Sequence record: NC_049851.1
Strand: one strand, 5' to 3'
Length of the DNA stretch: 64,000 nt
This document shows, piece after piece, positions 1 to 64,000 of this stretch; position 1 is the first letter of the stretch, and each line of letters starts with the position of its first letter. Position numbers and translations under genes: made by a program. The notes below the pieces were generated by a model. It searched no databases and was not told where the DNA came from. It saw nothing but the letters and a program-made list of their open reading frames with translations.

Positions 1-147
1 GGTGCTCGAACTGGCGCTCGCAGAATTGCTTTTCGACAGCCATACCGCGCATGATCGTGTGGGCGAAGTGGCTGCAAAGTATGGCGTTTCTCCCTCTGAA
101 CTGGAGGAACTGCTGTTTAAGGCACTGGGCGACTAACTGAGGGGTGT

Positions 148-336
148 ATGATGACCGTCAAGAAAAGCAAGCTTTGGAGTTTGCGCCGCGACCCGAAAAC
201 GGGCGTGCTCGATTGGAAACTGGAACAGGCAGTGACCGACGACCGGGCGGCCGAATGGCTGATTGAATACGCGATGCACGAACCGAAAATCGAGTTCCGC
301 GTAAGCCCTAAGAAACCGGCCAAACCCGCCAAATGA
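148..336 (+). CDS. hypothetical protein (62 aa)
   Basis: ORF with GAGGGG RBS; packs tightly against the next ORF. Confidence 0.7.
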   Translation: MMTVKKSKLWSLRRDPKTGVLDWKLEQAVTDDRAAEWLIEYAMHEPKIEFRVSPKKPAKPAK

Positions 337-342
337 GGGGAC

Positions 343-576
343 GTGATGAAAACTACCTACATCGGACAGACTAAGGTAATCGTTCGCGGTGCGCGTTACT
401 TCCGGTTGACGGACGCGAGCGCGGACGCGGCAACCAGTGCGGAATGGGCGGACGGCGTTCTAGCGCGCCCCGCCGTCATCTACCCGAACGGCCGTAACTC
501 GCACGAAGTAGCAGGGGAGATTCTGGAACGCGCAGAAGACACGCTAATCGATTACCTGCTAGTCGTAGGCCAGTAA
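343..576 (+). CDS. hypothetical protein
   Basis: ORF with GAGGGG RBS directly after the previous stop. Confidence 0.7.
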   Translation: MMKTTYIGQTKVIVRGARYFRLTDASADAATSAEWADGVLARPAVIYPNGRNSHEVAGEILERAEDTLIDYLLVVGQ

Positions 577-731
577 TTACACGCTTACACGTAGAAACGC
601 ACGAATCCACGCGATTTTGTGCGTTTTCTCGCATGTAATTGCGTTACACGCTCGCCCGTAATGGGCTAACGTGTAATTAATTACGTGTAAGTGTGGCGCT
701 GACACAACAGTCTGTAATTAATTACAGATTG
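573..731. repeat. cluster of GTAATT(AATT)AC palindromes, operator-like
   Basis: GTAATTAC at 573-580, GTAATTAATTAC at 673-684, and TCTGTAATTAATTACAGA at 711-728, all in an ORF-free AT-rich gap. Confidence 0.6.
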
Positions 732-734
732 TGC

Positions 735-763
735 TTGCGCTCGTCCGCGCAATCCTCTATAGT
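735..763 (+). promoter_or_regulatory. sigma70-type promoter
   Basis: TTGCGC-N17-TATAGT upstream of ORF 806. Confidence 0.6.
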
Positions 764-805
764 TGAGTCACTGGATAACGCAGCACAACTAAAGGAGTAA
801 GGATC

Positions 806-961
806 ATGGCAAAGACGAACCAAACGGGCTGGCGCGTCGCACTCGAAACGCGCTTTGGTCGCGGTAACGTGCGGGTGTCGGGCGAGTGGGTGGAAGTGAA
901 GGGCGAGAGCCGGGGCGGTAACATCGTGTGGCACAAGGCGGGGCGCGTCGATGCACTCTAA
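806..961 (+). CDS. hypothetical protein (51 aa, MAKTNQTGWRVALETRFGRG...)
   Basis: read by hand; AAGGAG/AAGGA RBS; below the ORF-track cutoff. Confidence 0.7.
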   Translation: MAKTNQTGWRVALETRFGRGNVRVSGEWVEVKGESRGGNIVWHKAGRVDAL

Positions 962-1075
962 GCCACGCGTAAAGCGCGCCGATTACGGCTACGCTGTTCT
1001 TTTCGATGGTGTACACCTGACGTTCCGCACATGGGAACGCGCGATCATGTACGCTGCACGTATCACGAAAGCTGT

Positions 1076-1108
1076 AAAATAAGGGGCCCTAGCGGCCCCT
1101 TTTCTTTT
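1076..1108. terminator. bidirectional intrinsic terminator
   Basis: AAGGGGCC-CTAGC-GGCCCCTT flanked by A- and T-tracts between convergent genes. Confidence 0.75.
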
Positions 1109-1118
1109 GCGCGCTCGC

Positions 1119-1436
1119 TTACCAGTCGTGCAGGGCTGGCCCGTCCGCGTGCTCGATTTTCATCGGGGTTCCGGTCAGCTTCAACGCATGATCGAATTCA
1201 GCGAGTATCGCCATGACCGACGACAGCGGCGGATAGTCGTCATCCAGCAAGTTACCATTCTTGTCTGAGAACGAAGCACTACCCATACCCATGCAGAACG
1301 AAGCCGCACGGTTAGGGCCGCGCAGCACGCGCCGGGCTTCACGCTCTATCATGGTCAACGCGTGTTCCGTAGCCTGAGCTAACAGGCCGTCGATGACAGC
1401 CATACCAGACTTCACAACAGGGCTTGCCTTATACAT
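1119..1436 (-). CDS. hypothetical protein
   Basis: start moved to ATG 1436 (AAGGGG RBS). Confidence 0.65.
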   Translation of the reverse strand: MYKASPVVKSGMAVIDGLLAQATEHALTMIEREARRVLRGPNRAASFCMGMGSASFSDKNGNLLDDDYPPLSSVMAILAEFDHALKLTGTPMKIEHADGPALHDW

Positions 1437-1578
1437 GGTGTTCCCCTTCGATGCCCGCGCGAACGCGGTATTTTTCACGTGCACGGGCCGCGCGTGCGTC
1501 CTGCGCCGTATTCCACAGGACGACGAGCGCGACGGCACCCGCCCCATAAACGATAAATGTCGCGACGATTTGCGCCAT
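1429..1578 (-). CDS. small membrane protein (49 aa)
   Basis: N-terminal hydrophobic stretch IVATFIVYGAGAVALVVLW. Confidence 0.55.
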   Translation of the reverse strand: MAQIVATFIVYGAGAVALVVLWNTAQDARAARAREKYRVRAGIEGEHHV

Positions 1579-1595
1579 GTTAGACGATCCGGTAA

Positions 1596-1736
1596 TTAGA
1601 TGCCGAGCACGGCACGGGCCGCCAAGATGACGCGCAACGATCCCGTTACGTGCCATCCTGCCGGGTCTTTCGCTTCAACGCGCGACGCGTCCGCGTTCGT
1701 GCGGTACGTGTAGCCGTTCAATTCAAACTCCGTCAT
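1596..1736 (-). CDS. hypothetical protein (46 aa, MTEFELNGYTYRTNAD...)
   Basis: read by hand; AAGGGG RBS; fills the gap in the operon. Confidence 0.6.
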   Translation of the reverse strand: MTEFELNGYTYRTNADASRVEAKDPAGWHVTGSLRVILAARAVLGI

Positions 1737-1746
1737 TTGATGCCCC

Positions 1747-1929
1747 TTAGTCTGCGTTTTCATCGTCGCCCGTCACGTCGTCCAGCTTCTTTTGAAGGGC
1801 CGCGATTTGCTTCTGGATAGACGCCTTCAATCCCTTACCAGCCATGAGACCGGCCAGCCCGCCTATGTAGCTGCGCGGATCGTTTTCCAGCTTCTCAATG
1901 GCATCAATCAGTTCGTTGATGGTCATCAC
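1747..1929 (-). CDS. hypothetical protein
   Basis: first ORF downstream of the promoter element at 1980. Confidence 0.7.
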   Translation of the reverse strand: MMTINELIDAIEKLENDPRSYIGGLAGLMAGKGLKASIQKQIAALQKKLDDVTGDDENAD

Positions 1930-2032
1930 TGCCCCTTGCTTGTTGAATCGATGAGTGAATCATACACGATAAATAAGCCCGTCAACAATACCCGACCGAT
2001 ACTCGGGGTTATTATGCATGCGGGCCCGCGTG

Positions 2033-2041
2033 TGCTATGAT
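2033..2041 (+). promoter_or_regulatory. extended -10 promoter, divergent partner of the 1980 element
   Basis: TG-C-TATGAT upstream of the plus-strand operon 2072-3093. Confidence 0.55.
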
Positions 2042-2071
2042 TCGTACATCAACCAACTAAGCGAGTCAGAC

Positions 2072-2284
2072 ATGATCCTAGCAATGGTCAACGCAGCACG
2101 TCGCCGGGGTGGTAACGCTCAGGCAGTAGTGGCGAACGCGTATGAACGCGCATGCGAGTGGGTTGCGGATTGTGGCGGCGACGTGCGGGAATGGTTCGTG
2201 TATGAGGTGCGATGCGTGACCGATTTCGACGGCGCGGATCGTGAGACGTGCGATTGGCTCGCGCAACAATTACAGGAAATGTGA
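2072..2284 (+). CDS. hypothetical protein
   Basis: start moved to ATG 2072 after the promoter. Confidence 0.6.
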   Translation: MILAMVNAARRRGGNAQAVVANAYERACEWVADCGGDVREWFVYEVRCVTDFDGADRETCDWLAQQLQEM

Positions 2285-2398
2285 ATGATCGTCGTTAAGG
2301 TAGTGTTGTGTGCATGGGTCGGATACTGCGCCTATGCAATGGCCCGCGATATCTGGCGCGAGTATGCGCCGCGTGCGCGCACGCGCAAGGGGGCTTAA
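2285..2398 (+). CDS. small membrane protein (37 aa)
   Basis: read by hand: MIVVKVVLCAWVGYCAYAMARDIWREY...; AGGA RBS. Confidence 0.5.
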   Translation: MIVVKVVLCAWVGYCAYAMARDIWREYAPRARTRKGA

Positions 2399-2400
2399 CC

Positions 2401-2688
2401 ATGGCTCGTTCACTGGTAGGAACAGCAGCAAAGGGCAAGGGCGAACCTGCACGCCCGGCCGCGCCGACCGAATGGGAAGTGTTCTGTAAAGTCTGGCGCG
2501 ATCACTTCGGGGATACGAGCCCGACGCGTGCTGCGTTCGACCTGTGGCAATTGTCGCGTAAGCGTGCACTCGGGCAGGCGGCGCGACTCCATAGCCAATG
2601 GGCGGGAATGTGCCCGGCAGGATCGGGCCGCGCCTACAATCATTCGCTGTATGCGAGCGCGATTACCGACCTATACAAGGATGAATAA
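2401..2688 (+). CDS. hypothetical protein
   Basis: AAGGGGG RBS; operon packing. Confidence 0.65.
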   Translation: MARSLVGTAAKGKGEPARPAAPTEWEVFCKVWRDHFGDTSPTRAAFDLWQLSRKRALGQAARLHSQWAGMCPAGSGRAYNHSLYASAITDLYKDE

Positions 2689-2689
2689 C

Positions 2690-2866
2690 ATGCAGGTTAA
2701 GATACAGCCGACGACCGGGGGCCGCGTTCGTGTCGTCATCGCGAGCGGCTATCGTGCGGGCGCATTCGTGTGTCACGCCTCATCCGATTTCCCTGTCGTC
2801 TGGCCCGACGTAGACGCGGCTAAGACATGGTGCGCGATGACAGGCTATGAGGTAGTGGCACCATGA
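2690..2866 (+). CDS. hypothetical protein
   Basis: AAGGA RBS; ATGA overlap with the next ORF. Confidence 0.6.
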   Translation: MQVKIQPTTGGRVRVVIASGYRAGAFVCHASSDFPVVWPDVDAAKTWCAMTGYEVVAP

Positions 2867-3093
2867 CCGCGCGCACGTCTAAGCCGGTCTCCGTACGCGT
2901 GAAGCGGAATATCTGGGGCAATTGGAACGCGTATGAAGGCGTGCACCATGTACGCGAGCTAGGCGCGTCCGAATTCATGGCCCGTGAATGGTTGCACGAA
3001 CGCATGTCACGCGGGGATTGCGTGCTGTCTCCATCGTCGGACGTGAACCAGACGGAGTTAGACGAGCACAGGCGGCGCGTGTACGGATCATGA
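2863..3093 (+). CDS. hypothetical protein, similar to the N-terminus of 7667..8368
   Basis: GAGG RBS; ends at the terminator. Confidence 0.7.
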   Translation: MTARTSKPVSVRVKRNIWGNWNAYEGVHHVRELGASEFMAREWLHERMSRGDCVLSPSSDVNQTELDEHRRRVYGS

Positions 3094-3094
3094 G

Positions 3095-3116
3095 AAAAGG
3101 GGCCTAGGCCCCCTTT
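3095..3116. terminator. bidirectional intrinsic terminator
   Basis: AAAAGGGGCC-TA-GGCCCCCTTT between convergent genes. Confidence 0.75.
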
Positions 3117-3123
3117 CGTTCGT

Positions 3124-3318
3124 CTACAGCCCGATTGCGATAGCGTGTGCGGCCGCCCGCTTGTCATCGTCGCGTGTCCATACGTCCGGCCCCGTGTTGC
3201 GATAGATCGTGTTATAGGTGTCGAGCCCGAATTTATCGCCCATGTACCGGAACACGATCAATTCGCCCAGATCGCCCGCCCGTTCATGCACGGGCTTTGC
3301 TTTCACCTTGGCTTGCAT
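3124..3318 (-). CDS. hypothetical protein
   Basis: ORF with RBS, ends at the terminator. Confidence 0.65.
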   Translation of the reverse strand: MQAKVKAKPVHERAGDLGELIVFRYMGDKFGLDTYNTIYRNTGPDVWTRDDDKRAAAHAIAIGL

Positions 3319-3327
3319 AGAGCCCCC

Positions 3328-3537
3328 TTATCGAGCCCATGCGGCACGGGCGCGGGCCATCACTTCCGCTTCGTCGTAACCCATGACCGGGGCAATCCCG
3401 ACACGTGCGCATGCTGCACGCAACGCCTTGCGCTGTGCGCCCAGCGTGCTGCACATAGCGGGCACGACATGCCCCGCGTTCGTGAGTGCTATGCGGGTTT
3501 GTGCGATGTTCAGCGTGTTCGTTGCGATGCGGGCCAT
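3328..3537 (-). CDS. hypothetical protein
   Basis: AAGGGG RBS downstream of promoter 3596. Confidence 0.7.
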   Translation of the reverse strand: MARIATNTLNIAQTRIALTNAGHVVPAMCSTLGAQRKALRAACARVGIAPVMGYDEAEVMARARAAWAR

Positions 3538-3624
3538 GGTGTTCCCCTTCGGGTTTGTTGAACGTGCACAAATGATAAAGGCCCCGATTGGGGCCTGTCA
3601 ACAATACCTTAGTGAAATGCTGGG

Positions 3625-3801
3625 TTATACGCGTTCGACGTATTGCCCCGAACGATAGGCGCGCGTTTCCTCTACGCGCCCATAGAATTCCAGATCGAAC
3701 GTTACGATTCCGTTCGCGTCATAGACGAACAGGACAAGGGCCCGCGCCCCGTCGATTTTCAGCGTATCGCCCGCTTGCACGTCCCGCGCTCTTACTTGCA
3801 T
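3625..3801 (-). CDS. hypothetical protein (58 aa, MQVRARDVQAGDTLKIDG...)
   Basis: read by hand; GAGGT RBS; TAA lies inside the 27-bp box. Confidence 0.65.
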   Translation of the reverse strand: MQVRARDVQAGDTLKIDGARALVLFVYDANGIVTFDLEFYGRVEETRAYRSGQYVERV

Positions 3802-3847
3802 GGTGTATCACCTCTAGGTGAATGCGGGGCCGGGCGGCCCCGCATGG

Positions 3848-4492
3848 TTAGATATACTGGCGTTGCTTGTAGCTCAGGGGGCTTGCATACTTCGGGGCCG
3901 GGTCGAGCAGCCAAGTGCGGATTTGATCGGCGCAAGACTTGCGGAACGCAGACCGGAAATTACGCGTGCGCAGCAGCGTAACGCATGCCGGGTATTGATC
4001 GCCCATCGCATCACGCAGAGCCGCCACACGTTCGACCGCGCACCCGATTTCGGCCGCAAGCGCCGCATCGGCCGCCGCTTGCTCTGCTGCCTTGCGCGCG
4101 GCTTCCGCTTCGCGCTGGGCCTGTGCTTCCGCCGCACGCTGGGCTTTCCATGCTTCGTGCGCTGCCTGCACTTCGGGCGTCGCGTCCGGCTTAGAGCCGT
4201 AGCATGGATACGACCAGCCCCGAGTCGTCGCAAAGAGAATGTCTTCGCGACAGCCCTTTTCAGGGTTCCAGACGGCCATATACCAATCGGAATCATCGTA
4301 TCCGTTACGCTCGTAATCGAACAGGCAGAGACCTACATGCGACAGGCTAATGGTTACGTGATTCGATTCCGACATGGCACCGCCATTGTAGGCATACGAG
4401 TGTGCTTCGGCCGCGTCCGGATACCACGGCGTGTAATCGCCTTCCGCGCTGTACACCTTCCCGCCCTTTGCCTCAAGATTGATGATTGCCAT
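3848..4492 (-). CDS. hypothetical phage protein (214 aa)
   Basis: long ORF after promoter 4551; Ala/Glu coiled segment. Confidence 0.8.
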   Translation of the reverse strand: MAIINLEAKGGKVYSAEGDYTPWYPDAAEAHSYAYNGGAMSESNHVTISLSHVGLCLFDYERNGYDDSDWYMAVWNPEKGCREDILFATTRGWSYPCYGSKPDATPEVQAAHEAWKAQRAAEAQAQREAEAARKAAEQAAADAALAAEIGCAVERVAALRDAMGDQYPACVTLLRTRNFRSAFRKSCADQIRTWLLDPAPKYASPLSYKQRQYI

Positions 4493-4583
4493 TTCGTTCC
4501 CCGTCTGGGTTTGTTGAGCATGTACAAATGATAGCGGCCCCGATTGGGGCCGTCAACAATAACCCTTCACTTTATGGGGTTAT

Positions 4584-4787
4584 TCAGTAGGCGAGCAGAT
4601 CGCGCAGCGCATCGCGGTTTTTCGACATATGGTCGATGATCGCGAGCCGTTCGCGTAACCCGATATTGCGGAACGCGGGGCACCCGTCGAGCAGATCGCC
4701 CAGCAAACCGTCCCGATATTCGAGTGCCTTTTCCATGGTGTCGAATTGCTTGCCGCGCGTTACATAGACCCTCTTTTCTTCGATCAC
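4584..4787 (-). CDS. hypothetical protein
   Basis: AGGGGG RBS; stop overlaps the box. Confidence 0.7.
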   Translation of the reverse strand: MIEEKRVYVTRGKQFDTMEKALEYRDGLLGDLLDGCPAFRNIGLRERLAIIDHMSKNRDALRDLLAY

Positions 4788-4803
4788 GATAAATCCCCCT
4801 GTG

Positions 4804-4980
4804 TTATGCGAGCCAGACAGCCAGCGATGCGACGCTGGAAAGCGTGGTACGGGCCGAACGGTGCGCCTTGTGCCACGCAGCGCGAGCCGTGCGCGCCGGG
4901 TGCGCCCAGTTAGCGCGATCCGCGTAGAGTGCGCACGCCAGCTTATAGCGTTCGTCGCGCAATTGTTCGATAGTGTGCAT
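4804..4980 (-). CDS. hypothetical protein (58 aa)
   Basis: read by hand; AAGGA RBS. Confidence 0.5.
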   Translation of the reverse strand: MHTIEQLRDERYKLACALYADRANWAHPARTARAAWHKAHRSARTTLSSVASLAVWLA

Positions 4981-5026
4981 GATGGTGTTTCCTTGTGGCG
5001 GGGCGCACTGCGCCCCCCTGTCTGGT

Positions 5027-5245
5027 TTAGCTGCGATCCATGATGAAGCGCGAGACAGCGCGGGGCGTGTTCAGACGAACCGTTTCGTATTCCGTCCGGA
5101 CAGCCGCGCCGTTATAGACGCGCACGGGGTCTTGCACTTCGATAGAACCGTCCTGCATGGATGCGACCGTGTAGCCGTCACGTTCCAGAATTGCCACGTA
5201 GGGCTTCATTGCGTGGAACAGTTCGATTGCGTTAGCTTGTGGCAT
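5027..5245 (-). CDS. hypothetical protein
   Basis: GGAG RBS after promoter 5305. Confidence 0.7.
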   Translation of the reverse strand: MPQANAIELFHAMKPYVAILERDGYTVASMQDGSIEVQDPVRVYNGAAVRTEYETVRLNTPRAVSRFIMDRS

Positions 5246-5336
5246 GGTGCTGACTCCGTGCGCTGCGTTGAAAGTGATTCCATTATGGGGCGTGTTCGAC
5301 GCCCCGTCAACAGTACCCGACTAAAACGCGGGGTCT

Positions 5337-5501
5337 TTAAACCGCTGCCAGTTCATCCGCCCGGAAGTGACCGCGCACGCCGTAGCGATTTTCGCAGACA
5401 ATGAACTCACCCTCGAAGCCGATAACGCGGATCGTTGCGGCATTGACGCCCGTAAGGATGCGAGCGCGAACAGCTTGATTGAGTGCGAATGCGTGTTTCA
5501 T
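5337..5501 (-). CDS. hypothetical protein
   Basis: start moved to ATG 5501; TAA abuts the box. Confidence 0.65.
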   Translation of the reverse strand: MKHAFALNQAVRARILTGVNAATIRVIGFEGEFIVCENRYGVRGHFRADELAAV

Positions 5502-5576
5502 TTCGTTGTCCTGATTGATTGAGGTATGGGCTAGATTATGACGGGGCTTTCTCACCACGTCAACACCTATTTTCGA

Positions 5577-5855
5577 TTATTCTGCGTCCGTGTCCGCTTG
5601 TTTGACGAGGTAGCCCCAGCCTTTGTAATCCGGATCGGTTTCCGCACGATAGAACCCTTCCGCCGCCAGTGCCGACAGGTGCCCGGCCCATTGGTTCGCG
5701 TTCATCACGTCGCGCACGCTGTCATACGCTGCATGCAGTTCGATTGCGCCGCTCTTATGTTCGCGTGCTTCGATCATGAGTGCCAGCTTTGCGCAGAGTG
5801 CCAGATTGCCCGCGCGCTTTGCGATCTTGAGGCAGTGACGAGCGACTTTCGACAT
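5577..5855 (-). CDS. hypothetical protein
   Basis: start moved to ATG 5855 (CCGGAG RBS). Confidence 0.7.
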   Translation of the reverse strand: MSKVARHCLKIAKRAGNLALCAKLALMIEAREHKSGAIELHAAYDSVRDVMNANQWAGHLSALAAEGFYRAETDPDYKGWGYLVKQADTDAE

Positions 5856-6002
5856 GATGAACTCCGGTTTCTGGTTAGCGGTTCGTCGTGAACCAATGAA
5901 CGTATAGTAACACGCGAAAAGGGGCGTGCGCAATAACCCTATTTTCTGTAGGGTTATTGCGTCACGCCCCCCCTGAAACGGAGTCGTTATTCTGTGCCCG
6001 TC

Positions 6003-6332
6003 TTAGGTAGCGAGCGCGAGCGCGAGCCGTGCACGTGTGCGCCAGTACGTAAGCGCGGGGCCTAGCTCGTCGGGCTGGCGCGGGCTCAGCACATACTGAT
6101 GCTGCTTATGCTCGTCGTGCAGCATCGCCCGCGCTGTATCGTCCCAAAGCTGGGAAAGTGCCTCTAGGCGTTCCACCTGCCGTATTGCATACTCGTAATC
6201 GCGCCGACGCTGGAGAGCCCTACGACGAGCCGCTACGTGTTTCCGGTCGAGTGCCGGGGCGTGCCCCGCCCCGATAGTACGGTCGAATATCGCGCCCAGT
6301 TCGGCCCGGCTCTTACCCGGATAATCAGCCAT
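6003..6332 (-). CDS. hypothetical protein
   Basis: overlaps the stop of the previous gene. Confidence 0.65.
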   Translation of the reverse strand: MADYPGKSRAELGAIFDRTIGAGHAPALDRKHVAARRRALQRRRDYEYAIRQVERLEALSQLWDDTARAMLHDEHKQHQYVLSPRQPDELGPALTYWRTRARLALALAT

Positions 6333-6618
6333 TTTCCGCCCCTTTCTCTACGTAATCGAGCCCTACAACGCAGCACGTGCGCGCGTCAACGATGCTATCG
6401 TCTTCGGCAAACGTGAATGCCGGGTGATCCGTATGCGGGTTGATCGTAACACCCGTAACCGTGTTGATGACTTCCCCGCCCCGGAATTTGTTGCCGCTGC
6501 GCTTGATGACGCGACGGCCGATAACTGCCGTGTAGTCGTCCGGATCGTCGCCCCATTCCGGGGTAATCTGGATTGCGCTGTACTTGCGCAGCAGCGCGCG
6601 TGTTTTCTTGTAGGCCAT
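6325..6618 (-). CDS. hypothetical phage protein
   Basis: AAGGG RBS; operon packing. Confidence 0.7.
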   Translation of the reverse strand: MAYKKTRALLRKYSAIQITPEWGDDPDDYTAVIGRRVIKRSGNKFRGGEVINTVTGVTINPHTDHPAFTFAEDDSIVDARTCCVVGLDYVEKGAENG

Positions 6619-6627
6619 GCGCCGCCC

Positions 6628-7044
6628 TTACGCGTAGACGATGCGCCCGAGCGCCGCCGCCTGCATGATGACATCGGCCGTATCCGCATCGATGTGCGCC
6701 GTATCGCCTTCACGAATCGCGTGCAGGATCGCCGCCGCATAGTGCGGGGCCGCTTGTGCGTGGTCTGCCTTGTCGGTCATGTCCCCGAGCAACACCCGGC
6801 GCATGCCTTCCGCGATTTCGGCCGTCCCGATTTCGCACGTGCTCAGGGGTGTATCGCCGTCCCCGAACTCGTCCACGCGCAGGCGATCCGGATACGTGAT
6901 TTCGTGCTCGTCGGGTTCGGTGCGCTTCGTCACGTCGAATTCGCCCCAGTTCGGGGAGTAGCCCGTAATCGCCATATCGATGACTTCACGGCAGAATTGC
7001 GCGCTCACGTCGAGCGTAAGCGGAATCAAGTGGCTTTTGGTCAT
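6628..7044 (-). CDS. acidic hypothetical protein
   Basis: start moved to ATG 7044 (CCGGAG RBS). Confidence 0.75.
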   Translation of the reverse strand: MTKSHLIPLTLDVSAQFCREVIDMAITGYSPNWGEFDVTKRTEPDEHEITYPDRLRVDEFGDGDTPLSTCEIGTAEIAEGMRRVLLGDMTDKADHAQAAPHYAAAILHAIREGDTAHIDADTADVIMQAAALGRIVYA

Positions 7045-7078
7045 GATGTACTCCGGTTCGTTGCGTGGTATGTGGGTG

Positions 7079-7330
7079 TTACTGCGTGTCGCTGTCGTCG
7101 TGTTCCGTGCCGTCGTCGCCCGCGCTGTCGTCGTCTGCAAACTGCCCGAGCACGTAATCATTCGCGAGCCCGATAATCCGGTCTTCCGCGTCTTCCGCAT
7201 CCATGCCGTGCAGTTCGTCGGCCGTGAACAGGATAACCGCGTAGCCCCGCGCCTTCAGACCGCGCAGCATCGCGATTTCTTCGGGCGTCAGGTCGTTTTG
7301 TGCTGCGTTCGTGTTCGTTGCGTCGGTCAT
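7079..7330 (-). CDS. acidic hypothetical protein
   Basis: start moved to ATG 7330 (ACGGAG RBS). Confidence 0.7.
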   Translation of the reverse strand: MTDATNTNAAQNDLTPEEIAMLRGLKARGYAVILFTADELHGMDAEDAEDRIIGLANDYVLGQFADDDSAGDDGTEHDDSDTQ

Positions 7331-7382
7331 GATGTACTCCGTTATGTAATCGATGGGGGCCGCGCTAGGCCCCTTGGTTTGG

Positions 7383-7580
7383 TTACTGTGCCGCTTTCTT
7401 CGCCTTGTCTGCGGCCCGTGCACGTCGGCAATGTTCGCATTGCTCGCCCGGCTGTGCCGCATCAAAGAACGGGCCCGACACAAGGCCGTTAAGCGTGTCG
7501 CGCTTTTGATAGCCGCGCGCATAGCAAAGCGTCATCGTTGCGCCATTCTTGAATTTAGCTACCACGTGAAGCTTTGCCAT
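7383..7580 (-). CDS. hypothetical protein with a CxxC pair
   Basis: AGGGG RBS after promoter 7638. Confidence 0.65.
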   Translation of the reverse strand: MAKLHVVAKFKNGATMTLCYARGYQKRDTLNGLVSGPFFDAAQPGEQCEHCRRARAADKAKKAAQ

Positions 7581-7666
7581 TTTGCGCCCCTGCGTTTCGT
7601 TGATCGATGGCTCTATTCTGGGGCCCGCGTTTCGGGCTGTCAACAATACCCGACTAAAACGCGGGG

Positions 7667-8368
7667 TTATTTGGTCGGATGCCGGTCGATACAGGCTTGC
7701 GCTGCCTCGTCTACCGTGTCGAACAGGCCCGAATCCTCAACCCAGAATCGCGCGCTGTAACGATAGTTGTCGCCGATAGGCTGAATCGCGAATCCCAGTT
7801 CACTGCACTGCGTAATCAGGCTCTGTGTATGCTGTTCGGCATCGCGCTTGCGTTGCACGTCGAAATGCGCGCGCATCAGTTCCCGAACGAGCCCGGTTCG
7901 CGCGCTGTCCATCGTCTGAAACGGGCCCGCGATGTTACGCTGTGCCGTTACGTCGAACACGTAGAAAGGCGCGTCGCGGCCGTCGCCCTGTAGCGTGCCA
8001 TCGTCGGCCGTGCCGTCGATTACCAGACAGTTACCGTCGGCCGTGTAGCCGGTGCGCGCTTCGTCCAGTTCGCGAGCCTTTGCGCTCGCGCGCTTAACGG
8101 CCGCCCATGCGGTCGGGGCGGGGGCTGCTGCATCTTCCGTCTTCGCGACCGGTTCGGCATCCACGCGCGGCTGATGGTAGCGGCTGACAGCTTCCGCAAC
8201 CTGTGCGGCGTCGATTTCCGACGCGGCGGACACCACGTGACCCTGTTCGATCAATTCGGCCATATAGCAGCAGACAGCCATTTCGCTATCGCCTTGCGGA
8301 TGCGCGGTGCGGCCGATGTAGACGATCCAGTTACCGTGCATGTTCTTGCGTGCGCGAATCAGGGACAT
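7667..8368 (-). CDS. multi-module hypothetical protein (233 aa)
   Basis: GGAG RBS after promoter 8427; TAA inside the box. Confidence 0.8.
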   Translation of the reverse strand: MSLIRARKNMHGNWIVYIGRTAHPQGDSEMAVCCYMAELIEQGHVVSAASEIDAAQVAEAVSRYHQPRVDAEPVAKTEDAAAPAPTAWAAVKRASAKARELDEARTGYTADGNCLVIDGTADDGTLQGDGRDAPFYVFDVTAQRNIAGPFQTMDSARTGLVRELMRAHFDVQRKRDAEQHTQSLITQCSELGFAIQPIGDNYRYSARFWVEDSGLFDTVDEAAQACIDRHPTK

Positions 8369-8458
8369 GATGCTAACTCCGTGTGTTGTGTGTCGATGTG
8401 TGTATTCTGGGGCCTATAGTCGGCCCCGTCAACTATTCCCGAGTAAATCACTCAGGTA

Positions 8459-8674
8459 TCACATAGTGCGTTGCCGTGTGTAGAGCACGCGGTTAATGTC
8501 GTCGCGGATGCACACACGATAGGGGCCGTCGCGTTCCACTATGTAGGCCCGCCACTTGTGAATTACGATCGTTCGCGCGCATCCATAGGTGATCATCTTG
8601 TGTTCACCTTCGTCCGCGATCATTTGCGCGTCCTCTTCCGCCAGCTTGGCGGGGCCGTCGTCGTTCGTGCTCAC
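8459..8674 (-). CDS. hypothetical protein
   Basis: GTG start with GGGGG RBS; stop overlaps the box. Confidence 0.5.
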   Translation of the reverse strand: MSTNDDGPAKLAEEDAQMIADEGEHKMITYGCARTIVIHKWRAYIVERDGPYRVCIRDDINRVLYTRQRTM

Positions 8675-8685
8675 GGTCGCCCCCG

Positions 8686-9123
8686 CTAGATGAGTGTCTG
8701 AGGATCGACGCCATGCGCCGCGCCTATGCGCTCGCGAGCGGCCCGGCTCGCCTCGTATTCCACGCGACAGAACTCGCTGAACTCGCGACCGACGAGGCGC
8801 GCGGCTATCGCCTCGTCCTGCCGTTCCTCGTATGCAGCGCGTTCGGGGCTTGCCGCATATTCTGCCTGAGCGGCGGCCCGTGCTTCTGTCGCGTGTTCGG
8901 CCTGCACGCGGTTCAATTCGATCCGTGCGCGTTCCGTGTTCAGCGTCAGGCACGACAGCGCGTAGAACAGGCTTTCCCCTGTCTCCGTCACGTCAACGCG
9001 CCACGTGCTCAGGTAGCCCGTGCGCCCGCAACAATCGCACTTGGTGACTGTTCCGGTCGGGCCAATGATTCGAAACCCCGTTTCCGCGATGGTGCGTGCG
9101 CGTTCTGCCTTTTCGTCGTCCAT
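8686..9123 (-). CDS. hypothetical protein with a putative Zn site (CDCCGR...SC)
   Basis: AAGGGG RBS; Cys cluster. Confidence 0.75.
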   Translation of the reverse strand: MDDEKAERARTIAETGFRIIGPTGTVTKCDCCGRTGYLSTWRVDVTETGESLFYALSCLTLNTERARIELNRVQAEHATEARAAAQAEYAASPERAAYEERQDEAIAARLVGREFSEFCRVEYEASRAARERIGAAHGVDPQTLI

Positions 9124-9209
9124 AGCAATTCCCCTTTCCTGTGATTGGTGAGTGTGTCAATCTCAGTATAGGATGCACGCGCGAAAAGCAAAGGCGCACG
9201 TGATCCCGG

Positions 9210-9473
9210 CTAACCCTTATTCGTCATAACATGGAAATACAGGATTCCCCCAATGTCGGCACGCGGTGCGCGCGACTCGTAACGGCGTGTGAAGTGATTG
9301 TAATAAGTGCCTGAGACCATACGCGACTGATTGCTGTACATGCGAGCCAGACCCGCGTCAACTAGGGCACGCGCCGCCTGTGCCTGACGTGCGCCCACAA
9401 CCGGCACGCTATCGGCGTCGCCCCGCGCGTCTAACAGGGCCTGCATTGTCTTCGTGATCTTAACCATGCTCAA
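9210..9473 (-). CDS. hypothetical protein
   Basis: AAGGA RBS; overlaps the previous stop. Confidence 0.65.
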   Translation of the reverse strand: MSMVKITKTMQALLDARGDADSVPVVGARQAQAARALVDAGLARMYSNQSRMVSGTYYNHFTRRYESRAPRADIGGILYFHVMTNKG

Positions 9474-9697
9474 TCCTTGTCCTGTGGCGCAAACGGGCTG
9501 ATTACTCGCCCCTCTTTTCCTGCCCGATACCCGCGTTTCAACCCTTGCACAAATCCCGAAACACAGGCACGAATGACGTGCATTCCAACATACACGGCGT
9601 TAGCACCTTCGCCCGCGATGCCCGCGCCGTTTGCGAGCATGCAGACGACGACAATTAGGGCGGCCCGACGCGCCCACTTACCCGCGCCCGGCTTCAC
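9470..9697 (-). CDS. putative membrane protein
   Basis: hydrophobic segment AALIVVVCMLANGAGIA. Confidence 0.55.
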   Translation of the reverse strand: MKPGAGKWARRAALIVVVCMLANGAGIAGEGANAVYVGMHVIRACVSGFVQGLKRGYRAGKEGRVISPFAPQDKD

Positions 9698-9873
9698 AGC
9701 GTGATATCAGGAAACACGCCCGGGCGTGCGGCTCGAACCTGCACAGCGGAACCGGGGAACATGACACGGCCAAGCCATGCGCCTGCCTCGTCGCCCGAGG
9801 CACAGCGGACAAGGCGCGTGCGCACCACGTTAGAGCCGTCGCGAATCACACAAAACCAGATATCCTTGTCCAT
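9694..9873 (-). CDS. hypothetical protein (59 aa, MDKDIWFCVIRDGSNVVRTR...)
   Basis: read by hand; RBS after promoter 9933; GTGA overlap with the next ORF. Confidence 0.65.
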   Translation of the reverse strand: MDKDIWFCVIRDGSNVVRTRLVRCASGDEAGAWLGRVMFPGSAVQVRAARPGVFPDITL

Positions 9874-10435
9874 CGTCCCTACCCCTTACCCTTCGTTGAC
9901 GGTAACGCTATCCTAATCCAGACAATCCGCCACGTCAACAATAACCCCTCGTTTCAGTCGGGTTTATTTCTGCACAGAAACCCCACACAATCCGGGGTTA
10001 TTCCCGTGCCCGGCTAACCACTCGCAGCACGCTACTTTCTTCATTATAAACACGCGCTACAGCCCCTTAAACGGGCCGCCTGTAGTTTCCCCTACCCATC
10101 AGTCAATCACGCGCACCGGGCCGCCTGAGCGCGTTCTCTGCGTCTATGCGTTCGTCAGGAATGCAGCGCAATGCGGGGCCCGGGCCCGGGCCATTGATCG
10201 GGAATCCTGACGATCCGGGCTCGCGCGATTAGATGATTCGCACTACCGACGAATGCGGTACTTGACGCGCTGCCCCGTCTGTGCCGTGTGCGATGCCCCG
10301 CCCGGGCCCCGCCCCATCCGGTTTTCGTTAGCACAACTAATCGCGCTCGTCAACTATACCCCCTCCCCCCATCCGGTTTTTAGCACCCCCTCCCCCTATC
10401 TGTGGTAGTAAGGTATCCTACCAAAACCCCGTTTT

Positions 10436-10552
10436 CGGGCCCGGGGTTTTTCGTGAAATAAACAGGGGGTCTAATTCGCGTGCGTAAGGTATCCCCCGGA
10501 TGCTGGGTGCGGGCCCGGGGTTTTTCGTGAAATAAACAGGGGGTCTAATTCG
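10436..10552. repeat. two identical 43-bp direct repeats in a non-coding gap
   Basis: CGGGCCCGGGGTTTTTCGTGAAATAAACAGGGGGTCTAATTCG at 10436-10478 and 10510-10552. Confidence 0.9.
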
Positions 10553-10637
10553 TGTGCGGTGCGCGTGTGCCGCGTATAAACGGAAAAGGGGAACCCCTAT
10601 CATGCAGGTTCCCCTATCTGGCGTGCGTGCTGTGTGT

Positions 10638-10934
10638 CTAGTCCGCTGCGCCTGCGTCTACGTGGTGCGATTCCACAAGCGTATGCCCGTGTTCTACTGC
10701 ATAGGCGCGCACCCGCTCGATTACGTGTTCAACGATCCAGCGTTCGGGGCCCTGTATCGTGAGCGTAACCCGGTTAGCCCATTGCTTAGAACGGACGTGC
10801 GCACCACAGGCCCGGGCTTCTGCGTGTACGTGATTCACGAACGCGCGGCGCGCATCCGCGAACGCGTTATCGTTGTCGGATACGCGATAGTGCATGGTCG
10901 CGCTATATGTTGCGGTGATGTTAATCACGATCAT
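10638..10934 (-). CDS. hypothetical protein
   Basis: ATG 10934 with GGGGG RBS overlapping the previous gene. Confidence 0.6.
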   Translation of the reverse strand: MIVINITATYSATMHYRVSDNDNAFADARRAFVNHVHAEARACGAHVRSKQWANRVTLTIQGPERWIVEHVIERVRAYAVEHGHTLVESHHVDAGAAD

Positions 10935-11184
10935 TTCCGCCCCCGTCGAATTCATGCCCCATATTCAGGGCATAGGCGGCGCGGGCCTCCCGTTCCCAGT
11001 CGGGGCTTAACGAATCCGTGCGCGTCGCACACACGATATCCTCGTCGTCTGCCTCAATATCACCCGCACAAAACGGGGCTAACTCATATACCCGTGCCGT
11101 GTCCCGGTTGTCTAGCAGCGATGCCGGGACGCACACGCTACCGTGTGTAGTTTCGAGTGCGAAATACTTGGTTTCCGTAACCAT
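10921..11184 (-). CDS. acidic hypothetical protein
   Basis: start moved to ATG 11184 (GGGGG RBS). Confidence 0.65.
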   Translation of the reverse strand: MVTETKYFALETTHGSVCVPASLLDNRDTARVYELAPFCAGDIEADDEDIVCATRTDSLSPDWEREARAAYALNMGHEFDGGGNDRD

Positions 11185-11201
11185 ATCCGTTCCCCCGTGC
11201 T

Positions 11202-11387
11202 TTACTTGGTGAGTGCGTCGAGCCCGTAGAGCACGAACAACGTGAACAGCGTGCCACACATGATAGAGCCCATAATCACGGTCACGGGGCTGGATTTGTG
11301 GGCTTGTTGCGAACGCGGGTGCGGTGCCTGCGTGTACGCGCGCCTGATCTTTGCACGTTGCTCTGCGTTGCCGTATCCGTATTTCAT
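11202..11387 (-). CDS. small membrane protein
   Basis: C-terminal hydrophobic helix VIMGSIMCGTLFTLFVLYGL. Confidence 0.6.
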   Translation of the reverse strand: MKYGYGNAEQRAKIRRAYTQAPHPRSQQAHKSSPVTVIMGSIMCGTLFTLFVLYGLDALTK

Positions 11388-11470
11388 GGTCTTGTCCAAT
11401 GGGTTAGTTGATGTGGTGATTATGGGGGCTGGCTGCGCCCCCGTCAACTATACCCGTTTAGAGTGTGGGG

Positions 11471-12475
11471 TTATTCTGCTTTGTTCGCGACGAACGCGAG
11501 GGCCTGTACTTCTGCGGCCTGCACGCGTTTATACTCGGCTTCGCTGACAGCCCGGCCCCCGATCCGGATACGCGCCGGAAACTGGTTGAAAATCTCACCC
11601 CGAACACTCGTATTGATGATGATACGCTGGTTGATTACCACGCGTTGACCTACGGGCGTGCGGCCCGTCAACAGGAATTCGTAACCCGTGATCGATTGGA
11701 AAGCCGGGTCTTTCAGGTCGCCCGCCTTCGACATTACCTTGTGCTCTACGCTGTCACGCACGGCGCGGGCGTAGTCTGCGGCACGGGCGCGAAGGCGTTC
11801 GGCGTTGATCGAACCATCGCCATTCGTGCATGCGCGCAGTGTCGAGGCGTAGAATTTCGACCATGCCTTATCGCGGGCGATGCCAGCCAGCAGGGGCCCG
11901 AATTTTGCGACTGCCTGAGCGTGTCGCGCGCTCACGTAGTCTTCGAATTGTGCGACGAGCGCCGGGCCCTGTGCATCGAGTGCGGCGCGCACCACTTCCG
12001 ACAGAACGGGGGCGGACATGGTGCGTTCCACGTGTGCGCGCTGTGAGGTTGCGGCCCGCGTCTCGCGCTTCGCGATCCGGGCTTTTGCGGCCTTCAACGC
12101 GGCTTCAACCTCAATCCATTCCGCAAACAGGTGCACGGCCGTGCGTGCGATAGCGTGTCGGCCAGCGAGTGCGACGGCCGCCCGGTGCATGCGCTTCACA
12201 CTCGGCAGGTTCGACGCATCATAATACAGGTCTTGCAATTCGTCGGGGCGCGGGAACGCGAGCGCCAGATAGGGGGCGCGCACCGCCCATTCCATCAGGT
12301 TTTCATAGACGGTCGTGAGTTCCGCGCGCATTTCCTTGTAATCGACGGCGCGCATGCTATCGGTGCCGCAAAGCTGGGCGATACGCGAATCGAACGCGTT
12401 GATAGCACGTGCATTGTGCGGACGATCCGACAGCAGAATGCGGGCGAGTGCGGCGCGCGTGTTTTGCAGTTCCAT
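11471..12475 (-). CDS. hypothetical phage protein (334 aa)
   Basis: start moved to ATG 12475 (AAGGGG RBS); TAA inside the box. Confidence 0.85.
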   Translation of the reverse strand: MELQNTRAALARILLSDRPHNARAINAFDSRIAQLCGTDSMRAVDYKEMRAELTTVYENLMEWAVRAPYLALAFPRPDELQDLYYDASNLPSVKRMHRAAVALAGRHAIARTAVHLFAEWIEVEAALKAAKARIAKRETRAATSQRAHVERTMSAPVLSEVVRAALDAQGPALVAQFEDYVSARHAQAVAKFGPLLAGIARDKAWSKFYASTLRACTNGDGSINAERLRARAADYARAVRDSVEHKVMSKAGDLKDPAFQSITGYEFLLTGRTPVGQRVVINQRIIINTSVRGEIFNQFPARIRIGGRAVSEAEYKRVQAAEVQALAFVANKAE

Positions 12476-12707
12476 GGTCTTTCCCCTTCCGGGTTCGTTG
12501 AGCGTGGACAAATAGTAACAGCCCCTTAGAGGGGCCGTCAACAATAACCGACTAAATTAGTCGGTCTTTATCCTGTGCTAACCGTCTTCTGCACGATAGC
12601 CCCGATCCAGTCGGCCGGAATCACGCTGACGGTGCGTGTCACGTCCCCCGCTTCGTCTTCCGATCCGGTCTGTACCGTATGCGTCAGGGGCCGGGGCCCC
12701 CATCCCC

Positions 12708-13217
12708 TTACGCTGCGCGGGCCAGCAGACCGGCCAGCAGACCCGAGCGCGGGGCCGTGCGGCGGTTCTGGGTGCGCGCCATCGCACGCTTGACCATGCG
12801 CCGGGCCGTGCGCGACAGTGCGGCCGGTTCCGGTTGCGTTTCCTGTGCGGCCTTCGCGTCGAGCGCGGCGCGCGCTTCGTCGGTCGTCGTGCCTTCCGGA
12901 ACGATCACGTTTTGCAGCGTTGCCAGCTTCGCGACCGGCGCGGCCTTCGGCTCGCGTTCAGCCTTCGGGGCTTCGACGGCCGGGGCCTCGTCGGCTTCGA
13001 AGTTTTCCGGACGGCTCACGCTGAACGTGACACCCGAGCCCGCGACCGTGAACGTATGCGATTCGTCGTCGGTCACGGTCGAGGTTGCGGCTTCACGTGC
13101 GACGCTGCGCGACAGGCCCAGCGCCATCATTGCCTTGACGGCCGCTTCTTTCGACGTGAACGCTTCGACGTTGCCGTTTGCAGCCGTGCGGATCGCGATG
13201 ATGTTTGCCTTTGCCAT
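12708..13217 (-). CDS. Ala-rich hypothetical protein with a basic C-terminus
   Basis: GGAG RBS after promoter 13309. Confidence 0.75.
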   Translation of the reverse strand: MAKANIIAIRTAANGNVEAFTSKEAAVKAMMALGLSRSVAREAATSTVTDDESHTFTVAGSGVTFSVSRPENFEADEAPAVEAPKAEREPKAAPVAKLATLQNVIVPEGTTTDEARAALDAKAAQETQPEPAALSRTARRMVKRAMARTQNRRTAPRSGLLAGLLARAA

Positions 13218-13364
13218 TTTCAAATCTCCGTTTGGTGAGAGTGTGCTACGTGGTTAAGTGGGTGTTGCGTGATTCGTTAAGACAGATTGTAGGGGACTAA
13301 ATTTTGTACGTCAACTAATCCCCTTCAATTTGTGGGGTCTTTTTCGCAGACCCCGGCGCGTTCG

Positions 13365-13622
13365 TTATTGCCAGCAGCGCGAGACGGTGCCAGACACGTA
13401 CATCGTGAGCGTGTTATCGTCAAACGCCCGGGAAAACTTGTAAGCCACGTCCCCCAGAAGGGCCGAACCGGTCGCCCGAATGCTCAACATTTCGTTGAAG
13501 CCTTCCGCATCGGCCCCGATCATTTCGTGAGCGGATACGCAAACGAGCACATTGATTCGACCATTTTCGTCTACGCTCGTCGTCGTGCCGTTCGGCAGGG
13601 TAATCAGTTCACGCATTTTCAT
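13365..13622 (-). CDS. hypothetical protein
   Basis: after promoter 13679. Confidence 0.7.
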   Translation of the reverse strand: MKMRELITLPNGTTTSVDENGRINVLVCVSAHEMIGADAEGFNEMLSIRATGSALLGDVAYKFSRAFDDNTLTMYVSGTVSRCWQ

Positions 13623-13738
13623 TCCCTAGTTGTGTTGCGTTAATCGATGAAGCAGATTGTAGGGCAATCATTTCCGCCCGTCAACAATACCCCTACAATT
13701 TGCGGGGTCTTTACGGCAGACCCCGGGGCCGGTGCGCG

Positions 13739-14335
13739 TTAGATCGCGCGGATGACTTGATAGCCCAGTTTCGACAGGCGGTCGATGCCCCCGACCGTAT
13801 ACAGGCTCGTATAGTGGCCGGTCTGGCGGTCGCCTGCCCAGTTCGCAAACTGCATGCCCAGTTTGTCGGCCTTGTCGCGCCACTCTGCATGGAATTCACG
13901 CATGCGCGCGTCGTCCGCGCCCTGTGCCGTCAGTGCCCTGTGAACCTTGAGGTAGGACGCGAGCATGCGTTCGGTGGACGGGTTGCGGCTGCTGTGGTCG
14001 TACAGGGTAACGCCGTCGATAACCATCCCGCGCATCGCCGCCACTACCTTGTCATAGCCGCCCCCGCCTGCCCGGCCCTGTTGGCATTGCATCGCGTCGA
14101 ACGAGCGGGCGTGTTCCGGCTTGCCGTACACGAACGTTTCGCCTTTCTTCAGGCCCCCGACCGCGCGCATGCTCCGGAACGTGGCATCGTCCGACGTGTG
14201 AAACACGTCAACCGTAACGGTTCCGCTATCAGCGTAATGTGCATGGATGGTCGCGACGTGGACACCCCGACGATTGAGGATGACCCATGCGCTGATACTG
14301 CGCCCGGCCGCCGTTTCTCGTACTTGCTTTGCCAT
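13739..14335 (-). CDS. hypothetical phage protein (GGGYDK motif)
   Basis: GGAG RBS after promoter 14408. Confidence 0.8.
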   Translation of the reverse strand: MAKQVRETAAGRSISAWVILNRRGVHVATIHAHYADSGTVTVDVFHTSDDATFRSMRAVGGLKKGETFVYGKPEHARSFDAMQCQQGRAGGGGYDKVVAAMRGMVIDGVTLYDHSSRNPSTERMLASYLKVHRALTAQGADDARMREFHAEWRDKADKLGMQFANWAGDRQTGHYTSLYTVGGIDRLSKLGYQVIRAI

Positions 14336-14446
14336 GATGCTAACTCCGTTTGGTTTGTGCTGCGTTGTGTGAATCGATGTATGAATTATGCCCGCGTCTT
14401 TTTGGCCCGTCAACAGTACCCGAGTATTTTAGTCGGGTATTGTGAC

Positions 14447-14469
14447 AAAAGAAGGGGCCCGTAGGCCCC
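14447..14469 (-). terminator. intrinsic terminator
   Basis: GGGGCC hairpin followed by a T-tract on the minus strand, next to the box. Confidence 0.7.
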
Positions 14470-14475
14470 AGCGCA

Positions 14476-15006
14476 TCAGACGATTACACCCCGATCCGTG
14501 ATCGCGTAGCATTCGCGCACGTCGTTACCCAGAAACCCGACGACGAACGTAACGCGGTCGGTGTCCTGCCCCTCCCGTTCGACGTACAGGGTGCATCGCA
14601 TTTCCCGGCCGTCGCGCGTCCACGAACCGCACGACGCGACACGCCAGCCCCGCATATCGTAGGATTCGCGCGCCTCGTCCGCGCGTTCGGTGCGCGTATC
14701 CTCGTCATACTCGAATTCCGCGTCATACGTATCCGCGAGATATTCGCGGGCTTCTTTCTCCGTCGCGTGCACCGTCCAATCGGTACGGTCGAGATAGCCC
14801 GGGGCCGTCATCCGCGCCAGCCAGCCGTCGCGCGGCTCGATTACCTCGTCGGCGTCATAGGGCTTCCCCTCCAGATAGTTCGCGAACGCTTCGACGTGCG
14901 TTCCGACCGTGCGCCCGATAACGTCGGCCGGGACAATCTCCGTCCCGTGATCGGTGTCGATGCTGAAGTATTGACCGAATTCGACATGCGGAATCATGTG
15001 TGACAT
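14476..15006 (-). CDS. acidic two-module hypothetical protein
   Basis: GAGGGG RBS after promoter 15073. Confidence 0.8.
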   Translation of the reverse strand: MSHMIPHVEFGQYFSIDTDHGTEIVPADVIGRTVGTHVEAFANYLEGKPYDADEVIEPRDGWLARMTAPGYLDRTDWTVHATEKEAREYLADTYDAEFEYDEDTRTERADEARESYDMRGWRVASCGSWTRDGREMRCTLYVEREGQDTDRVTFVVGFLGNDVRECYAITDRGVIV

Positions 15007-15104
15007 GGTGCGCCCCTCTAGGCTTGGTGTTGCGTTGAAAGTGAGACTATTGTATGCGGGCCCGTGTAGGCCCGTCAACAATAAACCCCTTGCGTGTAGG
15101 GTTA

Positions 15105-15647
15105 TTACAGAACCAGTGTTCCGTTATTGATGAGGTAAGACCCGATTGCGGCAACCCGGCCGCGCGCTTGCGCGTCCTTTCGCAGTTCGTGCAGTTCGTC
15201 GGGTTCCATGCTCGTGAGAATGCGCGCCGCCATGGTTTCGGCCGCGTGCACTTCGCGATCTTCGGATTCTGCGACAGCGCGCAGCATGTCGGCCACTTCT
15301 ACCATGTGCCACTTGGCGCGCAGCACGCCCGCGATATCCTGTTCCGTAATTTCGGGCAGATTAACGAGGTCGAGCGGATCGGCCGTGCATGAGGCAAAAA
15401 GCACGCCGTCGGCCGTGTGCAGGGTGACGCTGCGCAGACTCTGCCCCTTGAGCACGCGCCCGAGCGTGTCGGGCAGGGACGTAACGCAGACCGCATAGAG
15501 CGCGGCGTCCGGGCTCGCGACAATGACGATAGATGAATTCTTGTCCATCGCCTTTTTGAAACCCGTTTGCATCAGGTCAACGCATGCGCCTTCGCCAATC
15601 GAGCGGCCCGCATTGTGAATTTTGATTGCGTGCATGATAGTTCCCAT
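15105..15647 (-). CDS. hypothetical protein
   Basis: after promoter 15694; TAA abuts the box. Confidence 0.75.
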   Translation of the reverse strand: MGTIMHAIKIHNAGRSIGEGACVDLMQTGFKKAMDKNSSIVIVASPDAALYAVCVTSLPDTLGRVLKGQSLRSVTLHTADGVLFASCTADPLDLVNLPEITEQDIAGVLRAKWHMVEVADMLRAVAESEDREVHAAETMAARILTSMEPDELHELRKDAQARGRVAAIGSYLINNGTLVL

Positions 15648-15733
15648 GTGAGTGATGAATCGATGAGTGAATTATGCGCCCTTGTCTTCAGCCCGTCAAC
15701 AATACCTGAGTAAAGCAGTCGGGTATTGGTGCC

Positions 15734-15757
15734 AAAGAAAAGGGGCCTAGGCCCCTT
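15734..15757 (-). terminator. intrinsic terminator
   Basis: AAGGGGCC-TA-GGCCCCTT plus TTTTCTTT; the same sequence recurs at 18240-18263. Confidence 0.75.
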
Positions 15758-15760
15758 CCC

Positions 15761-16567
15761 TCAATTAACGGCAGTCGGTCGCGTGATAACCGTCTGTTTC
15801 AGGTCGTTATAGAGTTTGTGCTCTTTGACTGCGGCCCGGACGTGTACGCGGTCGCCTTCCGCGCGGAACAGTCGGCAATTGCCCTTGTGAACAACCGTAG
15901 CCCCCGACACGTCGCGCATGATCGTAAGGTAGCAGGGGCCAAACGAACCGAACGCGGCCCCCGTGTCGAGTGTGAAGATTTTTTGAATGGTCATTTCGAA
16001 TTCACGACGTTCCCCGACGGTGCCAAGGTATGCCGCGTTTTGCACCTGCTCGGCGCGGGCGCGAAGGCGCAAGACGGATGCTTGCGCGGCTTCTGCCTGT
16101 GGCCCTGTCAGGTAACCCCATTGTTCAAGCTTGCCAGCAAGCGACGACAGAAACTCGTTGTCCGCGAATTCATCGAGCATGCCCGCGAGCCCCGGATATT
16201 CGGCGTCGAATGCTGCGCGCTTGTCGGCCTTCGCGGCTTCGCGTTCGGCGTCCCGGGCCGCCTGTTCGGCCGCGCGCTTTTCCTGCGCCTTAGCTTGGCG
16301 CTTGGTTGCGGACGCAACCAGCTTTGCGAGGCGTTCGCCCGTGTAGACTTTCGTCAGGGCCGGGGTGCCTTGACCCGAACCCCCGCACTCGTAACACGTG
16401 TAACCCGTGTACGCCCATGCGTTCGAACGCCCGGCCCCGCCGCAACGATGGCACTTGCGGGGTTTGTAGAACGAGCCCGAGCCCTTAGCCGGGTCATAGT
16501 TCGTCGGAATCAGGCCCGCGTATGCCGTGCCGTCGCGGTAGAAAAGAGCGGGCTTTGCTTGTTCCAT
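15761..16567 (-). CDS. protein with a CxxCxGxG zinc-finger N-terminus and a probable OB-fold C-terminus
   Basis: CHRCGGAG and CYECGGSG repeats; beta-rich C-terminus YLGTVGERREF...QTVITRP. Confidence 0.7.
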   Translation of the reverse strand: MEQAKPALFYRDGTAYAGLIPTNYDPAKGSGSFYKPRKCHRCGGAGRSNAWAYTGYTCYECGGSGQGTPALTKVYTGERLAKLVASATKRQAKAQEKRAAEQAARDAEREAAKADKRAAFDAEYPGLAGMLDEFADNEFLSSLAGKLEQWGYLTGPQAEAAQASVLRLRARAEQVQNAAYLGTVGERREFEMTIQKIFTLDTGAAFGSFGPCYLTIMRDVSGATVVHKGNCRLFRAEGDRVHVRAAVKEHKLYNDLKQTVITRPTAVN

Positions 16568-16653
16568 CGTTGCACCTGTTTGGTTAGTCGATGGACAAAT
16601 AATAACGGGCCCCGAAAGGCCCGTCAACAATACCCGACTAAATCGCGGGGTCT

Positions 16654-17343
16654 TTACAGCACGTCCTTAAATTCGTCGTTCAGTCGCTTACGCTGGGCGC
16701 GCAGTTTCTCGATATGGTTACGCGTTTCTTCGCGCCAGATACCGGGGGCATTGCGCACGATCCAAAGGTCGCGCACACGCTGTTCCGTTTCTTCGATATC
16801 GGATTCGAGCCGTCGGGCCGCTTGCCATTTCGCGTCGTATTCCCGTTCGTCTTCCGCGTAGACGCACGCATGCGAATCGGCGTCCGCTGCGGCAGCGCGG
16901 TCACTGTCATAGACAGTCGTGAACACGACGTGTCCATCGTTGTCTGACGTGGTGTAACCCGCGAGATAACGGCCGTGCGTCAGGCGCACAAAGAACGGAC
17001 GCGCTACCTCCGTTCCGTCTTCGTCCGTGAACCATCCTTTGTGGCTGACGTAAGTGCGTCCCGAGCGCGGGTTTTCCGTTTCGTCCAGATAGCACACGCG
17101 GCCGGGCAGCGCGTCATCGTCAAATGTCGAATAGATATCGATCTTGCGGCCGTATTCCGTGTTGTAGCCCGCGCGCAGGCCCGAGTCGTTCGACAGGAAA
17201 TTTCCGAACCGGGCCGAACGCCAATCGATGAGTCGGCCGCCCTTCCCAGCGTTCACCTTGGCATTGTGGGATTCCACGTAGCCGCGAAGGTACGCGAGCC
17301 GCTTCCGTGCGCCAATGCGAAGGTTGCGATAGGTAGTGTTCAT
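16654..17343 (-). CDS. hypothetical phage protein (229 aa)
   Basis: after promoter 17411; TAA abuts the box. Confidence 0.8.
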   Translation of the reverse strand: MNTTYRNLRIGARKRLAYLRGYVESHNAKVNAGKGGRLIDWRSARFGNFLSNDSGLRAGYNTEYGRKIDIYSTFDDDALPGRVCYLDETENPRSGRTYVSHKGWFTDEDGTEVARPFFVRLTHGRYLAGYTTSDNDGHVVFTTVYDSDRAAAADADSHACVYAEDEREYDAKWQAARRLESDIEETEQRVRDLWIVRNAPGIWREETRNHIEKLRAQRKRLNDEFKDVL

Positions 17344-17477
17344 AATCGAATCCGTTTAGTTAATCCCGCGTCGCGCGGTATGAAAAGGATTGTACGCGTC
17401 TTATTCCCTGCGTCAACAATAACCCCGCGCAATGAGGGGTTATTGTTGAAGCACTCCGTAGAGTGCGGGCCGCGTCG

Positions 17478-17675
17478 TTAGCTCAGGCGATACGGCTGCG
17501 GGCGCAAAATCAGGTGCGAGCCGAACGCCATAACCAGATAGCCCGGGCCATACAGCAGAGCCTTAGCGGCCCCGAAAACGAGCGGCGGGGCCTGCACAAA
17601 GCACGTCGAGTAAACTGCAAACCCGACGACGATCAACAGCAGATTGAGCGCGTTCTCACGAATCCAGTATTTCAT
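17478..17675 (-). CDS. small two-helix membrane protein
   Basis: AAGGGG RBS; two hydrophobic segments. Confidence 0.65.
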   Translation of the reverse strand: MKYWIRENALNLLLIVVGFAVYSTCFVQAPPLVFGAAKALLYGPGYLVMAFGSHLILRPQPYRLS

Positions 17676-17685
17676 TTCGTTCCCC

Positions 17686-18144
17686 TTAGTTGAAGTAATC
17701 GCGGGCCTGCGCCTTCGCGAAGCGTTCAAGCGACGCATTACCGCGCAGCTTAATAGTTACGTCGCTGTCGCGCATGCACTCACGTGCGAGCGTGTCCCGC
17801 TTGCCGATCCGCACAACGTCGGATTGTTCAGTGTCGTATTGACCGTAAGCGACGCAGGCATCGATGAGAGTGGCCCAGTATTCATCAGTTTCGTATTCCG
17901 GGGCATCGTCTTCGCGACCGATTGCCGACAACACGTCGCGTTCGCGTGGCGTCCCGTGATCGGGGAACGTGACAGACAGCCGCTCAATCCAAAACTCGTT
18001 GTCCGCTAACCCGGCTTCAGAGCACGGGGTAATGCGCAGCACGTTTGCATAACCCCAGCCCCGGCGCGCACGGTCGAGTTCGTAGAAGTAGCCGCCATAC
18101 TCGATATTGATATCGCCGTGATAAAGAACCTGCGTGCGTTTCAT
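17686..18144 (-). CDS. acidic hypothetical protein
   Basis: GGGG RBS after promoter 18200. Confidence 0.75.
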   Translation of the reverse strand: MKRTQVLYHGDINIEYGGYFYELDRARRGWGYANVLRITPCSEAGLADNEFWIERLSVTFPDHGTPRERDVLSAIGREDDAPEYETDEYWATLIDACVAYGQYDTEQSDVVRIGKRDTLARECMRDSDVTIKLRGNASLERFAKAQARDYFN

Positions 18145-18239
18145 GATGTGCCCCGTTAGGCGTTGTCGATGTGTGAAGTATGCCCGGGCCCGCGAGGCGC
18201 GTCAACAGTACCTGAGTATTTTAGTCGGGTATTGCTGCC

Positions 18240-18263
18240 AAAGAAAAGGGGCCTAGGCCCCTT
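18240..18263 (-). terminator. intrinsic terminator
   Basis: identical to 15734-15757. Confidence 0.75.
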
Positions 18264-18360
18264 CCCTGTCACTTCCTGCCCGTACCGCTTGCGCGGGGCG
18301 GTCTCACGCCATACACTACCATTGTAGCACAGGCCGCCGCCCCTGTCAAGCCCCGGCCCC

Positions 18361-18528
18361 TCAGTCGTCAACCAGACTGAACGCGGGCCGTGCATGGGGT
18401 CGTATGTGTGCGGGGGCTTGCTGTGCCGCGTATGCTTCGGCCGCCCGCATGTCGTCTATCGCAGTTTGCAGGTGTTGCTTTTGGGTCTCCAGACTACAAA
18501 CTTCCCGCCAGAATTTATAGTTATTCAT
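18361..18528 (-). CDS. hypothetical protein (55 aa, MNNYKFWREVCSLE...)
   Basis: read by hand; weak RBS. Confidence 0.4.
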   Translation of the reverse strand: MNNYKFWREVCSLETQKQHLQTAIDDMRAAEAYAAQQAPAHIRPHARPAFSLVDD

Positions 18529-18603
18529 GTCAATTACCATACGCGCTCACTCGTCGGATGAAGGGCCCCCAGTATCCTACATCCGACGAATGCGCGCAAG
18601 GGG

Positions 18604-19221
18604 TCAGGCCGCCTTTTTCTCGCGCTCCGGGGCCGCCGCTTCGGCCGCCCCCGCCGCCTGCGCTTGTGCCTGCGCCTGCACGTTTCGCGCGTTCACGATC
18701 TCTTGTGCAAGGGACATGAGTTTCCCCGCGATCTCCAGCAATTCCTCCGGGGCGGCCGACGGGGGAACAGTGACGTGCATGTGCGCCGTGTCGAACCGGA
18801 TGCCGGGCTTACGGCCGCCGCCCGGCGCGCGCTCGCGCGAGCCTTTGCAGACCGTAACCAGTTCGTTCAGAGTCTTCAGCTTCAGCGGCTCGATTTTCTT
18901 GATGAGTGCGTCGACGAGCGCTTGCTTTTGCAGATCGCCCGCCCAGCTTCGCACGTCTTCCTCCCCGAGAAAATCGAAAAGCATGATCGCCCCGGCAATG
19001 CGGCGGTTCACGGTTTTCCAGTCGATCCCGGCCGGGGTGTCGCACTTGTAGCCCGCGTCAAAGAAAATCTTTTGAAGCTGGGCGCGGGCCAGACGGCGCG
19101 ACGGGTAGGAATCCAGAATGACCGCGAACCCGACCGCGATTTCGCACTGGAGCGCAACCTGACGGTTGAGCGCCGACTTTGCGATGATTTGCGAGTATGC
19201 ACGAATGTTCGTCTTGTTCAT
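18604..19221 (-). CDS. hypothetical protein (205 aa, helical, possibly DNA-binding)
   Basis: AGGGGG RBS; its upstream region lacks the 27-bp box. Confidence 0.8.
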   Translation of the reverse strand: MNKTNIRAYSQIIAKSALNRQVALQCEIAVGFAVILDSYPSRRLARAQLQKIFFDAGYKCDTPAGIDWKTVNRRIAGAIMLFDFLGEEDVRSWAGDLQKQALVDALIKKIEPLKLKTLNELVTVCKGSRERAPGGGRKPGIRFDTAHMHVTVPPSAAPEELLEIAGKLMSLAQEIVNARNVQAQAQAQAAGAAEAAAPEREKKAA

Positions 19222-19382
19222 AAATCCCCCTATCGGTTAAGGGCCTACACATGAGGGGCAGGCTTGCCCCGCACTTTCATGGTAGGACACCCCGCAAGAA
19301 AATCAAGCATATAAGGGTTTTCCTTACTTCTCATATGGTTACAAGTCTGTAAGACCGTATAGGGTCAGGCCCCAATCAGCAC

Positions 19383-19416
19383 AAAAGAAAAGGGGCCCCA
19401 TATGGGGCCCCTTTTT
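19383..19416. terminator. bidirectional intrinsic terminator
   Basis: AAAAGGGGCCCCA-TA-TGGGGCCCCTTTT. Confidence 0.8.
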
Positions 19417-19427
19417 GTACCGGACAG

Positions 19428-19715
19428 TTAAGCCGGTTCGTAATCCATCGAAAACCCGATGATATCGGATGCGAGCAGGACGCGCCGCGTGTTCACGCGA
19501 TCCGTGATCGTGTTCCGCTGTCGCGGGTCGGGATTGCTGACGACGACGTTACGGCATTCGTAGAGGATAAACAGCCCGTCTGCGGCATCCGCTTCCGTAG
19601 TGTCGTCGGTGCCTGTCAGGCTGTGTCCGGACGACAGGTGAACGGTTACGACTGCCCCCTCCGGGATACGTGCGATAACCGGATTCGGAATCGTTTCAAG
19701 GGTGATAGCGGTCAT
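19428..19715 (-). CDS. hypothetical protein
   Basis: GAGGA RBS. Confidence 0.7.
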   Translation of the reverse strand: MTAITLETIPNPVIARIPEGAVVTVHLSSGHSLTGTDDTTEADAADGLFILYECRNVVVSNPDPRQRNTITDRVNTRRVLLASDIIGFSMDYEPA

Positions 19716-19731
19716 GGTCTGTTCCTCCCCA

Positions 19732-19872
19732 TTACGCGAGTTTGCCGCGTGCGTCGTGCTTCTCACGGCGTGCCTTGCGTCGCGCCTGTTCACGCGTGCG
19801 CACCGCGTCGGCATCGCGTGCCGGGGCTTTGCGCGAGATACGTTCGAAATGTGCGTTGCCTTGCATTTGCAT
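19732..19872 (-). CDS. small basic protein (46 aa)
   Basis: read by hand; AAGGGA RBS after promoter 19936. Confidence 0.55.
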   Translation of the reverse strand: MQMQGNAHFERISRKAPARDADAVRTREQARRKARREKHDARGKLA

Positions 19873-19966
19873 GATGGTTCCCTTAGAGAAGGTTTGTTAA
19901 GTAAGTGTGTGTATCATACCGGGTTTAATTTCGTCCGTCAATTAAACCCGTACTAAAATTAGGCTT

Positions 19967-20107
19967 TTATGCTGCCTGCATGCCGCGCACTTGCCGGATT
20001 GCATCGCGCACTTGCTCACGTGCGAACGGGAACCGGCGCAGGTTGCGCAGACCGTAATTGATGCCGATAAATTCGATTGCCGTTTCGATATCGCGGAAGG
20101 TCTTCAT
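19967..20107 (-). CDS. hypothetical protein (46 aa)
   Basis: GGAG RBS; TAA inside the box. Confidence 0.6.
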   Translation of the reverse strand: MKTFRDIETAIEFIGINYGLRNLRRFPFAREQVRDAIRQVRGMQAA

Positions 20108-20120
20108 AGTGAACTCCAAA

Positions 20121-20564
20121 TTAAAAGAAAATGACGGTGCGCGCTTCCTCGTCAAAATCGACGCACATATTCCAATCACGGCCGCGCGACGTGACCATAT
20201 CGCATGCGTCAGTCAGCCGCGCGCCCAGACCCCCGGCTTTCAGTTCCGCGCGATCCCAGAAACCCGTGCCGTGACCCTGACTCGTCAAATACAGGTCATG
20301 CCCGAAAGACGCGAAGGGCCATTCGTGCGCACGCGCGCCCCCGAAGTCTTGCGCGCAGCGGTCGCCATAACCGGGGCGCGTAACCGCATCGATGCAATCC
20401 GCATGATACGCGAGCAGGAACGCACGAACGCCCTTTTCCACGTGTGCGCGCCCTTCCGGAGTCGCTTCGTAGTCGCTCGATTCGTCGGGGCTGTCGGCCC
20501 AGATAGCCGCGATGATGTAATGCCGAACGATGATATCGATTTGCGCGTCGCTGAAGTGTTGCAT
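20121..20564 (-). CDS. hypothetical phage/MGE protein (GHDLYLT-x3-HGTGFWDR motif)
   Basis: GAGG RBS after promoter 20630. Confidence 0.8.
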   Translation of the reverse strand: MQHFSDAQIDIIVRHYIIAAIWADSPDESSDYEATPEGRAHVEKGVRAFLLAYHADCIDAVTRPGYGDRCAQDFGGARAHEWPFASFGHDLYLTSQGHGTGFWDRAELKAGGLGARLTDACDMVTSRGRDWNMCVDFDEEARTVIFF

Positions 20565-20658
20565 GGTTGCCTCTAGGCGGTTAGTGCTGCGTTGAAAGTG
20601 ATGCTATTGTATGCGGCCCGTTCTAGAGCCGTCAACAATAACCCACTAATTCGAGGGG

Positions 20659-20940
20659 TTATTCTTCGACCCACAAGCTAGGATCGCACGACGTTTCAAT
20701 CCGGAAGTGCGACGCATCGCGATAACGGCGCACAAACAGGCGGCCGTGCTGCGCGTAGGTCATGCCTTCAGTCAGCCATGAAACATGGTGCAAATCGCCC
20801 GGCATCGGGGATTTGAGCGGCCCTGCGTGCGTGACACGAACGGGCGTGAATTCGTCAGGGAACAGCCGCGCATCGTAGCGCGTGCGCCGATAGTAGAGGG
20901 TCTTACCATCCACGTAATCCTGAAAGCATGCGGGTTTCAT
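20659..20940 (-). CDS. hypothetical protein
   Basis: AAGGGG RBS; TAA inside the box. Confidence 0.65.
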   Translation of the reverse strand: MKPACFQDYVDGKTLYYRRTRYDARLFPDEFTPVRVTHAGPLKSPMPGDLHHVSWLTEGMTYAQHGRLFVRRYRDASHFRIETSCDPSLWVEE

Positions 20941-20950
20941 GGTCGGCCCC

Positions 20951-21100
20951 TTACTCGGCATCGTACAGTGCGCACGCGTCGGCATAGCTAACGCCTTCGC
21001 ATTCCATGATCGTTTCGATCATGCGTTCGCGCTCGTCGGCTGCTGCCTCGTCGCGCATGTCGTCCATACCGTTCCGCCCCATCATTCCTACTTGTGCCAT
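20951..21100 (-). CDS. small acidic protein (49 aa)
   Basis: AAGGGG RBS after promoter 21161. Confidence 0.6.
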   Translation of the reverse strand: MAQVGMMGRNGMDDMRDEAAADERERMIETIMECEGVSYADACALYDAE

Positions 21101-21189
21101 TTCGTTCCCCTTCGGGTTCGTTGAATCGATGGACAAATAGTAACAGCCCCTTAGAGGGGCCGTCAACAATAACCACAAATAATTTGTGG

Positions 21190-21438
21190 TTATTCGGTGC
21201 GGAACAGGTGCGCGGGCGCGTCGTGCTCGTACCAGTAACGGGCATCGCGTAGCGTGTCATGACTGCCGACCGCGCGGCCGTCGATGCTGACGAGCCATCG
21301 ATTACGCGTAAGCGTCACCATACGCGCATGGGGCGGCCCGTCCGGGCTGTAGTTATCGCGTACCTGTACCAGTGCGCCGGACGGCGTGCAGGCCGCATAC
21401 AGCCCGGCCTCTACACGTTTCAGGGGCGGCCGGTTCAT
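21190..21438 (-). CDS. hypothetical protein
   Basis: ATGA overlap; TAA inside the box. Confidence 0.6.
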   Translation of the reverse strand: MNRPPLKRVEAGLYAACTPSGALVQVRDNYSPDGPPHARMVTLTRNRWLVSIDGRAVGSHDTLRDARYWYEHDAPAHLFRTE

Positions 21439-21929
21439 TCCGGTTTCCACGTCGAATAGGCGGCGGTGCGCGCAACGAATTGCGCGATAGCCGCGTCGAT
21501 CCGGGCGCACAGCTTCGCGTGGTGCGTTTCGTTGAGGGTCTGCCGACGCTTGCCCCCGGCTATCATGCGCACCCCAGCATGCACCACATACACGGCACCG
21601 GCCGGGCTTTCGACACGCCAGCTAGGCACGTTTCCGACGGTTGCCGTCTGTTCCACTTTCCAGCCCGCAACGTCGGGCCGGGCGGCGGCCGTAGCCGGGT
21701 CTGCGGCCCGCGCGCTCGCGATGGCCGGGGCCGTGCCCTTGTTCACGCGTGCCGACAGGTGCGCGACGTATGCGCGGAACGCATCGCCAATCGTGAACCC
21801 TGCGGGCAGTTCCGGAATCTCGCGCAGCAACGAATCGAACCCCCGCGCCCCTTTCTCGTAATCGAACCCGAGCACGGCCGCGAGCGCATCGCGGGCCGTC
21901 GGCGTCATTTGGTCATAAAGCTTTTTCAT
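21435..21929 (-). CDS. hypothetical protein
   Basis: AAGGGA RBS. Confidence 0.7.
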   Translation of the reverse strand: MKKLYDQMTPTARDALAAVLGFDYEKGARGFDSLLREIPELPAGFTIGDAFRAYVAHLSARVNKGTAPAIASARAADPATAAARPDVAGWKVEQTATVGNVPSWRVESPAGAVYVVHAGVRMIAGGKRRQTLNETHHAKLCARIDAAIAQFVARTAAYSTWKPE

Positions 21930-21942
21930 GGTGTCAAATCCC

Positions 21943-22635
21943 TTAACGGATCATGCGATGTTGGACGGTCACGAATGCTTGCCGGATCGCCCCGGCTTCG
22001 GTTTCCCACTCGTTAGCGGGCATCGGAAAACACGGATGCGACGCGAGCCACAGACCGGACGGCATGCACACGATATCGAACCCGAACGCGGCTACCACTT
22101 CCGCCTGAGACATGGTGTTAAGATCGCGTTGCATCACGCCCCCCTTGGCTTTGCGCGGTGCCCGGCCTGCGAGCATATACACGGTTTCGCGGTACTTGGC
22201 GCGGGCCTTTTTCAGTTCGTTCAGTGCGAACGATTCGGACAAAAGCGGCTCGCCTTCGTCTGCGTTCACTGCCGACAGGATAAGCGCGCCTGCACGGTGT
22301 TCAAGCCTTACGCGAACGCCCGCGCGTTCCACCTGTTCCACGTAGCCGCACGTCAGCGCGTACAGCGTAAGCGAGCCGTCCGCGTTTTTAAGCAATACGT
22401 CGGGGCGCACGCGTGCAACGCGTTGTTTGCCATGACGGCGCGCGAGCCACACGCGATAATGCCCCTCGTCGGTGCGGCCGTCGATATAGCGACGCGCGGC
22501 GTCGAGCGTCATAAACTCCCCATGCGTGACGCCTACAACAGTTCGCGCGTCGCCGTGCATGACGACAAAACCCTCGCGCGTGCTGCCGGTCAAAACGTCG
22601 TCAACGATAAAGAAACAGTTATGGATTTCGATCAT
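21943..22635 (-). CDS. hypothetical protein (230 aa)
   Basis: AAGGGG RBS after promoter 22704. Confidence 0.75.
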   Translation of the reverse strand: MIEIHNCFFIVDDVLTGSTREGFVVMHGDARTVVGVTHGEFMTLDAARRYIDGRTDEGHYRVWLARRHGKQRVARVRPDVLLKNADGSLTLYALTCGYVEQVERAGVRVRLEHRAGALILSAVNADEGEPLLSESFALNELKKARAKYRETVYMLAGRAPRKAKGGVMQRDLNTMSQAEVVAAFGFDIVCMPSGLWLASHPCFPMPANEWETEAGAIRQAFVTVQHRMIR

Positions 22636-22732
22636 GGTCAGCCCCTTTAGGCCGGTCTTTACTGCGTTGAAAGTGATTCTATTCTATGGGGCCTGCTGCC
22701 CCGTGTCAACAATAACCCCAGACTTTACTGGG

Positions 22733-23089
22733 TTATTCGTTGTCCATCATCCCGAGCCGGGCCCGGATCATTGACAGGCGTTCCGATACGGGCACGGCAC
22801 GGCCGCCGCCCAGACGAACCCATCCCGCGCCAGACGGGCACGCGTCAATGTCATGCACCCCGGAATAAGCGGCGCAAATGTCGGCCGCACTGTTAGCCTG
22901 TAGCAGCGTATAACCGGCCGTGCGCGCGTGCTGCGCAGCATCCCGGCCTGACTCCCACACGCGAGCATGCGCCCGGCCCGTCTTCTGTTCACCCTCCCCT
23001 ACAAACTGCGCGGGGCCCTGCGCGACGACACGCAGACGATAGCGCGTCGTGCCTTCGTGTTTCTGACGCATCACATACACTTGTTGCAT
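22733..23089 (-). CDS. hypothetical protein
   Basis: after promoter 23148; TAA inside the box. Confidence 0.7.
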   Translation of the reverse strand: MQQVYVMRQKHEGTTRYRLRVVAQGPAQFVGEGEQKTGRAHARVWESGRDAAQHARTAGYTLLQANSAADICAAYSGVHDIDACPSGAGWVRLGGGRAVPVSERLSMIRARLGMMDNE

Positions 23090-23186
23090 ACCCTTAAAAC
23101 TCCCGTTCGTGAATCGATGAGTGCAGTATGTGCGCGTGTGCCCGTACCGTCAACAGTACCAGACTAATTAACTCAGGTATTAGGGC

Positions 23187-23215
23187 AAAAGAAAAGGGCC
23201 CCTAGGGGCCCTTTT
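23187..23215. terminator. bidirectional intrinsic terminator
   Basis: AAAAGGGCCCC-TA-GGGGCCCTTTT. Confidence 0.8.
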
Positions 23216-23231
23216 GCGAGTGCGCGACGGA

Positions 23232-23639
23232 TCAACGATAGAGGTATTCCGTCCCCTCAATATCGATGGTCGAATAATCGACGCTCAGATTTTTGGCGGT
23301 CGCGTCCCAATCGATGACGAGATAGGACGGGATTTCGCGCGGCATGTCCCCGATATCGGACACCAATTGTTCACAATACTCCGTGAAGTGGCTGTCACGA
23401 ATCAGGCAGCCCGGATACCAATTACCCTCATATTGATGGTCGCCGCCTTCCCCGTTCAGTTCGGTCAGGATTTTTTCAAGCTGCTCCAGTTCGACCGCTT
23501 CGTCCGGGTTTTCGTCCGCCCAATCTGCGGCCCGGTCGTCGTCGCTGTCGTGCGTGTCGCGCTCGTCTTTCAGTTCGTCGTAACGGTCGCAAATGTCGGA
23601 CACGTTGATGATATCGGCGCTCAGGTCAAGATCGGACAT
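23232..23639 (-). CDS. ArdA-like antirestriction protein (acidic, DNA-mimic type)
   Basis: very Asp/Glu-rich; C-terminal IPSYLVIDWDATAKNLSVDY resembles the ArdA C-terminal Y(I)D(W/Y)EAxARDL motif. Confidence 0.6.
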   Translation of the reverse strand: MSDLDLSADIINVSDICDRYDELKDERDTHDSDDDRAADWADENPDEAVELEQLEKILTELNGEGGDHQYEGNWYPGCLIRDSHFTEYCEQLVSDIGDMPREIPSYLVIDWDATAKNLSVDYSTIDIEGTEYLYR

Positions 23640-23760
23640 GGTGTTTACTCTGCTGTTTGGTTAAGGTGTTACCAGTATAGATGGGAGAATTCCCTGCGTC
23701 AAGAATAACCCCGCATAGTGTAGGGATTATTCTTGACGGGGCCCGAAAGGGCCCGGGCCG

Positions 23761-24150
23761 TTATTCGGCGTCGTCTTCCTCGTCGGCCGTTTCGGTCGCT
23801 TGTTCCACGTCGGGCACTTCCGACGTGCGCCCGAGCGATTCAGCCAGTTCGCGGAACCATACGGCGTCGCACCCGTCCATATCCGTATATTCGGCCGCCA
23901 GTTCCGCAAACGTGCCTTCACGCCCAGCGTAAGGCGACGTGTAGAACGATTCCAGCGCGCCATCGCGCAAGATCGCCGCTTGAAAATCGGCGTTCGTCAG
24001 GAATACGAGCCCGCTATGCGTGTTGAACGCCGCTTGTACCGCTTCGGTGCTGAAGTCTTCGGGCAGGCCGCCATCGTTCCATGCTTGTAGGATCGCGATG
24101 AGTTCATCACGTTCGCGACGGCCCATGTTTGCCATGTTGGTAAGCGACAT
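23761..24150 (-). CDS. acidic hypothetical protein
   Basis: AAGGA RBS after promoter 24207. Confidence 0.75.
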   Translation of the reverse strand: MSLTNMANMGRRERDELIAILQAWNDGGLPEDFSTEAVQAAFNTHSGLVFLTNADFQAAILRDGALESFYTSPYAGREGTFAELAAEYTDMDGCDAVWFRELAESLGRTSEVPDVEQATETADEEDDAE

Positions 24151-24237
24151 TCGTTTGATTCCTTGTTCGTTCAGAGAGATTACATTGTGCCGGGTAGTGT
24201 TCTCTCTGTCAACAATACCCGAGTGCGGCGCGGGGTC

Positions 24238-24612
24238 TTACTTCGTCAACGCGCCCGACAGGCTTTTGACGCATGCGCCGTAAGCGGGCTCGCGTGCATC
24301 GTCGGGGCTCGCGCCCTTGAATGCGGCGCTGCTGTAAATCAGGGCCGCATTACCCTTCATCAGATCGACAAGCGGACGCGCGACGCCCGCAAACGTGCGT
24401 TCGATATCGGCCTGAGTTTCCGCGAGCGTCACCCCGCTATCACGTGCGCGAACCGACAAAACCGCAACGTCAGCAACGCCGTTACACGTCTGCGAAATGT
24501 TCGCCTTTTCTTCCGCCGTGAGCGGCGCAGCCTGCGCCGGAACCCCAGCCCCGCACGATGCGGCAGTCGCGAGCGCAGCGAACGCGACTGCGGAAACGGT
24601 ACGTTTGAACAT
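24238..24612 (-). CDS. putative exported protein
   Basis: signal-peptide-like MFKRTVSAVAFAALATAASCGAGVPAQA; two further Cys. Confidence 0.7.
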   Translation of the reverse strand: MFKRTVSAVAFAALATAASCGAGVPAQAAPLTAEEKANISQTCNGVADVAVLSVRARDSGVTLAETQADIERTFAGVARPLVDLMKGNAALIYSSAAFKGASPDDAREPAYGACVKSLSGALTK

Positions 24613-24693
24613 GCTTGATTCTCCGGTTATGCGTCTGTTGAAAGTGAGTCTATTGTATGCGGGCCCGTGTAGGCCCGTCAACAATAAACCCCT

Positions 24694-25050
24694 TTACCCT
24701 AGGGTCTTCGCGATCCGACGCGCCCAGCGTCGAGCATAGCCCGCGCGTCGGCATCCGTGCGGATGCGTCGGCCCCGTGCCCTGCCCCAGACAATACAGAT
24801 AGGCGCGAAGGGCTGCATTGATGCTTTCCGGGGTTGCGCCCAGTTCACGCGCAAGATTTTTGCGCCTCAGTCTGAGCAACGCCATAAGGCTGTCTGCCTC
24901 ATACGTGTAACGTTCGTGTTTCAGGCCCGCATGCGCCATGATGCACGAATCGATTGAGACACGGGCGCGCGGTTGCATAGCCGCCGCCCAGCCCGGAACC
25001 GGGGCCTTTCGTTGTCGCCAATATTCGGCGTGTTCGCCTGTCACGATCAT
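24694..25050 (-). CDS. basic hypothetical protein
   Basis: ATGA overlap; runs into the box. Confidence 0.6.
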   Translation of the reverse strand: MIVTGEHAEYWRQRKAPVPGWAAAMQPRARVSIDSCIMAHAGLKHERYTYEADSLMALLRLRRKNLARELGATPESINAALRAYLYCLGQGTGPTHPHGCRRAGYARRWARRIAKTLG

Positions 25051-25343
25051 GACTTGAGCCCCCGCACGAAACGGCAGACACCCATGTACTGACGGCGACA
25101 ATCGGCCAGCCACGCGGCCCATGCTTCGGGGTATTCCCGGCCCCAGCCGATATAGAACCCGATCAAATCCTGATCGCGCCTTTGATTGCAGGACAGGGCG
25201 TCCGACAACGCGAATTTATCCACGTCGAGCCGTTCCAGTTGATCGCGGATCGAATCGACCAACATGCACCCCGAGCCACGCACCCATGCATAAAACTCGA
25301 ATTCGTTGATCGTGTCATCGGCAAACTTCACTTGGTTTTCCAT
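25047..25343 (-). CDS. hypothetical protein
   Basis: AAGGGG RBS after promoter 25402. Confidence 0.7.
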   Translation of the reverse strand: MENQVKFADDTINEFEFYAWVRGSGCMLVDSIRDQLERLDVDKFALSDALSCNQRRDQDLIGFYIGWGREYPEAWAAWLADCRRQYMGVCRFVRGLKS

Positions 25344-25430
25344 TTCGTTCCCCTTCCGGGTTCGTTGAGCGTGAAACCAGTATAGACGGGCGCGCGGCGC
25401 ACGTCAACAATAACCCCGTGCTCTATGGGG

Positions 25431-25853
25431 TTAAATCAAAATCATTTCCGTGTAACCCAGCGTCCGGGCAATTGCCAGCAGCGCATCATTACCCGCGCCC
25501 TGTTCGCACGACTCAAACGCGATTGGTGCGCCCGCGTCGTCGCGTATATCGATCCCTGCCGACACTAGGGCCCGGTCGAACGCGAGCCCGAACGATTCAC
25601 GCCCCGCGCTCGTCTTCGCCACGCCGTAACCTGACGTGGTAGCGGCCCCGCAACGAACCCACAGCGACGCATAGAGGTTCGTTGCGGACGTGCTGCGCGA
25701 TGCCCAGTAACGCAATTCGCACACGTGTTCAAGCTTACCCGTTACCGGGTTAAGGGCAACGAGGGAAACGGTGCGGATGCGTTCCTTCGTCCCGTCGTGC
25801 TGCTGCGCGTTATCCTGTTCACCCTTAAACGTTACTTGCATACGTTGCCTCAT
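25431..25853 (-). CDS. hypothetical phage protein
   Basis: ATGA overlap; TAA inside the box. Confidence 0.7.
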   Translation of the reverse strand: MRQRMQVTFKGEQDNAQQHDGTKERIRTVSLVALNPVTGKLEHVCELRYWASRSTSATNLYASLWVRCGAATTSGYGVAKTSAGRESFGLAFDRALVSAGIDIRDDAGAPIAFESCEQGAGNDALLAIARTLGYTEMILI

Positions 25854-26353
25854 TCCGCCGCATTCTTGCCAAGGTGTTCCGCGAGCGGTTCACCATTTTT
25901 CATCAGCGTAACCGACTCCCCGGCCGCGCGCCCCGTCCCCTCGTCGGACGTGATGACCCATGCATCATAGGCTGCATACGCGGCCGTTCGGTCGTCGCCT
26001 TCGTACACGGTGCCGACGTTACCGACGATGACGAGATAGCCCGTGTTCGTCGGGTTCGCGATGCCTTCAATGACTTCGATAGCTTGCTCGCGCGTGCTGT
26101 AGCGGTGGAACTCGCCCAGCGTTTCCACGTTGCCGGTTTCCCCGTCGATCTTGCGCACCGAAAATTTCGTGATCCCCGACGGGTTCGTTTCCTGCGAAAC
26201 GAAATAGTACGAGCCGAAAATCAGCCAGCCCCGGGCCGGAAGTCGGGTCTTGAAAAACTTCATTGCATCAGCATCGAACCAGTGCCCGTTAGGATTCTTT
26301 TCGGCGTAGTGCGCGCGAATCGTGGACATGGTGACGGTCTTAGCGTTTTTCAT
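25850..26353 (-). CDS. two-module hypothetical protein (GHWFD-x3-MKFF motif)
   Basis: AAGGGG RBS after promoter 26413. Confidence 0.75.
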   Translation of the reverse strand: MKNAKTVTMSTIRAHYAEKNPNGHWFDADAMKFFKTRLPARGWLIFGSYYFVSQETNPSGITKFSVRKIDGETGNVETLGEFHRYSTREQAIEVIEGIANPTNTGYLVIVGNVGTVYEGDDRTAAYAAYDAWVITSDEGTGRAAGESVTLMKNGEPLAEHLGKNAAE

Positions 26354-26451
26354 TTGGTGCCCCTTTAGGCGTCGTGATTGGATGACTGAATTATGCGCGG
26401 GCCCGTCTGGCGTGTCAACAATAACCCCAAAATTTTTATGGTTATTCAGGC

Positions 26452-26476
26452 AAAGAAAAAGCCCCGGCTGGGGCTT
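26452..26476 (-). terminator. intrinsic terminator
   Basis: AGCCCC-AGCC-GGGGCT followed by TTTTCTTT on the minus strand. Confidence 0.7.
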
Positions 26477-26627
26477 AGAGGATGCGGGCCGCCTGTATGG
26501 CCGCCGCTCGCGTTCGGGCCGTCCCGTGAGACTGGCCCCGCACGTCAAAAATTTCCCACAAGCGACGGTCGCCTACACGCTGCACGTAGCCGCGTAGCGT
26601 CCCCCGCTCGTCGTAAACCGGGGTCAT
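26475..26627 (-). CDS. hypothetical protein (50 aa)
   Basis: ATGA overlap; ends at the terminator. Confidence 0.55.
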   Translation of the reverse strand: MTPVYDERGTLRGYVQRVGDRRLWEIFDVRGQSHGTARTRAAAIQAARIL

Positions 26628-27301
26628 GATCCGCGCGTGTCGAGCACTTCCGCCGCTTCCGTAATCGTAAGGTTCGGCACGCCGTCCACCATCCACGTTT
26701 CGACCGTCTGCCCGGCAATCCGGCGCAGGTAGACGGAAACCGGGACATTACGCAACCGGCCATGTCGCGCGGCCCCGAACGCTGCGAGTTCGTCCGATTT
26801 TGCGGCAAACCGAGCGACAATGGATTCTGCGAAGTCAACCAGTTCACGGGCTGCCGCAAGCGGGATAGCCTTGTGCGGTTGCGGGGCCGCGACTCGCGCA
26901 ACCTCGTTTTCTGCGTCGCGTTGCTGGGTGAACGTGCCCCGTCCGTCAACGTACCAGTTACACACGATCCAATCACGGGCCCGCGTATGGATCGCGCAGC
27001 ACGTGACAGGCACGCCCCCGATATCTGCGGTTTCCGCATGATCGTCTTTCGACGTGCGGGCGATCTCGCGCGCTTCGTTCGCGAGTTTCGACAGTTCGGC
27101 CGAAATTTGATCGATGGTCATTACTTGTCCGTTCAACATGGCTTCGAATTCCATTTCATTTTCGAGAAAATACAGTTCGGGGGTGCCCGCGATAAGATGC
27201 CGGGCCGCCCGCGCTTGCTCGGCACGCCATTCCGGATTATCGGGGAATGCGCGCCGGGCCCGGGCTAGTTCGATCCGCAAGTGTAGCGCGAGCGGTGACA
27301 T
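26624..27301 (-). CDS. hypothetical protein (225 aa)
   Basis: TAATG overlap. Confidence 0.75.
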   Translation of the reverse strand: MSPLALHLRIELARARRAFPDNPEWRAEQARAARHLIAGTPELYFLENEMEFEAMLNGQVMTIDQISAELSKLANEAREIARTSKDDHAETADIGGVPVTCCAIHTRARDWIVCNWYVDGRGTFTQQRDAENEVARVAAPQPHKAIPLAAARELVDFAESIVARFAAKSDELAAFGAARHGRLRNVPVSVYLRRIAGQTVETWMVDGVPNLTITEAAEVLDTRGS

Positions 27302-27786
27302 TATGCGACGAGCCGCTTAACGGGTTCAACGCTGCGCGGGTGATAAACCCAGCGCAGTTCAGCCAGCAAGGGCGCGTATTCTTCCGGGGTTGCCAGCTTC
27401 AAATCGCGGCCCAGACTGCGCGACACTTCCCCATGCTGCCCCGTGTGCATGTAGGACATCACGTTACCCGGGTTGCAGTCTTTCGCGCTGTTACAGAAAA
27501 ACGCGATTACGTAACCCTCGCGAAACTTGCGGAACACGACACGCAACGCGGGCGGCGCAAACTTCGCGGCCCCGTAGCGCTGCGCGTCTTCGGACAGGGC
27601 GCGCACGCCCGAGGGGTCATGTGCATCCCGCGAGCCGTGAACGTCGACCAGATCGCCGCTGCGCTTATCGAATTGAAACGTGATCGGAACGCGGGGGCCA
27701 AACCCGGGCCATTTGCGCGCGAACGCTTCAACGTCTGCGGTCGTGCACTGCACGGTAAAGAATGCCCCATTATCATATGCTCGCAT
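27301..27786 (-). CDS. two-module hypothetical protein (VVFRKF...YMHTGQH motif)
   Basis: GAGG RBS after promoter 27851. Confidence 0.75.
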   Translation of the reverse strand: MRAYDNGAFFTVQCTTADVEAFARKWPGFGPRVPITFQFDKRSGDLVDVHGSRDAHDPSGVRALSEDAQRYGAAKFAPPALRVVFRKFREGYVIAFFCNSAKDCNPGNVMSYMHTGQHGEVSRSLGRDLKLATPEEYAPLLAELRWVYHPRSVEPVKRLVA

Positions 27787-27882
27787 GGTTGCCTCTAGGC
27801 GGTTGTGCTGCTGTTGAAAGTGAAACCAGTATAGGACGGGGCCGCCGCCCCGTCAACAATACCAGACTACCGCGAGGGGTCT

Positions 27883-28254
27883 TTATTCCGTGCCCCGCAA
27901 GCGACGTACAATTTCCGCGTGCGACAGGCCCGACATAAGACGGTCAATTTCCGCTTGCTCGTCCGCCTGCCGTCGCTCGTCTTCTGCTACCTGCCTAGCG
28001 AGTTCTGCGCGCCACTCTTTCAGGGCCCGCGCGCCCTTTTCCGTGCTGCGCGGATCAACCGACAGATAGAGCGTGACTTCGCGCCCCTCCCGGTCAACGA
28101 AAACGGGCGTGCCGCTATTTTTCACCACTACCGTGAAATGCGACTGAACCAGACGGTTTACGGTGTCGGCATCGATAGCCCCGCCAAACGATCCGCCCAC
28201 AACCTTCCGCGTGTTGTCGCTGTAGAGGCGCGTGTGATAGCTGATATTGCGCAT
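27883..28254 (-). CDS. hypothetical protein
   Basis: after promoter 28311; TAA abuts the box. Confidence 0.75.
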   Translation of the reverse strand: MRNISYHTRLYSDNTRKVVGGSFGGAIDADTVNRLVQSHFTVVVKNSGTPVFVDREGREVTLYLSVDPRSTEKGARALKEWRAELARQVAEDERRQADEQAEIDRLMSGLSHAEIVRRLRGTE

Positions 28255-28331
28255 GTCAAACCCTGTTGGTGCGTTGAAAGTGATACCAGTATAGGGGCGG
28301 CGGGCCGCCCCGTCAACAGTATCCGATTAAT

Positions 28332-28676
28332 TTAGTCGGGTTTGTCGTCCTGCACTTGTGCGCCCGGCCGCGCCAGCTTTTCCAGCTTGGCAAGCAACGA
28401 AACAGCGTCCTTAACGTAGCAGGTGCACGCGGGCCGCTTCGCCTCATACTCTGCTACTGCCTGAGCATGCGCCGCCCGGTCTCCGTCCTTAACACGGCCG
28501 CCCGGCCCCCGCTTAGGGCCGCCCCCGAAAATCTGTTGAGCGTGTCTGTTGTGAACGGCAACCGCGCAGCTATAGGCGTGCATCGGATGCCGGATGAGGG
28601 GCCCGAAAATCGCGAGCACGTCCCGCGCTAAATCGGCTTGCCCGTCGTCGTATGCTTGATTGTATGCGTCCTGCAT
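28332..28676 (-). CDS. hypothetical protein
   Basis: GAGGGG RBS. Confidence 0.7.
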   Translation of the reverse strand: MQDAYNQAYDDGQADLARDVLAIFGPLIRHPMHAYSCAVAVHNRHAQQIFGGGPKRGPGGRVKDGDRAAHAQAVAEYEAKRPACTCYVKDAVSLLAKLEKLARPGAQVQDDKPD

Positions 28677-28687
28677 GGTGTTTCCCC

Positions 28688-28912
28688 TCAGTGATCGCGT
28701 TTAACGCTAGTGACGTTGCCGTTATGCTTGCGCACTTCCCAATTGATGCCGTAGTGGCTGAACCCGGTAACACGGTGCGCGCCCGCGTATCGGCCTTCCG
28801 CCACGTCGAACGAATGATCTTTCGTGATCGTGCCGTAACGCCTGCATTCGGCCGCTACCTCGTCAAGACTGCCTGCCTTGAATGCCGTGATGAGTTCTGC
28901 TTTGGTCAACAT
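28688..28912 (-). CDS. hypothetical protein
   Basis: first ORF after promoter 28968. Confidence 0.7.
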   Translation of the reverse strand: MLTKAELITAFKAGSLDEVAAECRRYGTITKDHSFDVAEGRYAGAHRVTGFSHYGINWEVRKHNGNVTSVKRDH

Positions 28913-28999
28913 GGTTTGTCGTTCGGTTCGTTAGAGTGACGCCATTGTATAGGGCAAGTGGGCGCGCGTGCAATACCCCTAAAAAGTTTTTGGTTTTTG

Positions 29000-29027
29000 T
29001 TGACGCGGCCGGGGAAGCGTGTAGAAT
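29000..29027 (+). promoter_or_regulatory. sigma70 promoter (rightward 1)
   Basis: TTGACG-N16-TAGAAT; shares a box with leftward promoter 28968. Confidence 0.7.
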
Positions 29028-29128
29028 GGGAACCGGTGAGCAACACGGGCAAACGCAGCCGCGACGCGGTGGGGAACCCGGAGCCCGGCCCCTGCCCGGT
29101 CGCGCAAACGTTTGCGCCGGGTGTCCGG

Positions 29129-29185
29129 AGTACCCGACAAAAACGCTAGGGTACTATTGACGCGACCGCGAATAGGGCGCACAAT
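29129..29185 (+). promoter_or_regulatory. 27-bp box plus sigma70 promoter (rightward 2)
   Basis: AGTACCC-N13-GGGTACT, then TTGACG-N17-CACAAT. Confidence 0.75.
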
Positions 29186-29260
29186 TCGATTCATGGTGAA
29201 CGCGACGCGGACACCGAACCCGGCCGATTCGGCCAATGTCGAAAAAAGTGAAAAAACTTG

Positions 29261-29289
29261 TTGACATGCTGCAAATCCGGGTTCATAAT
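29261..29289 (+). promoter_or_regulatory. sigma70 promoter (rightward 3)
   Basis: TTGACA-N17-CATAAT with an A-rich UP region. Confidence 0.75.
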
Positions 29290-29376
29290 GCTTTCCATGG
29301 TGACGCGACAGCGACGCCCCAGCCCCGGACACGGGGTCATCCCGGGGCCCGCGACAGCGACACCCGCGAAAATCGC

Positions 29377-29405
29377 TTGACGTGCAGGGCCGGGGCCGCT
29401 ATAGT
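29377..29405 (+). promoter_or_regulatory. sigma70 promoter (rightward 4)
   Basis: TTGACG-N17-TATAGT. Confidence 0.7.
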
Positions 29406-29565
29406 GGCGTCACTGGGCCGAAACGGCTCAGGGCAGGGCGGGGGCCTATCCCGTCTGACGCACTGGAGCCCGTATTGACGATCAAGCACACGACCGCGCA
29501 CAGCAGCACCAGCACGACCGTAGCACCCAGCGTCACCCGCGCTCGCGTCTTCTAACGCGACACAT

Positions 29566-29607
29566 AGCCTCCCCACGCCCTGAATAAGGGATAGGGAGGC
29601 TTTTCTT
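29566..29607 (+). terminator. intrinsic terminator candidate
   Basis: AGCCTCCC...GGGAGGCT followed by TTTCTT. Confidence 0.55.
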
Positions 29608-29707
29608 CGTCCATTTCCCCTTGACATCAAGTTGCTCAATTTTTAGGCAGTCCGAAAATCCCGGCAGGGCAGGGGAGGGCGCTTGCCCAGAAAACCGCCC
29701 TTCCCCA

Positions 29708-30099
29708 CAAAAACTTTTGAGGATTCCGAAATTCTTTCGAAGCACCCTTCCACAAGTTTTTCCTCGGGCAAAAAGTTTCGAAGCCAGTCAAAAACTTTGA
29801 CCTCTAAAGCAAAAATAAAAAAGTTTGGACGCATTCAAAGGTTTTGTCAAAAGATTTTGGCGAAATAAAAAGATTTTAGAGAAGCCCATCTAAAAAGTTT
29901 CAAACTACCAAAATCTTTTGAGTTGCCTCAAAACTTTAAATTTCCCACCTAAAGATTTTCAGTCCGCATCAAAAACTTTTGACGGATTTCAAAAACTTCA
30001 ATACGCAGTCAAAATCTTTGGAACGCACCAAAAACTTTTGACGAGTTCAAAAACTTTTGACCGCACCGGTAAGTTTTACCTGTCTCAAAAAGTTTTTGG
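29708..30099. repeat. array of about 20 quasi-palindromic A/T-tract repeats (CAAAAACTTTTGA consensus), period about 20 bp
   Basis: copies start near 29708, 29727, 29751, 29769, 29789, 29817, 29836, 29848, 29866, 29891, 29909, 29929, 29950, 29970, 29990, 30010, 30029, 30048, 30070, 30086. Confidence 0.85.
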
Positions 30100-30203
30100 T
30101 GGCGGCGAAATAATTCGTAACACACTGTTACAATATTTTCGTTGGTACAAATATTTTTCCATGCTATAGTACGCGCACACCAACGGAAATAGGCGTACGA
30201 ATC

Positions 30204-31175
30204 ATGAGCGGTATATACAAGATAAGCTTCAACGGCAACAACAAGCGCGACTGCTACATAGGGCAGGCGCAGGATTTCACTGCGCGTATGTACAACCACA
30301 GGCACCATCTACGCCGGGGGACTCACTTTGCACCCAAGCTACAGCGGGCTTACGACGAGAACGGGCACGAGAACATGCGCGTCGAGATTCTTGAGTTGTG
30401 CGAAGTAGAAGTACTCACCCAGCGCGAGCAGCATTATCTTGATACCATTAAGCCGCGCTACAACCCCACGCTGATTGCATCAGAACCTCCCATGCGCGGA
30501 AAAGCGCATAGCGACGACGCTAAGCAAAGAATCAGCGACGCGGTGCGGAAGTTCAGCCACAAGCAAGAACTGGCGATTGTCAGCAGTCACATAGGGCTTG
30601 GATTCAGCACTACAACCATCGCACTTCAGTTCGGCTGCTCAGAGCCTACAATACGCACAATCCTGCGCAAGCACGGAATCGATACGGGGGCGTCTCGCAG
30701 GCCCAAAGGTAGAGCTAAGAAGGCAGGCCGTAAGGTCAAATTTGACGCGGCTCAGGAGCAGGCCATCGCGCGCAGCTACCAGTCGGGTAAAAGCACTGCT
30801 GAGGTGGCTCAAGAATTTGGCTGCTCCCAACCTACGGTGGTGAAGATGCTGGATAAACTAGGCATTGAGCGCAGGCGTGGCCAGTTCAACGAAACCGAAC
30901 AACAGGACATCGTTCGCCAGTACAAGAATGGCAAGACCACAGAGGACATTGCCGCACAGTATGGATGCAATCACTCCACCATCGGGGACGAGTTGCGCCG
31001 GGCTGGCGTCGAGTTGCGAGGCCGAGGCCGCAAGCGTTTGCTCACGGATAAGCAAGAACGTCAAGCCCTTGCGCTTCGTGACAAAGGCAGGTCAGTCAGT
31101 GAAGTGGCGGCCAAGTTTGGATGCAGTCCGCAGGCGATGCGCAACATACTCAACAAACACCGGGAGTCAGCATGA
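30204..31175 (+). CDS. GIY-YIG endonuclease with a NUMOD3-like linker and four tandem HTH repeats
   Basis: SGIYKI...CYIGQA...R...EQHYLDTIKPRYN; PMRGKAHSDDAKQRIS linker; four repeats of the type E-x2-I-x3-Y-x2-G-x-(S/T)-x3-IA-x2-FGC. Confidence 0.85.
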   Translation: MSGIYKISFNGNNKRDCYIGQAQDFTARMYNHRHHLRRGTHFAPKLQRAYDENGHENMRVEILELCEVEVLTQREQHYLDTIKPRYNPTLIASEPPMRGKAHSDDAKQRISDAVRKFSHKQELAIVSSHIGLGFSTTTIALQFGCSEPTIRTILRKHGIDTGASRRPKGRAKKAGRKVKFDAAQEQAIARSYQSGKSTAEVAQEFGCSQPTVVKMLDKLGIERRRGQFNETEQQDIVRQYKNGKTTEDIAAQYGCNHSTIGDELRRAGVELRGRGRKRLLTDKQERQALALRDKGRSVSEVAAKFGCSPQAMRNILNKHRESA

Positions 31176-31471
31176 ACGTTATCATCCACGATCAAGATTT
31201 TCTTGACTACCCGATCATGGTAGTCGACACCGAGCTTCTGGAGAACACGCTGGACCCCGAGACCACGGCGTTCGAGCGCGCGCAGGAGGCGCTGGCGCGC
31301 ACGGAGGTGGTGCTACTCGTCAAGCCCGAGCACATAGGACGCGTGTTGTCCAAAGTCCACAAACATGTGACAGCCGTCCACAACACGGTACAGCTTGAGG
31401 GAGACACGGAAGCCCGGCTCCAGCGCGCGCTGGCCTCGGTGGGGCTCGATCTCCATAGCTCCACCTACTGA
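31172..31471 (+). CDS. hypothetical protein
   Basis: ATGA overlap with the endonuclease; GGGAG RBS. Confidence 0.7.
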   Translation: MNVIIHDQDFLDYPIMVVDTELLENTLDPETTAFERAQEALARTEVVLLVKPEHIGRVLSKVHKHVTAVHNTVQLEGDTEARLQRALASVGLDLHSSTY

Positions 31472-31483
31472 CCATTGCACCAA

Positions 31484-31566
31484 AAGAAAAACCCCACACG
31501 CCTTTTGGTATGTGGGGTTTATTTTAGTCCGCGCAAAACAAAAAACCGAGCGCCGGGCCCGGTTCT
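31484..31566. terminator. two hairpin terminators between convergent gene blocks
   Basis: AACCCCACA...TGTGGGGTT and AACCG...CGGTT hairpins with A/T tails. Confidence 0.6.
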
Positions 31567-31569
31567 TGA

Positions 31570-31662
31570 TCAGTGCATGGACACCCATCTGATGACCATG
31601 ACCGCGACTACTGCGCACGCTACTGCTACTACTGCCAGAATGTCGTCGACGCGGGGCGGCAT
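31570..31662 (-). CDS. small membrane peptide (30 aa, MPPRVDDILAVVAVACAVVAVMVIRWVSMH)
   Basis: read by hand; one hydrophobic helix; starts 2 nt after the previous stop. Confidence 0.45.
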   Translation of the reverse strand: MPPRVDDILAVVAVACAVVAVMVIRWVSMH

Positions 31663-31664
31663 GT

Positions 31665-31994
31665 TCAGTGCCGGTCGAAGAACACGGGGTCCGTACAACC
31701 CTCTTCCAGCTTCTGTGCCACGTAGGCTTTGCCACGCCGCGTTGCCCCCACCACCTCCATGTTCTTGACTGCACCCTCCTGCACCAATTCGCGTGCGATG
31801 CGGGCCACGGAACCCACGTCTCCGGCTGTCGCCACCACCATGCGCACTTGAAGCGGCACGGGCCGGAAGGGCGACGAGTACGGCAGATCGACGTTTCCGA
31901 CGATCAGATAGTTGACGATGTGGTCGCGGTAGTTCGTGCCCTTATAGACCGTGCCGTCGCGGCCCACTCCGTCAAAACGGTTGCTGATCAACAT
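31665..31994 (-). CDS. hypothetical protein
   Basis: GGAG RBS; own sigma70 promoter. Confidence 0.75.
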   Translation of the reverse strand: MLISNRFDGVGRDGTVYKGTNYRDHIVNYLIVGNVDLPYSSPFRPVPLQVRMVVATAGDVGSVARIARELVQEGAVKNMEVVGATRRGKAYVAQKLEEGCTDPVFFDRH

Positions 31995-32034
31995 GCTGCT
32001 CTCCTTCTCTATTCTCAGGTGAATGGTAGCCAGA

Positions 32035-32063
32035 ATACTAACGTATTTACTACATCACGTCAA
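32035..32063 (-). promoter_or_regulatory. sigma70 promoter without the 27-bp box
   Basis: TTGACG-N17-TAGTAT. Confidence 0.6.
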
Positions 32064-32072
32064 CGCCAAAAT

Positions 32073-32107
32073 AAAACCCCGGGAAGCCGAAGCCGCCCGG
32101 GGTTTTT
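32073..32107. terminator. bidirectional intrinsic terminator
   Basis: AAAACCCCGGG...CCCGGGGTTTT. Confidence 0.75.
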
Positions 32108-32453
32108 ATCTACTACTCGTCTCGATCAACCGCGCGGACGAATGTCCTGCGGTGACAAGCTGCGTCCGTGAATGGGTCGACGGTCGCTACGGACAATGCC
32201 CGCTTTCATACGTTCTCCAAGAGGTGAACAGAGTTCAGTTTGAAGAGAGCCCCACGCTCGTTCAGGAGTCGGAACAATCGGTTAAACGCCGATGTTCGTG
32301 AGCGTGCGTCCACGCTCTCCCGCGTTTCAGTGCCGTCAATAACGACCATGAACTCGAACAGCTTATGCATCATGATGGGGCCTCCGTGGTGTTTACATTC
32401 TGTACTCTTTGGGTGGTTGAGGGGAACTACTAACGAGTTGCAGTGTTACGCGC

Positions 32454-33194
32454 TCAGGCCGTCGCGTCTTCGTTGACCTGATCGATAACCATGCGCAGGT
32501 ACGCAGGGTCATACGAGTACAGTTGCTTCCAGTACTCGATGGCTTGCTGCTTGTCGGCGCGGCTGATGCCAGCCTGCACCATCTTGTCGGCAAACGACTT
32601 GGGGATCGGGGCACGCACGATGGACGCCACCATCTTGTTGTCGACGATGACCGCATTGTCCGATGCATGGCTCACGACCTGCACCTTCTCCGCGTTCGCG
32701 GCGATGGCAAAGCCGTAGTCCATGTCGCCCGACTGGCTGACGTAGGCCACGAATTCACCCGGAACAGCCGAGGCCGTCGTGATGTGGCGCAGGCCCGGAA
32801 CGTCGGTACGGCGCTTCGTGCTTGCCTGAATCAGTTCGCTCAGGTCTTCGTTGCCGTGGCGTGCCAGATACGTGCCACCCTTGCCGGTCTTCACTTCCCA
32901 GAGGCTGTCGTCAGCGTCCGAGGTCATGATGTTCGAGGAACCGACGACACGGTAGCTGGCGCGCAGTTCCTGCGGGTCGACGACGCGGACTTCGCGGTTC
33001 GCGCGCATGAAGCCCACGGCAACGCCTGCGCGGACTTCACGGAACGAGTCTTCGACCGGTGCGGCCTTGGCCTCGAACTTCTCGGTCAGCGACGCCCGCA
33101 GCGTCTCCTTGTTGAATTTGCCTGTGAACGCGATGACGACGCGCGCCAGCTTCGGGCTCACGAGATCGTAGTCGGTAATCGAAACGGTTTGCAT
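32454..33194 (-). CDS. putative virion structural protein
   Basis: 246 aa ORF in the tail/head block; AAGGA RBS. Confidence 0.7.
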   Translation of the reverse strand: MQTVSITDYDLVSPKLARVVIAFTGKFNKETLRASLTEKFEAKAAPVEDSFREVRAGVAVGFMRANREVRVVDPQELRASYRVVGSSNIMTSDADDSLWEVKTGKGGTYLARHGNEDLSELIQASTKRRTDVPGLRHITTASAVPGEFVAYVSQSGDMDYGFAIAANAEKVQVVSHASDNAVIVDNKMVASIVRAPIPKSFADKMVQAGISRADKQQAIEYWKQLYSYDPAYLRMVIDQVNEDATA

Positions 33195-33272
33195 GATGCT
33201 ATCCTTCTTGTGAAAGTATGGTGAGATTTTGCGAACCTCTTAGGAGTCCCGAAGAACTCACTGGGTATGCAA

Positions 33273-35003
33273 TTAAATTGCCTCTGGTGCCTTTTGCTGG
33301 GCTTCGTCCTGCTTAGCCACGGCCTCGATTGCTGCGTCCCACGCCTCTGCCGGAATGTCTCCGGAAGCTGCGTAGTCAGCCAGCGCTTCGATCAGGGAGT
33401 TGAGCGCTTCGACGTTCGACTCGGTGCCCGCACTCTTGTTCGTCAGCCCCTGACCTCCTTGGCCCGGGATGTCGATGTCGATTAGACGGAGCGCAGCGGT
33501 CACGGTAGCGGACTGGCGTGCGCCGTCGATTCCGAGTTCGTCGATCTCACGCTTCAGCAGTTCATGCCACTCTTGCTGTGACACGGGAACCCACTCGCAC
33601 TTGAAGTACCCCATCCCGGACTCTGCTTCGTCGAGACCCGCAAGTGCCGAGTGCGCTATTGTCCACAACCGCTCCGGGCCCAGATACTGTAGAGCCATGA
33701 AGAGAAGGGCACCTACAGGGCCCAGCTTCTCGATGGCTTCACGCATCGACGAGGATTGCAGCAGTTCGGCCATGATGCGGGCCGCTGTGTCTTGGCCACC
33801 AGACTGCTCGACTGCGGCACGGCGTAGCGCCGCGATCTTGCCGTTTGCGTCCGGCATATCGTGCATGATAGCCTTGGCCAGATTGCCTGAGTGTGCGCGC
33901 AGGTGGCCTGCGGCGTTTACACGGTCTTCGGAGCCGGGGGCGGTGCCGCCGTTGGCGATGAAGGCTTGTGCTTCACGCGCAAGCTTCGTCATTGCCACGC
34001 CTGCACGATCACCGCGTGGCGAGTACGGTGCGGAAGCGGGCCCGGGACCGTGCGTAGGCTTCGAACCAGCAGGGTGCGAAGGCGCGATATTGGGTGCTGG
34101 CTGAGCCGGACGCGGATTCTCGCGCTCGCGCTTCGTCTCCTTATCCTGCACGCCAACCCCGTGACCCTGACCGTACTCTTGCGCATACTTGCTCTTGGGG
34201 TGCTCCTTGACATACCGCTGTCGCATTTCCGGGGTCATGAATTCCCACCACTCGTCCTTCGGATCGTAGGTGTCCGAATGCTGGGAGTTCGGATGCGTCT
34301 CCGTGTACTTCTGACGCTGCTGCGGCGTCATGTTCCCCCACCAGTCCTCACCCTTGGCTGTGACCAGAAGGCGCGCTACCGCTTGCATATTCGTACTCCC
34401 ATTTTCGTCGTCGGTCTCCAGCCCGGAGCGAACGCGCGAGCGCTTTACGGGCTTACGCTTTGGCACACGCGGCTTGTAATCTGTCTTGGTGGTTTCGGCC
34501 AGCGCAAAGTCACTGCCGTAGGCGCGCTTGCGATCCTCGGCAGAGCGACGCTGCTCCGGCGTCAGCGATTTCCACTCCTTCTCCGGCATGTACACGTAGG
34601 TGCTCTTGTCCTTCCAGTAGCCATAAGGTGAGAACTGCTGCTTGGAGTTCAGCATAGCCTGCGTGTACTTGAACTTAACCTTACGCTTGGAGCCGTCTAT
34701 CAACTTGAACTCTGCACCGCTAGGCAGTCCGTTCTTGTTGTAGAAGACTCGCTTAGGAGTGCCACCCAAAGCCTCAACAAACCAGCCCCGTATCTTGGAG
34801 CTAAGTGTCTCCACGGCCACAGGGTCGAGTTCGTCGGACTCCAGTTCAACGTCACGCTCGTCAGGTTTAGCCCCGGGATGAAATCCCTGCGCGTACTTGG
34901 AATGTGGATGCTCCTTCAGGTATTCGCGCTTCTGAAAGTCAGATAGCGAATCGAACCACGTGGCAGACTCTACCAGCCGATGTTTCGCTGTGATAGTCGT
35001 CAT
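33273..35003 (-). CDS. putative virion/internal head protein with W-x3-T-P-x-Q...HP-x-SKY repeats
   Basis: 576 aa; internal repeats; position in the late block. Confidence 0.7.
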   Translation of the reverse strand: MTTITAKHRLVESATWFDSLSDFQKREYLKEHPHSKYAQGFHPGAKPDERDVELESDELDPVAVETLSSKIRGWFVEALGGTPKRVFYNKNGLPSGAEFKLIDGSKRKVKFKYTQAMLNSKQQFSPYGYWKDKSTYVYMPEKEWKSLTPEQRRSAEDRKRAYGSDFALAETTKTDYKPRVPKRKPVKRSRVRSGLETDDENGSTNMQAVARLLVTAKGEDWWGNMTPQQRQKYTETHPNSQHSDTYDPKDEWWEFMTPEMRQRYVKEHPKSKYAQEYGQGHGVGVQDKETKRERENPRPAQPAPNIAPSHPAGSKPTHGPGPASAPYSPRGDRAGVAMTKLAREAQAFIANGGTAPGSEDRVNAAGHLRAHSGNLAKAIMHDMPDANGKIAALRRAAVEQSGGQDTAARIMAELLQSSSMREAIEKLGPVGALLFMALQYLGPERLWTIAHSALAGLDEAESGMGYFKCEWVPVSQQEWHELLKREIDELGIDGARQSATVTAALRLIDIDIPGQGGQGLTNKSAGTESNVEALNSLIEALADYAASGDIPAEAWDAAIEAVAKQDEAQQKAPEAI

Positions 35004-35060
35004 TGTCTAATCCTTATGAAAAACAGGGCAATCTAATGCCCCGCTCCTTATTTACGAGGA

Positions 35061-35564
35061 TCAGTCGATCAGGTAGTCGAAGGCCCACGTGATGTTGAGG
35101 GTAACGAGGTTCGAGGCCGAGCCATCGAGTTCCACGTCTGCAACCGAAGCAGGCCACAGGCCGACGACGGTGATGGTGCGGCTCACTTCCGGCAGATCGT
35201 TGTACACCACAAGCTGAGCCGTACACTTGTAGGCGCTTGCAAACGAGCCGCTGTTGTTGAGCCACGAGCGCGTCATTTCGGACCACGCGTAGAACTGCGC
35301 ACGCGTGTTCCAGTCGCTCGATTCCATGAACGTAGTGTTGAACGTGTGTTCGAAGGTCTTGCGGCCCGCGTACACGAGTTCAACGCCGTGCAGTGGGACG
35401 GTCACGCGGTCCATCGAGAAGCCGGGGAGCGCGGTGCTCATGCACTTCCACGTGAGGGCGCGCGTGTCGCTCGAACCCGGGATCGCAGGCAGGAACAAGT
35501 CAAAGTTCCACGACTGCGCCGGGTCAGCTACGGCCTGAACGTCATACAGGCTAGAACGTGCCAT
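35061..35564 (-). CDS. tail tube protein
   Basis: 167 aa, beta-rich, T4 gp19-like pattern (...GLWPASVADVELDGSASNLVTLNITWAFDY); downstream of the sheath gene. Confidence 0.8.
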   Translation of the reverse strand: MARSSLYDVQAVADPAQSWNFDLFLPAIPGSSDTRALTWKCMSTALPGFSMDRVTVPLHGVELVYAGRKTFEHTFNTTFMESSDWNTRAQFYAWSEMTRSWLNNSGSFASAYKCTAQLVVYNDLPEVSRTITVVGLWPASVADVELDGSASNLVTLNITWAFDYLID

Positions 35565-35606
35565 AATTGTACTCCATGTTGAATTGGTTAGGTCTGCACG
35601 ATAAAA

Positions 35607-35960
35607 TTAACCGCCAGAGCCTACGGGCTGCACCGTACGATTCCACAGCGGATCAGGATCAAAACCACCAGACTGCCCAACGGGCAACGGTGTGTCGTCC
35701 ACGGCATCGTCGAACCCGGGGTTCGGTTTCATGTCGTGCTTGATCTGCGTGTTGTTGTACATGCTGTGGTTCAGGTCTTCGGCCATCAGTCGATGCGCTG
35801 CCTTGGTGGGCGCATGTTTCTCTGGGGCCTCGTCGCTGGCGTCGGTTTGCCTTTCGTTGAGATCGTTTTGGTTCTCCGGCCCGTACGAGCGCCCGGGAGC
35901 GATTGTGTCTCCCGGGATCGTGGACGTGGCCAGCAACCTGGTGGCTGCTTCGAGTTTCAT
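35607..35960 (-). CDS. hypothetical late protein (AAxRL motif)
   Basis: ORF between sheath and tube. Confidence 0.7.
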   Translation of the reverse strand: MKLEAATRLLATSTIPGDTIAPGRSYGPENQNDLNERQTDASDEAPEKHAPTKAAHRLMAEDLNHSMYNNTQIKHDMKPNPGFDDAVDDTPLPVGQSGGFDPDPLWNRTVQPVGSGG

Positions 35961-36002
35961 TCGGTGTCCTATTCAAAAACGGGGGCCAAGTGCCCCCGTT
36001 GC

Positions 36003-38000
36003 TTAGCGACCAGCCACCGACGACAGCGCTTCCGTGAACGACACACCCTGCTTGCTGATCACGACCTGCAAGTTGATGATGTGGATCGGGATCACCGGGA
36101 TGATGATGACCGTCACGTTGCGGATACCGCTGTTGAAGTCCTGCGCCGTGTTGTTCGAAGCATCCGACACCACCTTGAAGTCCGAGATACCCCGCGCGTT
36201 CTTGATGGTTTGCAGGTAGTCCGAGCACGACTGCACGATCTGACGACCCGTGAAGTCGTCGTTGGGCTCTTGCAGCGAGTACAGCAGGAACTGATAGAGC
36301 GCAACCTTGATCACGTTCACGATCCGGCGTACCGACAGCCACGACAGCGCGCTCATTTGCGCAGCCAGAGTCTGTTGTTCCCACAGCGCAGTGCCTTGAC
36401 CCACGAACGTCTGCGTGTAGTTGACTTGCGCTTGGAACAGGGCGTCCATCTGGCCTTGGTCGTACGTGTAGCGCGTACCCAGCACGTTGACGATGCCTCG
36501 GTTGAGGCCAGCAATCGAGAACGACGGGTTGGCCACGCGGTCGGTACGGGCGCACAGCGCAGCCGCCCAACCCGAGAACGGCACGTACTGTTGCTTGCCG
36601 TTGATCGTGTCGGCCTCCAAGACATCCGGGCAGAACAGCGCCGAGTACGTCGAGTTCAGGTTCAGTCGCAGGTTGCGATAGTTGATCGCTTGCTGGAACT
36701 GTTGCGAGTTCGACGGAACGTCAAGTAGTGCTACGCAATCGCCACGCTGCTGTGCAAGCGTATCCATTGCCAACTGAACGTCCGGGCTGCTGTGGCCCGA
36801 GTTGAGCAGGATGTTCACCTTGTACAGTTGCTTGTTCGCGAACACGTTCCACGCACCTGCCACTGCGGTCGACAGCGGAGCGGACCCCGAGTTACCCCCA
36901 GCCATTGCCTGCGGGCCGGTGCTCGTGATCACGGGCAGGGGCTGCGCCGGGTCCATCAGCGGCACGTACGAGGTGACGCGGATGTACTGCGAGAACGGGT
37001 TGATGGCCTGTTCGAGTTCTGTTTCCAGCCCCGTGCTGTCCGTGTAATCGGTCAGCGAGCACGTGAATTGCTCAACCGGGTACTGGTCACTGCGGCTCTG
37101 CAAGAAGACCGAGACACCGAATGTCGGGGGCGCGGCTGCTGCCTTCGACGGGTCGGTGATCGGCGGTTGCGTCGTGTCCGGAACAATCGAACCGTCGTCC
37201 GTGAACGTGATGTAGCTGTCGCCAGACTGCCCGACAGTGATCATGTAGCCCATGTTGTTGGCACCTTGCGTGCGGCCGTACACCTTGTAGCCTTGCGCGC
37301 CAGCAACGGGTTTCCAGTTCAGCACCACCTTGTTGGTGTTGGTGCCACCGGTCGCGATGACGATGGTCTGCGCCGACGACGCGACAGTTTCACCGTTGGG
37401 GCCGATGGTCGACACCTGATATTGGTACGTTCCAGCGGGCAGGATGCCGCCCGTGGTAGCCGACGAGATCGGGAGCGTCGGGTCCGGAGCAACCGGCCAT
37501 GCTGGAGCGGCCAACGCGCTGCTGCGGATCGCTACCATGTAGTCGTCCGCGTACGAACCCTGACCCTGACCCGGATAGAACAGGGCGATAGGGCGACGTG
37601 CTGTCGGTGCATACGTGCTCTTCAGCACGTCCCAACTTGGGATCGTCGGGTCCACGATGCCGCCCGTAATCGAAACGAGCTTCGTGCTACCGTCTTGCGC
37701 CTCGTAGGCCATGACCGCCGAGTACAGTGCGCCCGCGCCTGCAACACGGAGGGCCCAAAGCTGGCTGCCCTCCTTGAAGTAGTCGAGGCCGCAGTACACG
37801 TCGAACGAGATTTGCGCGTTCGGGTTGCCGTAGGCTGCGAGGTAGTCTTGTGCGTTCGTGTAGAGGACCGGCTTCGTCGTATCACCCTTGTTCGACACGA
37901 TGATCTGGGCGGCAACCGAAGTCGACGCCGCAGTGATCACCTGCGACAAGTTGATTTCTTGGACGATGACCTTGGAACCTTGATTTGCGGAAATCGGCAT
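36003..38000 (-). CDS. contractile tail sheath protein
   Basis: 665 aa; C-terminal sheath domain (SFSIAGLNRG...WEQQTL...LSVRRIVNVIK...IHIINLQVVI). Confidence 0.9.
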   Translation of the reverse strand: MPISANQGSKVIVQEINLSQVITAASTSVAAQIIVSNKGDTTKPVLYTNAQDYLAAYGNPNAQISFDVYCGLDYFKEGSQLWALRVAGAGALYSAVMAYEAQDGSTKLVSITGGIVDPTIPSWDVLKSTYAPTARRPIALFYPGQGQGSYADDYMVAIRSSALAAPAWPVAPDPTLPISSATTGGILPAGTYQYQVSTIGPNGETVASSAQTIVIATGGTNTNKVVLNWKPVAGAQGYKVYGRTQGANNMGYMITVGQSGDSYITFTDDGSIVPDTTQPPITDPSKAAAAPPTFGVSVFLQSRSDQYPVEQFTCSLTDYTDSTGLETELEQAINPFSQYIRVTSYVPLMDPAQPLPVITSTGPQAMAGGNSGSAPLSTAVAGAWNVFANKQLYKVNILLNSGHSSPDVQLAMDTLAQQRGDCVALLDVPSNSQQFQQAINYRNLRLNLNSTYSALFCPDVLEADTINGKQQYVPFSGWAAALCARTDRVANPSFSIAGLNRGIVNVLGTRYTYDQGQMDALFQAQVNYTQTFVGQGTALWEQQTLAAQMSALSWLSVRRIVNVIKVALYQFLLYSLQEPNDDFTGRQIVQSCSDYLQTIKNARGISDFKVVSDASNNTAQDFNSGIRNVTVIIIPVIPIHIINLQVVISKQGVSFTEALSSVAGR

Positions 38001-38002
38001 GA

Positions 38003-38248
38003 TTACTCCTTGGTCAGTTGCGGAGCCGCCTTATCAGCGGGCTTCGCGATTTCGATTGCCGGTTCCGGGACCGACACCTGAACGCAACCCGGGTTCAGGG
38101 CGCACCAACGCGCACACACCGTGTAGCCGTCCGGCAGATCAACATAGCGGCGGGCCATGATGCGCACGGAGCCTGCTGCTTTGCCTGCCGTGTCCACCAA
38201 ATCCACCTGCTGCGGAATCCGGCTGATGTTATTCACTTTCGTAGCCAT
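38003..38248 (-). CDS. hypothetical late protein
   Basis: ORF directly upstream of the sheath gene. Confidence 0.7.
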   Translation of the reverse strand: MATKVNNISRIPQQVDLVDTAGKAAGSVRIMARRYVDLPDGYTVCARWCALNPGCVQVSVPEPAIEIAKPADKAAPQLTKE

Positions 38249-38279
38249 AAGGGCTCCTTAACTTTTAGCTTGTTCTTCA

Positions 38280-38981
38280 CTAACTGCGATCTGGGAACGC
38301 GAGAAACTGCGTGCCGCCAAGGCGCTCACCAGCTTGCAACTTCGGCTCGTGCACGACGGGAATGCCGTCGTCGTTCAGCACATTGATGGTGTTGATGACG
38401 CCTATCTCGCCCAACACGGGTTCACTCGAATAGCCATGGATCGTGGCGCTTACCACAACACCAAATGCAGTTTCGGTTTCCGTCACGTTCCCTAGCGATG
38501 GCGTAGTGATGCTCGAATCCAGAGTGACGCCAACACCGAACTTCAGGCGTCCGTATTGAACGCTTGACTTCAGATAGCCACCACGCCGGGCCAGCAACCA
38601 ACGCCGGGCGAACGCCATAACCGAGCCTTGCTCTACCGATTGGAACTGGTTCGTGACATACGTGATCTCGATCTCGAAATCCGTTGGGATCACGCGGACC
38701 GTTTGTACGGTCGACCCCGAGTTCACGTTCACGAACATGCCACGGCGCATCAGGTTGTGCGGGTTGTAGGACTCCGTATTTTCCGAGACCTTCTTGACCT
38801 CGAAGAAAGCATACGGATAACTGAAGTTCTTGTTGCCCTTACCGAACAGGCGCTCCATAACCACGGCCTTGTCATTCGAGTTTACGAACGCGGTCTTGGC
38901 GCAGTCGAACGTCTGCTGGAAGCGCTGCTGAAACCCTGCGAACACGAGGTAGTCGATGGGTTCTATTGTTGTTGATGCCAT
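38280..38981 (-). CDS. putative tail completion/terminator protein
   Basis: position before the sheath gene; size and beta pattern; GGAGG RBS. Confidence 0.5.
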   Translation of the reverse strand: MASTTIEPIDYLVFAGFQQRFQQTFDCAKTAFVNSNDKAVVMERLFGKGNKNFSYPYAFFEVKKVSENTESYNPHNLMRRGMFVNVNSGSTVQTVRVIPTDFEIEITYVTNQFQSVEQGSVMAFARRWLLARRGGYLKSSVQYGRLKFGVGVTLDSSITTPSLGNVTETETAFGVVVSATIHGYSSEPVLGEIGVINTINVLNDDGIPVVHEPKLQAGERLGGTQFLAFPDRS

Positions 38982-39000
38982 GCTGGCCTCCAGATACGAC

Positions 39001-39034
39001 AAAAGCCCGACGGCTTGAAGACCGACGGGCTTTT
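39001..39034. terminator. bidirectional intrinsic terminator after the capsid unit
   Basis: AAAAGCCCG...CGGGCTTTT. Confidence 0.75.
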
Positions 39035-39037
39035 GGG

Positions 39038-39391
39038 TTACTTCTGCACCAGAGCGGCCAGAGTCGCTTGGAATTCAGCGGCGTCCGCGTCGGTGGCCGA
39101 AGCTTCCGCGTGGCCTGCCTCGTCGTCCAGACCGAGTTCTGCGCGGTCAGCGCCGAGCGCTGCGAGCACGCGGTTTTCCGGGTTCGCGGCAGCTTCTGCC
39201 TTCACACGGTCCCGTTCTGCCTGCGCCGTTGCGTAGGCGTGGCCGTTCGAAGCTTCGATGATTGCCAGAGCGCGGGTTGCGTCCGGAGCCGTGCACGCGT
39301 CTTGGAAGAACTTCGCAGCGGTCTTGATGCGACCCTTCTGCATGTTGTCCATAGCCAGTGCAACGAAATCGAGCGAGCGATTGTAGTTCAT
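39038..39391 (-). CDS. hypothetical head-associated protein
   Basis: AGGAG RBS; follows the capsid gene. Confidence 0.7.
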   Translation of the reverse strand: MNYNRSLDFVALAMDNMQKGRIKTAAKFFQDACTAPDATRALAIIEASNGHAYATAQAERDRVKAEAAANPENRVLAALGADRAELGLDDEAGHAEASATDADAAEFQATLAALVQK

Positions 39392-39453
39392 TGCGTTCTC
39401 CTGAATGTTGTCCGATGTCTAAGTCAGAACCCGGGCGAACCCGGGCTCAGCGT

Positions 39454-40542
39454 TTAGACGCGCAGGCCAGCAGCCACCGAACGCGAGTTCGCGACCGAGA
39501 TAGCCAGCGACTCGAACATCACCCAGCCGCGACCCGGCACCTTCTCGATGCTGATGTCGATCGGCTGCGATTGCAGGCCGCCGCGATCCGAGTACGCACC
39601 GTGGTTCAGCGCGTCCGAGATCACGAAGAACTCGCCTTGATCCAGCACCTTGTGCTCGCGGTGACGGTACGCGTCCGACGTGATCGCGCAGCCGTACAGC
39701 GTACCGAGTTCACCGGTCAGCAGGAGTTCGTGACGCGCAACCGGGTCGATTGCCGTGAAGAAGTCCGAGTTGCCGATGATGTCCTGATACAGGTCCGACG
39801 CCATCAGAACGTGCGGTGCCTTCAGGCCCCAGCGCGTGACGTTCGTCATCACTTGCGCGAACGTGTACGGCGTGAGTTGGCCGCTGATGATCGAGAGCGG
39901 GTTGTCCACACCGATCAGTGCCTTGACCTGCGAATACCACAGACGGTCTTCACCGACCATGATTGCTTCGGTCGCTTCGACGTACTTCTCTTGCAGCACG
40001 TCACCGGCCGACTGGTTCAGTTCGTTCTGCGGAATGAACGGTCGCGTGACCAGTTGCAGTTCCGGCGGCGTGAACCACTTGTCGCGCGTGATCTGCGCCT
40101 GAATCTTCGTCGGGCTCGTCGAGTAGACGGCCGTCACGTTCTTCGTGCGCAGCGGGAAGCGAACGATTGCGCCTTGCTCCACGTCGATACGCGTCAGGTA
40201 CTTCCGTGCGAAGCCCTGACGGTTACACGTGATGTACAGCGAGTCGGCCATACGCTCGCCCAGCACGCGGTGCGCTTCGCTGTCGTTGAACGCAGCCTGC
40301 ACCAGTTCCTTGCTGATCTTCGCGCCTTGCTCTGCCGACGCGAACACTGCGTCGCTGGCGGTTTCACCGCGCGAGCTTGCTGCCAGAAACTCCATCTGGC
40401 GGTTCATGAGTTCGCGCTTGCTGCCCGCGTTCAGTTCACCGTTGTGGCCGACAGCGCGCTCGTTCGAGCCTTCGAAACGAAATTCGGAAGCTGCGACCAT
40501 GGGCTTCTTCGTCGCAGTCACTTGGATTTTGTTGGTACGCAT
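39454..40542 (-). CDS. major capsid protein (HK97 fold)
   Basis: 362 aa with highly biased codon use; follows protease, scaffold and head accessory genes; capsid-like C-terminal pattern. Confidence 0.8.
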   Translation of the reverse strand: MRTNKIQVTATKKPMVAASEFRFEGSNERAVGHNGELNAGSKRELMNRQMEFLAASSRGETASDAVFASAEQGAKISKELVQAAFNDSEAHRVLGERMADSLYITCNRQGFARKYLTRIDVEQGAIVRFPLRTKNVTAVYSTSPTKIQAQITRDKWFTPPELQLVTRPFIPQNELNQSAGDVLQEKYVEATEAIMVGEDRLWYSQVKALIGVDNPLSIISGQLTPYTFAQVMTNVTRWGLKAPHVLMASDLYQDIIGNSDFFTAIDPVARHELLLTGELGTLYGCAITSDAYRHREHKVLDQGEFFVISDALNHGAYSDRGGLQSQPIDISIEKVPGRGWVMFESLAISVANSRSVAAGLRV

Positions 40543-40637
40543 ATGTTACTCCGTGTTGGTTGGGAGTCCCCGGCTTCGAGGACTCCTGAATTCATGTCGT
40601 TAGGACTGAATTAAAATTACCGATTGTGCGTCGCTGC

Positions 40638-41348
40638 TTAGTGAGCGTCGAACGACAGGCCGAGGAACGGAATGTCCGAACCCGGAACCGACAGGACGTA
40701 TGCGCCCGGAATCGGCGTGCCTGCGGGAGTCGTTGCAGCCGGGTCACCCATCGTGACTTGGCCGCCTGCGCCCATCAGGATCGTGTGTGCGGCGTCGCTG
40801 CCAGCGGCTTGCCAGTTCTGCGAAGCGTCGAACTGCGAGGTGAACACCGTACCGCGCGTGATCACGCCGATCTGGCCGATGTAGTCACCGATGTAGCCGC
40901 CCGGCTGCACGTCACCGAACAGCACGCGACGCTGCACTGCGGTCAGCGCGTACTTGTAGGTGACGGTCACCGTGTTGCCCGGCGTCAGGCCCGTGATCGA
41001 ATCGACAGCCAGCGTCGTGCCGGTTGCGGGTGCGTTTGCCGTCACGTCGAACGCGAAGTACTCCGTGTTGCTGATCGGTGCGAGCGACAGTTTGACCTTG
41101 CCGGTTGCCGGGACCAAGAAGGTCTCGACCTTGTTGTACGTCGGTTCCGGGAACGGTGCAGCCGACGTGCCTGCGAATGCGAAGCCACAGAACAGGTCCG
41201 TTGCTTGGCCGGTCGACGGGAACACGCCGTTGGCGGTATTGCCCTTGGCGCGTGCGACCACTTGGCCTTCAGCCGTGAACACCGATTGCGGCGCGACGTT
41301 CATTTCCGTGCTTTGCTCGATCTTGGTAGCGGGCAGGTAAAAAGACAT
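40638..41348 (-). CDS. head accessory/decoration-type structural protein
   Basis: 236 aa, Thr/Ala/Gly-rich; between scaffold and capsid genes. Confidence 0.55.
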   Translation of the reverse strand: MSFYLPATKIEQSTEMNVAPQSVFTAEGQVVARAKGNTANGVFPSTGQATDLFCGFAFAGTSAAPFPEPTYNKVETFLVPATGKVKLSLAPISNTEYFAFDVTANAPATGTTLAVDSITGLTPGNTVTVTYKYALTAVQRRVLFGDVQPGGYIGDYIGQIGVITRGTVFTSQFDASQNWQAAGSDAAHTILMGAGGQVTMGDPAATTPAGTPIPGAYVLSVPGSDIPFLGLSFDAH

Positions 41349-41439
41349 GTGTTTTCTCCAGTTGAGATTTAGGCAGTAGAACTGACTTTTTCCTTTATTC
41401 GTCAGTTCTACTGTTCCCTTTTAAATTAGGGAAGGTGGA

Positions 41440-43146
41440 TTACATACCGAACGGCAGTGCAGCTTCACCCGAGAGGATTGCTGCTGCGGTGACCGACATG
41501 CCGCCACGACGCGAAGCCGTCGTTGCTTGGCGGCGGGGCGACGCGTAGCCCGGGCGTGCCGAGAACAGCGCAGCCTTCACCGAGGTCGGTGCGCGCGAAT
41601 CTTCTTCGAACTGGTCGACGAATTCCGGACCGCCATCGCATGCTGCCGCGTCGGTTTCGTGATCGTCTTCGTCCTCGTCCATGCCCTCGTCATCGCCCAG
41701 CATGTTCAGTGCCGTGACGTGCGAATTGCGGACTTCGACCGGGAGTTCACGCAGTTGCGAGGCAATCGTCAGAATCGCCTTCGCGTAGTCGACGCCTGCG
41801 CTTGCGAACACACGACGGATCAGCTTCTCGGCACCGCGCACGCCCGCAGCCGAGAACTCGGCTTCCAGCGATGCACGCAGTTCGTTGCGAACGTCCTTGA
41901 AGTAGCCAGCGCGGTTGATACCGACAGCCGCGATTGCCATACACTGGTCCATCGCCTCGTCTTGCGCTTGCGCTTCGGCGCGCAGGCCAGCCGTCAGCTT
42001 CAGGGCCTTGGCTTCGACGCGCTTGTTCAGCACGTCAGCCTTGCCCAGATTAACGGTTGCGAGAACGAAGCCCATGCCCTTCAGACCGGCACGCAGACCG
42101 TGCTTTTCCATTTCGCTGGCCGTGACCGATGCGAAGTTGTCCGAAAGATACATCTTGTCGACACCGGCCTTGACTGCTTGGCGCTGCGACAGGTTTGCGA
42201 TCACGCGCGGGCCCTTGAGAACGCGCACGTCGGTGCCCACGTTTGCGAACACCACGTCGTCCACGTCGTCGTCCGGCACACCGTCGATGTCGACGAGCGG
42301 CATTTCTTCTTCGGCCGGTGCGTTCTGGAGGATTTCGTCGTCCGTCACCGTGTCCAGTGCCGGAGTCGTCACACCCGGTTCGTCTTCAGCGTCTTCGAAC
42401 GTGTCGACATCGGCAACTGCGCCCGGTTCGAGCATCAGCGATTGTTCGGTAGCGCCTGCACCCGGTTCGAGTTCCGCACCCGAATCGGCGTTCGGAAGCA
42501 CCGGAGCGGTGCCCGGTTCTGCGCCGTCGGTAGGGGTTTCGCCCGTCGTGATGTAGCCGTCTGCCGGATCGATGTCGTTCGGCATCGTCTGCGTCGACTG
42601 CTGGCCGACTTCACCGGTCTCGTGGGCACGACGCGAAGCCAAGCCATCGCCTGCGGCCTCGACGCCCGAATCCGTGTGCGTGTCTTCCGACGCGTCCGGA
42701 TCGTTGTGGATCGCGGGGCCTGCGGGAGCCTCGTCGTTGCGCAGTTCGTCAGCGATGTTCGGGCTCTGGTCTTCGAAACCGGCCTCGGTCGGAACCTTGG
42801 GCTTCGATTGCGGTGCCAGCTTGACTTCGCCCGGATGCTTCTTCGGCTTGTCGAGCGCCTTGCCCGGTTCGACCTTCGGGCCGCCTTCGTCAGCAGCCGC
42901 CGTGGTCTTGCCGCCGTTCATGCGGTTTGTCTTTTCCGAGAACTTCGTGTCGTTGTTGAAGTGCGTCGAACCGCCCGGCTCTTCGCCCGGCTCGTGCAGC
43001 ATTTCAGCCTTCGTCGAACCGTGACGCAGTTTCACTTCCGAGGTCTCGGCCGCTTTCGTCGTTTCGTTCGGGAAGTGGAGCGAGGTGGAAGCCGCGTTTT
43101 CGCGAGCAGCCACGACTTGTTCCTTTTCTTTCGTCAGGATTGCCAT
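41440..43146 (-). CDS. prohead scaffold/core protein
   Basis: 568 aa, very acidic low-complexity N-terminal half and helical C-terminal half; directly after the protease. Confidence 0.6.
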   Translation of the reverse strand: MAILTKEKEQVVAARENAASTSLHFPNETTKAAETSEVKLRHGSTKAEMLHEPGEEPGGSTHFNNDTKFSEKTNRMNGGKTTAAADEGGPKVEPGKALDKPKKHPGEVKLAPQSKPKVPTEAGFEDQSPNIADELRNDEAPAGPAIHNDPDASEDTHTDSGVEAAGDGLASRRAHETGEVGQQSTQTMPNDIDPADGYITTGETPTDGAEPGTAPVLPNADSGAELEPGAGATEQSLMLEPGAVADVDTFEDAEDEPGVTTPALDTVTDDEILQNAPAEEEMPLVDIDGVPDDDVDDVVFANVGTDVRVLKGPRVIANLSQRQAVKAGVDKMYLSDNFASVTASEMEKHGLRAGLKGMGFVLATVNLGKADVLNKRVEAKALKLTAGLRAEAQAQDEAMDQCMAIAAVGINRAGYFKDVRNELRASLEAEFSAAGVRGAEKLIRRVFASAGVDYAKAILTIASQLRELPVEVRNSHVTALNMLGDDEGMDEDEDDHETDAAACDGGPEFVDQFEEDSRAPTSVKAALFSARPGYASPRRQATTASRRGGMSVTAAAILSGEAALPFGM

Positions 43147-43276
43147 AAAGGTCCTCTGTTATCTAGGTGGGAGTACGATAAAAATGCCGAATGTGCGAAA
43201 TTCGGTAAGCATCGTCCTACCCACTCGCACACGGTTACACGGCAGTCGGGAGTGCGAAAAATCCGACTGCGCGGTG

Positions 43277-44170
43277 TTACGTTAAAATTGAGTTCTGCGA
43301 ATTGTTACGCGCCACAGAACCAAAATCCACCACGTTGTCCGAAAGTGCCGGTGCCCACGCCGGGTCCTTCACAATCGAACACTCAATCGGCTGAATTCCG
43401 TGAGCATTCAGGAATGCCAAATGAGTAGAGCCGTCGAAATCGCGATATTTCTTCCAGTTCACGTTTTTCGTGCCCGTGATGTGGCCACACGTGTGTCGCG
43501 TAGAGCACGAAGCCCCGCAATAACCGCACGTGAAATACTCGACAAGAGCACCCATCGAGTAGGTGTTGATTTCCTTCGTCAGCACTTTCTGCGCGACATC
43601 CGGATACTTGTTCTTGTCGATGGCCAGTAGCCCCATCACCTTCCACAGCTTCCCGTCACCGTAGCCCTCGACCTTGTGGAACGACGCATCGAGGATGATG
43701 CCGTACGCACGTTCGTGGACTTCGTTGTCGTGTTCTAGGTGGACTGGGCAACCCTTCCACGCCTTATACGACATGCGGTTCGTCGGGGGCGGCAGGAAAC
43801 GCGCGAGTTCATCGCGCGGAAACGCGATACCGTTTCGGTTCGGGATATCGGACGGACACACCAGCGTGTTGACGATGATGTAATCCTCGATGCGCGGGCT
43901 GATCTTGTAGGTTTGTGCTGCGAACGGAAGCCACGTTTCGTAGTCCAGACGAGATACCAATGTCTGGTCCTTCTCTGCGTCCATCGTTTCCTGTGCCACA
44001 CCCACGTTGTCACCACGCCCCGTGCGTATAGCCTCGTGCTGCGCTTCACCGGGATCGATCTCGGGTGCGTGGCGTGGATTCAAGTTCTCGATTTCGTGTG
44101 GAGTCGTAGTGGAGTCCGAACGAACCTGTTGGGGTTTCTTGCCCCATGCGCTTGGCATCATTGGTTTCAT
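43277..44170 (-). CDS. prohead maturation protease
   Basis: PNRNG...PVHLEHD...SMG...CxxC...CxH pattern of phage head proteases; upstream of scaffold and capsid genes. Confidence 0.7.
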   Translation of the reverse strand: MKPMMPSAWGKKPQQVRSDSTTTPHEIENLNPRHAPEIDPGEAQHEAIRTGRGDNVGVAQETMDAEKDQTLVSRLDYETWLPFAAQTYKISPRIEDYIIVNTLVCPSDIPNRNGIAFPRDELARFLPPPTNRMSYKAWKGCPVHLEHDNEVHERAYGIILDASFHKVEGYGDGKLWKVMGLLAIDKNKYPDVAQKVLTKEINTYSMGALVEYFTCGYCGASCSTRHTCGHITGTKNVNWKKYRDFDGSTHLAFLNAHGIQPIECSIVKDPAWAPALSDNVVDFGSVARNNSQNSILT

Positions 44171-44179
44171 ACAGCCTCC

Positions 44180-44590
44180 TTACTTCGCGGCTGCGTAGAA
44201 CTCGGTGCCCGCAGTTGCAAACGTGAGGCGCAGCGCCGAGAACACCGGAATCGTAGCCATCGTGATTGCGCCCGTGCCCGGAACCGTCAACTCGCCTGCG
44301 GTGTCCCAGACAACAGATTCCTGTACAGCAGGGTCCGGGTCGGTTGCGAGACCTGCGTTCGAGAGTGTGAACGCCACTTTCACCGAACCGCCCTTGGCCT
44401 GAAACGCGAACCCCAGTTGGGGCAGTCGCGAATTCGAGGCCAGTTCGGACACCGAAACGTAGGCAACGTCACCGTCCGCTTGCGACGTGGCACCGAACCA
44501 ACCGATAACACCGTCTGGAACCGAAGCCGCGCCAATACCGCGCACACCGTTTCGATACGGTGCGTGATTACCTTGCAGTTTGACCGCCAT
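44180..44590 (-). CDS. putative structural protein
   Basis: 136 aa, beta-rich; AAGGAG RBS. Confidence 0.65.
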   Translation of the reverse strand: MAVKLQGNHAPYRNGVRGIGAASVPDGVIGWFGATSQADGDVAYVSVSELASNSRLPQLGFAFQAKGGSVKVAFTLSNAGLATDPDPAVQESVVWDTAGELTVPGTGAITMATIPVFSALRLTFATAGTEFYAAAK

Positions 44591-44600
44591 GATTCACTCC

Positions 44601-45128
44601 TTATGCTGCGTTGTGCTCGTCGCCTTCAGCAGTGGGTTCGTCAGCAGCTTCGTGCTGCTCTTGTGCCTGCTCCGCGCTCACGTCGTGGGCCGTTTCTGCC
44701 GTAGGTACGTCAGCAGCTTCGGTTTGTTCAGGAGCGTGCGTTTCTTCCGTCGCGTCTGCGCCAGCGCCCGCGTTCGCAGCCGGGTCAGCGTCTACAGCTT
44801 CGGGAGCCACGGCGTCAGCAGCCGGAGGCGCTTCGACAGGTGCAGGTGCCTCGACAGGCGCGGCCACGGGTGCCGGTGCTTCAGCCTCGATAGAGACCGG
44901 TGCAGCGACCGGCTCGGCGTCTGCGGCGGCCGGGTGACCCGGGAACGTGGTGGGCATGCGGCTCGGATACGCGAGACCGCCACCGACTTCGTGCGGCTGC
45001 ATGCCGAAGTACTTCAGCGCGAACATGTGGAGGTGATGGAAGTCCTCGGACAGCATGTGGACGCCTTCGGAAACCGCGAAACCTGCGTCGCGCAGGGCTT
45101 GTTTGATCTTTGCGTAGTCAAAGCTCAT
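44601..45128 (-). CDS. hypothetical protein with an Ala/Pro/Glu low-complexity tail
   Basis: AAGGGG RBS. Confidence 0.7.
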   Translation of the reverse strand: MSFDYAKIKQALRDAGFAVSEGVHMLSEDFHHLHMFALKYFGMQPHEVGGGLAYPSRMPTTFPGHPAAADAEPVAAPVSIEAEAPAPVAAPVEAPAPVEAPPAADAVAPEAVDADPAANAGAGADATEETHAPEQTEAADVPTAETAHDVSAEQAQEQHEAADEPTAEGDEHNAA

Positions 45129-45150
45129 GGGCTTTTCCCCTTAGAAAATG

Positions 45151-45183
45151 AAAAAACGGCAGACAAGTTTCCCTGTCTGCCGT
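45151..45183 (-). terminator. intrinsic terminator
   Basis: ACGGCAGAC...GTCTGCCGT plus T-tract on the minus strand. Confidence 0.7.
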
Positions 45184-45205
45184 CATGAAATTGCTGATTG
45201 TGTGG

Positions 45206-48200
45206 TCAGCTTAGCACTCGAACTTTCAATGCTTTCATCTTCTTGAACTGCCCGTTGAGGGTGGCCGCATTTTGCACCGTAACCCCCATTTCCTTCAATT
45301 TTCGTGCAGTTTCGCGTATTTCTGCGATTGTGCCGAACCTGATCAGGCGTGCTGGGTGTACCTTCCACTCAGCCTTTTGCTTCGTTTTCCTCACCGCATT
45401 TTTCGTTCCCGGTTGGCCCGAGCCGCGCGGCAACATCAGGTACGCCTTCCCGTTTTCGAACACCGGGTACGGAGTGATCTGCGTGTCGTCGGCGCTGGCC
45501 ACGTGCTGTGTCACGTAGAAGTTCGGAAGTTTGGCCGAAGCCGCTGCCTTGATCCGATCCTGCGTGCCCGACTTCGCAACCAACTCATCGTGGAATCCAC
45601 CGAACCAGCGTTGTGCACCAGCCTTCATGAACTTCTTCGGGTGCCCGATACCAGCATCAGCCCACGCGTTCAGGATCGAGACGAAATGCTTAGGACCCTT
45701 GAGCGCGGCACGCGTCGACGCCGGGGCGGCCCGGAAGCCAGCAGCCTGCAACGTCTGGACCACCGTCATGTTTTCCATGTCACCGTCGTACATCAACCCA
45801 GCGTACCCGTTGTGGTCGACGAGACTCAGCTTCATGGTCAGAGCCTTCTTGCGCGCGCGGTCACGAGTGCGCTGCTCACGTGCCTGTCTACGCAGTTCCT
45901 TGACCTTCTGGGCCTTCGATTGCGCTCGGCTCAGCGTGTATCCAGCAGCCTGTACGTTACCTACGTTCACGAGGCGGAAACCCTTGACCTCGGCCATGCG
46001 CTCCCGGATCGTCTTGCCTTCCACCATGTCCTCAACCAAGAACGTGCTGGCCTTGCGCACACGAACCGAGAATCCAGAGTTCAGACGAACCGTCAAATGT
46101 TTGGCACGAGCGCCACACCTGACGATTTCACCTTCCCCGAATTCGGTGTGTACTGCGCGGCCCTTCAATCCGGACAGCGCGGCGTCCACTGCGTCATCCA
46201 GCGACTCGGCCCCGTCGTCGGCTGTAGCGTAGTCGTCCTCCACCTGATTCAGGTGATCGTCGATTCGCACCAGCCCGAGTTCGGCCATTGCTACCACGTT
46301 CGAACCCGGTGAGTACGGAACCAGTGACATGAAGCCCACATCCTTCGGTGCAGGTGCCACTGGAATTCGACGCATAGACGGCGCAGTTCCATACTTCTTG
46401 ACGTACGCCTGTCGATACTGCTCGTAGTCCTCGTCGCGCACACGCTCAAAAGCCGATAGCGCCTTTGCGTACTCCATCAGGCCCGGCCGATCTTCGCTGA
46501 CGAACTCCCACGTGTTGAACGAGAGAATCGAGTCAAGCGACATCTTGATCACCGGCACAGTCGGAAGTTCGGAGTACAGCGGATTGTCCGCGTTCTCGAA
46601 CTGAGCAACGCTGATCACCTTCGAGATCAGACGCGCAGCCTTCGTCACGTCGATGGTCTTGTTGACGGTGAACGAATCGAAGAACACGAACTCCCGACGA
46701 TCCTCCGACTTCAGTTCCGGTCGGTTGGCGCGGCTGTTACCCTGTTCGAGAGTACCCGGACTCCACACGACTTCGGATCGGCAGATGCGCGACACGAACT
46801 GGAAGTTGAGACCTTCGTTCATCGAGACCTCGACACCCACCATCCAGCGGATGCGTGCCATCTTCTCGAAGCGTCGGCCATGCTCCATCTTGTTCTCGGC
46901 CTTATAGAGCATCCCGCATTCGCGTAGCTCCGGGGGCGCAAGACGCCAGACTTCCTCAGCCGATATCACGTTGTTCGTGAACACCAGCACCTTGCCGTCA
47001 AACGGGCCGTACGGTGCCTTCTTCCCGGTCTCCGGATCGATGGCCTCACCGCCAAACAGGTGAGCGGCCACACGCTTCAGAATCATCTTGACCTTCGGGC
47101 TGTCGCGATCTGCTCCGTGGAGAAGTTGGGAACCCAAAGGATCGTGACCCGGTGCCATCAGGAACTGTTCAAGCCGGGCCAGATACGGGCGCAGGAGCGA
47201 CGCCAAGTCGTTGCCTGCATCTTCGTCGTGTTCGTCGTCGCCTTCCTCCTGATCTTCCACGTCGGCGCGCATGGCCTTGCGATCATGGCGGCCTAGAAAT
47301 CGCGACAGTTCGGAGTTCTCACGAGCCGCCTCTTCGATCTTCTGGATCGTTTCTTCCAGAATGGAGTCGTACACAGCCTGTTGGTTCGGGGTCAATTCGC
47401 AACCGCCGATCCACTCACGCTTCGTCGGTAGGAACGCGGCCCACTCTTTCCGCATTGCGCCCGCAACAACCACACGCTGCTTGATCTTGCGCATGATCTG
47501 CTCTTGTGCTCCGGGCTTCCAGAGCTTGACGCGGCCACCGCTCACCTCTTCACCGTACTTGGCATTGAACTCGTCACGAGTCCCGAACAGCGTGGGGTCC
47601 ATCGACGCCACCTGCATTGCCATGTCACTCGGGCTATCGTGTGCCATCGTGCCAGACGCCAGCCGAATCTTCGGGATATCGGTGATCAGGCACATGGACG
47701 CAAACGTCCGGGCCGTGTCGTTCTTCACGCGGTGACTCTCGTCGAGACCTGCATAGCAGAAACGGAACTGGCGCAGAAAGTCGATGATCGGGTACACGAC
47801 AACCGGCGTCGTCCCGTAGCACACGTTGTACTGACGGTAGCGCAGCGCATCGTAGTCACACACGACCACGGTGTTGCGGGGTGCGCTCTCCAACATCTTC
47901 TGCAAGCGCTCCAGTCCGTGCACCCGAATGTTCTCCATCGAGATCGGAATCACGTTCATCTGGCCGCCCGTGAAGTACAGCATTTCGTTCACGTAGTTGG
48001 CCAACAGGTGACCCGGACATAGCACGACGTACGGAGCGTACCGGTTGTGCAGAATCTCGATCAGGATGTCGGTGATCAGCAGCAACGATTTGCCACCGCC
48101 CGCCTGAACCGGAAGCAGTGCGAACAACGGGGATTCACGCAGGATGTTCCGAATTTTGAACTGGTGAGGCAACAGCCCAACCTTTCGCAATTCGTCGAGA

Positions 48201-49810
48201 AGCGGGATCGCCTCGATCTGCCACTCCGGGTCTTCCCCCTGAGTGATCGCGGCGTTGCGCAGGCGCACGTCCTCAGCGCGCAGTTCAGCCAAGCGCGGCC
48301 CGTACTCGGCTACCATGATCAGCCACGGCATCAACTCGCTCACCGTCCTCACCGAGTATTCGGTGTACACGGCTTCGAGGTTCTTGCTGATGGCCGCACG
48401 AATGGCCTTGAAGTAACGGGCGAGCGGACGGAACGCGGAGAACCCGGTCTCCAGAATATGCGCCCAATACACGTCGTCGACGAACTGCGGATCGTATTCG
48501 AATGCATCTGCCGCATACTGGAACCACTCGACCGGATTCGTCATGGTCTTGAGCGTGCCACGCAGTACAGCGTTCTTCACGTCTGCCAGATCAGACTCGG
48601 CTGGATTGAAGGCTTGAGCCGAAGTGACCCCAACCTTTTCTCCCATGGCCACCAGCAACTCAATCTGGCGCACCTGAACACGGCGCTCTTCCATGAGCAC
48701 GCGGATGTGCGGAACCTCAGCGGCCCGGTGACGGGTTAGATCGGTGACCTGAAGATGGCCCAGCGCTCCGGTGTACGCGTACTTGTTGTTCACCCAGTCG
48801 ACGAGCACCGGCACGTTCTTCGGGAGCTTGGCCTTCGGCTCGTGCCCAGCACGATGGGCCTCAGCACCCTCCGTCAGATCGATCAGGGCGTATGCCCCGT
48901 CGGCGCGCGTGCCTGCCTGCTTGTACCGTTCCTCATAGTCGATGACCTGCGCCAGCGGTATGGACTTCGGGATGAAGTAGGGCTTGCCGTTCGGGCCGAT
49001 AGACAGCAGGTGTTCGTTGACGCGTGCGCTCTCTACGTGCGAAGCAGGAAGCGTGTGCGCGATCTTCGAGATCGGGAACGCGGCCACCGGGGTCGTGCCG
49101 CGCTCACCAAAGGCGTCGCCTACCCACTGATGAAGCATCGGGTAGATGTCGATCTCACGCAGCGACGCCCATTCGGTAGTCGTCATCTGCTGAGCTTCGG
49201 CTTTCGTGATCCGGAAGTCGAGGAATGCGACTGCGAGACTGCCCTTCGTGGAGATTCGAAGCCGGTACAGGCATTGACGAATTTGGGCAGCGATAGGCTC
49301 CGGAACGTGGTGAGCCTCGCGCAGCACGCGGTCGACGGGCCACACGAGATCGGGCTGCTCGGGCGTCCGCGCCTCCAACATGGCGCGCAGACGTTCAATG
49401 TCCGCCGTATGCGCCACGGTCGCGCGCGGAGGCTCCCCATCACGCGAACGTCGGATGAAGTTTTCGAAGAGGAATCGGAATCCGGATTCCGGGGCCGCCA
49501 CCGGAAATGCGTAGACGGGCACCGCACACTCGACGTAGCCGAGTTCACGTTGCACCTTGACGCGCAGGTAGTTTGCGTTGACTGCACGGCCCGGAATCTC
49601 AACGAGGTGCATCTTGCGCTTGCCCTTCCCGAATTCAGGGTCGCGGGCAACGCTAGGAAACAGGGTGTTGGCCCAGAGCTTGGTGACGAACACCGTGGGC
49701 GAGCCGGTGTACCGCTTCGTGTACATGCACATGAAACGGGACTTCAGAGCCTTGCGATCCAGCGCCAAGTGCTCGGGTACAACGAGGTTGGTTGTTGGTC
49801 TGAGTGCCAT
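45206..49810 (-). CDS. large SNF2-family (SF2) helicase/ATPase
   Basis: motif I LPVQAGGGKS, motif II LDESH, motif III LASGT, motif VI EQGNSRANR; 1534 aa. Confidence 0.85.
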   Translation of the reverse strand: MALRPTTNLVVPEHLALDRKALKSRFMCMYTKRYTGSPTVFVTKLWANTLFPSVARDPEFGKGKRKMHLVEIPGRAVNANYLRVKVQRELGYVECAVPVYAFPVAAPESGFRFLFENFIRRSRDGEPPRATVAHTADIERLRAMLEARTPEQPDLVWPVDRVLREAHHVPEPIAAQIRQCLYRLRISTKGSLAVAFLDFRITKAEAQQMTTTEWASLREIDIYPMLHQWVGDAFGERGTTPVAAFPISKIAHTLPASHVESARVNEHLLSIGPNGKPYFIPKSIPLAQVIDYEERYKQAGTRADGAYALIDLTEGAEAHRAGHEPKAKLPKNVPVLVDWVNNKYAYTGALGHLQVTDLTRHRAAEVPHIRVLMEERRVQVRQIELLVAMGEKVGVTSAQAFNPAESDLADVKNAVLRGTLKTMTNPVEWFQYAADAFEYDPQFVDDVYWAHILETGFSAFRPLARYFKAIRAAISKNLEAVYTEYSVRTVSELMPWLIMVAEYGPRLAELRAEDVRLRNAAITQGEDPEWQIEAIPLLDELRKVGLLPHQFKIRNILRESPLFALLPVQAGGGKSLLLITDILIEILHNRYAPYVVLCPGHLLANYVNEMLYFTGGQMNVIPISMENIRVHGLERLQKMLESAPRNTVVVCDYDALRYRQYNVCYGTTPVVVYPIIDFLRQFRFCYAGLDESHRVKNDTARTFASMCLITDIPKIRLASGTMAHDSPSDMAMQVASMDPTLFGTRDEFNAKYGEEVSGGRVKLWKPGAQEQIMRKIKQRVVVAGAMRKEWAAFLPTKREWIGGCELTPNQQAVYDSILEETIQKIEEAARENSELSRFLGRHDRKAMRADVEDQEEGDDEHDEDAGNDLASLLRPYLARLEQFLMAPGHDPLGSQLLHGADRDSPKVKMILKRVAAHLFGGEAIDPETGKKAPYGPFDGKVLVFTNNVISAEEVWRLAPPELRECGMLYKAENKMEHGRRFEKMARIRWMVGVEVSMNEGLNFQFVSRICRSEVVWSPGTLEQGNSRANRPELKSEDRREFVFFDSFTVNKTIDVTKAARLISKVISVAQFENADNPLYSELPTVPVIKMSLDSILSFNTWEFVSEDRPGLMEYAKALSAFERVRDEDYEQYRQAYVKKYGTAPSMRRIPVAPAPKDVGFMSLVPYSPGSNVVAMAELGLVRIDDHLNQVEDDYATADDGAESLDDAVDAALSGLKGRAVHTEFGEGEIVRCGARAKHLTVRLNSGFSVRVRKASTFLVEDMVEGKTIRERMAEVKGFRLVNVGNVQAAGYTLSRAQSKAQKVKELRRQAREQRTRDRARKKALTMKLSLVDHNGYAGLMYDGDMENMTVVQTLQAAGFRAAPASTRAALKGPKHFVSILNAWADAGIGHPKKFMKAGAQRWFGGFHDELVAKSGTQDRIKAAASAKLPNFYVTQHVASADDTQITPYPVFENGKAYLMLPRGSGQPGTKNAVRKTKQKAEWKVHPARLIRFGTIAEIRETARKLKEMGVTVQNAATLNGQFKKMKALKVRVLS

Positions 49811-49831
49811 TCGAGTCCTATCTAAAACGAG

Positions 49832-49865
49832 AAAGGCCCCGATAACCTTCGCTATCGGGGCTATT
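49832..49865. terminator. intrinsic terminator
   Basis: GCCCCGATA...TATCGGGGC with T-tails. Confidence 0.65.
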
Positions 49866-49902
49866 CCTGCAAGTCTACCACAGGTCTGATCTATTTACTA
49901 CA

Positions 49903-50610
49903 TCAGACCGGGTGCTTTGTTGCGGCCTTGAATCGAATGGCCTTGAAGTGTGGCGTCCACAACACACGCTTTACGAAGTCTTCGAGTTCGGCGCGGCTTG
50001 GCATGTGGTTGGTCGGAAGATCGGGGAACGAGTGCACCACGATCTCGTAGCCAATATGCCACGAACGCGGCCCCTTATCGGGCGCTGCCTGCACGTAGAC
50101 CATGAGCCCCTGACCTAGGTCACGAACGTGTTTCTGGCCACGCCCAGCCGGGCTGAAACGCGGGTCCGGAGCCTGCCGAATCCATTGATCGAACGACGGA
50201 TCGCTAACCTCGACCAGTGCGTCGACGCATAGGATGAAGCCGTCGTCCGTCATGTGGACTTCGGTCGTCACCTTCTTTGTCAGCACATCGTCGAAAAGTC
50301 CGACACGATCCACAAACCTTGCGAGTTCGAGACGACGTTGACGCAATTCGTTTGAGATCGAATCGTTACGCGCCTGATGCACGTTCTGGAACGGATAGAC
50401 ACCACGGTCAGCGCACATCGTGACGTAGCGCGAGATACATTGCGCCCAGTCCTGTCGTGTGCTGCCCATGGGCTTCAGCTTCTCGACGGCCGCGATCCAC
50501 ACGCTCTTGTTGTTCGGGTTGAGCGAACGCGGGAACACTGTGGGGCTAGGTTCCCGTGCCTGCTCTTTCGGGTCAATGCCCAAGTGTGAGAGAAACGGGT
50601 AGTCCTTCAT
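49903..50610 (-). CDS. hypothetical protein
   Basis: start moved to ATG 50610, directly after the previous stop. Confidence 0.7.
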   Translation of the reverse strand: MKDYPFLSHLGIDPKEQAREPSPTVFPRSLNPNNKSVWIAAVEKLKPMGSTRQDWAQCISRYVTMCADRGVYPFQNVHQARNDSISNELRQRRLELARFVDRVGLFDDVLTKKVTTEVHMTDDGFILCVDALVEVSDPSFDQWIRQAPDPRFSPAGRGQKHVRDLGQGLMVYVQAAPDKGPRSWHIGYEIVVHSFPDLPTNHMPSRAELEDFVKRVLWTPHFKAIRFKAATKHPV

Positions 50611-50611
50611 G

Positions 50612-51064
50612 TTACTGGCCCATGAGGCGACGTGCCGCCGAGATCGCGATGCTGTTGTCCGCGACGGCTGCGGTAACGGAAGCCAGTTGCACGTCGTCAC
50701 GTTCGAGTTGCTGTTCGTGGCTCGGCGTGTCGAAGCCGCCGTCATCGTACAGGTCTGCCTGATCGCGCGCGTCACCTGCCCCCATGTTCGGCGCGCTGTC
50801 ATTGAGGGCAACCCGATCCGGGCTCGTGGTGCCGGGATCGTAGTCATCGACCAGCACCTCTTGGTCCTTCGACAGCGGAGCCGCCTGCTGCTCCAGCGGC
50901 TGGCCGCTCTCTTGCTGCCCGAGCATGCGGTAGCTGATGGCTTCCAGCGTCTCGTGGTCGACGCCCACCGATTCAGCCAGCATGTGGAACTGCTGATCGC
51001 TCGGCTGCGGGTTGATCTGGAGGAAGAGTTCGATCAGCGCTTCCAGAATTTGCGGATTCTTCAT
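50612..51064 (-). CDS. acidic hypothetical late protein
   Basis: AAGGA RBS. Confidence 0.7.
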   Translation of the reverse strand: MKNPQILEALIELFLQINPQPSDQQFHMLAESVGVDHETLEAISYRMLGQQESGQPLEQQAAPLSKDQEVLVDDYDPGTTSPDRVALNDSAPNMGAGDARDQADLYDDGGFDTPSHEQQLERDDVQLASVTAAVADNSIAISAARRLMGQ

Positions 51065-51073
51065 GTGTAGTCC

Positions 51074-51391
51074 TTAACCGCGACGTGCGCGGTGCAAGTG
51101 GTTATGTCGCTTGTCGTGGCAACCTTGGCAGAGGCTGATGAGATTGGCCGGAGAGTTCGTGCCTCCCGACGACAGGGGCACCAGATGATGCACCTCGTTT
51201 GCCGGTTTCTTGCACTGCTTTCCTCCGATAAGGGCACGGCAGAGACCACCGTCTCTCGCGATGATCTTGGCCCTGATCTCCCACCAACCCGCTTTCGTCT
51301 GCATCCCGTTGACGGTGTTGTAGTTCTCGCGTCGGATTGACCCGACACCAGAACTGCCACGACGTGCGCTCCTGATTCGGCGTGCGAACAT
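51074..51391 (-). CDS. HNH endonuclease
   Basis: RDGGLC...C...EVHHLVPLSSGGTNSPANLISLCQGCHDKRH; TAATG overlap start. Confidence 0.9.
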   Translation of the reverse strand: MFARRIRSARRGSSGVGSIRRENYNTVNGMQTKAGWWEIRAKIIARDGGLCRALIGGKQCKKPANEVHHLVPLSSGGTNSPANLISLCQGCHDKRHNHLHRARRG

Positions 51392-51786
51392 TATGCGCTG
51401 AAGAAGATGCGCAGGTCTTTGCCGATGCGCTGGATCACGATGCGGTGCTGGCCCTTGCACGAGAAGTTCGGGCGCGAGAGAACACCCTTGTGCACCATCA
51501 TCTTGTACCCCATCTTGTTCAGGATGTTGATGGTAGCCTGCGCTTCGTCCTCGATTTCGAGCGGATTGCTCTTGTGGAAAAGATGGTTCCTGCCCATCGA
51601 GTAGCGCAAGCGATTGCTGCCGAGAGTGGTGCGCACGTGTTCGAGTTCGTGATCACGTGCGGTGTCAAACTTGCCATCGACCTCGACATCTGCTGCGACA
51701 GGAGTTTCGTGGCCCGGTGCCAAATGCTCGGCGCGGGGTTCGGGTGCTGTCGCGAGCAATCGCTTTGCTGCTTCTACTGCAAACAT
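51391..51786 (-). CDS. hypothetical late protein (AAxRL motif)
   Basis: AGGAG RBS. Confidence 0.7.
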   Translation of the reverse strand: MFAVEAAKRLLATAPEPRAEHLAPGHETPVAADVEVDGKFDTARDHELEHVRTTLGSNRLRYSMGRNHLFHKSNPLEIEDEAQATINILNKMGYKMMVHKGVLSRPNFSCKGQHRIVIQRIGKDLRIFFSA

Positions 51787-51848
51787 ATTATCTCCTGAGA
51801 TTAATGCAGTTTGGGGGCACTAGGCCCCCGGTACTACTTAAATTGCGG

Positions 51849-53402
51849 TCAGTAGCTGTTGGCCACCACAGCACCACGGGCCACGCCGTAGGCCGGTGAG
51901 AAGCGACCCCACGCGGAAGCCGGAGTGATGGTCACGCCGACTGCGCCGATAGCCCCCTGCGCCAACCGAGTCGGGTCCTGAGAACCGTCGCCGCTCGTCT
52001 GCCCCTTGATGATGAGGTTGATCTTGATGTCACGCAACTCGTTGTCAAGGCGCTGCTGGATGATGCGTTGGGCCTCGTCCAGATAACGCGTACGATCCAC
52101 GCTCAACGAGATCGCAGCGCCTTGGAAGTCGAACGCCTTCTCGCCCTCAGCCAGAAACTGCGATTGAAGCGCCGCCATTTCGGCTTCCAGCAACCAGAAC
52201 TCACGAATCACACCACGAGCATTCGTCATCGTGAAGTTCGTGAACTTGCCGTACGCACCGTTGAACGCGTCCATGCCGCGTCGCAGCCACGTCAGGATCG
52301 TGGGGTGCGGATACAGCAGGTCGGGCGTCCCATAGAGCGTCGTGCGTGCCTTGTTGATCTTGGCCTTTACGTCCGTGATCGCGGTCATGATGCTGGGGTT
52401 GATGATCCAGAGGTCTGCCGACTCCTGAACCACGTTCGCTGCGTTGTTGCTCGCCCAGTATTTCCAGACCACGGTGTACGGGATCAGGGTGACTGCGAAG
52501 TCCGAAGTCGACACCACACCCGAGAACACGTAGCCGTTTGCCGTTCGTTCGTAGTCGGTGATCGGGGTCTGGGCCGCGACTTGATTGCCGTCGATCCAGA
52601 TTTCCAGAGTCACGTTGTCGTACGGCTTGTCGACGCAGATGCTGAGTGTCGCGGGCACGCCCTTCAACTCGACCTGCGGCTGCGTGCCCAGCGGCACCGT
52701 GTTGAGGCCGACGACACGCACGTTCTCGAACTGATAGAACCGATTCTGGCCCGGCGTGCCGGTCAGTGGATCAGCGCCTATGCCGATGTCCTGCGGAAGT
52801 TCCAGCGTGTAGCGAAGCTGATACTTCTGGCCTTCCAGCGACGGGGGAACCGTTGTCGGAATCGAGACCACGGACTGGGCGACCACCATGTGCGACAGGC
52901 CGTCGCTCTGGACCGTGTACGAGAACGCGTTACCTGCGGCGTACACGGTGCCATCTGCGGCCAACAGTTCCCAGACGACAAATCCGCCCGTAGGATCGGT
53001 CTCAGCCGGGAACGTATAGACGGAGGTTGCGATAGCCGCGTTCCCGGCCTCGATGGTGTCCACGAGGTCGGTGAATGCTTCAGGGTTCTCCGTCTTGTAC
53101 GGAACGAACGACGGGTCTTTGGCAGTGATCGCACACACCACAACGAACGTGCGTGCCTGTGTCGTGACCGTGAGGTTGACGCCGTAGCTAACACCGTCTC
53201 GGCCCCCCTGCGTCAGCAGCACAACCTTCGGGTTAGTCGGGTCCGACGTTAGTGTGGCGGTCAGCGCCGGGTTTGTGCCCGGTTCCGGTGTGCCGACCAA
53301 CACGTTGGTCAACGTCTCGCCCGGGTCCAGCAGGGGCGAAATGTCGACGTTGATCGACGTGTCGGTTTCGGGCACTTTGAAGAATACAAAGCGCCCGTCC
53401 AT
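51849..53402 (-). CDS. putative neck/head-tail connector protein
   Basis: 517 aa; helical C-terminal adaptor-like domain; late block. Confidence 0.5.
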   Translation of the reverse strand: MDGRFVFFKVPETDTSINVDISPLLDPGETLTNVLVGTPEPGTNPALTATLTSDPTNPKVVLLTQGGRDGVSYGVNLTVTTQARTFVVVCAITAKDPSFVPYKTENPEAFTDLVDTIEAGNAAIATSVYTFPAETDPTGGFVVWELLAADGTVYAAGNAFSYTVQSDGLSHMVVAQSVVSIPTTVPPSLEGQKYQLRYTLELPQDIGIGADPLTGTPGQNRFYQFENVRVVGLNTVPLGTQPQVELKGVPATLSICVDKPYDNVTLEIWIDGNQVAAQTPITDYERTANGYVFSGVVSTSDFAVTLIPYTVVWKYWASNNAANVVQESADLWIINPSIMTAITDVKAKINKARTTLYGTPDLLYPHPTILTWLRRGMDAFNGAYGKFTNFTMTNARGVIREFWLLEAEMAALQSQFLAEGEKAFDFQGAAISLSVDRTRYLDEAQRIIQQRLDNELRDIKINLIIKGQTSGDGSQDPTRLAQGAIGAVGVTITPASAWGRFSPAYGVARGAVVANSY

Positions 53403-53777
53403 TTAAGCACCTGCCGCGAGACGTTGTGCCGCCGTGATCGTGGGGGCCGAGTACAGGTTCGGGCCCGCGCCCGTGTCTTCATCCGGGTCCTGCACTTCTT
53501 CGACGTTCGTGTCGATCTTCGGCGGTGCGTCGGCCGTATCGATTTCGTGCTCCGGCTTCGCGGCTTCGGCGTCGTCACCGTGGAGCGATGATGCATAGAG
53601 GCGCGTTGCCGCGTTGAGTTCGATGGTTGCAGTTGCGTTCGTCATGATTTGCTTCTCCATTTTGCAGGCTGTGCACCACCCATCCGGACCACCGCATTTA
53701 GTGCGCATGCCGTCCGGACGTGGGCGCACGTGCCCATGACCCGAGTTCGGGTTGTTGATGTCAAAATCGAAACTCAT
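53403..53777 (-). CDS. hypothetical protein with an N-terminal GHGHV-x-PRPDG...CGG...C-x2-C module
   Basis: ORF packing; His/Cys module. Confidence 0.65.
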   Translation of the reverse strand: MSFDFDINNPNSGHGHVRPRPDGMRTKCGGPDGWCTACKMEKQIMTNATATIELNAATRLYASSLHGDDAEAAKPEHEIDTADAPPKIDTNVEEVQDPDEDTGAGPNLYSAPTITAAQRLAAGA

Positions 53778-53783
53778 TTTCGA

Positions 53784-54620
53784 TTACTTCAGTGCGGGCG
53801 GCAGGTCGCTACCCAGCGGTGAATCGAATCCTTCGTCAGCCAGCATAGAGGCTGCGGCTTCGCAAACCTGCTGAACATCCCGAAGGGGCGTTGTGCGTTC
53901 AAGGCTGTCAGGCGCACAGAACTCTTGGTTGATCTGCACGAAGTAGCCCGAGCCCAGAACCCATTGCAGCGATACGTACAGTGTCGGCACACGTCGGCCG
54001 TCATCGGCCTGCGCACCGCTCAGCATCGTATACGACGTGAAGACAAGGGAGCCAGAAGCATCCACGTTCACGTACAGGAACTGTTCGGTCCCGGCACACC
54101 GCACGTGGTTCTCCAGTTCTTGGGCCAGCGCCTGACGCACGTGATCGAAGGCTTCGGGCACATGCTGGTGTGCAACTGCCGACAAGAATTCGAGGACCCG
54201 ACGAATCTGGTCTTTACCCTTGGCCTTGAGTTCGGCCAGTACCTGCTGCACACGGGCCGCCACTTCACCACGTCGATCAGGGAACTGGAGCGCCACCTGA
54301 GCCTCAACGGCTTCAAGTGCGCGATACTGGTCATAGATTTCCTCGGCAGTACCATACTGCGCATCCAGCTTCTTGACGTGCGGGACGACCACGCGCTTGA
54401 TCGTCGCGTCGACCGAGGCTCCACGCAGACTTGCTGTTACGTTCTCCTTCGGTTTCGTGAGGTAGGCCACTGCCTGTTGCTGGACTCGAATCAGGTTCTC
54501 GGACTCGGACACGTCGTCCCGAAGCTTGTCCAGATAACGCGATACGTCATCCAGATAGCGGAACTTCGGTAGCTCCAGCGTGCACGCGCGCGGCTCCTGA
54601 TAGGTCTTTGGCTTTGCCAA
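53784..54620 (-). CDS. hypothetical late protein
   Basis: AGGAG RBS; 278 aa. Confidence 0.7.
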   Translation of the reverse strand: MAKPKTYQEPRACTLELPKFRYLDDVSRYLDKLRDDVSESENLIRVQQQAVAYLTKPKENVTASLRGASVDATIKRVVVPHVKKLDAQYGTAEEIYDQYRALEAVEAQVALQFPDRRGEVAARVQQVLAELKAKGKDQIRRVLEFLSAVAHQHVPEAFDHVRQALAQELENHVRCAGTEQFLYVNVDASGSLVFTSYTMLSGAQADDGRRVPTLYVSLQWVLGSGYFVQINQEFCAPDSLERTTPLRDVQQVCEAAASMLADEGFDSPLGSDLPPALK

Positions 54621-55856
54621 TTACGTTCTCCTGATACCTGTTACGTTGTCCCGTGCCATCAGCGTGGTCGGAGGCTTCGTCTGGGTGCGGGCACGGCGTG
54701 GTAGCAACCGGAAAATTTCCTGTGGCTGCGTTACCCGAACCATGGCTTCCCACCCCAAGATGTTGCGCTCACGCGTGTTCCACGGGTTGGTGTTCTGCAC
54801 CATCAGAGCCTTGCCAAACTGGCGCTCGACGATGATGTCCTCGGTGTCGGCACGCGGACAATTCGGGCTCATGATGATGTTGAAGGGTTCGTCTTTCTCC
54901 AGAAGTGCCGTGTTGTTGCCGGACGGCCGCTTCGGAAATTCAAAGTACACCGACTCTGCGCTAAGCCCGAACTGTAGTTCAAGGTGCGTGAATCGTGTAA
55001 AGCCGGAGGCCCCTAGAATGTGTTGACGCCCATCACAGAACTGCATGAAGTGCTGGGCGCTGCGGATCGGCACGCTGTCGACCGTGAAGCGTGCCGGTGT
55101 CGGCTCTGTATCGTTCCAGACGCGCAGCGCGTCAACGAGTATGGCACCGCGCGGCAGCACCACCCGCACGTCAAAGCCCGTTGCGTCCACTGCTAGAGGC
55201 CGTGCCAGCGTGTCAATAACGCCGCCATCACGCACCTGCACGTCAGTACACGTCAACACCTGCCGGTGGCCACGGAACGGGGTGTACCCACCAATGTAGC
55301 CAGAGCCAAAGCAGATCGGGCACGAGTTGTCGGAATGCCCCATCATACCGGCATCGAGATCACCGATGGCCTCTTCGACAGTCTCAGCCTGCACCGGCCC
55401 GTTGTCACCAAACCCGTTTCCGTTGATCAGGTCTGCGAACGGTATGTCGTCAAGATTCTCTGCGTTGTCCGGGTGTACCGCAACGTCAAAGACGCCTTGG
55501 TATTTGTTGTCCGGCGCGTTCGGGCTCGACTGACCTTCCGGGACCTTCCGGTTCTGGTTGTAGGCAGTGACGTTGAATTCCAGCGCGCCGCTGATCATCT
55601 GGTTGATGGCACCGAGGCTGGCCTTGCCCTCTTCGTTGAGCAAGCCGTTGATGCGTTTGCGCCGGGCCTGACACGTGCACGGGCGACCATTCGTGAGTTT
55701 CGTGTACAGGATAGACTCGATACCCTGCGGTCGAAACGCGTTGTAATAACGCTGCTGCATGACCGGCAGGATTTCTTGAATCGCCTTTTCCGCTACGTCG
55801 GCTGCGCGAGAGTTCGCGGCCAAGATGCGGTTGTTGTTTGATTCGCGTACGGGCAT
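54621..55856 (-). CDS. putative head-closure/neck protein
   Basis: CxC and CPICFGSGYIGGY motif typical of jumbo-phage neck proteins; AGGAGG RBS. Confidence 0.5.
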   Translation of the reverse strand: MPVRESNNNRILAANSRAADVAEKAIQEILPVMQQRYYNAFRPQGIESILYTKLTNGRPCTCQARRKRINGLLNEEGKASLGAINQMISGALEFNVTAYNQNRKVPEGQSSPNAPDNKYQGVFDVAVHPDNAENLDDIPFADLINGNGFGDNGPVQAETVEEAIGDLDAGMMGHSDNSCPICFGSGYIGGYTPFRGHRQVLTCTDVQVRDGGVIDTLARPLAVDATGFDVRVVLPRGAILVDALRVWNDTEPTPARFTVDSVPIRSAQHFMQFCDGRQHILGASGFTRFTHLELQFGLSAESVYFEFPKRPSGNNTALLEKDEPFNIIMSPNCPRADTEDIIVERQFGKALMVQNTNPWNTRERNILGWEAMVRVTQPQEIFRLLPRRARTQTKPPTTLMARDNVTGIRRT

Positions 55857-55931
55857 AAGCCCTCCTAAACTATCACTACTGCATAAAATTGCGAGATCAA
55901 AACGGCAATAAGGGGCGCAAGGCCCCAAGTT

Positions 55932-56294
55932 TTACAGCTTGTACATGAGTGACGACGCACAGTGCACACCGTACCGCAAATCCGGCATCACGGTTTTCGT
56001 GCTGTGCACCTTCACGTTCTTCGGATCGAGCATCCGGTCGACGGTGATGAATCCATCCATGTTGATGGTGATTCGGTGCCCACGGCGTCGATGGTTGAAG
56101 TCGACGGACCGTGCGTACCAGCGCGTCTCCCACAATTCTTTGTGTTCCTCAGCCGTCTTCTTGAGCGCATCGATACAAAGGTCCCAATTGCGGTTGCGCT
56201 TGGCGTGTCGCGTATCAGGTTCTGCGTGATGTTCCCAGAAGAAGTGGGGCTTCGAGCCTTCGTGGACGGTGTGCGAGCGGGCTGGACGCGTCAT
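55932..56294 (-). CDS. hypothetical protein
   Basis: ATGA overlap with the deaminase. Confidence 0.6.
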   Translation of the reverse strand: MTRPARSHTVHEGSKPHFFWEHHAEPDTRHAKRNRNWDLCIDALKKTAEEHKELWETRWYARSVDFNHRRRGHRITINMDGFITVDRMLDPKNVKVHSTKTVMPDLRYGVHCASSLMYKL

Positions 56295-56740
56295 TCGCCC
56301 ACCTTCCGGACGATAACGCCCGATGCTTGCAGGAGAGGAAGACCGTTCGACCGCTCGTATACGTGCTGGTACACGACCTCGCGAATCTTGGCCCGGATCG
56401 TGTGGAGTGCGCACGGAATGCACGGCCCGTGCGTCGTGTACATGCGAGCGCCTTCCGCGCTTGCGGTCGATCCCGAGAACTTGGACAGTGCGTTGAACTC
56501 AGCGTGCATCACCGTCGGCTTCGTCACCATTTCGAGGCGAGCCACACCGTGTGCACATTCGGTGATTGCATGAAACCGCGTATCGTTTTCGTGGCCCGGT
56601 GGCGTTCCGTTCCAACCCAGCGTGATCATGTCATCCGGTGTCACAATCGCGCAACCGACTCCGTGCTTCGGGTCCACCGACATGGATGCCGCAGAACTCG
56701 CGATCTCCATGTAAAGCATGTCTTCGTTCTCTCGTTGCAT
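56291..56740 (-). CDS. dCMP deaminase
   Basis: VGCAIV...GWNG...HAEFNAL...THGPCIPC zinc deaminase motifs. Confidence 0.9.
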   Translation of the reverse strand: MQRENEDMLYMEIASSAASMSVDPKHGVGCAIVTPDDMITLGWNGTPPGHENDTRFHAITECAHGVARLEMVTKPTVMHAEFNALSKFSGSTASAEGARMYTTHGPCIPCALHTIRAKIREVVYQHVYERSNGLPLLQASGVIVRKVGE

Positions 56741-56789
56741 CTAAATCCTCTGTAAGTGATGTAGCTAAACATTCTACATCACCTGCAAA

Positions 56790-57005
56790 TTATTTACTAC
56801 CGTTTTCTTTCGAATCCAGTAGCCGCTCGGCCGCGTGCAGTTCCACACCGCCAGTCATCTTGTGGTAGATGTAGTTCTGCAATGCGTACTTGTTGTCCGG
56901 GTGGGATTTCTTGGCAGCGTCCCCTGCCTTGTCCCACTTCTTCTCCAGCGACTCCTTGCTGCCCTTTCCTTCCTTAACGTCGTGCTTGATCATGTTGTTC
57001 GGCAT
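56790..57005 (-). CDS. small basic late protein (AAxRL motif)
   Basis: GGAG RBS. Confidence 0.65.
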   Translation of the reverse strand: MPNNMIKHDVKEGKGSKESLEKKWDKAGDAAKKSHPDNKYALQNYIYHKMTGGVELHAAERLLDSKENGSK

Positions 57006-57023
57006 TTCAGTCTCCGCGTTGAA

Positions 57024-57581
57024 TTACACTTGCGAGTGTTGTTCGGTGTTTTGTTGATCTTGTTCGATTTCGTGCGAATTGTATCGAGGCGTGAGATTTC
57101 GGAAGAAGTTGATCGTCTTCATCGAGGGATCGTCGTTTAGCAACGCCTTGACGCCAACGTGCAAAGGCTGCACATCGCTTACTTCGTCGACCCAAACTGC
57201 CTGCGCCGTTTCCCAGTTCAGCGTGGGCTCGAATTCGTGCGGTACGATTGCCAGAAAGTTCTGGTAGCTCATGCCGTGGCCACGGAATACGAGAAGGGGC
57301 ATCAGCTTGACGGGGCCACGATACCCTGCTTCTTCCTGCACCTCGCGGCGCACCGCCTGTGACACGTTCTCACCGTGGTCGACAGCACCTCCCCATGTCC
57401 CCCAGCAGTTCGGGTCGGACACGCCCTCTGAACGCAAAGGCATCAGGAATCGCCCGGTGTCGGCCGCCATGATCAGGCACCCGGCACACACCTTACCCCA
57501 GTAGTTAGGATCGCTAGTCACGAGCGGGGGCAACCACTCGGTATCGCGGATATCGGTCAACAATCTGTACGCTGCTTCCAT
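57024..57581 (-). CDS. NUDIX hydrolase
   Basis: Nudix box GGAVDHGENVSQAVRREVQEEAG. Confidence 0.9.
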   Translation of the reverse strand: MEAAYRLLTDIRDTEWLPPLVTSDPNYWGKVCAGCLIMAADTGRFLMPLRSEGVSDPNCWGTWGGAVDHGENVSQAVRREVQEEAGYRGPVKLMPLLVFRGHGMSYQNFLAIVPHEFEPTLNWETAQAVWVDEVSDVQPLHVGVKALLNDDPSMKTINFFRNLTPRYNSHEIEQDQQNTEQHSQV

Positions 57582-57626
57582 TCTGATCTCCTTGTCTATG
57601 GCATGAAATTAGCCTCCGGGTATAAC

Positions 57627-57652
57627 AAAAAGGCCCGCACTAGGCGAGCCTT
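57627..57652 (-). terminator. intrinsic terminator
   Basis: AAGGCTCG...CGGGCCTTTTT on the minus strand. Confidence 0.65.
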
Positions 57653-57656
57653 CTCA

Positions 57657-58655
57657 TCACTTGAACACGTCGGTGTTGCCGTAGTGTTCGGGGACCTCTA
57701 CGTCGTCGTCCGGAATCGTGGTCGGCAGACTGTCGGTATCCCACGAAGCGCGGAGTTCGGTTGCCGGGGGCAACTTTAGTGCGTCACGAGCAGCGCTTGC
57801 TGCCGCGTGCGCTTCCTCGTCGCGCGCCGTATCGAACACGCGTTGTTGGGCGACTTCGGCCTCGGCCTCGAACAGGGTCTCGGTCGGGGACAGGAGAACC
57901 GGGGCCGTGAGCGCCGACAGGGCTTCCAGACGGTCGTGCAGTTCGATGTACTCGTCTTGCAGTTCCTTGCGCCCGAACAGCGTGGCACGGATGTGCTCTT
58001 CCGGTGCTCGGAAGTTCGGGCCCTTGAGGACCTTGCCATGCTCGTTCTTCGTGGCCGTGCCGTCCGGATTCAGCTTCGTAAAATTCGAACCCATGATGCA
58101 GTGCAGAACCTCTTCCAGCGGAATGCCAAACTTCAGGGCCTCGCTTCGGTTGTACACGTTCATGTCACCCAGCCAGTCCGCGATCATGACGAGTGCTTCC
58201 TCGTCGATGTTCTGCATCACGTTCTCGTGGAACAGGCGTTCCGGGTCCTCGTACACGGTGTTGGCATCGAGCGCGATGGTGGGCTGCATCGCCTTCTGCA
58301 TCAGGGCCACGAGATTCGAGATTCGGGCACCCGGAACACCAACCTTCTCGGACAGCGCGACCAGTTGCTCGTGCGTCGGCTTCTGCTTTTTCTTCACCCA
58401 CTCGCGGAACACCAAGAACGCGAGGATTTCGCGGCCTTCGTGCATTTCCTCTTCCAGCGTCTTCAGGAACCCGGTGATGCGCTCGACCGGCGATTCGCCC
58501 AGCCCGTTCAGCGTGGGCTCCCGATTGACCGGCAGGCCGTACATGCGGTTCATCTTCAGAACAGCCCACGGGAAGAAGTGGCCGATCTCAAGACCGGATG
58601 CTGCGAAGTCACGCGCGGCCGAGCCGACAACGTGGTTGTATTCCTTCAAATCCAA
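57657..58655 (-). CDS. MazG-like/PRA-PH-family dNTP pyrophosphohydrolase (DR2231-like)
   Basis: LEEEMHE...ADWLGDMNVY...EVLHCIMGSNFTK helical NTP-PPase motifs. Confidence 0.65.
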   Translation of the reverse strand: MDLKEYNHVVGSAARDFAASGLEIGHFFPWAVLKMNRMYGLPVNREPTLNGLGESPVERITGFLKTLEEEMHEGREILAFLVFREWVKKKQKPTHEQLVALSEKVGVPGARISNLVALMQKAMQPTIALDANTVYEDPERLFHENVMQNIDEEALVMIADWLGDMNVYNRSEALKFGIPLEEVLHCIMGSNFTKLNPDGTATKNEHGKVLKGPNFRAPEEHIRATLFGRKELQDEYIELHDRLEALSALTAPVLLSPTETLFEAEAEVAQQRVFDTARDEEAHAAASAARDALKLPPATELRASWDTDSLPTTIPDDDVEVPEHYGNTDVFK

Positions 58656-58670
58656 AACGACTCTCCTTTG

Positions 58671-59399
58671 TTAGCGCGTATGCGAGCGATACGGATACGG
58701 CGCGATTTTGCTGATAACGTCAGCGGCGTGTTCACCGAAGCGGTACGCCTTTGCCTTTTCGGGCGACGCGAACTCGATGCCGTCGACAACGGTTTCGGGA
58801 TCACGTGCGTCTTCGAGTTCCGGCCCCGGAGCCTGACCTGCACCGTCGTCACTGCTGTCCGATACGCCGGGGGCCGAGATCGTGAGTGCGCCACCTGCAT
58901 TGGTGATCACCACGTTCGGGTTGCCCGAACCGAAAGCGGGCGGGTTCGAGCCGTGTTGCAGCGTGCCCTTGTGCGCTACCGGCATCGTGTATGGCTGCGG
59001 GGCGTTCGGAACGTTCGGGAATGTGACCGCCGCAGGGGGCGGTTCGTACGCGCGGCGTCGACGGTTGCGTGCGTCCATAGCATCGCGCTCGATATCGGCA
59101 AGCACGCCGTCGAGATCGATGCCCACGGCCTTAGCTGCTTCCGGCAGTTTCATGCCCGCGACAACGGATGCCGGTGCTTCCGGCAGCAGCGAATCGATGT
59201 CGCCCTCGGCAATCGCGTTCAGCACGTCGTTGAAGTTGTTTGCCTCGATGGCCAGCGTGCGCATTCCACGCACCAGATGCAGAGCAGCACGCAGCCCGTG
59301 AACGTATTCGACGGGCGCACCTTTCTTCGATTCTTCCAGAGTGTCGATCACGCGTTCCAGTGTCGGTACGCCACACGCTTTCTGATAAACGTCAGTCAC
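58671..59399 (-). CDS. hypothetical protein
   Basis: AGGAG RBS; overlaps the previous stop. Confidence 0.7.
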   Translation of the reverse strand: MTDVYQKACGVPTLERVIDTLEESKKGAPVEYVHGLRAALHLVRGMRTLAIEANNFNDVLNAIAEGDIDSLLPEAPASVVAGMKLPEAAKAVGIDLDGVLADIERDAMDARNRRRRAYEPPPAAVTFPNVPNAPQPYTMPVAHKGTLQHGSNPPAFGSGNPNVVITNAGGALTISAPGVSDSSDDGAGQAPGPELEDARDPETVVDGIEFASPEKAKAYRFGEHAADVISKIAPYPYRSHTR

Positions 59400-59676
59400 T
59401 CTTCTTCTCCTTCTTGGATTTGGGCTCGGATACGATTACCTCGAATTCGAGTTCACCAGCCTCCGAGCGTTGGGCCAGCAACTCCAGATGTGCCGCGAGT
59501 TTGCGCAGGGCCTTCGCGCTCGAAGGCAGGCTGATGCCCTGAAAGCCCATCTTCCAGACATCCGGCTCCTTTGCCGTAGTGTACTGCTGGCGCACCGAGA
59601 TCAGCTTCTGCCCATCATACTCGATGGGATTGATGTAGATCGCCTTGTTCTCACGGACCTTGAAACGCTTACCCAT
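59392..59676 (-). CDS. PC4/YdbC-like ssDNA-binding protein
   Basis: Y(D)GQKLISVRQQY...WKMGFQGISL matches the PC4 fold pattern. Confidence 0.6.
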   Translation of the reverse strand: MGKRFKVRENKAIYINPIEYDGQKLISVRQQYTTAKEPDVWKMGFQGISLPSSAKALRKLAAHLELLAQRSEAGELEFEVIVSEPKSKKEKKSD

Positions 59677-60088
59677 TGAGCACCGCCGTCATGAAGAGAC
59701 GGTGACGCTGCTCCGTTAGGTTCAGGCGCTTGGTGCCCTCTATCACTATGGGGCGGTGCTCCGGGAACTGGTCGTCGATAACGAATACCCAGTCGGCTTG
59801 CTCGAACAGCTTGAGCGGTGCGTTCTCGGCGCTGGGCTCGCACTCTTCGCGGAACTGCTTCGGGTCCATGACCATGATGTAGCGCCCGGTTGCGCGACCC
59901 GCTCCTGTGCGGTACTTGCGGTATTCGGCAATCGCATGCTTCCACACGCGATGTGCCGCGCGAGGCGCGACGATGGCGATGGGGCCACCGAGATTGAGCG
60001 GCTTGTGTTGCTCCAGTGCCGTGATCACTTGCGACAGGCGGTCGATCCGCGTGTTGCTCAGGTCAAGCCCCACTTCTTCTTTACTCAA
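59669..60088 (-). CDS. hypothetical protein
   Basis: TTG start with AGGAG RBS. Confidence 0.7.
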   Translation of the reverse strand: MSKEEVGLDLSNTRIDRLSQVITALEQHKPLNLGGPIAIVAPRAAHRVWKHAIAEYRKYRTGAGRATGRYIMVMDPKQFREECEPSAENAPLKLFEQADWVFVIDDQFPEHRPIVIEGTKRLNLTEQRHRLFMTAVLNG

Positions 60089-60097
60089 AACGCTCTC

Positions 60098-60316
60098 CTA
60101 GTCCAGAAACCGATGGGTCGGGCCGTTGTCGTCGATGAACGTCAGGCCGTGTTGATCTGCGAGATCATACGCGTACGCCTTGGCAGCGTCAAGGTCTTCG
60201 TACTCCCATACGTTCCGGGAGGCACGCGAATAATCGTCGAATTCGTAGCTCCACGCGAGCACCAGATACAGAATCTTGGGGTCCTTGCGGCTGTAAATCA
60301 GAATCCACTGTTGCAT
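60098..60316 (-). CDS. hypothetical protein
   Basis: GGAGG RBS. Confidence 0.7.
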   Translation of the reverse strand: MQQWILIYSRKDPKILYLVLAWSYEFDDYSRASRNVWEYEDLDAAKAYAYDLADQHGLTFIDDNGPTHRFLD

Positions 60317-60325
60317 GTGGCCTCC

Positions 60326-60868
60326 TTACTTCTTGGGGCGCGGACGCGCCGGGGTCTTGGTGTAGACGATGCGCGTGCGTTCGGGCTTGCGTCCGTTAGC
60401 GGTGTCACTGGCCTTCGAATACATCTTGCGGGGCACGTCAATCCAGCCGTTCTCGGAAGTGCTGGACGCCTCAACCTGATAGATCGTAGTGAACGAGGGC
60501 GCGAAGTTCTCGTGCCAGTAGCGCGTGAGCATGTTCGCGATGATGTGGCCCACGCGATCCTGAAGCTGTTCGCCGTTCTTCTCGTACTGGATGCGGCCCC
60601 AGCCACGAAGGCGCAGCACCCCGTCTTCGGATGCCGGATCGTCGGCCACCATATTGCCGTCCGCGTCCATGATGAAGCCACAGTTGTAGACGAACGGAGG
60701 TCGGTACAGATCGAGCGCGCGGCTCGTCAACTCACCGACTTGCGGCTCGGTGTGTTCGGCTGAACGCCGCAGGCCCTCAGCAACAGCAGCGTCCCAGATT
60801 TCCTGTTCGTCGGGGGCACGGCCATTGAGGGCGATGAAACCACCACGGAAGCTTGCGAGTGTCGGCAT
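60326..60868 (-). CDS. hypothetical protein
   Basis: start moved to ATG 60868 (AAGGAG RBS). Confidence 0.7.
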   Translation of the reverse strand: MPTLASFRGGFIALNGRAPDEQEIWDAAVAEGLRRSAEHTEPQVGELTSRALDLYRPPFVYNCGFIMDADGNMVADDPASEDGVLRLRGWGRIQYEKNGEQLQDRVGHIIANMLTRYWHENFAPSFTTIYQVEASSTSENGWIDVPRKMYSKASDTANGRKPERTRIVYTKTPARPRPKK

Positions 60869-60879
60869 GGGTTGCTCCT

Positions 60880-61044
60880 TTAAGCGAGAAGTGCGAGAAG
60901 TGCGATGGGGATCATAATCAGCGTGGTCACGATCTCGATGGGCGTCGATTTGTCGGCCCAGTTCGCACGTGCCATCTTGCACAGATGGATACGCGTGTTC
61001 AGCGCCATGAACGTGATCGCAGCAACCTTGAGCGTGTAAAGCAT
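60880..61044 (-). CDS. small two-helix membrane protein (54 aa, MLYTLKVAAITFMALN...)
   Basis: read by hand; AGGGG RBS; follows the promoter at 61075-61103. Confidence 0.55.
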   Translation of the reverse strand: MLYTLKVAAITFMALNTRIHLCKMARANWADKSTPIEIVTTLIMIPIALLALLA

Positions 61045-61074
61045 TTCATCCCCTATCCGTTAATCGATAATAGG

Positions 61075-61103
61075 AGTATCGCACGCATCGTTACCGCTGT
61101 CAA
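61075..61103 (-). promoter_or_regulatory. sigma70 promoter without the 27-bp box
   Basis: TTGACA-N17-GATACT with an extended TG. Confidence 0.6.
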
Positions 61104-61131
61104 ACGAAAACGGACCCGAAGGTCCGTTCTC

Positions 61132-61431
61132 TTAGTTCGCGACGTTGAAGTCGACGCGGCGCTCGTACACCAGAGTGGCGTACGGGAAGCCGATCAGCAT
61201 GCCGTTGATTAGGCGCACACCGAACAACTCACTCATGCCATCGGTCTCGACGTTGCCGTTGGTATCGATCAGCATGTACAGGTCTTCCGGACCATTGTCC
61301 AGACGCTGCGAGAACACGGTGCCATACCCCTTCTGCGAAAGGGCCTCGGGCTCGCGCACCACTTGCGTGAACTTGATGTTTTCGGCGTTGACGCCAGCGA
61401 ACTTGCGGGCAGGTGCTTTCTTGGTGCTCAC
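61132..61431 (-). CDS. hypothetical protein
   Basis: GGAGG RBS; GTGA overlap. Confidence 0.7.
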   Translation of the reverse strand: MSTKKAPARKFAGVNAENIKFTQVVREPEALSQKGYGTVFSQRLDNGPEDLYMLIDTNGNVETDGMSELFGVRLINGMLIGFPYATLVYERRVDFNVAN

Positions 61432-62081
61432 TGCTTTTCCTCCAGTTGTTTGAACTCCAGACGCGGAAGCGCGTCACGCACCGCACTCTTTTCGTTCGTG
61501 ATCGTGGCGATCAGTGTCTCACGCGCGCCGGGCGTCGAGGCCAGTTGATGCACGCGCTCCATATGCGGCATGATCTCGGTCTTGAACGCGGGATGCAGGC
61601 GCATGGTCTCGAAGTGGTCGTGCGGAATCATACCCTGCGTCATGATGTAGTTCTCGGCGCGGCGCATGAGCGTGAACTTCCACTCGTCTGCCTGTGCAGC
61701 CTGAAATGCCTCGGCGTCCGGCAGGTGTGCATATTTGCGCAGCGGCGTGATGCGCTTGATGCACTCGTGAATGAACGCGATCTCAGCCTCGCAGGCTGCG
61801 ACGTTGGCATCGTTGATCTCGGACATTGCCGTGATCTCTTCAAGATCGGCGCGGGCTTCCAAACGCTCCCACTCGTGCTCGGCGTTGTTGATCTGCGCAT
61901 GCGCCTTCAACTGCTTTGCGAGCGTGCGCTTGGCCCCGGCCTTGGACATAGCGAGAGCGGCCTCACGGTCCTGTCGAAGATCGTGAAGTAGCGCGTACGC
62001 AGCATCTGCTGTGTGGCAGGCACCGACCATGAAGTACGCGATCTGAAAATCATGGTTTTGTCGATTAGTTTTGTATTGCAT
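61428..62081 (-). CDS. coiled-coil hypothetical protein
   Basis: start moved to ATG 62081; divergent from the propeller gene. Confidence 0.7.
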   Translation of the reverse strand: MQYKTNRQNHDFQIAYFMVGACHTADAAYALLHDLRQDREAALAMSKAGAKRTLAKQLKAHAQINNAEHEWERLEARADLEEITAMSEINDANVAACEAEIAFIHECIKRITPLRKYAHLPDAEAFQAAQADEWKFTLMRRAENYIMTQGMIPHDHFETMRLHPAFKTEIMPHMERVHQLASTPGARETLIATITNEKSAVRDALPRLEFKQLEEKQ

Positions 62082-62120
62082 AAGTCCTAATTTTAGAGTA
62101 TCACACAACAGGAGAAAATC

Positions 62121-63062
62121 ATGCTGCTCTTCAACCCACTCTGGAACAACATAAACAAACCGTGGGGCGTTGGGCGTGCCGTGTTCGGTGGTGGTTCAAG
62201 TTCTGCATTCAACGGCACGAACGTTATCCGCCAGTACACGTTTGCGACCAACACGTGGGCATCGTCCACGACCCTGACATTCGCCCCATACTACGTGGCC
62301 GCAGGCGGCAACGAAACTGAAGCGATCTTCGGCGGCGGTCAGGTCACAACTCCGTCGCCGGGTCCAACCAACACCACCAACAAGTACAACTACAACGCAA
62401 ACGTCTGTGCAGTTGGAACTAACTTGGCCCGAACGCGGTCGAACGCGGCTGGTACAGCAGACGCCAACAATGCTTACTTCTTGGGCGGGGCTGGTGTCAC
62501 GATCACCGAACTGTACAACTTCTCGTCAGACACCGTTAGCGATGGCGGCGCTATCAACAACCCTCCCTACAAGCAAGGGGCAGCGGCCGGTAATGACACG
62601 CAAGCTGCTATTCTTGGGGCCGACAGCGGAGCGGGTGCCAACAACGTTACAATCTACAACTACGCTGCTGGCTCTACGAGCCCGGGCCCCAGCCTCGCAA
62701 ATGGCTTGCAGAGCAGCAGCGCCTGCGGGCTCCCAAGCATGGGCCTGTACGGCGGTGGTTACGATAACACGGCCGCTGCGCGTACTGCTGCCACGTGGAA
62801 GTACACGTACGGTGCGGGCACCCTAGTTTCTGGGACCGCGCTTAGCGTACCGCGTAACCTGCTGGCCGCCACTAACTCCGACAAGACCGGAGTGTTCGGC
62901 GGTGGTATCGGTGATGCCAACGGATCGTATTACTCCACGGTCGACCTGTACGCGTTTGCCACAGACACGGTAACAACAGGCGCGAGTCTTGGGACTCCCA
63001 CAAACGACTTGGCTGCGGCCTCGTCTCCTAACGGTGGACTCACGCCCCCGACAACGCCTTAA
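62121..63062 (+). CDS. Kelch-like beta-propeller virion/tail-associated protein
   Basis: repeats of about 45 aa with A(I/V)FGGG...(K/L)Y-x-Y/F...T...G; Gly/Thr/Asn-rich; AGGAG RBS. Confidence 0.65.
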   Translation: MLLFNPLWNNINKPWGVGRAVFGGGSSSAFNGTNVIRQYTFATNTWASSTTLTFAPYYVAAGGNETEAIFGGGQVTTPSPGPTNTTNKYNYNANVCAVGTNLARTRSNAAGTADANNAYFLGGAGVTITELYNFSSDTVSDGGAINNPPYKQGAAAGNDTQAAILGADSGAGANNVTIYNYAAGSTSPGPSLANGLQSSSACGLPSMGLYGGGYDNTAAARTAATWKYTYGAGTLVSGTALSVPRNLLAATNSDKTGVFGGGIGDANGSYYSTVDLYAFATDTVTTGASLGTPTNDLAAASSPNGGLTPPTTP

Positions 63063-63331
63063 TGCCTGTTGCTATAGAGGTAGGGGAATGCGATGGACTT
63101 CCACGCACCCCTTTCCAGCGGAGACGAGAACTCAAACTCCGGATCACCCACGGCTCCGCGCACGGCCGCCAGAATGATGTCACCACACGGGGAACCAGCA
63201 GCGCGCAGCATCAGCAGGTTGCTGATAAACGAGCCCCACAGTTCCGCAGGCGCGTGCGAATAGCCCGGCTTGAGCGGTGCTTCGCTTTCCGTGAATACCT
63301 GATCTGCAATCATGTCGACTCCCATAAACAA
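63059..63331 (-). CDS. hypothetical protein
   Basis: ORF convergent with the propeller gene; own promoter. Confidence 0.6.
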   Translation of the reverse strand: MFMGVDMIADQVFTESEAPLKPGYSHAPAELWGSFISNLLMLRAAGSPCGDIILAAVRGAVGDPEFEFSSPLERGAWKSIAFPYLYSNRH

Positions 63332-63369
63332 AGAACCCCCAGTCTAGCTGGGGGTTTTTCATTTGTCAA
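63330..63369 (-). promoter_or_regulatory. overlapping intrinsic terminator and sigma70 promoter
   Basis: AACCCCCAG-TCTAG-CTGGGGGTT hairpin; TTGACA(63364-69)-N17-TAGACT(63341-46). Confidence 0.55.
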
Positions 63370-63375
63370 CCGCTT

Positions 63376-63969
63376 TTACAGCGACGCGTCGAGATAGCCG
63401 TACTCGTAACCGACCCCCGCCAAAGTGAGCGAGAACCCCATCGAGAAACGAAATGCCACGTATTTGGCGGTTCGTTCAATGTCGGGATAGCGGTCTTCCT
63501 TCAGCTGGGCCGGAGGCCCCTTATAGACACGCGTACGGTGGAAGTCACCGATGCTGATGGCGCTCACGGTCATGGCTTCGGTCGGGTCAAGAACCTCGTT
63601 CTCTCGCGTCTCGTTGAGGGTGATGCGCTGAATGCCACAGTCGAAGTTGGAAATCAGATCGAGAAGATCGTCATTCTGTGCCACGACCGCATAGGTGTTC
63701 GGGGTCGTGAGACGCGACGCCAGATCACGCGAAGTCGCTTCGACGATTGGGGTGCGCCCCTGACGGATCAGGTTCATGGCCATGCGCTCGACGCCAATGC
63801 GTAACGAATCGACCAAACCCGTGATCCTTTCGCGGGTCTTGGTTTCGTCGTCACTGTACAGAAACGCCGGACACACGCTGACGTGAACGGTCTTGGTTTC
63901 GCTGGTTTCAGCAACCTGCTCGATCCGCGTCGGGCTTATGACACGATAGGTGCCGGGCGTTGCGACCAC
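63376..63969 (-). CDS. hypothetical protein (start uncertain, near the window edge)
   Basis: 197 aa open frame ending at the terminator. Confidence 0.6.
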   Translation of the reverse strand: MVATPGTYRVISPTRIEQVAETSETKTVHVSVCPAFLYSDDETKTRERITGLVDSLRIGVERMAMNLIRQGRTPIVEATSRDLASRLTTPNTYAVVAQNDDLLDLISNFDCGIQRITLNETRENEVLDPTEAMTVSAISIGDFHRTRVYKGPPAQLKEDRYPDIERTAKYVAFRFSMGFSLTLAGVGYEYGYLDASL

Positions 63970-64000
63970 GGGTGCTCCGGACGGACGGAACAGTGAAAGA

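Follow-up and report, generated by a model that had tools for sequence, protein, structure and literature searches.

A 27-kb region at the beginning of the BcepSauron genome is read here, with reasonable though not full confidence in the mechanism as a whole, as an early or accessory ('hyperplastic') region of an RSL1-lineage jumbo phage, divided into expression units by a composite terminator/promoter element of the PeSL type. The promoter part of this element is regular and confined to the region, and its role in recombination is only partly supported.

Source and extent of the array

The window, that is the whole stretch of 64,000 nucleotides analyzed, is 100% identical to nt 1-64000 of Burkholderia phage BcepSauron (MK552141.1), a jumbo phage with a GC-rich (59%) genome of 262.6 kb. 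It belongs to the RSL1 group and not to T4, its terminase being nearest to that of RSL1 (59%). The 27-kb array predicted at 1980-29185 is real, with slightly wider bounds, as genes of the first unit reach 1119 and two promoter-only copies extend to about 29414. Nearly all units lie on the minus strand, with divergent plus-strand units at either end.

Architecture and distribution of the element

Gapless alignment of the copies gives the consensus AATAACC-N13-GGTTATT (27 bp), G, TTGACR, a spacer of 15-18 nt (17 nt in most copies) and nAnnnT, followed by 4 nt, TCA and a TCAAC box. This agrees with the original prediction of a palindrome, G, TTGACR, spacer, -10 box, leader and ribosome-binding site. 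The palindrome has a constant length and a constant register to the -35 sequence, with exactly one base between them; no indel occurs within it or in this gap in 32 copies, while the spacer and the leader (59-97 nt) do vary. In 17 of 29 copies the left arm contains the stop codon of the preceding gene, and 17 of 31 carry a separate GC-rich hairpin within the -35/-10 spacer, with stems that differ between copies.

A covariance model using sequence only was trained on 32 copies; across the entire genome it recovered 32 full copies and about 8 partial or divergent ones, every one within 1944-29414. This whole-genome scan, which had been proposed as a check, confines the element to 1.9-29.4 kb; the sole match beyond the array is promoter-only (genome position 217976, E=0.011). 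Thirty full copies are on the minus strand (1944-28343) and two on the plus strand (28971-29043 and 29131-29202). The expected number of about 33 cassettes corresponds to about 33 units headed by the element. For the palindrome core TAACC-N13-GGTTA, 8 occurrences were counted in the window, where chance predicts 0.04, and none in the remaining 200 kb of the genome. Additionally, the interval 1-31 kb contains 40 sigma70-like sites against about 13 expected. The array, its element copies (plain entries are covariance-model matches) and related sites are as follows.

1119-29414, both strands: whole array; 65 annotated small CDS, BcepSauron_005-069, in about 33 units, each promoter-headed
1944-2014, minus: element copy, TTGAC 1985, spacer 15, 46.1 bits in the covariance model
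1986-2057, plus: divergent promoter-like copy heading genes 009-012, palindrome 1987-2013 common with copy 1985; 19.5 bits, E=2e-4
3092-3118, both strands: bidirectional canonical terminator AAAAGGGGCCTAGGCCCCCTTT between convergent units (plus-strand genes 009-012 and gene 013)
3557-3629, minus: element copy, TTGAC 3601, GC hairpin in spacer (covariance model, folding)
4513-4585, minus: element copy, TTGAC 4556, spacer hairpin; gene 017 stop codon in palindrome left arm
5266-5338, minus: element copy, TTGAC 5310
5529-5565, minus: promoter-only copy lacking a palindrome, TTGACG-17-CATAAT, heading gene 020
5887-5959, minus: copy 5927, degenerate -35 CGCACG; 9-nt palindrome center inverted in BcepSaruman
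7598-7672, minus: element copy, TTGAC 7643
8388-8459, minus: element copy, TTGAC 8432
9894-9966, minus: element copy, TTGAC 9938
9974-10003: second, promoterless palindrome just upstream of copy 9938
10338-10381, minus: degenerate copy, TTGAC 10351, poor -10; no annotated gene downstream
11403-11476, minus: element copy, TTGAC 11447
12496-12570, minus: element copy, TTGAC 12541; a Sauron/Saruman replacement ends at its TATTG/TTGAC junction
13282-13343, minus: element copy, TTGAC 13314
13638-13713, minus: element copy, TTGAC 13684
14369-14442, minus: element copy, TTGAC 14413, no spacer hairpin; preceded by canonical terminator 14454-14469
15033-15107, minus: element copy, TTGAC 15078, one edge of the gene 041 cassette
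15656-15727, minus: element copy, TTGAC 15699, opposite edge of the gene 041 cassette; canonical terminator upstream
16583-16656, minus: element copy, TTGAC 16627
17384-17445, minus: element copy, TTGAC 17416, strongest palindrome (-12.3 kcal/mol)
18162-18234, minus: element copy, TTGAC 18205; preceded by canonical terminator 18240-18261
18321-18354, minus: promoter-only copy, TTGACA-17-TGcTACAAT, heading an ORF-less unit of about 75 nt that ends at terminator 18240-18261
19388-19415, minus: strong canonical terminator within a four-gene unit, 12 pairs then a T run
19896-19969, minus: element copy, TTGAC 19941
20590-20664, minus: element copy, TTGAC 20635
21122-21195, minus: element copy, TTGAC 21166; spacer 100% identical to that of copy 12541, palindrome unlike
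22665-22738, minus: element copy, TTGAC 22709
23108-23182, minus: element copy, TTGAC 23153; canonical terminator upstream
23663-23728, minus: element copy, TTGAC 23702
24168-24240, minus: element copy, TTGAC 24212
24637-24708, minus: element copy, TTGAC 24681; gene 061 ends 15 nt within the palindrome
25363-25433, minus: element copy, TTGAC 25407
26374-26447, minus: element copy, TTGAC 26418; canonical terminator 26459-26476 upstream
27813-27885, minus: element copy, TTGAC 27856; BcepSaruman orthologue bears the palindrome of copy 16627
28272-28343, minus: element copy, TTGAC 28316
28935-28999, minus: divergent weak copy, -35 CACGCG, heading genes 069-068; one replacement ends at its junction
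28971-29043, plus: element copy, TTGAC 29000, no annotated gene downstream; shares palindrome 28966-28992 with the preceding weak copy
29131-29202, plus: element copy, TTGAC 29157
29258-29414, plus: two promoter-only copies lacking palindromes, TTGACA 29261 and TTGACG 29377

Genes of the array and their expression

The array genes are small (median 95 aa) and unrelated to one another. The original prediction of about 70 unrelated genes holds in that no paralogues were found at E<1e-3, and the annotated number is 65. Each unit has the predicted 1-5 genes. Among the 30 largest array proteins there is a single Pfam match; a 334-aa protein had no homologue among 5.8e9 proteins, and there are a few matches to PHROGs of unknown function, including those of gene 043, labelled 'transposase' in GenBank. 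For DNA binding, gene 061 offers the array's only hint, a sub-threshold match to a Crp-like HTH (E=0.007).

The reading of the elements as promoters ahead of small ORFan genes is borne out by sigma70-type sequences lying 59-78 nt (97 nt in one copy) before the ATG, with an SD-like motif in 27 of 31 copies. Each copy would provide a near-consensus promoter (TTGACR, 17±1 nt, nAnnnT) with a predicted start at the conserved TCA, and the short leader with SD and ATG, recognizable in the sequence, would serve the first gene of the unit. The host RNA polymerase holoenzyme could use such a promoter without a phage protein, and early expression of the array by this enzyme is the inferred outcome. No RNA polymerase gene is annotated in the BcepSauron record, and the relative RSL1 is devoid of RNA polymerase and rifampicin-sensitive (PMC5468394).

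Palindromes, hairpins and terminators

Canonical GGGGCC/GGCCCC terminators, predicted as occasional, immediately precede the palindrome in 5 copies, and a few others lie at different places. The description of the cassettes as self-contained is overstated: a canonical terminator is found in about 5-8 units only, and when the palindromes are read in the sense direction, a simple terminator rule picks out only about 3 of 32. The palindromes do fold (mean z=-2.6; 23 of 31 copies below -1.5), with loops of 9-13 nt and only 63% of cells paired. The two arms keep their sequence over the outer 7 bp, and the inner 13 bp vary, with only 51% of cells paired; at pair 17-46, 17 of 36 cells are unpaired, many copies combining two types of arm. 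RNAalifold gave no consensus structure for the element, and folding energies are equal in sense and antisense.

The shape AATAACCC-N11-GGGTTATT is frequent in viral contigs as single sites, which is expected if it is a generic bidirectional-terminator shape. Two further observations argue against a terminator role: at both array ends one palindrome stands between two divergent promoters, where there is nothing to terminate, and the invariant length and register represent a constancy that a terminator would not require. The spacer hairpin is absent from all copies preceded by a canonical terminator (0/5 vs 17/26).

In the proposed mechanism, the A-tract/GC/T-tract palindrome directly upstream of the promoter would close the previous unit, and the spacer hairpin, where present, would form a second and stronger stem. 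As this hairpin lies outside the transcript from its own promoter, it would, if RNA-acting, work on read-through from upstream, and the 3' end of one unit would then overlap the promoter of the next. The likely effect of the palindrome and spacer hairpins is attenuation or insulation, not full termination.

Recombination between related phages

The breakpoint comparison used one related genome, BcepSaruman, which differs from BcepSauron by 6 indels or replacements in total. The clearest event is an exact gain or loss of a cassette at 15083-15688 that carries gene 041 and is absent from BcepSaruman; its limits are the TTGACG cores of two adjacent elements. BcepSaruman has one chimeric element at this locus, where BcepSauron has two bounding the gene; both ends lie in register within the two elements, which share 16 nt. 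In each of two replacements, one end coincides with the palindrome/-35 junction (TATTG/-35). The other three events are element-free: an internal deletion in gene 022, a crossover between genes whose 5' ends are similar, and the loss of a gene that lay between coupled genes.

Element modules are mosaic across copies and are themselves shuffled. For instance, the BcepSaruman orthologue of copy 27856 has acquired its palindrome by conversion between non-orthologous copies 11 kb apart, and an identical 45-nt block is common to copies 12541 and 21166, whose sequences around it are unrelated. With breakpoints confined to non-coding DNA, their association with the element is weak, at P=0.07 by ends and 0.22 by events, and boundaries of the Sauron/Saruman SNP-density mosaic do not coincide with elements.

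The original prediction had also made the repeat the homology unit for gaining, losing and swapping genes, with synteny breaks falling at elements. Module shuffling and the three events that touch an element speak for this role. It is only partly supported, because half of the events are element-free and the SNP mosaic boundaries ignore the elements. Element-mediated exchange is shown for one cassette and suggested for two replacements, and it is not the sole route of change. In mechanistic terms, TATTG-TTGACGG and the -10, as conserved joints, would offer short identical patches at which the general recombination system of the phage could cross over, adding, removing or swapping whole expressed units and shuffling element modules.

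Alternative explanations

The elements could be purely regulatory, alike simply as strong host-type promoters with a hairpin and with no special part in gene turnover, which would proceed by ordinary recombination, illegitimate or guided by short homologies, at any non-coding site. The element-free half of the events, the non-significant association once breakpoints are restricted to non-coding sites, and the unrelated SNP mosaic boundaries all favor this. It does not readily account for the in-register ends of the gene 041 event, the palindrome conversion over 11 kb or the block shared by copies 12541 and 21166, and the same exchange mechanism has been demonstrated for PeSLs (PMC2839356); this explanation is possible, if unlikely. 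An integron-like, site-specific system, in which the palindromes are attC-like sites for a dedicated recombinase, is highly improbable. Its attractions are cassettes bounded by imperfect palindromes of constant length, the GenBank name of gene 043, and the loop inversion at copy 5927, which indicates arm interaction. However, no domain of a recombinase, integrase or transposase was detected in the 30 largest array proteins, PHROGs of unknown function are the only matches of gene 043, the observed junctions lie in the -35 core outside the palindrome, and the array cassettes have their own promoters, which integron cassettes do not.

A different view concerns the palindrome itself, which may be mainly an operator for a dimeric DNA-binding protein of phage or host. 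Such a protein would bind half-sites AATAACC/GGTTATT, centered 20 bp apart beside the -35, and would switch about 35 promoters jointly, as in early-gene shut-off. The indel-free palindrome and gap beside a variable spacer and leader, the conserved outer arms with poorly paired interiors, folding devoid of strand bias or RNA consensus, the absence of the palindrome elsewhere in the genome even as a terminator, and the palindromes shared by divergent promoters are all in its favor. Against it, the search for a binding protein yielded only the gene 061 hint, many copies combine two types of arm (17 of 36 cells being unpaired at pair 17-46), the same shape is widespread among unrelated viral contigs, and in 17 of 29 copies the left arm also supplies a stop codon; the constant geometry may be just inheritance from a common ancestor copy. 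This proposal is compatible with what the preferred composite-element reading says of promoters and recombination, and is considered rather doubtful as the main function of the palindrome.

Comparison with known systems

The SPO1 terminal-redundancy module and the T5 pre-early/early region are host-takeover regions dense in strong promoters. The BcepSauron array similarly has many small, presumably early genes of unknown function near a genome end, in short operons with their own strong host-type promoter and terminator. To our knowledge, those regions have not been described as made of one repeated palindrome-promoter unit in fixed register, which is the BcepSauron feature. Conserved inverted repeats of the phiC31 early region and stoperators of cluster A mycobacteriophages are repeated operators, and likewise short conserved repeats beside promoters at many intergenic sites of one region; there the repressor is identified and the phages are temperate, whereas the BcepSauron record has no annotated integrase and a palindrome-binding protein is only hypothetical. 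Integron attC arrays likewise hold unrelated small genes with imperfect palindromes between them. Unlike BcepSauron units, each with a promoter, integron cassettes are promoterless and need an adjacent IntI integrase; no recombinase was found among the 30 largest BcepSauron array proteins, and its junctions fall outside the palindrome.

The analogy with PeSLs of T4-like phages, drawn in the original prediction, is apt, and the claim of a differently built library fails, since the layout published for PeSLs (Arbiol et al. 2010, PMC2839356; Comeau et al. 2014, PMC4122927) is the same: a stem-loop just upstream of -35/-10, with SD and ATG after the promoter, set amid ORFans. In both systems the stem-loop adjoins a sigma70-type promoter, many copies cluster among small ORFans of a hyperplastic region, and degraded 'half' copies occur. 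RB49 ORF192 lies between two copies where phi1 has a single chimera, as with gene 041 in Sauron and Saruman. The differences are that BcepSauron is GC-rich and not T4-like, and that its copies form one contiguous array, whereas PeSLs are scattered over several regions. Its palindrome is fixed at 27 bp, exactly one base from the -35, and often holds the upstream stop codon; about half of the copies have a second GC hairpin in the promoter spacer, and the leader has a conserved TCAAC box. For PeSLs, terminator assays and mini-circles have been published (PMC2839356, PMC4122927). Because its element closely resembles the T4-like PeSL, the BcepSauron array is best regarded as a real and tidy case of this known kind rather than as a new system.

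Genomic Setting of the Array

The sequence of the window matches nt 1-64000 of the BcepSauron record MK552141.1 at 100% identity, and window coordinates are therefore also genome coordinates. BcepSauron is a myovirus with a genome of 262.6 kb, placed in the genus Sarumanvirus by the taxonomy of its record. Within the phage collection, BcepSaruman alone is closely related, and a distant blastn search against phage records for further relatives with the array gave only these two phages. Next in terminase similarity come phiRSL1 (59%), Burkholderia phage BCSR5 (52%) and Achromobacter phage Motura (44%). A nucleus-forming phage with its own virion RNA polymerase was considered and rejected, as the group of the related phage Matilda is reported to lie far from the nucleus-forming phiKZ-like phages (2026 preprint 10.64898/2026.10.21.760668). 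The annotation of the record contains no RNA polymerase, only sigma-like proteins, one of which gives a sub-threshold match to Sigma70_r2. Phage RSL1 lacks an RNA polymerase gene and is fully rifampicin-sensitive (PMC5468394).

Structure and Distribution of the Repeated Element

The repeated unit was defined on the coding strand by a regular-expression scan, repeat finding and two alignments. It begins with a 27-bp palindrome, AATAACC-N13-GGTTATT, followed by one G and TTGACR. After a spacer that ranges from 15 to 18 nt and is mostly 17 nt long comes nAnnnT, then four bases, a conserved TCA that is the likely transcription start, a TCAAC box and, further on, an SD-like motif with its ATG. The alignment is gapless across the palindrome and the -35 hexamer, and the palindrome ends 1 nt before the -35 in 32 of 32 copies.

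A sequence-only covariance model built from the 32 copies was applied to the entire 262.6-kb genome. It recovers 30 minus-strand copies (1944-28343) and two plus-strand copies, with zero matches at E<0.01 outside 1.9-29.4 kb. The palindrome core TAACC-N13-GGTTA occurs eight times in the window against 0.04 expected, and never in the other 200 kb; in 1-31 kb there are 40 sigma70-like sites against about 13 expected. The claim that a palindrome-promoter element recurs across about 27 kb, made in the original prediction, is thus confirmed by 32 full copies in a regular layout. Plus-strand and partial copies are as follows.

Plus-strand and partial copies of the element (found with the covariance model unless another source is given)
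28971-29043, plus strand: full copy
29131-29202, plus strand: full copy
1986-2057, plus strand: weak divergent partner, palindrome common with a full copy
28935-28999, minus strand: weak divergent partner, palindrome common with a full copy
5529-5565: promoter-only copy
29258-29300: promoter-only copy
29377-29414: promoter-only copy
18349: promoter-only copy (regular-expression scan)
10338-10381: degenerate copy
9974-10003: palindrome without promoter

Two copies, named here by their TTGAC coordinates as 13314 and 13684, are part of a direct repeat 98 nt long, whose two occurrences are 77% identical and lie 370 nt from each other (13316-13380 and 13686-13750). In both, the left arm AAAGACCCC is also able to pair with an upstream GGGGTCT, forming an alternative hairpin.

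Genes Carried by the Array

The array contains 65 annotated CDS (BcepSauron_005-069) with a median length of 95 aa, arranged as one to five per unit, and its GC content stays level at 0.58-0.60. The first ATG lies 59-78 nt from TTGAC, with one case at 97 nt; an SD-like motif precedes 27 of the 31 first genes, and the start codon is ATG in all. An all-against-all BLASTP comparison of the array proteins revealed no paralogues. A Pfam family was found in one of the 30 largest proteins (DUF7447), and a search of 5.8 billion proteins with the largest, of 334 aa, returned its own cluster only. Among ten proteins scanned against PHROGs, five match families of unknown function well and a sixth marginally (E=7e-4). 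One gene region resembles, at the DNA level, an ArdA-like gene of a Stenotrophomonas phage. Five GenBank product names have no Pfam support at E<0.01, and the PHROG matches of these genes, where present, are to families of unknown function.

Product names without Pfam support
15761-16567: replication factor
16654-17343: transposase
21435-21929: tail tape measure protein
21943-22635: glycosyltransferase
23761-24150: serine/threonine kinase

This gene content fits an early, accessory, host-interaction region. The array singles out some 65 genes that are likely candidates for an early role in host interaction or anti-defence.

Possible Functions of the Palindrome

Individual palindromes fold better than their shuffled versions (mean -6.9 kcal/mol, mean z=-2.6), with pairing in 63% of cells overall, 73% at the outer seven positions and 51% at the inner six. 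Their arms belong to two subtypes with many hybrids. No conserved RNA motif is claimed, because the folding energies are equal on the sense and antisense strands, RNAalifold yields no consensus structure for the copies, and the modest covariation is confounded by the two arm subtypes and their hybrids. Scanning the window for Rfam families and for tRNAs gave no match. An UP-element was rejected on inspection by eye, since the stretch from -46 to -38 is T-rich or GGG and not A-rich.

The palindrome may act as a terminator or insulator, a role for which the evidence points in both directions. It has the shape of an A-tract, GC clamp, loop, GC clamp and T-tract, and unrelated viral contigs often contain this shape at single sites. 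The preceding gene has its stop codon within the left arm in 17 of 29 copies, which have no other terminator. On the opposing side, only about 3 of the 32 palindromes satisfy a simple stem/loop/T-run rule when read in sense. A canonical intrinsic terminator has a GC-rich stem, a loop of 3-8 nt and a U-rich tract, whereas most of the palindromes have three to six GC pairs and a centre of 9-13 nt; the tail TATTGTTG has five T in eight positions. At both ends of the array, moreover, the palindrome sits between divergent promoters, and its length and the one-base gap to the -35 are invariant while spacer and leader vary.

Such fixed geometry is what a protein-binding site would require, and for this reason an operator, as a putative protein-binding site, is kept as a rival explanation, although an improbable one. 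A repressor-operator array of the phiC31 CIR/stoperator type would need a cognate protein that binds the repeat, for which no candidate was identified. In a more elaborate and somewhat less probable form of this explanation, a dedicated dimeric protein, of phage or host origin, would bind the palindrome, then no passive hairpin, at a fixed phase beside about 35 promoters, switching the whole early gene set at once and/or directing recombination to these sites. In that case a protein would guide the cassette library, and the spacer hairpins described below would be terminators of a distinct and new kind that overlap the following promoter.

A Hairpin Within the Promoter Spacer

Beside the palindrome, with its putative role as terminator or insulator, 17 of 31 copies contain a GC-rich hairpin (-9 to -16 kcal/mol), stronger than the palindrome, within the spacer between -35 and -10, a feature that the original prediction had missed. 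Its stems differ between copies (GGCCCC/GGGGCC, GGGGCG/CGCCCC, GGGGGC/GCCCCC and others); therefore, it is the pairing that is kept, not the sequence. The hairpin lies outside the transcript begun at its own promoter. It is present in none of the five copies that have a canonical GGGGCC..GGCCCC terminator with a T-run directly upstream, compared with 17 of 26 elsewhere (hypergeometric P=0.012), a test that is non-independent because the five copies form one subfamily. The spacer hairpin may close or stabilise the upstream transcript, in which case the 3' end of one unit would overlap the promoter of the next. Such an overlap, with the stop codon in the palindrome and the hairpin in the spacer, would be a compact design.

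Non-Coding and Neighbouring Features

Several stretches in and around the array stand apart from the regular units. Within the array, 660 nt at 9980-10640 have no annotated gene and contain several hairpins as well as a 49-nt segment duplicated 74 nt apart at 98% identity (10436-10484, 10510-10558). On the minus strand at 18240-18354, the promoter TTGACA-17-TGcTACAAT is near consensus and has an extended -10, and a canonical terminator stands about 75 nt after it; this interval has no ORF longer than two codons and no Rfam match, and its predicted transcript is a candidate small RNA. On the plus strand at 29000-29440, four successive promoters (29000, 29157, 29261, 29377) each precede 60-110 nt of GC-rich sequence free of annotated genes, in a region where the motif CATGGTGA(A)CGCGAC is repeated. 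These downstream stretches could be tiny ORFs (22-27 aa, without SD) or short RNAs.

Beyond the array, a 14-bp palindromic unit (YCAAAARYTTTTGR, for example TCAAAAACTTTTGAC) occurs about 18 times in the AT-rich non-coding sequence at 29700-30100, often at a spacing of about 20 nt. This looks like an iteron field and could be an origin of replication, a partition site or another array of protein-binding sites. The end of the array is on one side of it, and an endonuclease gene (30204-31175) adjoins it on the other. The product of this gene combines a GIY-YIG domain with at least three helix-turn-helix modules (HTH_23, HTH_28, Sigma70_r4_2) and is of the homing-endonuclease type.

Differences Between BcepSauron and BcepSaruman

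Six indel or replacement events separate the two phages in the array, and the element core is touched by three of them, at both ends in one case. In that case, BcepSauron has gene 041, its promoter core and the palindrome that comes next (15083-15688), where BcepSaruman has a single chimeric element; both ends lie within the TTGACG core, with 16 nt shared. One side of a replacement at 12546-12670 (BcepSaruman gene 036) falls between TATTG and TTGAC, and the other side is at a terminator. A further replacement takes in gene 069 as well as its promoter core, with one end at the palindrome/-35 edge (28960) and the other at the start codon (ATG) of gene 068. The remaining events are an internal deletion of most of gene 022, the gain or loss of an extra BcepSaruman gene by crossing over where two genes have similar 5' ends, and the presence or absence of gene 034 between translationally coupled genes.

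The original prediction held that the element serves as the homology unit for gene turnover, a view that breakpoints falling at random with respect to the element in relatives would contradict. Four of the 11 event ends lie within 12 nt of the palindrome/-35 junction, with P=2.4e-4 under a uniform model and P=0.074 when breakpoints are restricted to the 19.8% of the array that is non-coding. Counted by event (three of six), the values are 0.004 and 0.22, respectively. The identity of the two genomes is a mosaic of 100% blocks amid 3-12% divergence, and the change points in SNP density have no association with element positions (piecewise likelihood; 76% of shifted partitions do as well). The proposed role is partly supported: three events touch the element core, the other three do not involve it, and the boundaries of the SNP blocks are not aligned with the elements.

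The copies themselves provide independent signs of exchange. The BcepSaruman orthologue of copy 27856 bears the palindrome of copy 16627. Copies 12541 and 21166 have identical spacers and different palindromes, 12541 and 25407 have the leader in common but not the spacer, and 5310 and 16627 have only the palindrome in common. The elements therefore probably serve as crossover points but not as the sole route of change, as judged from one genome pair.

Two further observations concern the same comparison. Blocks at 7200-8400, 19800-23600 and 29200-31000 are 100% identical in the two phages, while the surrounding DNA differs by 3-12%, which points to recent exchange between them or with a shared relative. 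At 5929-5955, the 9-nt centre of a palindrome is inverted with its arms kept (ACAGAAAAT, versus ATTTTCTGT at about 5855-5883 in BcepSaruman), the signature of a hairpin- or inverted-repeat-mediated flip.

An integron-like array is a very unlikely reading; it would have a tyrosine-recombinase integrase beside it, and its cassettes would lack promoters and end in attC. The 30 largest array proteins contain no recombinase domain, and every unit has its own promoter, unlike promoterless integron cassettes.

Comparison with Known Systems

The array provides a well-defined system in which to study early transcription and the turnover of accessory genes in a jumbo phage of Burkholderia, and its approximately 35 related promoters form a clean natural set for study in Burkholderia. 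To look for a second array, an exact pattern of 20 bases was matched against IMG/VR, JGI metagenomes and GTDB genomes, which gave BcepSauron and chance-level single matches only; the covariance model found no match in the first 50 kb of BCSR5 and RSL1. In the metagenome contig Ga0075473_10070361 (1.4 kb, GC about 0.42), three AATAACCC..GGGGTTAT palindromes lie between small ORFs at 200-1210, two of them directly or 11 nt upstream of promoters of the form TTGACT-N17-GACAAT or TAGAAT. The same design therefore occurs in at least one unrelated uncultured phage fragment.

The closest known counterparts are the promoter-early stem-loop (PeSL) units of T4-like phages, in which a stem-loop stands just 5' of a sigma70-like promoter, with SD and ATG after it; these units recur between the ORFans of hyperplastic regions (PMC2839356; PMC4122927). 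PeSL stem-loops terminate transcription, and recombination of neighbouring copies gives mini-circles (PMC2839356; PMC4122927). Four features of this layout are present in BcepSauron: an inverted repeat immediately upstream of the promoter (32 of 32 copies), sigma70-like -35 and -10 boxes about 17 nt apart, SD and start codon at the 3' end of the motif, and many copies in a hyperplastic region of small ORFans (1.9-29.4 kb, 65 CDS). The gene 041 event is an exact analogue of the PeSL case of RB49 ORF192 versus phi1. The original prediction cited PeSLs but took the array to be differently built, a view that is accordingly not sustained for its main plan.

PeSLs were defined in T4-like myoviruses, whereas BcepSauron is a Sarumanvirus with a terminase nearest to that of phiRSL1. 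On present evidence, the array is not a new class of system or a new mechanism. From its sequence, it appears to be an array of PeSL-type terminator/promoter cassettes in a lineage new to this kind of element, with some details that set it apart and a putative terminator function. Its regularity, with 32 copies in a single block, is unusual. In this way, the PeSL idea, that fast-evolving accessory genes are kept in units with their own promoter and insulator and are exchangeable via repeats, is extended beyond T4-like phages into an unrelated, GC-rich jumbo-phage lineage.

What the first reader, a model, noticed from the sequence alone, without database searches (positions are those of the whole stretch)
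3603..29155. Fixed-length 27-bp box with conserved ends and a free centre: operator for an unknown early regulator
In every copy counted the box is exactly 27 bp and, except at 5932, sits 1 nt upstream of the -35 box. Examples: 4558-4584 AATAACCC-N11-GGGTTATT; 5932-5958; 17418-17444; 21168-21194 (perfect 13-bp arms); 29129-29155. Half-sites vary among AATAACCC, AATACCCG, AGTACCCG and AAAGACCC, and the two halves often do not pair perfectly. Length is therefore conserved more tightly than pairing, which fits a dimeric protein reading half-sites about two helical turns apart at the UP-element position. The sigma70 promoters in the right half (32035, 61075, 63341) lack the box, so it defines a regulon. 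A tandem extra box lies at 9976-10002.
Basis: partly seen in the sequence, partly recalled or inferred. Interest (0 to 1): 0.75.

Follow-up and report, generated by a model that had tools for sequence, protein, structure and literature searches.

The report
Dyad box on phage early promoters
A 27-bp two-fold-symmetric DNA box sits directly against the -35 element of some 35 early promoters of the Burkholderia jumbo phage BcepSauron, as one module of a shuffling promoter cassette, and looks more like a protein docking site than an RNA hairpin, though no binding protein is known.

Summary
The window is bases 1-64000 of Burkholderia phage BcepSauron, a 262.6-kb RSL1-like jumbo phage. The box is real and under-counted. 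There are 34 copies, all between 1987 and 29155, and none elsewhere in the genome. Thirty-two of them lie 1 nt upstream of a near-consensus sigma70 -35 element. The half-sites (AATAMCC, and GGKTATT on the other arm) are about as conserved as promoter elements, while the 13-bp centre is nearly free. "Exactly 27 bp" holds for the conserved end motifs. By dyad symmetry alone the best length ranges from 25 to 29.

The box is one module of a ~120-bp cassette: box, -35, spacer, -10, leader, ribosome-binding site. The cassette behaves like the PeSL promoter-terminator cassettes of T4-like phages, including a chimeric cassette that deletes an ORFan in the sister phage BcepSaruman.

Most cassettes carry a separate strong GC hairpin, so the box is not the terminator. 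Its own hairpins are weak, show no G-U excess and give no consensus fold. Two boxes sit between divergent promoters, where no transcript enters.

The best reading is a sequence-specific double-stranded DNA site for a dimeric protein that modulates the early regulon. No regulator was found. An RNA-polymerase upstream-contact role and a weak-attenuator role remain open.

The parts
1987..2013 (.). box shared by divergent promoters: minus-strand -35 at 1985, plus-strand extended -10 at 2033-2041
   Evidence: weight-matrix score 30.0
3603..3629 (-). box of the promoter at 3601; weak dyad
   Evidence: -0.2 kcal/mol; 1-nt indel relative to Saruman
4558..4584 (-). box of the promoter at 4556, family A
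5312..5338 (-). box of the promoter at 5310, family B (AAAGACC left arm)
5932..5958 (-). box forming the tip of a 26-bp stem that is followed by TTTT; the -35 is degenerate
   Evidence: -43.5 kcal/mol over 5905-5980
7645..7671 (-). box of the promoter at 7643, hybrid arms (left arm A, right arm C)
8434..8460 (-). box of the promoter at 8432, divergent family C
9940..9966 (-). box of the promoter at 9938; the dyad fits best at 29 nt (9940-9968)
9976..10002 (-). orphan tandem box with no adjacent -35, inside a longer hairpin
   Evidence: -22.3 kcal/mol
11449..11475 (-). box of the promoter at 11447
   Evidence: the centre is fully replaced in Saruman while the arms are kept
12543..12569 (-). box of the promoter at 12541, near-perfect 12-bp arms
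   Evidence: a Sauron/Saruman breakpoint lies at the box/-35 border
13316..13342 (-). box of the promoter at 13314, family B
13686..13712 (-). box of the promoter at 13684, family B; dyad fits best at 26 nt
14415..14441 (-). box of the promoter at 14413, family C; a canonical terminator lies at 14454-14469 just upstream
15080..15106 (-). box of the promoter at 15078; right-hand partner in the Saruman chimera
15701..15727 (-). box of the promoter at 15699, family C, terminator upstream; left-hand partner in the Saruman chimera
16629..16655 (-). box of the promoter at 16627, family B
17418..17444 (-). box of the promoter at 17416, family A, 9-bp arms
18207..18233 (-). box of the promoter at 18205, family C, terminator upstream
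19943..19969 (-). degenerate box of the promoter at 19941
   Evidence: score 14.5, the lowest of the 34
20637..20663 (-). box of the promoter at 20635, family A
21168..21194 (-). box of the promoter at 21166, perfect 13-bp arms
22711..22737 (-). box of the promoter at 22709, family A
23155..23181 (-). box of the promoter at 23153, family C, terminator upstream
23704..23730 (-). box of the promoter at 23702; the dyad fits best at 28 nt (23704-23731)
   Evidence: 1-nt indel and a compensatory change relative to Saruman
24214..24240 (-). box of the promoter at 24212, family B-like
24683..24709 (-). box of the promoter at 24681; the upstream ORF ends at box position 14
25409..25435 (-). box of the promoter at 25407
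26420..26446 (-). box of the promoter at 26418, family A, with a terminator at 26459-26476 upstream
27858..27884 (-). box of the promoter at 27856, family B
28318..28344 (-). box of the promoter at 28316, family C-like
28972..28998 (.). box shared by divergent promoters: minus-strand -10 near 28945, plus-strand -35 at 29000
29129..29155 (+). box of the plus-strand promoter at 29157
4528..4556 (-). example of the core promoter: TTGACG, a 17-nt spacer that is itself a GC hairpin, then TATCAT
   Evidence: -16 kcal/mol

Best explanation
The box is the upstream module of a repeated early-promoter cassette of about 120 bp in the ORFan-rich left 29 kb of BcepSauron. The cassette runs: 27-bp dyad box at about -63 to -37, 1 nt, near-consensus sigma70 -35, a 16-18-nt spacer that is often a GC hairpin, -10, a conserved leader, ribosome-binding site, ATG.

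The box is most likely read as double-stranded DNA by a two-fold-symmetric (dimeric) protein. That protein would recognise the half-site AATAMCC on both arms. The half-site centres lie about 20 bp apart, so both face the same side of the helix, and the A/T-rich centre is free to bend. From that position, abutting the -35 element and the docking zone of the RNA-polymerase alpha C-terminal domains, the protein would modulate about 35 host-polymerase early promoters together.

The core promoters need no activator, and early transcripts of the related phage Matilda decline with time. I therefore infer that the effect is early shut-off, but the sign of the effect is not shown.

What is shown: the anatomy, distribution and conservation pattern of the box, its separateness from the cassette's terminator hairpin, and cassette recombination. 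What is inferred: that a protein binds, which protein, and the direction of the effect.
For: - The arms are conserved for identity (0.70 and 0.75), almost as well as the -35 (0.88). The centre (0.37) and spacer (0.35) are near random (0.26).
- Information content is symmetric: about 9.8 bits on the left arm and 10.3 bits on the right.
- In 26 orthologous cassettes of BcepSaruman the arms differ at 8/364 positions and the centre at 22/338, p=0.005.
- The gap to the -35 and the 27-nt register are fixed although the spacer varies from 16 to 18 nt.
- Box hairpins are weak, with a mean of -6.7 kcal/mol and seven copies weaker than -4. They fold no better on the sense strand, and G-T (27) does not exceed A-C (33).
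- RNAalifold finds no consensus structure.
- 19 of 33 cassettes hold a -9 to -18 kcal/mol GC hairpin in the spacer. The five cassettes with a canonical terminator upstream of the box all have weak spacers. The cassette's terminator is therefore a different element.
- Two boxes are shared by back-to-back divergent promoters, where no transcript enters.
- The box is absent from every sigma70-like promoter outside 2-29 kb. The composite is at chance level in 185,579 bacterial and archaeal species genomes, with no Burkholderia hit.
- Genes of the corresponding terminal regions of Matilda peak at the earliest time point and then fall.
Against: - No binding protein is known.
- The 65 early-region proteins are ORFans. 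The only helix-turn-helix hint, gp061, is below threshold and could not be modelled.
- The copies are paralogues that recombine, so fixed length and shared ends partly reflect common descent and gene conversion.
- In-register pairing (68.9%) and copy-specific covariation exceed both shuffled and slid controls. Two copies are extended into strong hairpins. Hairpin potential is therefore not irrelevant.
- Freshwater phage contigs show clear terminator hairpins abutting the -35 in the same way.
- There are no data on transcript ends or on protein binding.
Confidence: 0.45

Rival explanations
1. The box is an upstream promoter element read by host RNA polymerase itself. Three A/T patches, centred near -61, -50 and -39 and spaced about 11 bp apart, are separated by G/C clamps. 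They would bend the DNA and give the alpha C-terminal domains minor-groove contacts, making these early promoters very strong. No dedicated regulator would be needed.
For: - The box occupies the UP-element zone.
- The A/T fraction peaks at box positions 1-5, 12-17 and 24-27, with G/C at 6-8 and 20-22.
- The arm next to the promoter is slightly closer to consensus than the distal arm.
Against: - The best-conserved positions are C6, C7, G21 and G22, which alpha-CTD contacts would not require.
- The distal arm at -63 to -57 is as conserved as the proximal arm.
- Other sigma70-like promoters of the same phage use an A-rich AAAAGNA stretch instead.
- The composite is not found in bacterial genomes above chance.
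Confidence: 0.2
2. The box works as a hairpin in RNA, or in single-stranded DNA. It would be a deliberately weak, possibly bidirectional terminator, attenuator or insulator, or a 3' stabiliser, with an A-tract, a short C/G stem and a U-tract that runs into the -35. Its fixed length would be inherited from one ancestor.
For: - The layout matches this phage's real terminators: A-rich stretch, C run, loop, G run, T-rich stretch.
- In-register pairing is 68.9%, against 36-50% in slid registers, and covariation exceeds all 500 shuffles.
- Families A and C differ by complementary changes at pairs 5/23, 8/20 and 9/19.
- Mean z-score against shuffles is -2.9.
- The copies at 5932 and 9976 are extended into strong hairpins of -43.5 and -22.3 kcal/mol.
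- The upstream ORF's stop codon lies in or at the box in 18 of 30 cassettes.
- Freshwater phage cassettes have true terminators in this position.
Against: - Energies are weak and there is no consensus fold.
- There is no G-U excess and no strand preference.
- 31% of in-register cells are unpaired, and hybrid arms pair only with bulges.
- A separate strong GC hairpin is present in most cassettes. In five of them it lies upstream of the box, so little transcription would reach the box.
- Two boxes lie between divergent promoters.
- The spacer hairpins in the same cassettes show what a structure-only constraint looks like here: free sequence, variable size and strong folding energy.
Confidence: 0.2
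3. The box has no biochemical function of its own. It is a homology patch kept uniform by frequent recombination and gene conversion among cassettes that shuffle ORFans.
For: - The Saruman cassette at 14903 is a chimera of the Sauron cassettes at 15699 and 15078, and it removes gp041.
- Four of six Sauron/Saruman breakpoints lie at cassettes.
- Box families are mosaics of left and right arms.
Against: Gene conversion would homogenise the centre and the spacer too, yet these are near random while the arms are conserved. Between the orthologous cassettes the arms change three times more slowly than the centre.
Confidence: 0.1

Closest known systems
PeSL (promoter-early stem-loop) cassettes of T4-like phages (Arbiol et al. 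2010, PMC2839356; Comeau et al. 2014, PMC4122927)
   Same: - A composite cassette of about 100 bp with a consensus sigma70 early promoter.
[quoted passage not shown] - A Shine-Dalgarno sequence and start codon at the 3' end.
- Dense arrays in ORFan-rich hyperplastic regions.
- Recombination between cassettes creates indels between sister phages.
   Different: - A different phage lineage (RSL1-like jumbo phage) and a GC-rich Burkholderia host.
- The upstream region here is not merely A/T-rich. It is a conserved 27-bp dyad with fixed register and G/C clamps, which the PeSL papers do not describe.
- Terminator activity and mini-circles are untested here.
Phage phi29 regulator p4 and its sites at the early A2b/A2c and late A3 promoters (from my own knowledge, not checked against a paper here)
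   Same: An imperfect inverted repeat of similar overall size, with short conserved ends about two helical turns apart and a free centre. It is bound by a dimer on one face of bent DNA next to RNA polymerase, and it switches early promoters off.
   Different: - No p4 homologue was detected.
- There are 34 sites rather than a handful.
- The half-site sequence is unrelated.
- Binding is untested here.
UP elements of strong sigma70 promoters, for example rrnB P1 and T4 early promoters (from my own knowledge)
   Same: Location of about -60 to -38, and A/T patches in helical phase.
   Different: Conserved CC/GG, dyad symmetry and T-rich rather than A-rich proximal part. The A/T patches sit about 3 bp closer to the -35 than the canonical subsites.
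Intrinsic (bidirectional) terminators abutting a downstream promoter
   Same: An A-tract, a C/G stem and a T-tract that runs into the -35. True examples are seen at window 61075 and 32063 and in freshwater phage contigs.
   Different: Short stems with loops of 9-13 nt, weak folding energy, fixed length, conserved sequence, and a separate real terminator hairpin in the same cassette.

Membership tests
PeSL-like mobile promoter-terminator cassette | strong sigma70-consensus early promoter | tested here: met
   TTGAC[AG], 16-18 nt, [TC]AnnnT in about 33 cassettes. 22 and 20 promoter-like sites were found against 8.4 and 7.1 expected.
PeSL-like mobile promoter-terminator cassette | stable G/C-rich stem-loop within or beside the promoter | tested here: met
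   Spacer-region folds of -9 to -18 kcal/mol in 19 of 33 cassettes, mostly GC hairpins in the spacer. Canonical terminators upstream in 5 more. Fold prediction only.
PeSL-like mobile promoter-terminator cassette | arrays in an ORFan-rich plastic region | tested here: met
   65 ORFs give 3 Pfam hits, and PHROG hits are all of unknown function. 31 of 61 minus-strand genes have their own cassette.
PeSL-like mobile promoter-terminator cassette | recombination between cassettes makes indels between close relatives | tested here: met
   Chimeric Saruman cassette that deletes gp041. Four of six breakpoints lie at cassettes.
PeSL-like mobile promoter-terminator cassette | demonstrated promoter and terminator activity, and mini-circles | not testable with these tools
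   Needs reporter assays and inverse PCR.
Operator of a dimeric DNA-binding regulator | dyad-symmetric half-sites conserved for sequence identity | tested here: met
   Half-site AATAMCC on both arms, with about 10 bits of information each. Arm identity 0.70-0.75.
Operator of a dimeric DNA-binding regulator | fixed register relative to the regulated promoter | tested here: met
   1-nt gap to TTGAC in 32 of 34 copies.
Operator of a dimeric DNA-binding regulator | a cognate protein that binds the site | tested here: inconclusive
   No credible DNA-binding domain in the early region. gp061 matches HTH_Crp_2 at 16.7 bits against a cut-off of 27, and its model has pLDDT 44.5. Annotated regulators elsewhere give no Pfam hit.
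Operator of a dimeric DNA-binding regulator | regulatory effect on transcription | not testable with these tools
   Needs reporter assays or in vitro transcription.
Intrinsic terminator | stable G/C-rich stem with a short loop | tested here: not met
   Mean -6.7 kcal/mol, and seven copies weaker than -4. Only 3 of 34 pass the simple terminator scan on the sense strand. No consensus fold.
Intrinsic terminator | U-rich tract directly after the stem | tested here: inconclusive
   The sequence TTATTGTT follows the G run, but it is itself the paired right arm plus the start of the -35.
Intrinsic terminator | lies at the 3' end of a transcription unit | tested here: inconclusive
   True for most copies. 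Two copies lie between divergent promoters and five lie downstream of a real terminator.
UP element | A/T-rich DNA at about -60 to -38 | tested here: inconclusive
   The position matches. The composition is three A/T patches interrupted by invariant CC and GG.
UP element | alpha-CTD-dependent stimulation | not testable with these tools
   Needs in vitro transcription with polymerase lacking the alpha C-terminal domain.

The most novel reading that the evidence does not exclude
An unrecognised protein family, phage-encoded or delivered by the virion, binds 34 dyad operators. Through them it switches the whole host-polymerase early regulon of an RSL1-like jumbo phage. This would resemble phi29 p4 on a genome-wide scale. 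The operator travels with a mobile promoter cassette, so every newly captured ORFan is wired into the switch automatically.
Probability: 0.35. Interest if true: 0.65.

Novelty: new variant of a known kind. Interest (0 to 1): 0.5.

Why it matters
Early gene control in jumbo phages that rely on host RNA polymerase is poorly understood, and almost all the early genes here are ORFans. A single conserved site on about 35 promoters gives a direct way to find whatever times early expression, because the box can serve as bait in a pull-down. The finding also extends the idea of a mobile promoter-terminator cassette beyond T4-like phages, to a GC-rich Burkholderia phage lineage. Finally, it provides a compact and apparently portable strong-promoter module for Burkholderia genetics.

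Tried and rejected
- **Terminator reading.** Rejected as the main role on folding energies, the lack of a consensus fold, the separate GC hairpins and the divergent-promoter copies.
- **Cassette in other phages.** A blastn search with one whole cassette found only BcepSauron and BcepSaruman. An early protein, gp036, has no RSL1, BCSR5 or Motura homologue.
- **Exact 15-mer scan of viral contigs.** This gave chance singletons apart from BcepSauron itself.
- **Degenerate box plus -35 scans.**
  - Viral contigs returned, beyond BcepSauron itself, only a few unrelated singletons, at least some from the freshwater phage group.
  - Metagenomes returned 22 hits. Eight are one orthologous cassette in freshwater phages, whose other cassettes carry ordinary variable terminators.
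  - Genome contigs returned 9 hits at chance level, none from Burkholderia.
  - One GC-rich bacterial hit, L121, looks accidental.
- **BCSR5.** I scanned 150 of the 227 kb of this Burkholderia relative (73% capsid identity). It has no box and no dense sigma70 cluster, so it could not test host-factor against phage-factor reading.
- **Regulator hunt.**
  - Pfam and PHROGs searches on 65 early proteins found nothing usable.
  - Pfam on five annotated transcription proteins gave only a weak sigma region 2 hit.
  - gp061 has only its Saruman orthologue, and its single-sequence model is unusable, so I ran no fold search.
- **Known host-factor consensus sites (Fis, IHF, CRP).** Compared from memory, none fits. 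C-N13-G is the reverse of the G-N13-C that Fis needs.
- **Integron attC analogy** (imperfect palindromes at cassette 3' ends). Considered and set aside: there is no integrase, the length is fixed, and every cassette has its own promoter.
- **tRNA and Rfam searches** of the region were empty.
- **Literature.** No accessible paper describes these boxes.

Full report
**Identity and context.** The window is bases 1-64000 of Burkholderia phage BcepSauron (NC_049851.1, 262,653 bp, genus Sarumanvirus), at 99.9-100% identity. Its sister phage BcepSaruman is about 97% identical in this region. A 2026 preprint places these phages with Ralstonia phage RSL1 and far from the nucleus-forming phiKZ group. 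It mentions no promoter motif. Genes between 1.1 and 29 kb are small, lie almost all on the minus strand, and are ORFans. Sixty-five proteins give three Pfam hits, and their PHROG matches all have unknown function.

**The observation.** The strict pattern with up to 3 mismatches gives 16 hits against 0.04 expected. Read on the minus strand, each copy has the form AATAACCCC, nine free bases, GGGGTTATT, one base, then TTGACG, a 16-18-nt spacer and TAnAAT.

Anchoring on the promoter pattern raises the count to 33 promoter-linked boxes plus one orphan tandem copy. A weight matrix built from these copies recovers the same 34 loci, all between 1987 and 29155. It adds only two near-threshold hits in the whole genome, whereas shuffled genomes give 1-4. 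Dozens of sigma70-like promoters elsewhere lack the box, including those at 32063, 61075 and 63369. They carry either an A-rich AAAAGNA stretch or the T-tract of a terminator.

Two nuances apply to the "exactly 27 bp" claim. The conserved end motifs align without gaps at 27 nt in all copies. Judged by self-complementarity alone, 27 is the unique best length in 18 of 33 copies and ties for best in 8. It is 25, 26, 28 or 29 in the other 7. Two boxes also differ by a 1-nt indel between the two phages.

**Anatomy.** Box positions 1-7 (AATAACC) and 21-27 (GGKTATT) carry about 10 bits of information each and are mirror images. Positions 6, 7, 21 and 22 are C, C, G and G in 29-33 of 34 copies. Positions 12-17 are A/T-rich, and the rest of the centre is nearly free.

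Three sequence families exist, and many copies combine a left arm of one family with a right arm of another:
- Family A: AATAACCCC paired with GGGGTTATT.
- Family C: AATACCCGA paired with TCGGGTACT.
- Family B: left arm AAAGACCCC.

The box is one module of a cassette that continues through the promoter, a conserved leader and a ribosome-binding site to the ATG, which lies about 60-75 nt after the -35. Thirty-one of 61 minus-strand genes in the region have their own cassette. In 18 of 30 cassettes the stop codon of the upstream ORF lies at or inside the box, often as the TAA of AATAA.

**Hairpin or DNA site?** Some evidence favours a hairpin. Pairing in register is 68.9%, against 36-50% in slid registers and 63.5% in shuffles. 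Families A and C differ by complementary changes at three pairs. The balance of tests, however, goes against a purely structural role:
- Mean folding energy is only -6.7 kcal/mol, and seven copies are weaker than -4.
- The sense strand folds no better than the antisense strand.
- G-T mismatches (27) do not exceed A-C mismatches (33), as they would in a selected RNA stem.
- RNAalifold returns no consensus pair.

The same cassettes also contain a control for what a structure-only constraint looks like. Nineteen of 33 spacer regions fold at -9 to -18 kcal/mol, most as GC hairpins inside the -35/-10 spacer whose sequences are almost unrelated to each other (identity 0.35). The five cassettes with weak spacers at 14413, 15699, 18205, 23153 and 26418 instead carry a canonical terminator plus T-tract a few bases upstream of the box. 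This complementarity has a hypergeometric probability of about 0.008 (my arithmetic). The cassette's terminator or attenuator is therefore a different element. The box keeps its sequence and register whether it lies before or after that element.

Two boxes (1987-2013 and 28972-28998) are each flanked by two divergent promoters. No transcript enters them, and a symmetric site can serve both sides.

Two copies point the other way. The box at 5932 is the tip of a -43.5 kcal/mol hairpin followed by TTTT, and the orphan at 9976 is also extended into a longer stem. Hairpin potential can evidently be exploited.

**Evolution.** In 26 syntenic cassettes of BcepSaruman, the numbers of differing positions are as follows:

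| Cassette part | Differences |
|---|---|
| -35 | 0/182 |
| -10 | 1/156 |
| Box arms | 8/364 |
| Box centre | 22/338 |
| Spacer | 20/442 |

The centre changes faster than the arms at p=0.005. The changes are spread over positions 8-18 and are not confined to an apical loop.

Cassettes also recombine. The Saruman cassette at 14903 joins the terminator tail, box and -35 of the Sauron 15699 cassette to the spacer end, -10 and leader of the 15078 cassette, and this removes gp041. Four of the six breakpoints between the two phages lie at cassettes. This is the behaviour described for PeSL cassettes of T4-like phages, which also combine a sigma70 early promoter, an A/T-rich upstream region and a G/C stem-loop, most often between -35 and -10.

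**Relatives.** No other phage record shares the cassette. The degenerate box plus -35 pattern is at chance level in 185,579 species genomes, with no Burkholderia hit. It is found in one group of freshwater phage contigs, but the other cassettes of those contigs carry ordinary terminators of variable size abutting the -35. The layout "hairpin, T-tract, one base, -35" therefore recurs, and may be where the box came from. The fixed, sequence-conserved dyad is specific to Sarumanvirus as far as the data reach. BCSR5, a Burkholderia relative, shows no box in the 150 kb I scanned.

**Mechanism.** I commit to a double-stranded DNA site for a dimeric protein. The half-sites lie about two helical turns apart on one face, with a bendable A/T-rich centre, and the site abuts the -35 and alpha-CTD zone. 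It would tie about 35 early promoters into one regulon.

Because the core promoters are near consensus, and the homologous early genes of Matilda decline after the first time point, shut-off is the more likely effect. This is inference. No protein was identified.

My confidences are:
- Protein site: 0.45.
- Direct RNA-polymerase or UP-like reading: 0.2.
- Weak attenuator or insulator hairpin: 0.2.
- Pure recombination homology: 0.1.

**Novelty.** The cassette is a new instance of a known kind (PeSL-like) in a new phage lineage. The conserved dyad module at the UP position is a variant not described in the PeSL papers or in the accessible literature on these phages.

Noticed in passing
window 28912-30204: This 1.3-kb stretch has no annotated gene. 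It holds four tandem plus-strand sigma70-like promoters, with -35 elements at 29000, 29157, 29261 and 29377. An ATG lies 7 nt after the -10 of two of them. That gives possible leaderless mini-ORFs at 29193-29264 (23 aa) and 29297-29380 (27 aa), each ending in the TGA inside the next promoter's TTGAC. There is no tRNA or Rfam match.
   Followed up: partly
window, -35/-10 spacers, e.g. 4535-4552, 12516-12540, 16603-16626, 21141-21165: In 19 of 33 cassettes the -35-to-+5 region folds at -9 to -18 kcal/mol, in most as a G/C-rich hairpin in the spacer followed by the T-rich -10 region. It is the likely terminator or attenuator for the upstream gene. This feature is mutually exclusive with a canonical terminator placed upstream of the box.
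   Followed up: partly
window 5905-5980: A 26-bp stem of -43.5 kcal/mol followed by TTTTCG has the 5932 box as its tip. It lies next to a ~290-bp segment (gp022) that is present in Sauron and absent from Saruman.
   Followed up: partly
window 15080-15727 compared with L105:14844-14949: BcepSaruman lacks gp041 and carries one chimeric cassette made from the two Sauron cassettes that flank that gene. Other Sauron/Saruman breakpoints lie at 12546, 28960 and near 9861-9889, also at cassettes.
   Followed up: yes
window, stop codons at box positions -1 to +3 (e.g. 7667, 11471, 20659, 21190, 22733, 25431): The upstream ORF often ends in the TAA of the box's AATAA arm. Two ORFs read as far as box positions 11 and 14.
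   Followed up: partly
L001-L006 (whole genome), e.g. 93882, 100207, 219370, 223693: Sigma70-like promoters outside the early region carry an A-rich AAAAGNA stretch directly before g-TTGAC, which resembles a proximal UP subsite.
   Followed up: no
window 15761-17343, 21435-22635, 23761-24150: The deposited product names 'replication factor', 'transposase', 'tail tape measure protein', 'glycosyltransferase' and 'serine/threonine kinase' get no Pfam support.
   Followed up: partly
L109, L123, L107, L118 (freshwater metagenome contigs, one of 222 kb): An unrelated low-GC phage group has early-type cassettes: a terminator hairpin, a T-tract, one base, then TTGACA, 17 nt and TATAAT. One of these cassettes happens to match the 27-nt box pattern exactly.
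   Followed up: partly
window 9873-10638: This 765-bp stretch has no annotated gene. It contains the tandem boxes and a terminator-like hairpin at 10422-10451.
   Followed up: no

Follow-up and report, generated by a model that had tools for sequence, protein, structure and literature searches.

In phage morons and the host-takeover module of SPO1, genes that are small and of unknown function act as independent transcription units, each provided with a strong host-type promoter and a terminator; like the cassettes considered here, they are clustered at a genome end and expressed early. To our knowledge, their promoters have not been described as one repeated module of ~100 bp with a conserved palindrome, nor has cassette exchange at repeats been proposed for them. 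The closest described counterparts are the promoter-early stem-loop (PeSL) cassettes of T4-like phages (Arbiol et al. 2010, PMC2839356; Comeau et al. 2014, PMC4122927).

The stretch of DNA analysed (the window) covers bases 1-64000 in the genome of Burkholderia phage BcepSauron, a jumbo phage related to RSL1; the genome has 262,653 bp and 59% G+C. A palindromic box is repeated in its left part, and our reading, to which we give a probability of about 0.7, is that the boxes are part of ~100-bp composite regulatory modules, PeSL-like, in a region of early host-takeover type, and that the cassettes between them are exchanged by general recombination. With such modules, small early genes would probably be open to exchange through ordinary homologous recombination.

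The repeated box and its predicted promoter

A position-weight scan of the whole genome yields 32 copies of AATAACCC-N11-GGGTTATT fused to (G)TTGAC, 17 nt and a TATAAT-like hexamer, all confined to 1986-29156 in the left 29 kb (Table 1), and in the sister phage BcepSaruman the modules are restricted to the same region too. Thirty lie on the minus strand and two (at 28999 and 29156) on the plus strand. The palindrome is a real motif, far above chance: in the window AATAACCC occurs 19 times versus 0.98 expected and the full palindrome with at most three mismatches 16 times versus 0.04. There are 23 promoter-like sites versus 8.1 expected. With 32 modules among 61 genes across 27 kb there is on average one promoter per 1.9 genes; almost all of the 61 module-flanked proteins are without known family or function, and no paralogy was found among them. 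The original reading of an array of small-gene cassettes, parted by one repeated element that often holds the stop of the previous gene, is supported, as is its almost invariant GTTGAC after the box (GTTGAC in 28 of 32 modules, NTTGAC in 31).

Each module would comprise, in order, a stem-loop, a near-consensus sigma70 promoter and a leader with a ribosome-binding site. A TATAAT-like hexamer follows TTGAC in 31 of the 32, at a spacing of 16-18 nt, mostly 17, and divergence between the sister phages is 0/180 in the -35 and 2/203 in the -10 hexamers. Because of this TTGAC-17-TATAAT consensus and the near-total conservation of the hexamers, host RNA polymerase is expected to initiate at each module. 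Sub-elements are near-identical across modules yet paired with different partners, and the modules are therefore mosaics.

The 27-nt box itself permits several readings. One possibility, which we hold tentatively and which is compatible with the main explanation, is that the box serves as an operator, with a dimeric regulator of phage or host origin binding AATANCC-N13-GGNTATT by the -35 and switching all ~32 early promoters jointly, e.g. for early-gene shut-off. The register of the box relative to the -35 is constant in 32/32 modules, conservation reaches at least 90% at arm columns A2, C6, C7, G22, T24 and A25, and between the sister phages the arms diverge at one third of the rate of the loop (3.3% versus 9.7%, with third codon positions at 6.3%). 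Fixed abutment on the -35 together with conserved arms could reflect protein binding instead of, or besides, hairpin formation, and as an RNA hairpin the box is weak. However, searches of the 61 early proteins detected no DNA-binding domain, the box was not seen enriched in bacterial genomes, and aquatic phage contigs of 38-42% G+C use the same arm form (for one of them, compared with BcepSauron, no protein similarity was found). The CCC and GGG blocks, moreover, show a symmetric 1-bp offset from one box subfamily to another, with covariation at inner positions, which fits pairing better than base-specific recognition.

Rather doubtful is an upstream promoter element of the UP or bent-DNA type, in which three A/T blocks, spaced by one helical turn, would help the alpha subunits of RNA polymerase and palindromy would be incidental. 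A/T-rich blocks are indeed centred near -61, -50 and -38.5, with CCC and GGG between them, in a genome of 59% G+C, and the loop stays A/T-rich while its sequence drifts. Against this, symmetry goes well beyond composition (68% paired over 11 column pairs versus 36-51% with partner columns slid), and the G+C block at -44 to -42 occupies what we take to be the centre of the proximal UP subsite in the E. coli consensus.

Table 1. Box modules and related elements of BcepSauron, with adjoining stops, hairpins and differences from BcepSaruman
Element	Position	Strand	Particulars
Module 1	1957..2013	-	Box 1987-2013, GTTGAC 1981-1986, -10; no same-strand gene upstream
Module	3573..3629	-	gp015 stop (3625-3627) is the box TAA; G+C hairpin in spacer
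Module	4528..4584	-	gp017 TGA shares 1 nt with box; spacer hairpin GGCCCCAATCGGGGCC
Module	5282..5338	-	gp020 tAA shares 2 nt with box; spacer hairpin
Truncated-box promoter, TTGACG-17-CATAAT	5535..5581	-	Box remnant AATAA...; gp021 TAA 13 nt upstream of GTTGAC
Box without -35 (GCGCAC)	5902..5958	-	Box 5932-5958 at tip of 22-bp stem, then TTTT; predicted very strong terminator; loop inverted in Saruman
Module	7615..7671	-	gp027 stop is the box TAA
Module	8404..8460	-	gp028 tGA shares 2 nt with box; spacer hairpin
Module and orphan second box	9910..10002	-	Box 9940-9966, preceded by orphan box 9976-10002
Module	11419..11475	-	gp036 stop is the box TAA; spacer hairpin
Module	12513..12569	-	Remnant reading frame ends with TAA at box edge
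Module	13286..13342	-	Stop 22 nt upstream of box
Module	13656..13712	-	Stop 26 nt upstream of box
Module	14385..14441	-	Preceded by predicted classic terminator (14454-14469)
Module	15050..15106	-	gp041 tAA shares 2 nt with box; one partner of gp041 indel junction
Module	15671..15727	-	Preceded by predicted terminator GGGGCCTAGGCCCCTTTTCTTT; other partner of gp041 indel junction
Module	16599..16655	-	gp043 tAA shares 2 nt with box; spacer hairpin and terminator-like TTATTATTTGT
Module	17388..17444	-	Stop 33 nt upstream of box
Module	18177..18233	-	Preceded by predicted terminator; terminator and box 91% identical to 15694-15761
Module (ATTGAC)	19913..19969	-	gp050 TAA is box columns 1-3
Module	20607..20663	-	gp052 stop is the box TAA
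Module	21138..21194	-	gp054 stop is the box TAA; core promoter 100% identical to 12505-12549
Module	22681..22737	-	gp057 stop is the box TAA
Module	23125..23181	-	Preceded by predicted terminator
Module (CTTGAC)	23674..23730	-	Spacer stem one pair longer in Saruman, via double change
Module	24184..24240	-	gp060 TAA is box columns 1-3
Module	24653..24709	-	gp061 TAA within box loop; 98% identical to 15034-15091 over 58 bp
Module	25379..25435	-	gp063 stop is TAA inside box
Module	26390..26446	-	Preceded by terminator-like hairpin
Module	27828..27884	-	gp067 tAA shares 2 nt with box; Saruman box identical to box 16629-16655
Module	28288..28344	-	gp068 TAA within box loop; loop inverted in Saruman
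Rightward module	28972..29028	+	Box also faces weaker leftward promoter; gp069 replacement begins beside module
Second rightward module (ATTGAC)	29129..29185	+	Box and promoter (position-weight scan)

Stop codons and hairpins in the module

All 15 of the stops that had been said to touch the distal half-site are ends of annotated coding sequences, each sharing 1-5 nt with the distal arm. Seven are the box's own TAA (columns 3-5), two use columns 1-3 of an off-consensus variant box as TAA, and six (tAA, tGA or TGa) cross the edge of the box, their first one or two bases being derived from the gene side. Two more stops, at 24694 and 28332, are inside the box loop, so that, of the 28 modules that adjoin an upstream gene, 17 contain its stop. 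The A-rich outer arm (AATAA) would act as, or complete, an ochre or opal codon, and the position of stops in the distal arm would result from cassettes being packed right up to the next module. Of the idea that the element supplies both the stop for one gene and the promoter for the next, the promoter part stands and the stop part holds by half, given the six gene-side cases and the two off-consensus boxes. Both stop-in-box proteins that have a family or relative end about where these do.

Tight packing, with A/T-rich stop codons easily falling in an A/T-rich arm and nothing special about the box, is an improbable account of this geometry. Intergenic distances do match module length, and stops are found in each of the three frames with respect to the box; stop-to-box distances, however, have a bimodal distribution, 17 of them between -16 and -1 and 11 at +22 or beyond, with none from 0 to +21, an overlap in excess of what loose compact packing would give. 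The same geometry, furthermore, is present in the aquatic phage contigs noted above, one metagenomic contig having the same box with stops inside it. Each module carries a second, G+C-rich hairpin, which lies 5′ of the box or else within the -35/-10 spacer. Stops in the box are also tightly tied to the spacer position: a strong G+C spacer hairpin is present in 15 of the 17 stop-in-box modules versus 1 of the 15 others (Fisher 7e-6), a link that may be a new detail.

This G+C-rich hairpin, sited between stop and box, or in the -35/-10 spacer if the stop is in the box, is the candidate for halting or weakening transcription that arrives from upstream. A T-rich tract follows about one third of the spacer hairpins, with no enrichment relative to other modules. 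The box hairpin, of A/T-CCC...GGG-A/T form, may contribute to termination. It has a U-rich tail, UUAUUGUU, but its stem is weak (median -7.7 kcal/mol versus -5.4 for random 31-mers, and weak to moderate over a range of -0.2 to -16 kcal/mol), and only two boxes pass a simple terminator scan. Some boxes have a separate predicted terminator just upstream, so the box is not needed as a terminator, a point that speaks for the operator.

Cassette differences between the sister phages

Six cassette-scale indels distinguish Sauron from Saruman in the 29-kb module region, a small sample of events, while the next 25 kb aligns to Saruman in one piece with none. In three of the six (gp041, Saruman gp036 and gp069) the junctions are within or beside a module; in the remaining three they are at ribosome-binding sites or inside genes. 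The gp041 indel has modules on both sides and a crossover inside the promoter spacer. With the Saruman gp036 replacement, the box of the 12513..12569 module differs from that of Saruman and the core promoter is common to both, which places the junction at the box/-35 boundary. The gp069 replacement has its junction beside box 28972-28998. That recombination at or next to the box has altered cassette content is thus upheld for gp041 and Saruman gp036, but not that it is the work of a dedicated system acting at a fixed site. Junctions at differing points of the ~100-bp module, and also at ribosome-binding sites and in genes, argue instead for homology-driven exchange over fixed-site cleavage.

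Crossover from module to module should be possible because unrelated ORFan genes share the same flanking module, and general recombination by the phage, with a RecA-like protein, may accordingly delete, duplicate or replace whole self-expressed cassettes. BcepSauron encodes a RecA-like protein of 498 aa; a search of the whole genome for a single-stranded DNA annealase, as had been proposed, gave no RecT match. Conversion has given one Saruman box (the counterpart of that in Sauron 27828..27884) the type found in another module.

The sister phages differ in the orientation of two box loops, which are flipped; this may also be a new detail. It is conceivable, if unlikely, that the modules offer more than passive homology and that the palindrome and/or the spacer G+C hairpin is extruded as hairpin or cruciform and targeted by a phage protein, for cassette capture that is independent of a recombinase, with foreign ORFs inserted flush against an existing stop and promoter; the flipped loops and the position of stops in the arm would then be traces of that process.

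Integrons and PeSL cassettes compared

An integron-like system, in which the box would be a recombination site at the cassette 3′ end that a dedicated recombinase cuts and joins, is very improbable. Integrons and the BcepSauron region share an array of small, unrelated genes on the same strand and an imperfect palindrome that overlaps or abuts each gene's stop. In favour of such a system are the stop in the distal arm of 15 cassettes, the movement of a box together with its upstream gene in one replacement, and the flipped loops. Integron cassettes, though, lack promoters and depend on a common Pc for expression, whereas those of BcepSauron each have their own sigma70-type promoter, with no attI/Pc platform, and junctions fall at variable positions in the module, not at one site. 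A site at gene ends would also fit poorly with boxes on promoters that have no gene upstream, and with those where a separate terminator intervenes. The window had been described as lacking a recombinase, and this extends to the whole genome, which has neither IntI nor another site-specific recombinase: there is no match to tyrosine recombinase PF00589 (controls were positive), nor to the serine recombinase and Y1-HUH families PF00239 and PF01797. The box is, as originally noted, not a canonical attC, since the arms AATAAC and GTTATT, or the adjoining GTTGAC, miss RYYYAAC ... GTTRRRY. As a candidate the attC core was rejected on T or C at positions that require a purine and on junctions in the spacer or at the box/-35 boundary.

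With PeSL cassettes the correspondence is much fuller. In both, a stem-loop with A/T-rich arm and G/C triplet lies just 5′ of a sigma70-like -35/-10, the promoter is followed by leader, Shine-Dalgarno and ATG, tens of copies are interspersed among small ORFan genes in a hyperplastic early region, junctions of indels or replacements between sister phages fall inside elements at varying points (here in 3/6 events), and the phage has homologous recombination machinery of its own. The carrier is different, a Burkholderia jumbo phage related to RSL1 instead of a T4-like phage; in BcepSauron the stem-loop directly adjoins the -35 in every case, an A/T spacer being absent, and modules carry the second G+C-rich hairpin. 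The stop codon, furthermore, is in the 5′ arm in more than half of the cases, a description of which was not found in PMC2839356 or PMC4122927. PeSLs are also defined by measured promoter and terminator activity and by mini-circles between neighbouring elements, whereas the BcepSauron modules, whose promoter and terminator activities are putative, are known from sequence; the public runs found consist of DNA or are stored as contigs only. Contigs encoding relatives of one protein of an aquatic contig have T4-like gene content and stem-loops of the same form. Judged on the DNA itself, the BcepSauron modules match PeSL cassettes in architecture and in proposed dynamics, and represent a kind of element already known, in another phage group.

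Box-promoter modules and the gene ends within them

The sequence is that of Burkholderia phage BcepSauron (MK552141, 262,653 bp, genus Sarumanvirus), record coordinates being those of the window, and its sister phage BcepSaruman is ~96-98% identical over the stretches compared; structural genes are common to BcepSauron and Ralstonia phage RSL1. In the window AATAACCC occurs 19 times versus about one expected, and the palindrome AATAACCC-N11-GGGTTATT, with up to three mismatches, 16 times versus 0.04 expected. On the coding (-) strand the box leads directly into GTTGAC, followed by a spacer of 16-18 nt, mostly 17, and a TATAAT-like hexamer. A weight-matrix scan of the entire genome gives 32 such modules, all inside 1986-29156, 30 of them leftward and the last two on the right, 28999 and 29156, rightward. 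The array is confined to the left 29 kb, where 61 small genes, nearly all leftward, are annotated and predicted sigma70-type promoters average one per 1.9 genes. In BcepSaruman TATTGTTGAC is found 19 times, on one strand only, between 1.9 and 27.5 kb. The source text quoted on phage and region contains neither 'promoter' nor 'palindrom'.

The original prediction placed the stop codons of preceding genes in, or directly against, the distal half-site of a repeated box. All 15 stops that it listed are annotated gene ends that share 1-5 nt with the distal arm, the box loop holds a further two (24694 and 28332), and the copy number is far above chance. The overlap exceeds what compact packing would give: the stop-to-box distances are bimodal, 17 falling between -16 and -1 and 11 measuring at least +22, with nothing from 0 through +21. 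Modules that have no gene upstream (1986, 28999 and 29156) carry the box too, and it is kept even where stop and box are separated by a typical terminator, for example GGGGCCTAGGCCCCTTTTCTTT; the box belongs with the promoter, not with the gene end.

Among the 61 array proteins no paralogy was found, the best pair reaching E = 0.001 over 45 residues, and the repeated units are therefore regulatory modules and not duplicated genes. Pfam assigns a family, a DUF, to one of the 61, and PHROG families, every one of unknown function, were found for 6 of the 37 proteins scanned individually. With no Pfam support at E <= 0.01 for the GenBank names replication factor, transposase (TC5), tail tape measure, glycosyltransferase and Ser/Thr kinase (Table), those product names look unreliable. 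Genes stopping in a box are not more often ORFans, PHROG matches being 2/17, 2/11 and 2/9 in the groups compared, and for gp027 the match to a BcepB1A protein is confined to the latter's N-terminus. The suggestion that C-termini might be truncated at the box finds no sign in its favor in the two stop-in-box proteins, gp043 and gp060, to which the comparison is applicable, the remaining ones having no PHROG family and, in the case of gp036, no relatives in IMG/VR or among 5.8 billion proteins. The gp043 alignment with its one distant relative, which has no following box and is 7 residues longer, reaches gp043's own last residue, one PHROG profile extends ~40 positions past the gp043 match, and gp060 ends within 4 positions of the end of its family profile; both end about where relative or family does.

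Just outside the array a homing endonuclease of the GIY-YIG type, containing several helix-turn-helix domains, is encoded, and an A/T-tract region adjoins its gene. Within the array, a stretch of 765 bp lacks annotated genes; it includes G-rich runs, an orphan box, a degenerate module and two direct copies of a 49-bp repeat that are 98% identical.

Coordinates of features in BcepSauron and compared sequences
Feature	Sequence	Position (strand)
GenBank-named genes without Pfam match	BcepSauron	15761-16567, 16654-17343, 21435-21929, 21943-22635, 23761-24150
Terminator stem with box at its tip	BcepSauron	5900-5975 (-); box 5932-5958
Stretch without annotated genes	BcepSauron	9874-10637
49-bp direct repeat	BcepSauron	10436-10484, 10510-10558
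Degenerate module	BcepSauron	~10360
Orphan box	BcepSauron	9976-10002
Candidate small RNA gene	BcepSauron	18240-18349 (-)
A/T-tract region	BcepSauron	29708-30099
GIY-YIG homing endonuclease gene	BcepSauron	30204-31175 (+)
RecA-like protein gene	BcepSauron	~142.35-143.85 kb (766-2262 of genome piece L123)
Boxes with reversed loops	BcepSauron	5932-5958, 28318-28344
The same boxes in the sister phage	BcepSaruman (L002)	5856-5882, 27514-27540
Boxes	Ga0075473_10070361 (L139)	215-241, 920-946, 1130-1156
Stem-loops	163-kb contig (L260)	9443-9469, 11354-11380
Repeated leader, examples	RSL1 (L127-L138)	6909, 16895, 44013, 207816, 214176, 227769

Constraint on the modules and hairpins in their spacers

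Of 180 positions in the -35 hexamers none differs between the sister phages, and of 203 in the -10 region two do, versus 6.3% divergence at third codon positions, which argues that the modules are functional sigma70-type promoters; the array would then be a ready map of ~32 predicted early transcription units for a Burkholderia cenocepacia phage. In the box the arms are 3.3% and the loop 9.7% divergent (Fisher p = 0.0003), a difference pointing to constraint on the arms and not on the loop. Its symmetry is retained, with 68% of cells paired versus 36-51% when partner columns are slid, and there is some covariation at inner positions. The box consists of three A/T-rich blocks, centred near -61, -50 and -38.5, with CCC and GGG between them, and as RNA it is a weak hairpin (median -7.7 kcal/mol versus -5.4 for random 31-mers). 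It could itself serve as attenuator hairpin, upstream promoter element or operator. Where host operators were looked for, in the genomes of 185,579 species, the box gave scattered single sites in unrelated taxa, their number being near a rough chance estimate. Within 1-32000 no Rfam family or tRNA scored above threshold. A 22-bp stem with UUUU after it (-48 kcal/mol, z = -7.3) has at its tip a box that lacks a -35; the structure is predicted to be a very strong terminator.

The two junction types differ in the spacer (17 nt) that separates -35 from -10. A strong G+C hairpin (-9 kcal/mol or stronger) is present there in 15 of the 17 modules with a stop in the box versus 1 of the 15 others (Fisher 7e-6, Mann-Whitney 0.0006), the one hairpin-bearing module among these others, at 12542, having a remnant reading frame that also terminates at the box. 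The hairpin sequences vary among modules and it is therefore the structure, not the sequence, that recurs. Since the hairpin is possible only in RNA reading through from upstream, it would replace, in modules with a stop in the box, the absent stand-alone terminator. A T-rich tract follows only about one third of these hairpins, T enrichment 3' of them relative to the other modules was not found, and a simple terminator scan of 1500-21000 flags only four of the spacer hairpins. Together with the stop in the box, the spacer hairpin makes an unusual layout and possibly a very compact terminator-promoter design.

A strong promoter without a box, TTGACA-17-TACAAT with TG, lies directly after the gp046 stop, with a terminator, GGGGCCTAGGCCCCTTTTCTTT, ~75 nt downstream and no ORF between. 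It marks a candidate small RNA gene, for which no Rfam family match was found.

Mosaic modules and cassette differences between the sister phages

Parts of modules are shared in different combinations. Terminator and box of the module at 15700 match those of 18206, the module at 12542 has a core promoter identical to that of 21167 and a leader matching that of 25408, and 15034-15091 (58 bp) is 98% identical to 24637-24694. Six cassette-scale differences separate the sister phages in the first 29 kb; the next 25 kb align in one piece. At the point where BcepSauron alone has gp041, BcepSaruman carries a hybrid module whose upstream part (terminator, box and 5' spacer) resembles the BcepSauron 15700-type module, its box being identical to that at 14415-14441, and whose downstream part (3' spacer, -10 and leader) matches the module at 15079. 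As the spacer halves match different modules, the crossover lay inside the promoter spacer, and gp041 is a natural example of a whole self-expressed gene gained or lost in this way. BcepSaruman gp036, whose stop is the TAA of its box, is represented in BcepSauron by a 124-bp remnant; the core promoter is common to both phages but the boxes differ, placing the replacement junction at the box/-35 boundary. The gp069 genes of the two phages are unrelated, divergence beginning right beside the bidirectional box 28972-28998. For the remaining three events the junctions fall within a gene, or at a ribosome-binding site or start codon. BcepSaruman-specific genes are absent across the whole BcepSauron genome, and BcepSauron-specific genes from the first 36 kb of BcepSaruman, the part compared. 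In public runs, DNA contigs from the same or close phages have the BcepSaruman-type junction again, and a sludge relative has intragenic mosaic patches.

Smaller changes are also pertinent. The BcepSaruman box at 27053 is now identical to the 16628-type box, two boxes have loops reverse-complemented between the phages with arms unchanged, and the spacer stem at 23703 has been lengthened by a double change. The loop flips appear to be small inversions of the hairpin-associated kind, and box conversion, flips and double change are what recombination or template switching at palindromes would be expected to leave.

The original statement that no recombinase is in the window can be extended to the whole genome for the site-specific kinds searched, there being no match to tyrosine recombinase, serine recombinase or Y1-HUH transposase, nor to RecT, with control genomes positive. 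A 498-aa RecA-like protein (RecA domain, Pfam E = 4e-13) is likely the phage's strand-exchange protein. Of the proposed integron-like cassette exchange, what stands is that self-expressed cassettes have been exchanged at the repeated element; the analogy with integrons was rejected, attC and integron machinery being absent.

Elements in other phages and the PeSL comparison

In IMG/VR the strict box pattern gave no matches and a loose pattern only single-site contigs. An exact metagenome search for box plus GTTGAC yielded one contig, Ga0075473_10070361 (42% G+C), with three boxes; the TAA of AATAACCC is the stop of one gene, and a second gene terminates in the loop. Relatives of one protein from this contig are encoded on 84-kb and 163-kb contigs, whose gene content (PhoH, 2OG-Fe(II) oxygenases, Cpn10, S21, MazG-like) suggests aquatic T4-like myoviruses. 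Stem-loops ATTAACCC-N11-GGGTTATG and AATACCCC-N11-GGGTTATT are found on the 163-kb contig and on another of 13 kb, with early-type promoters (TTTACT or TTTACA, 17 nt, and TATAAT or TATACT) 3' of them, and one gene again stops at the arm's TAA. The three-box contig is tied to the 163-kb one only through one shared protein family, and no protein similarity to BcepSauron was found in the one aquatic contig compared. Since stops in the arm are present in aquatic phage contigs also, they recur with elements of this type and are not an integron mark.

In RSL1 nothing like this dense array is found, just a few modules of hairpin and TTGACA and a repeated leader. That leader, CCCATCGAAA(C/A)GGAG-N5-7-ATG, precedes more than a dozen genes, in a few cases after a hairpin with a T tract that continues into TTGACA; CATCGA is a recurring motif of BcepSauron leaders as well.

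The promoter-early stem-loop (PeSL) cassettes of T4-like phages are composite terminator/promoter elements comprising a stem-loop (A3-4 G3-loop-C3 T3-4 in phage nt-1), an A/T-rich stretch, sigma70-like -35 and -10, Shine-Dalgarno and ATG, repeated between the ORFan genes of hyperplastic regions and mediating insertions, deletions and replacements, with recombination points that vary within the element (PMC2839356, PMC4122927). The BcepSauron modules, known here from sequence, share all the sequence-level features, and modular shuffling of this type, so far only from T4-like phages, would extend to an unrelated jumbo-phage lineage. Three features may be new: in BcepSauron the stem-loop is always fused directly with the -35, a hairpin can sit within the promoter spacer, and two box loops are flipped between the sister phages.
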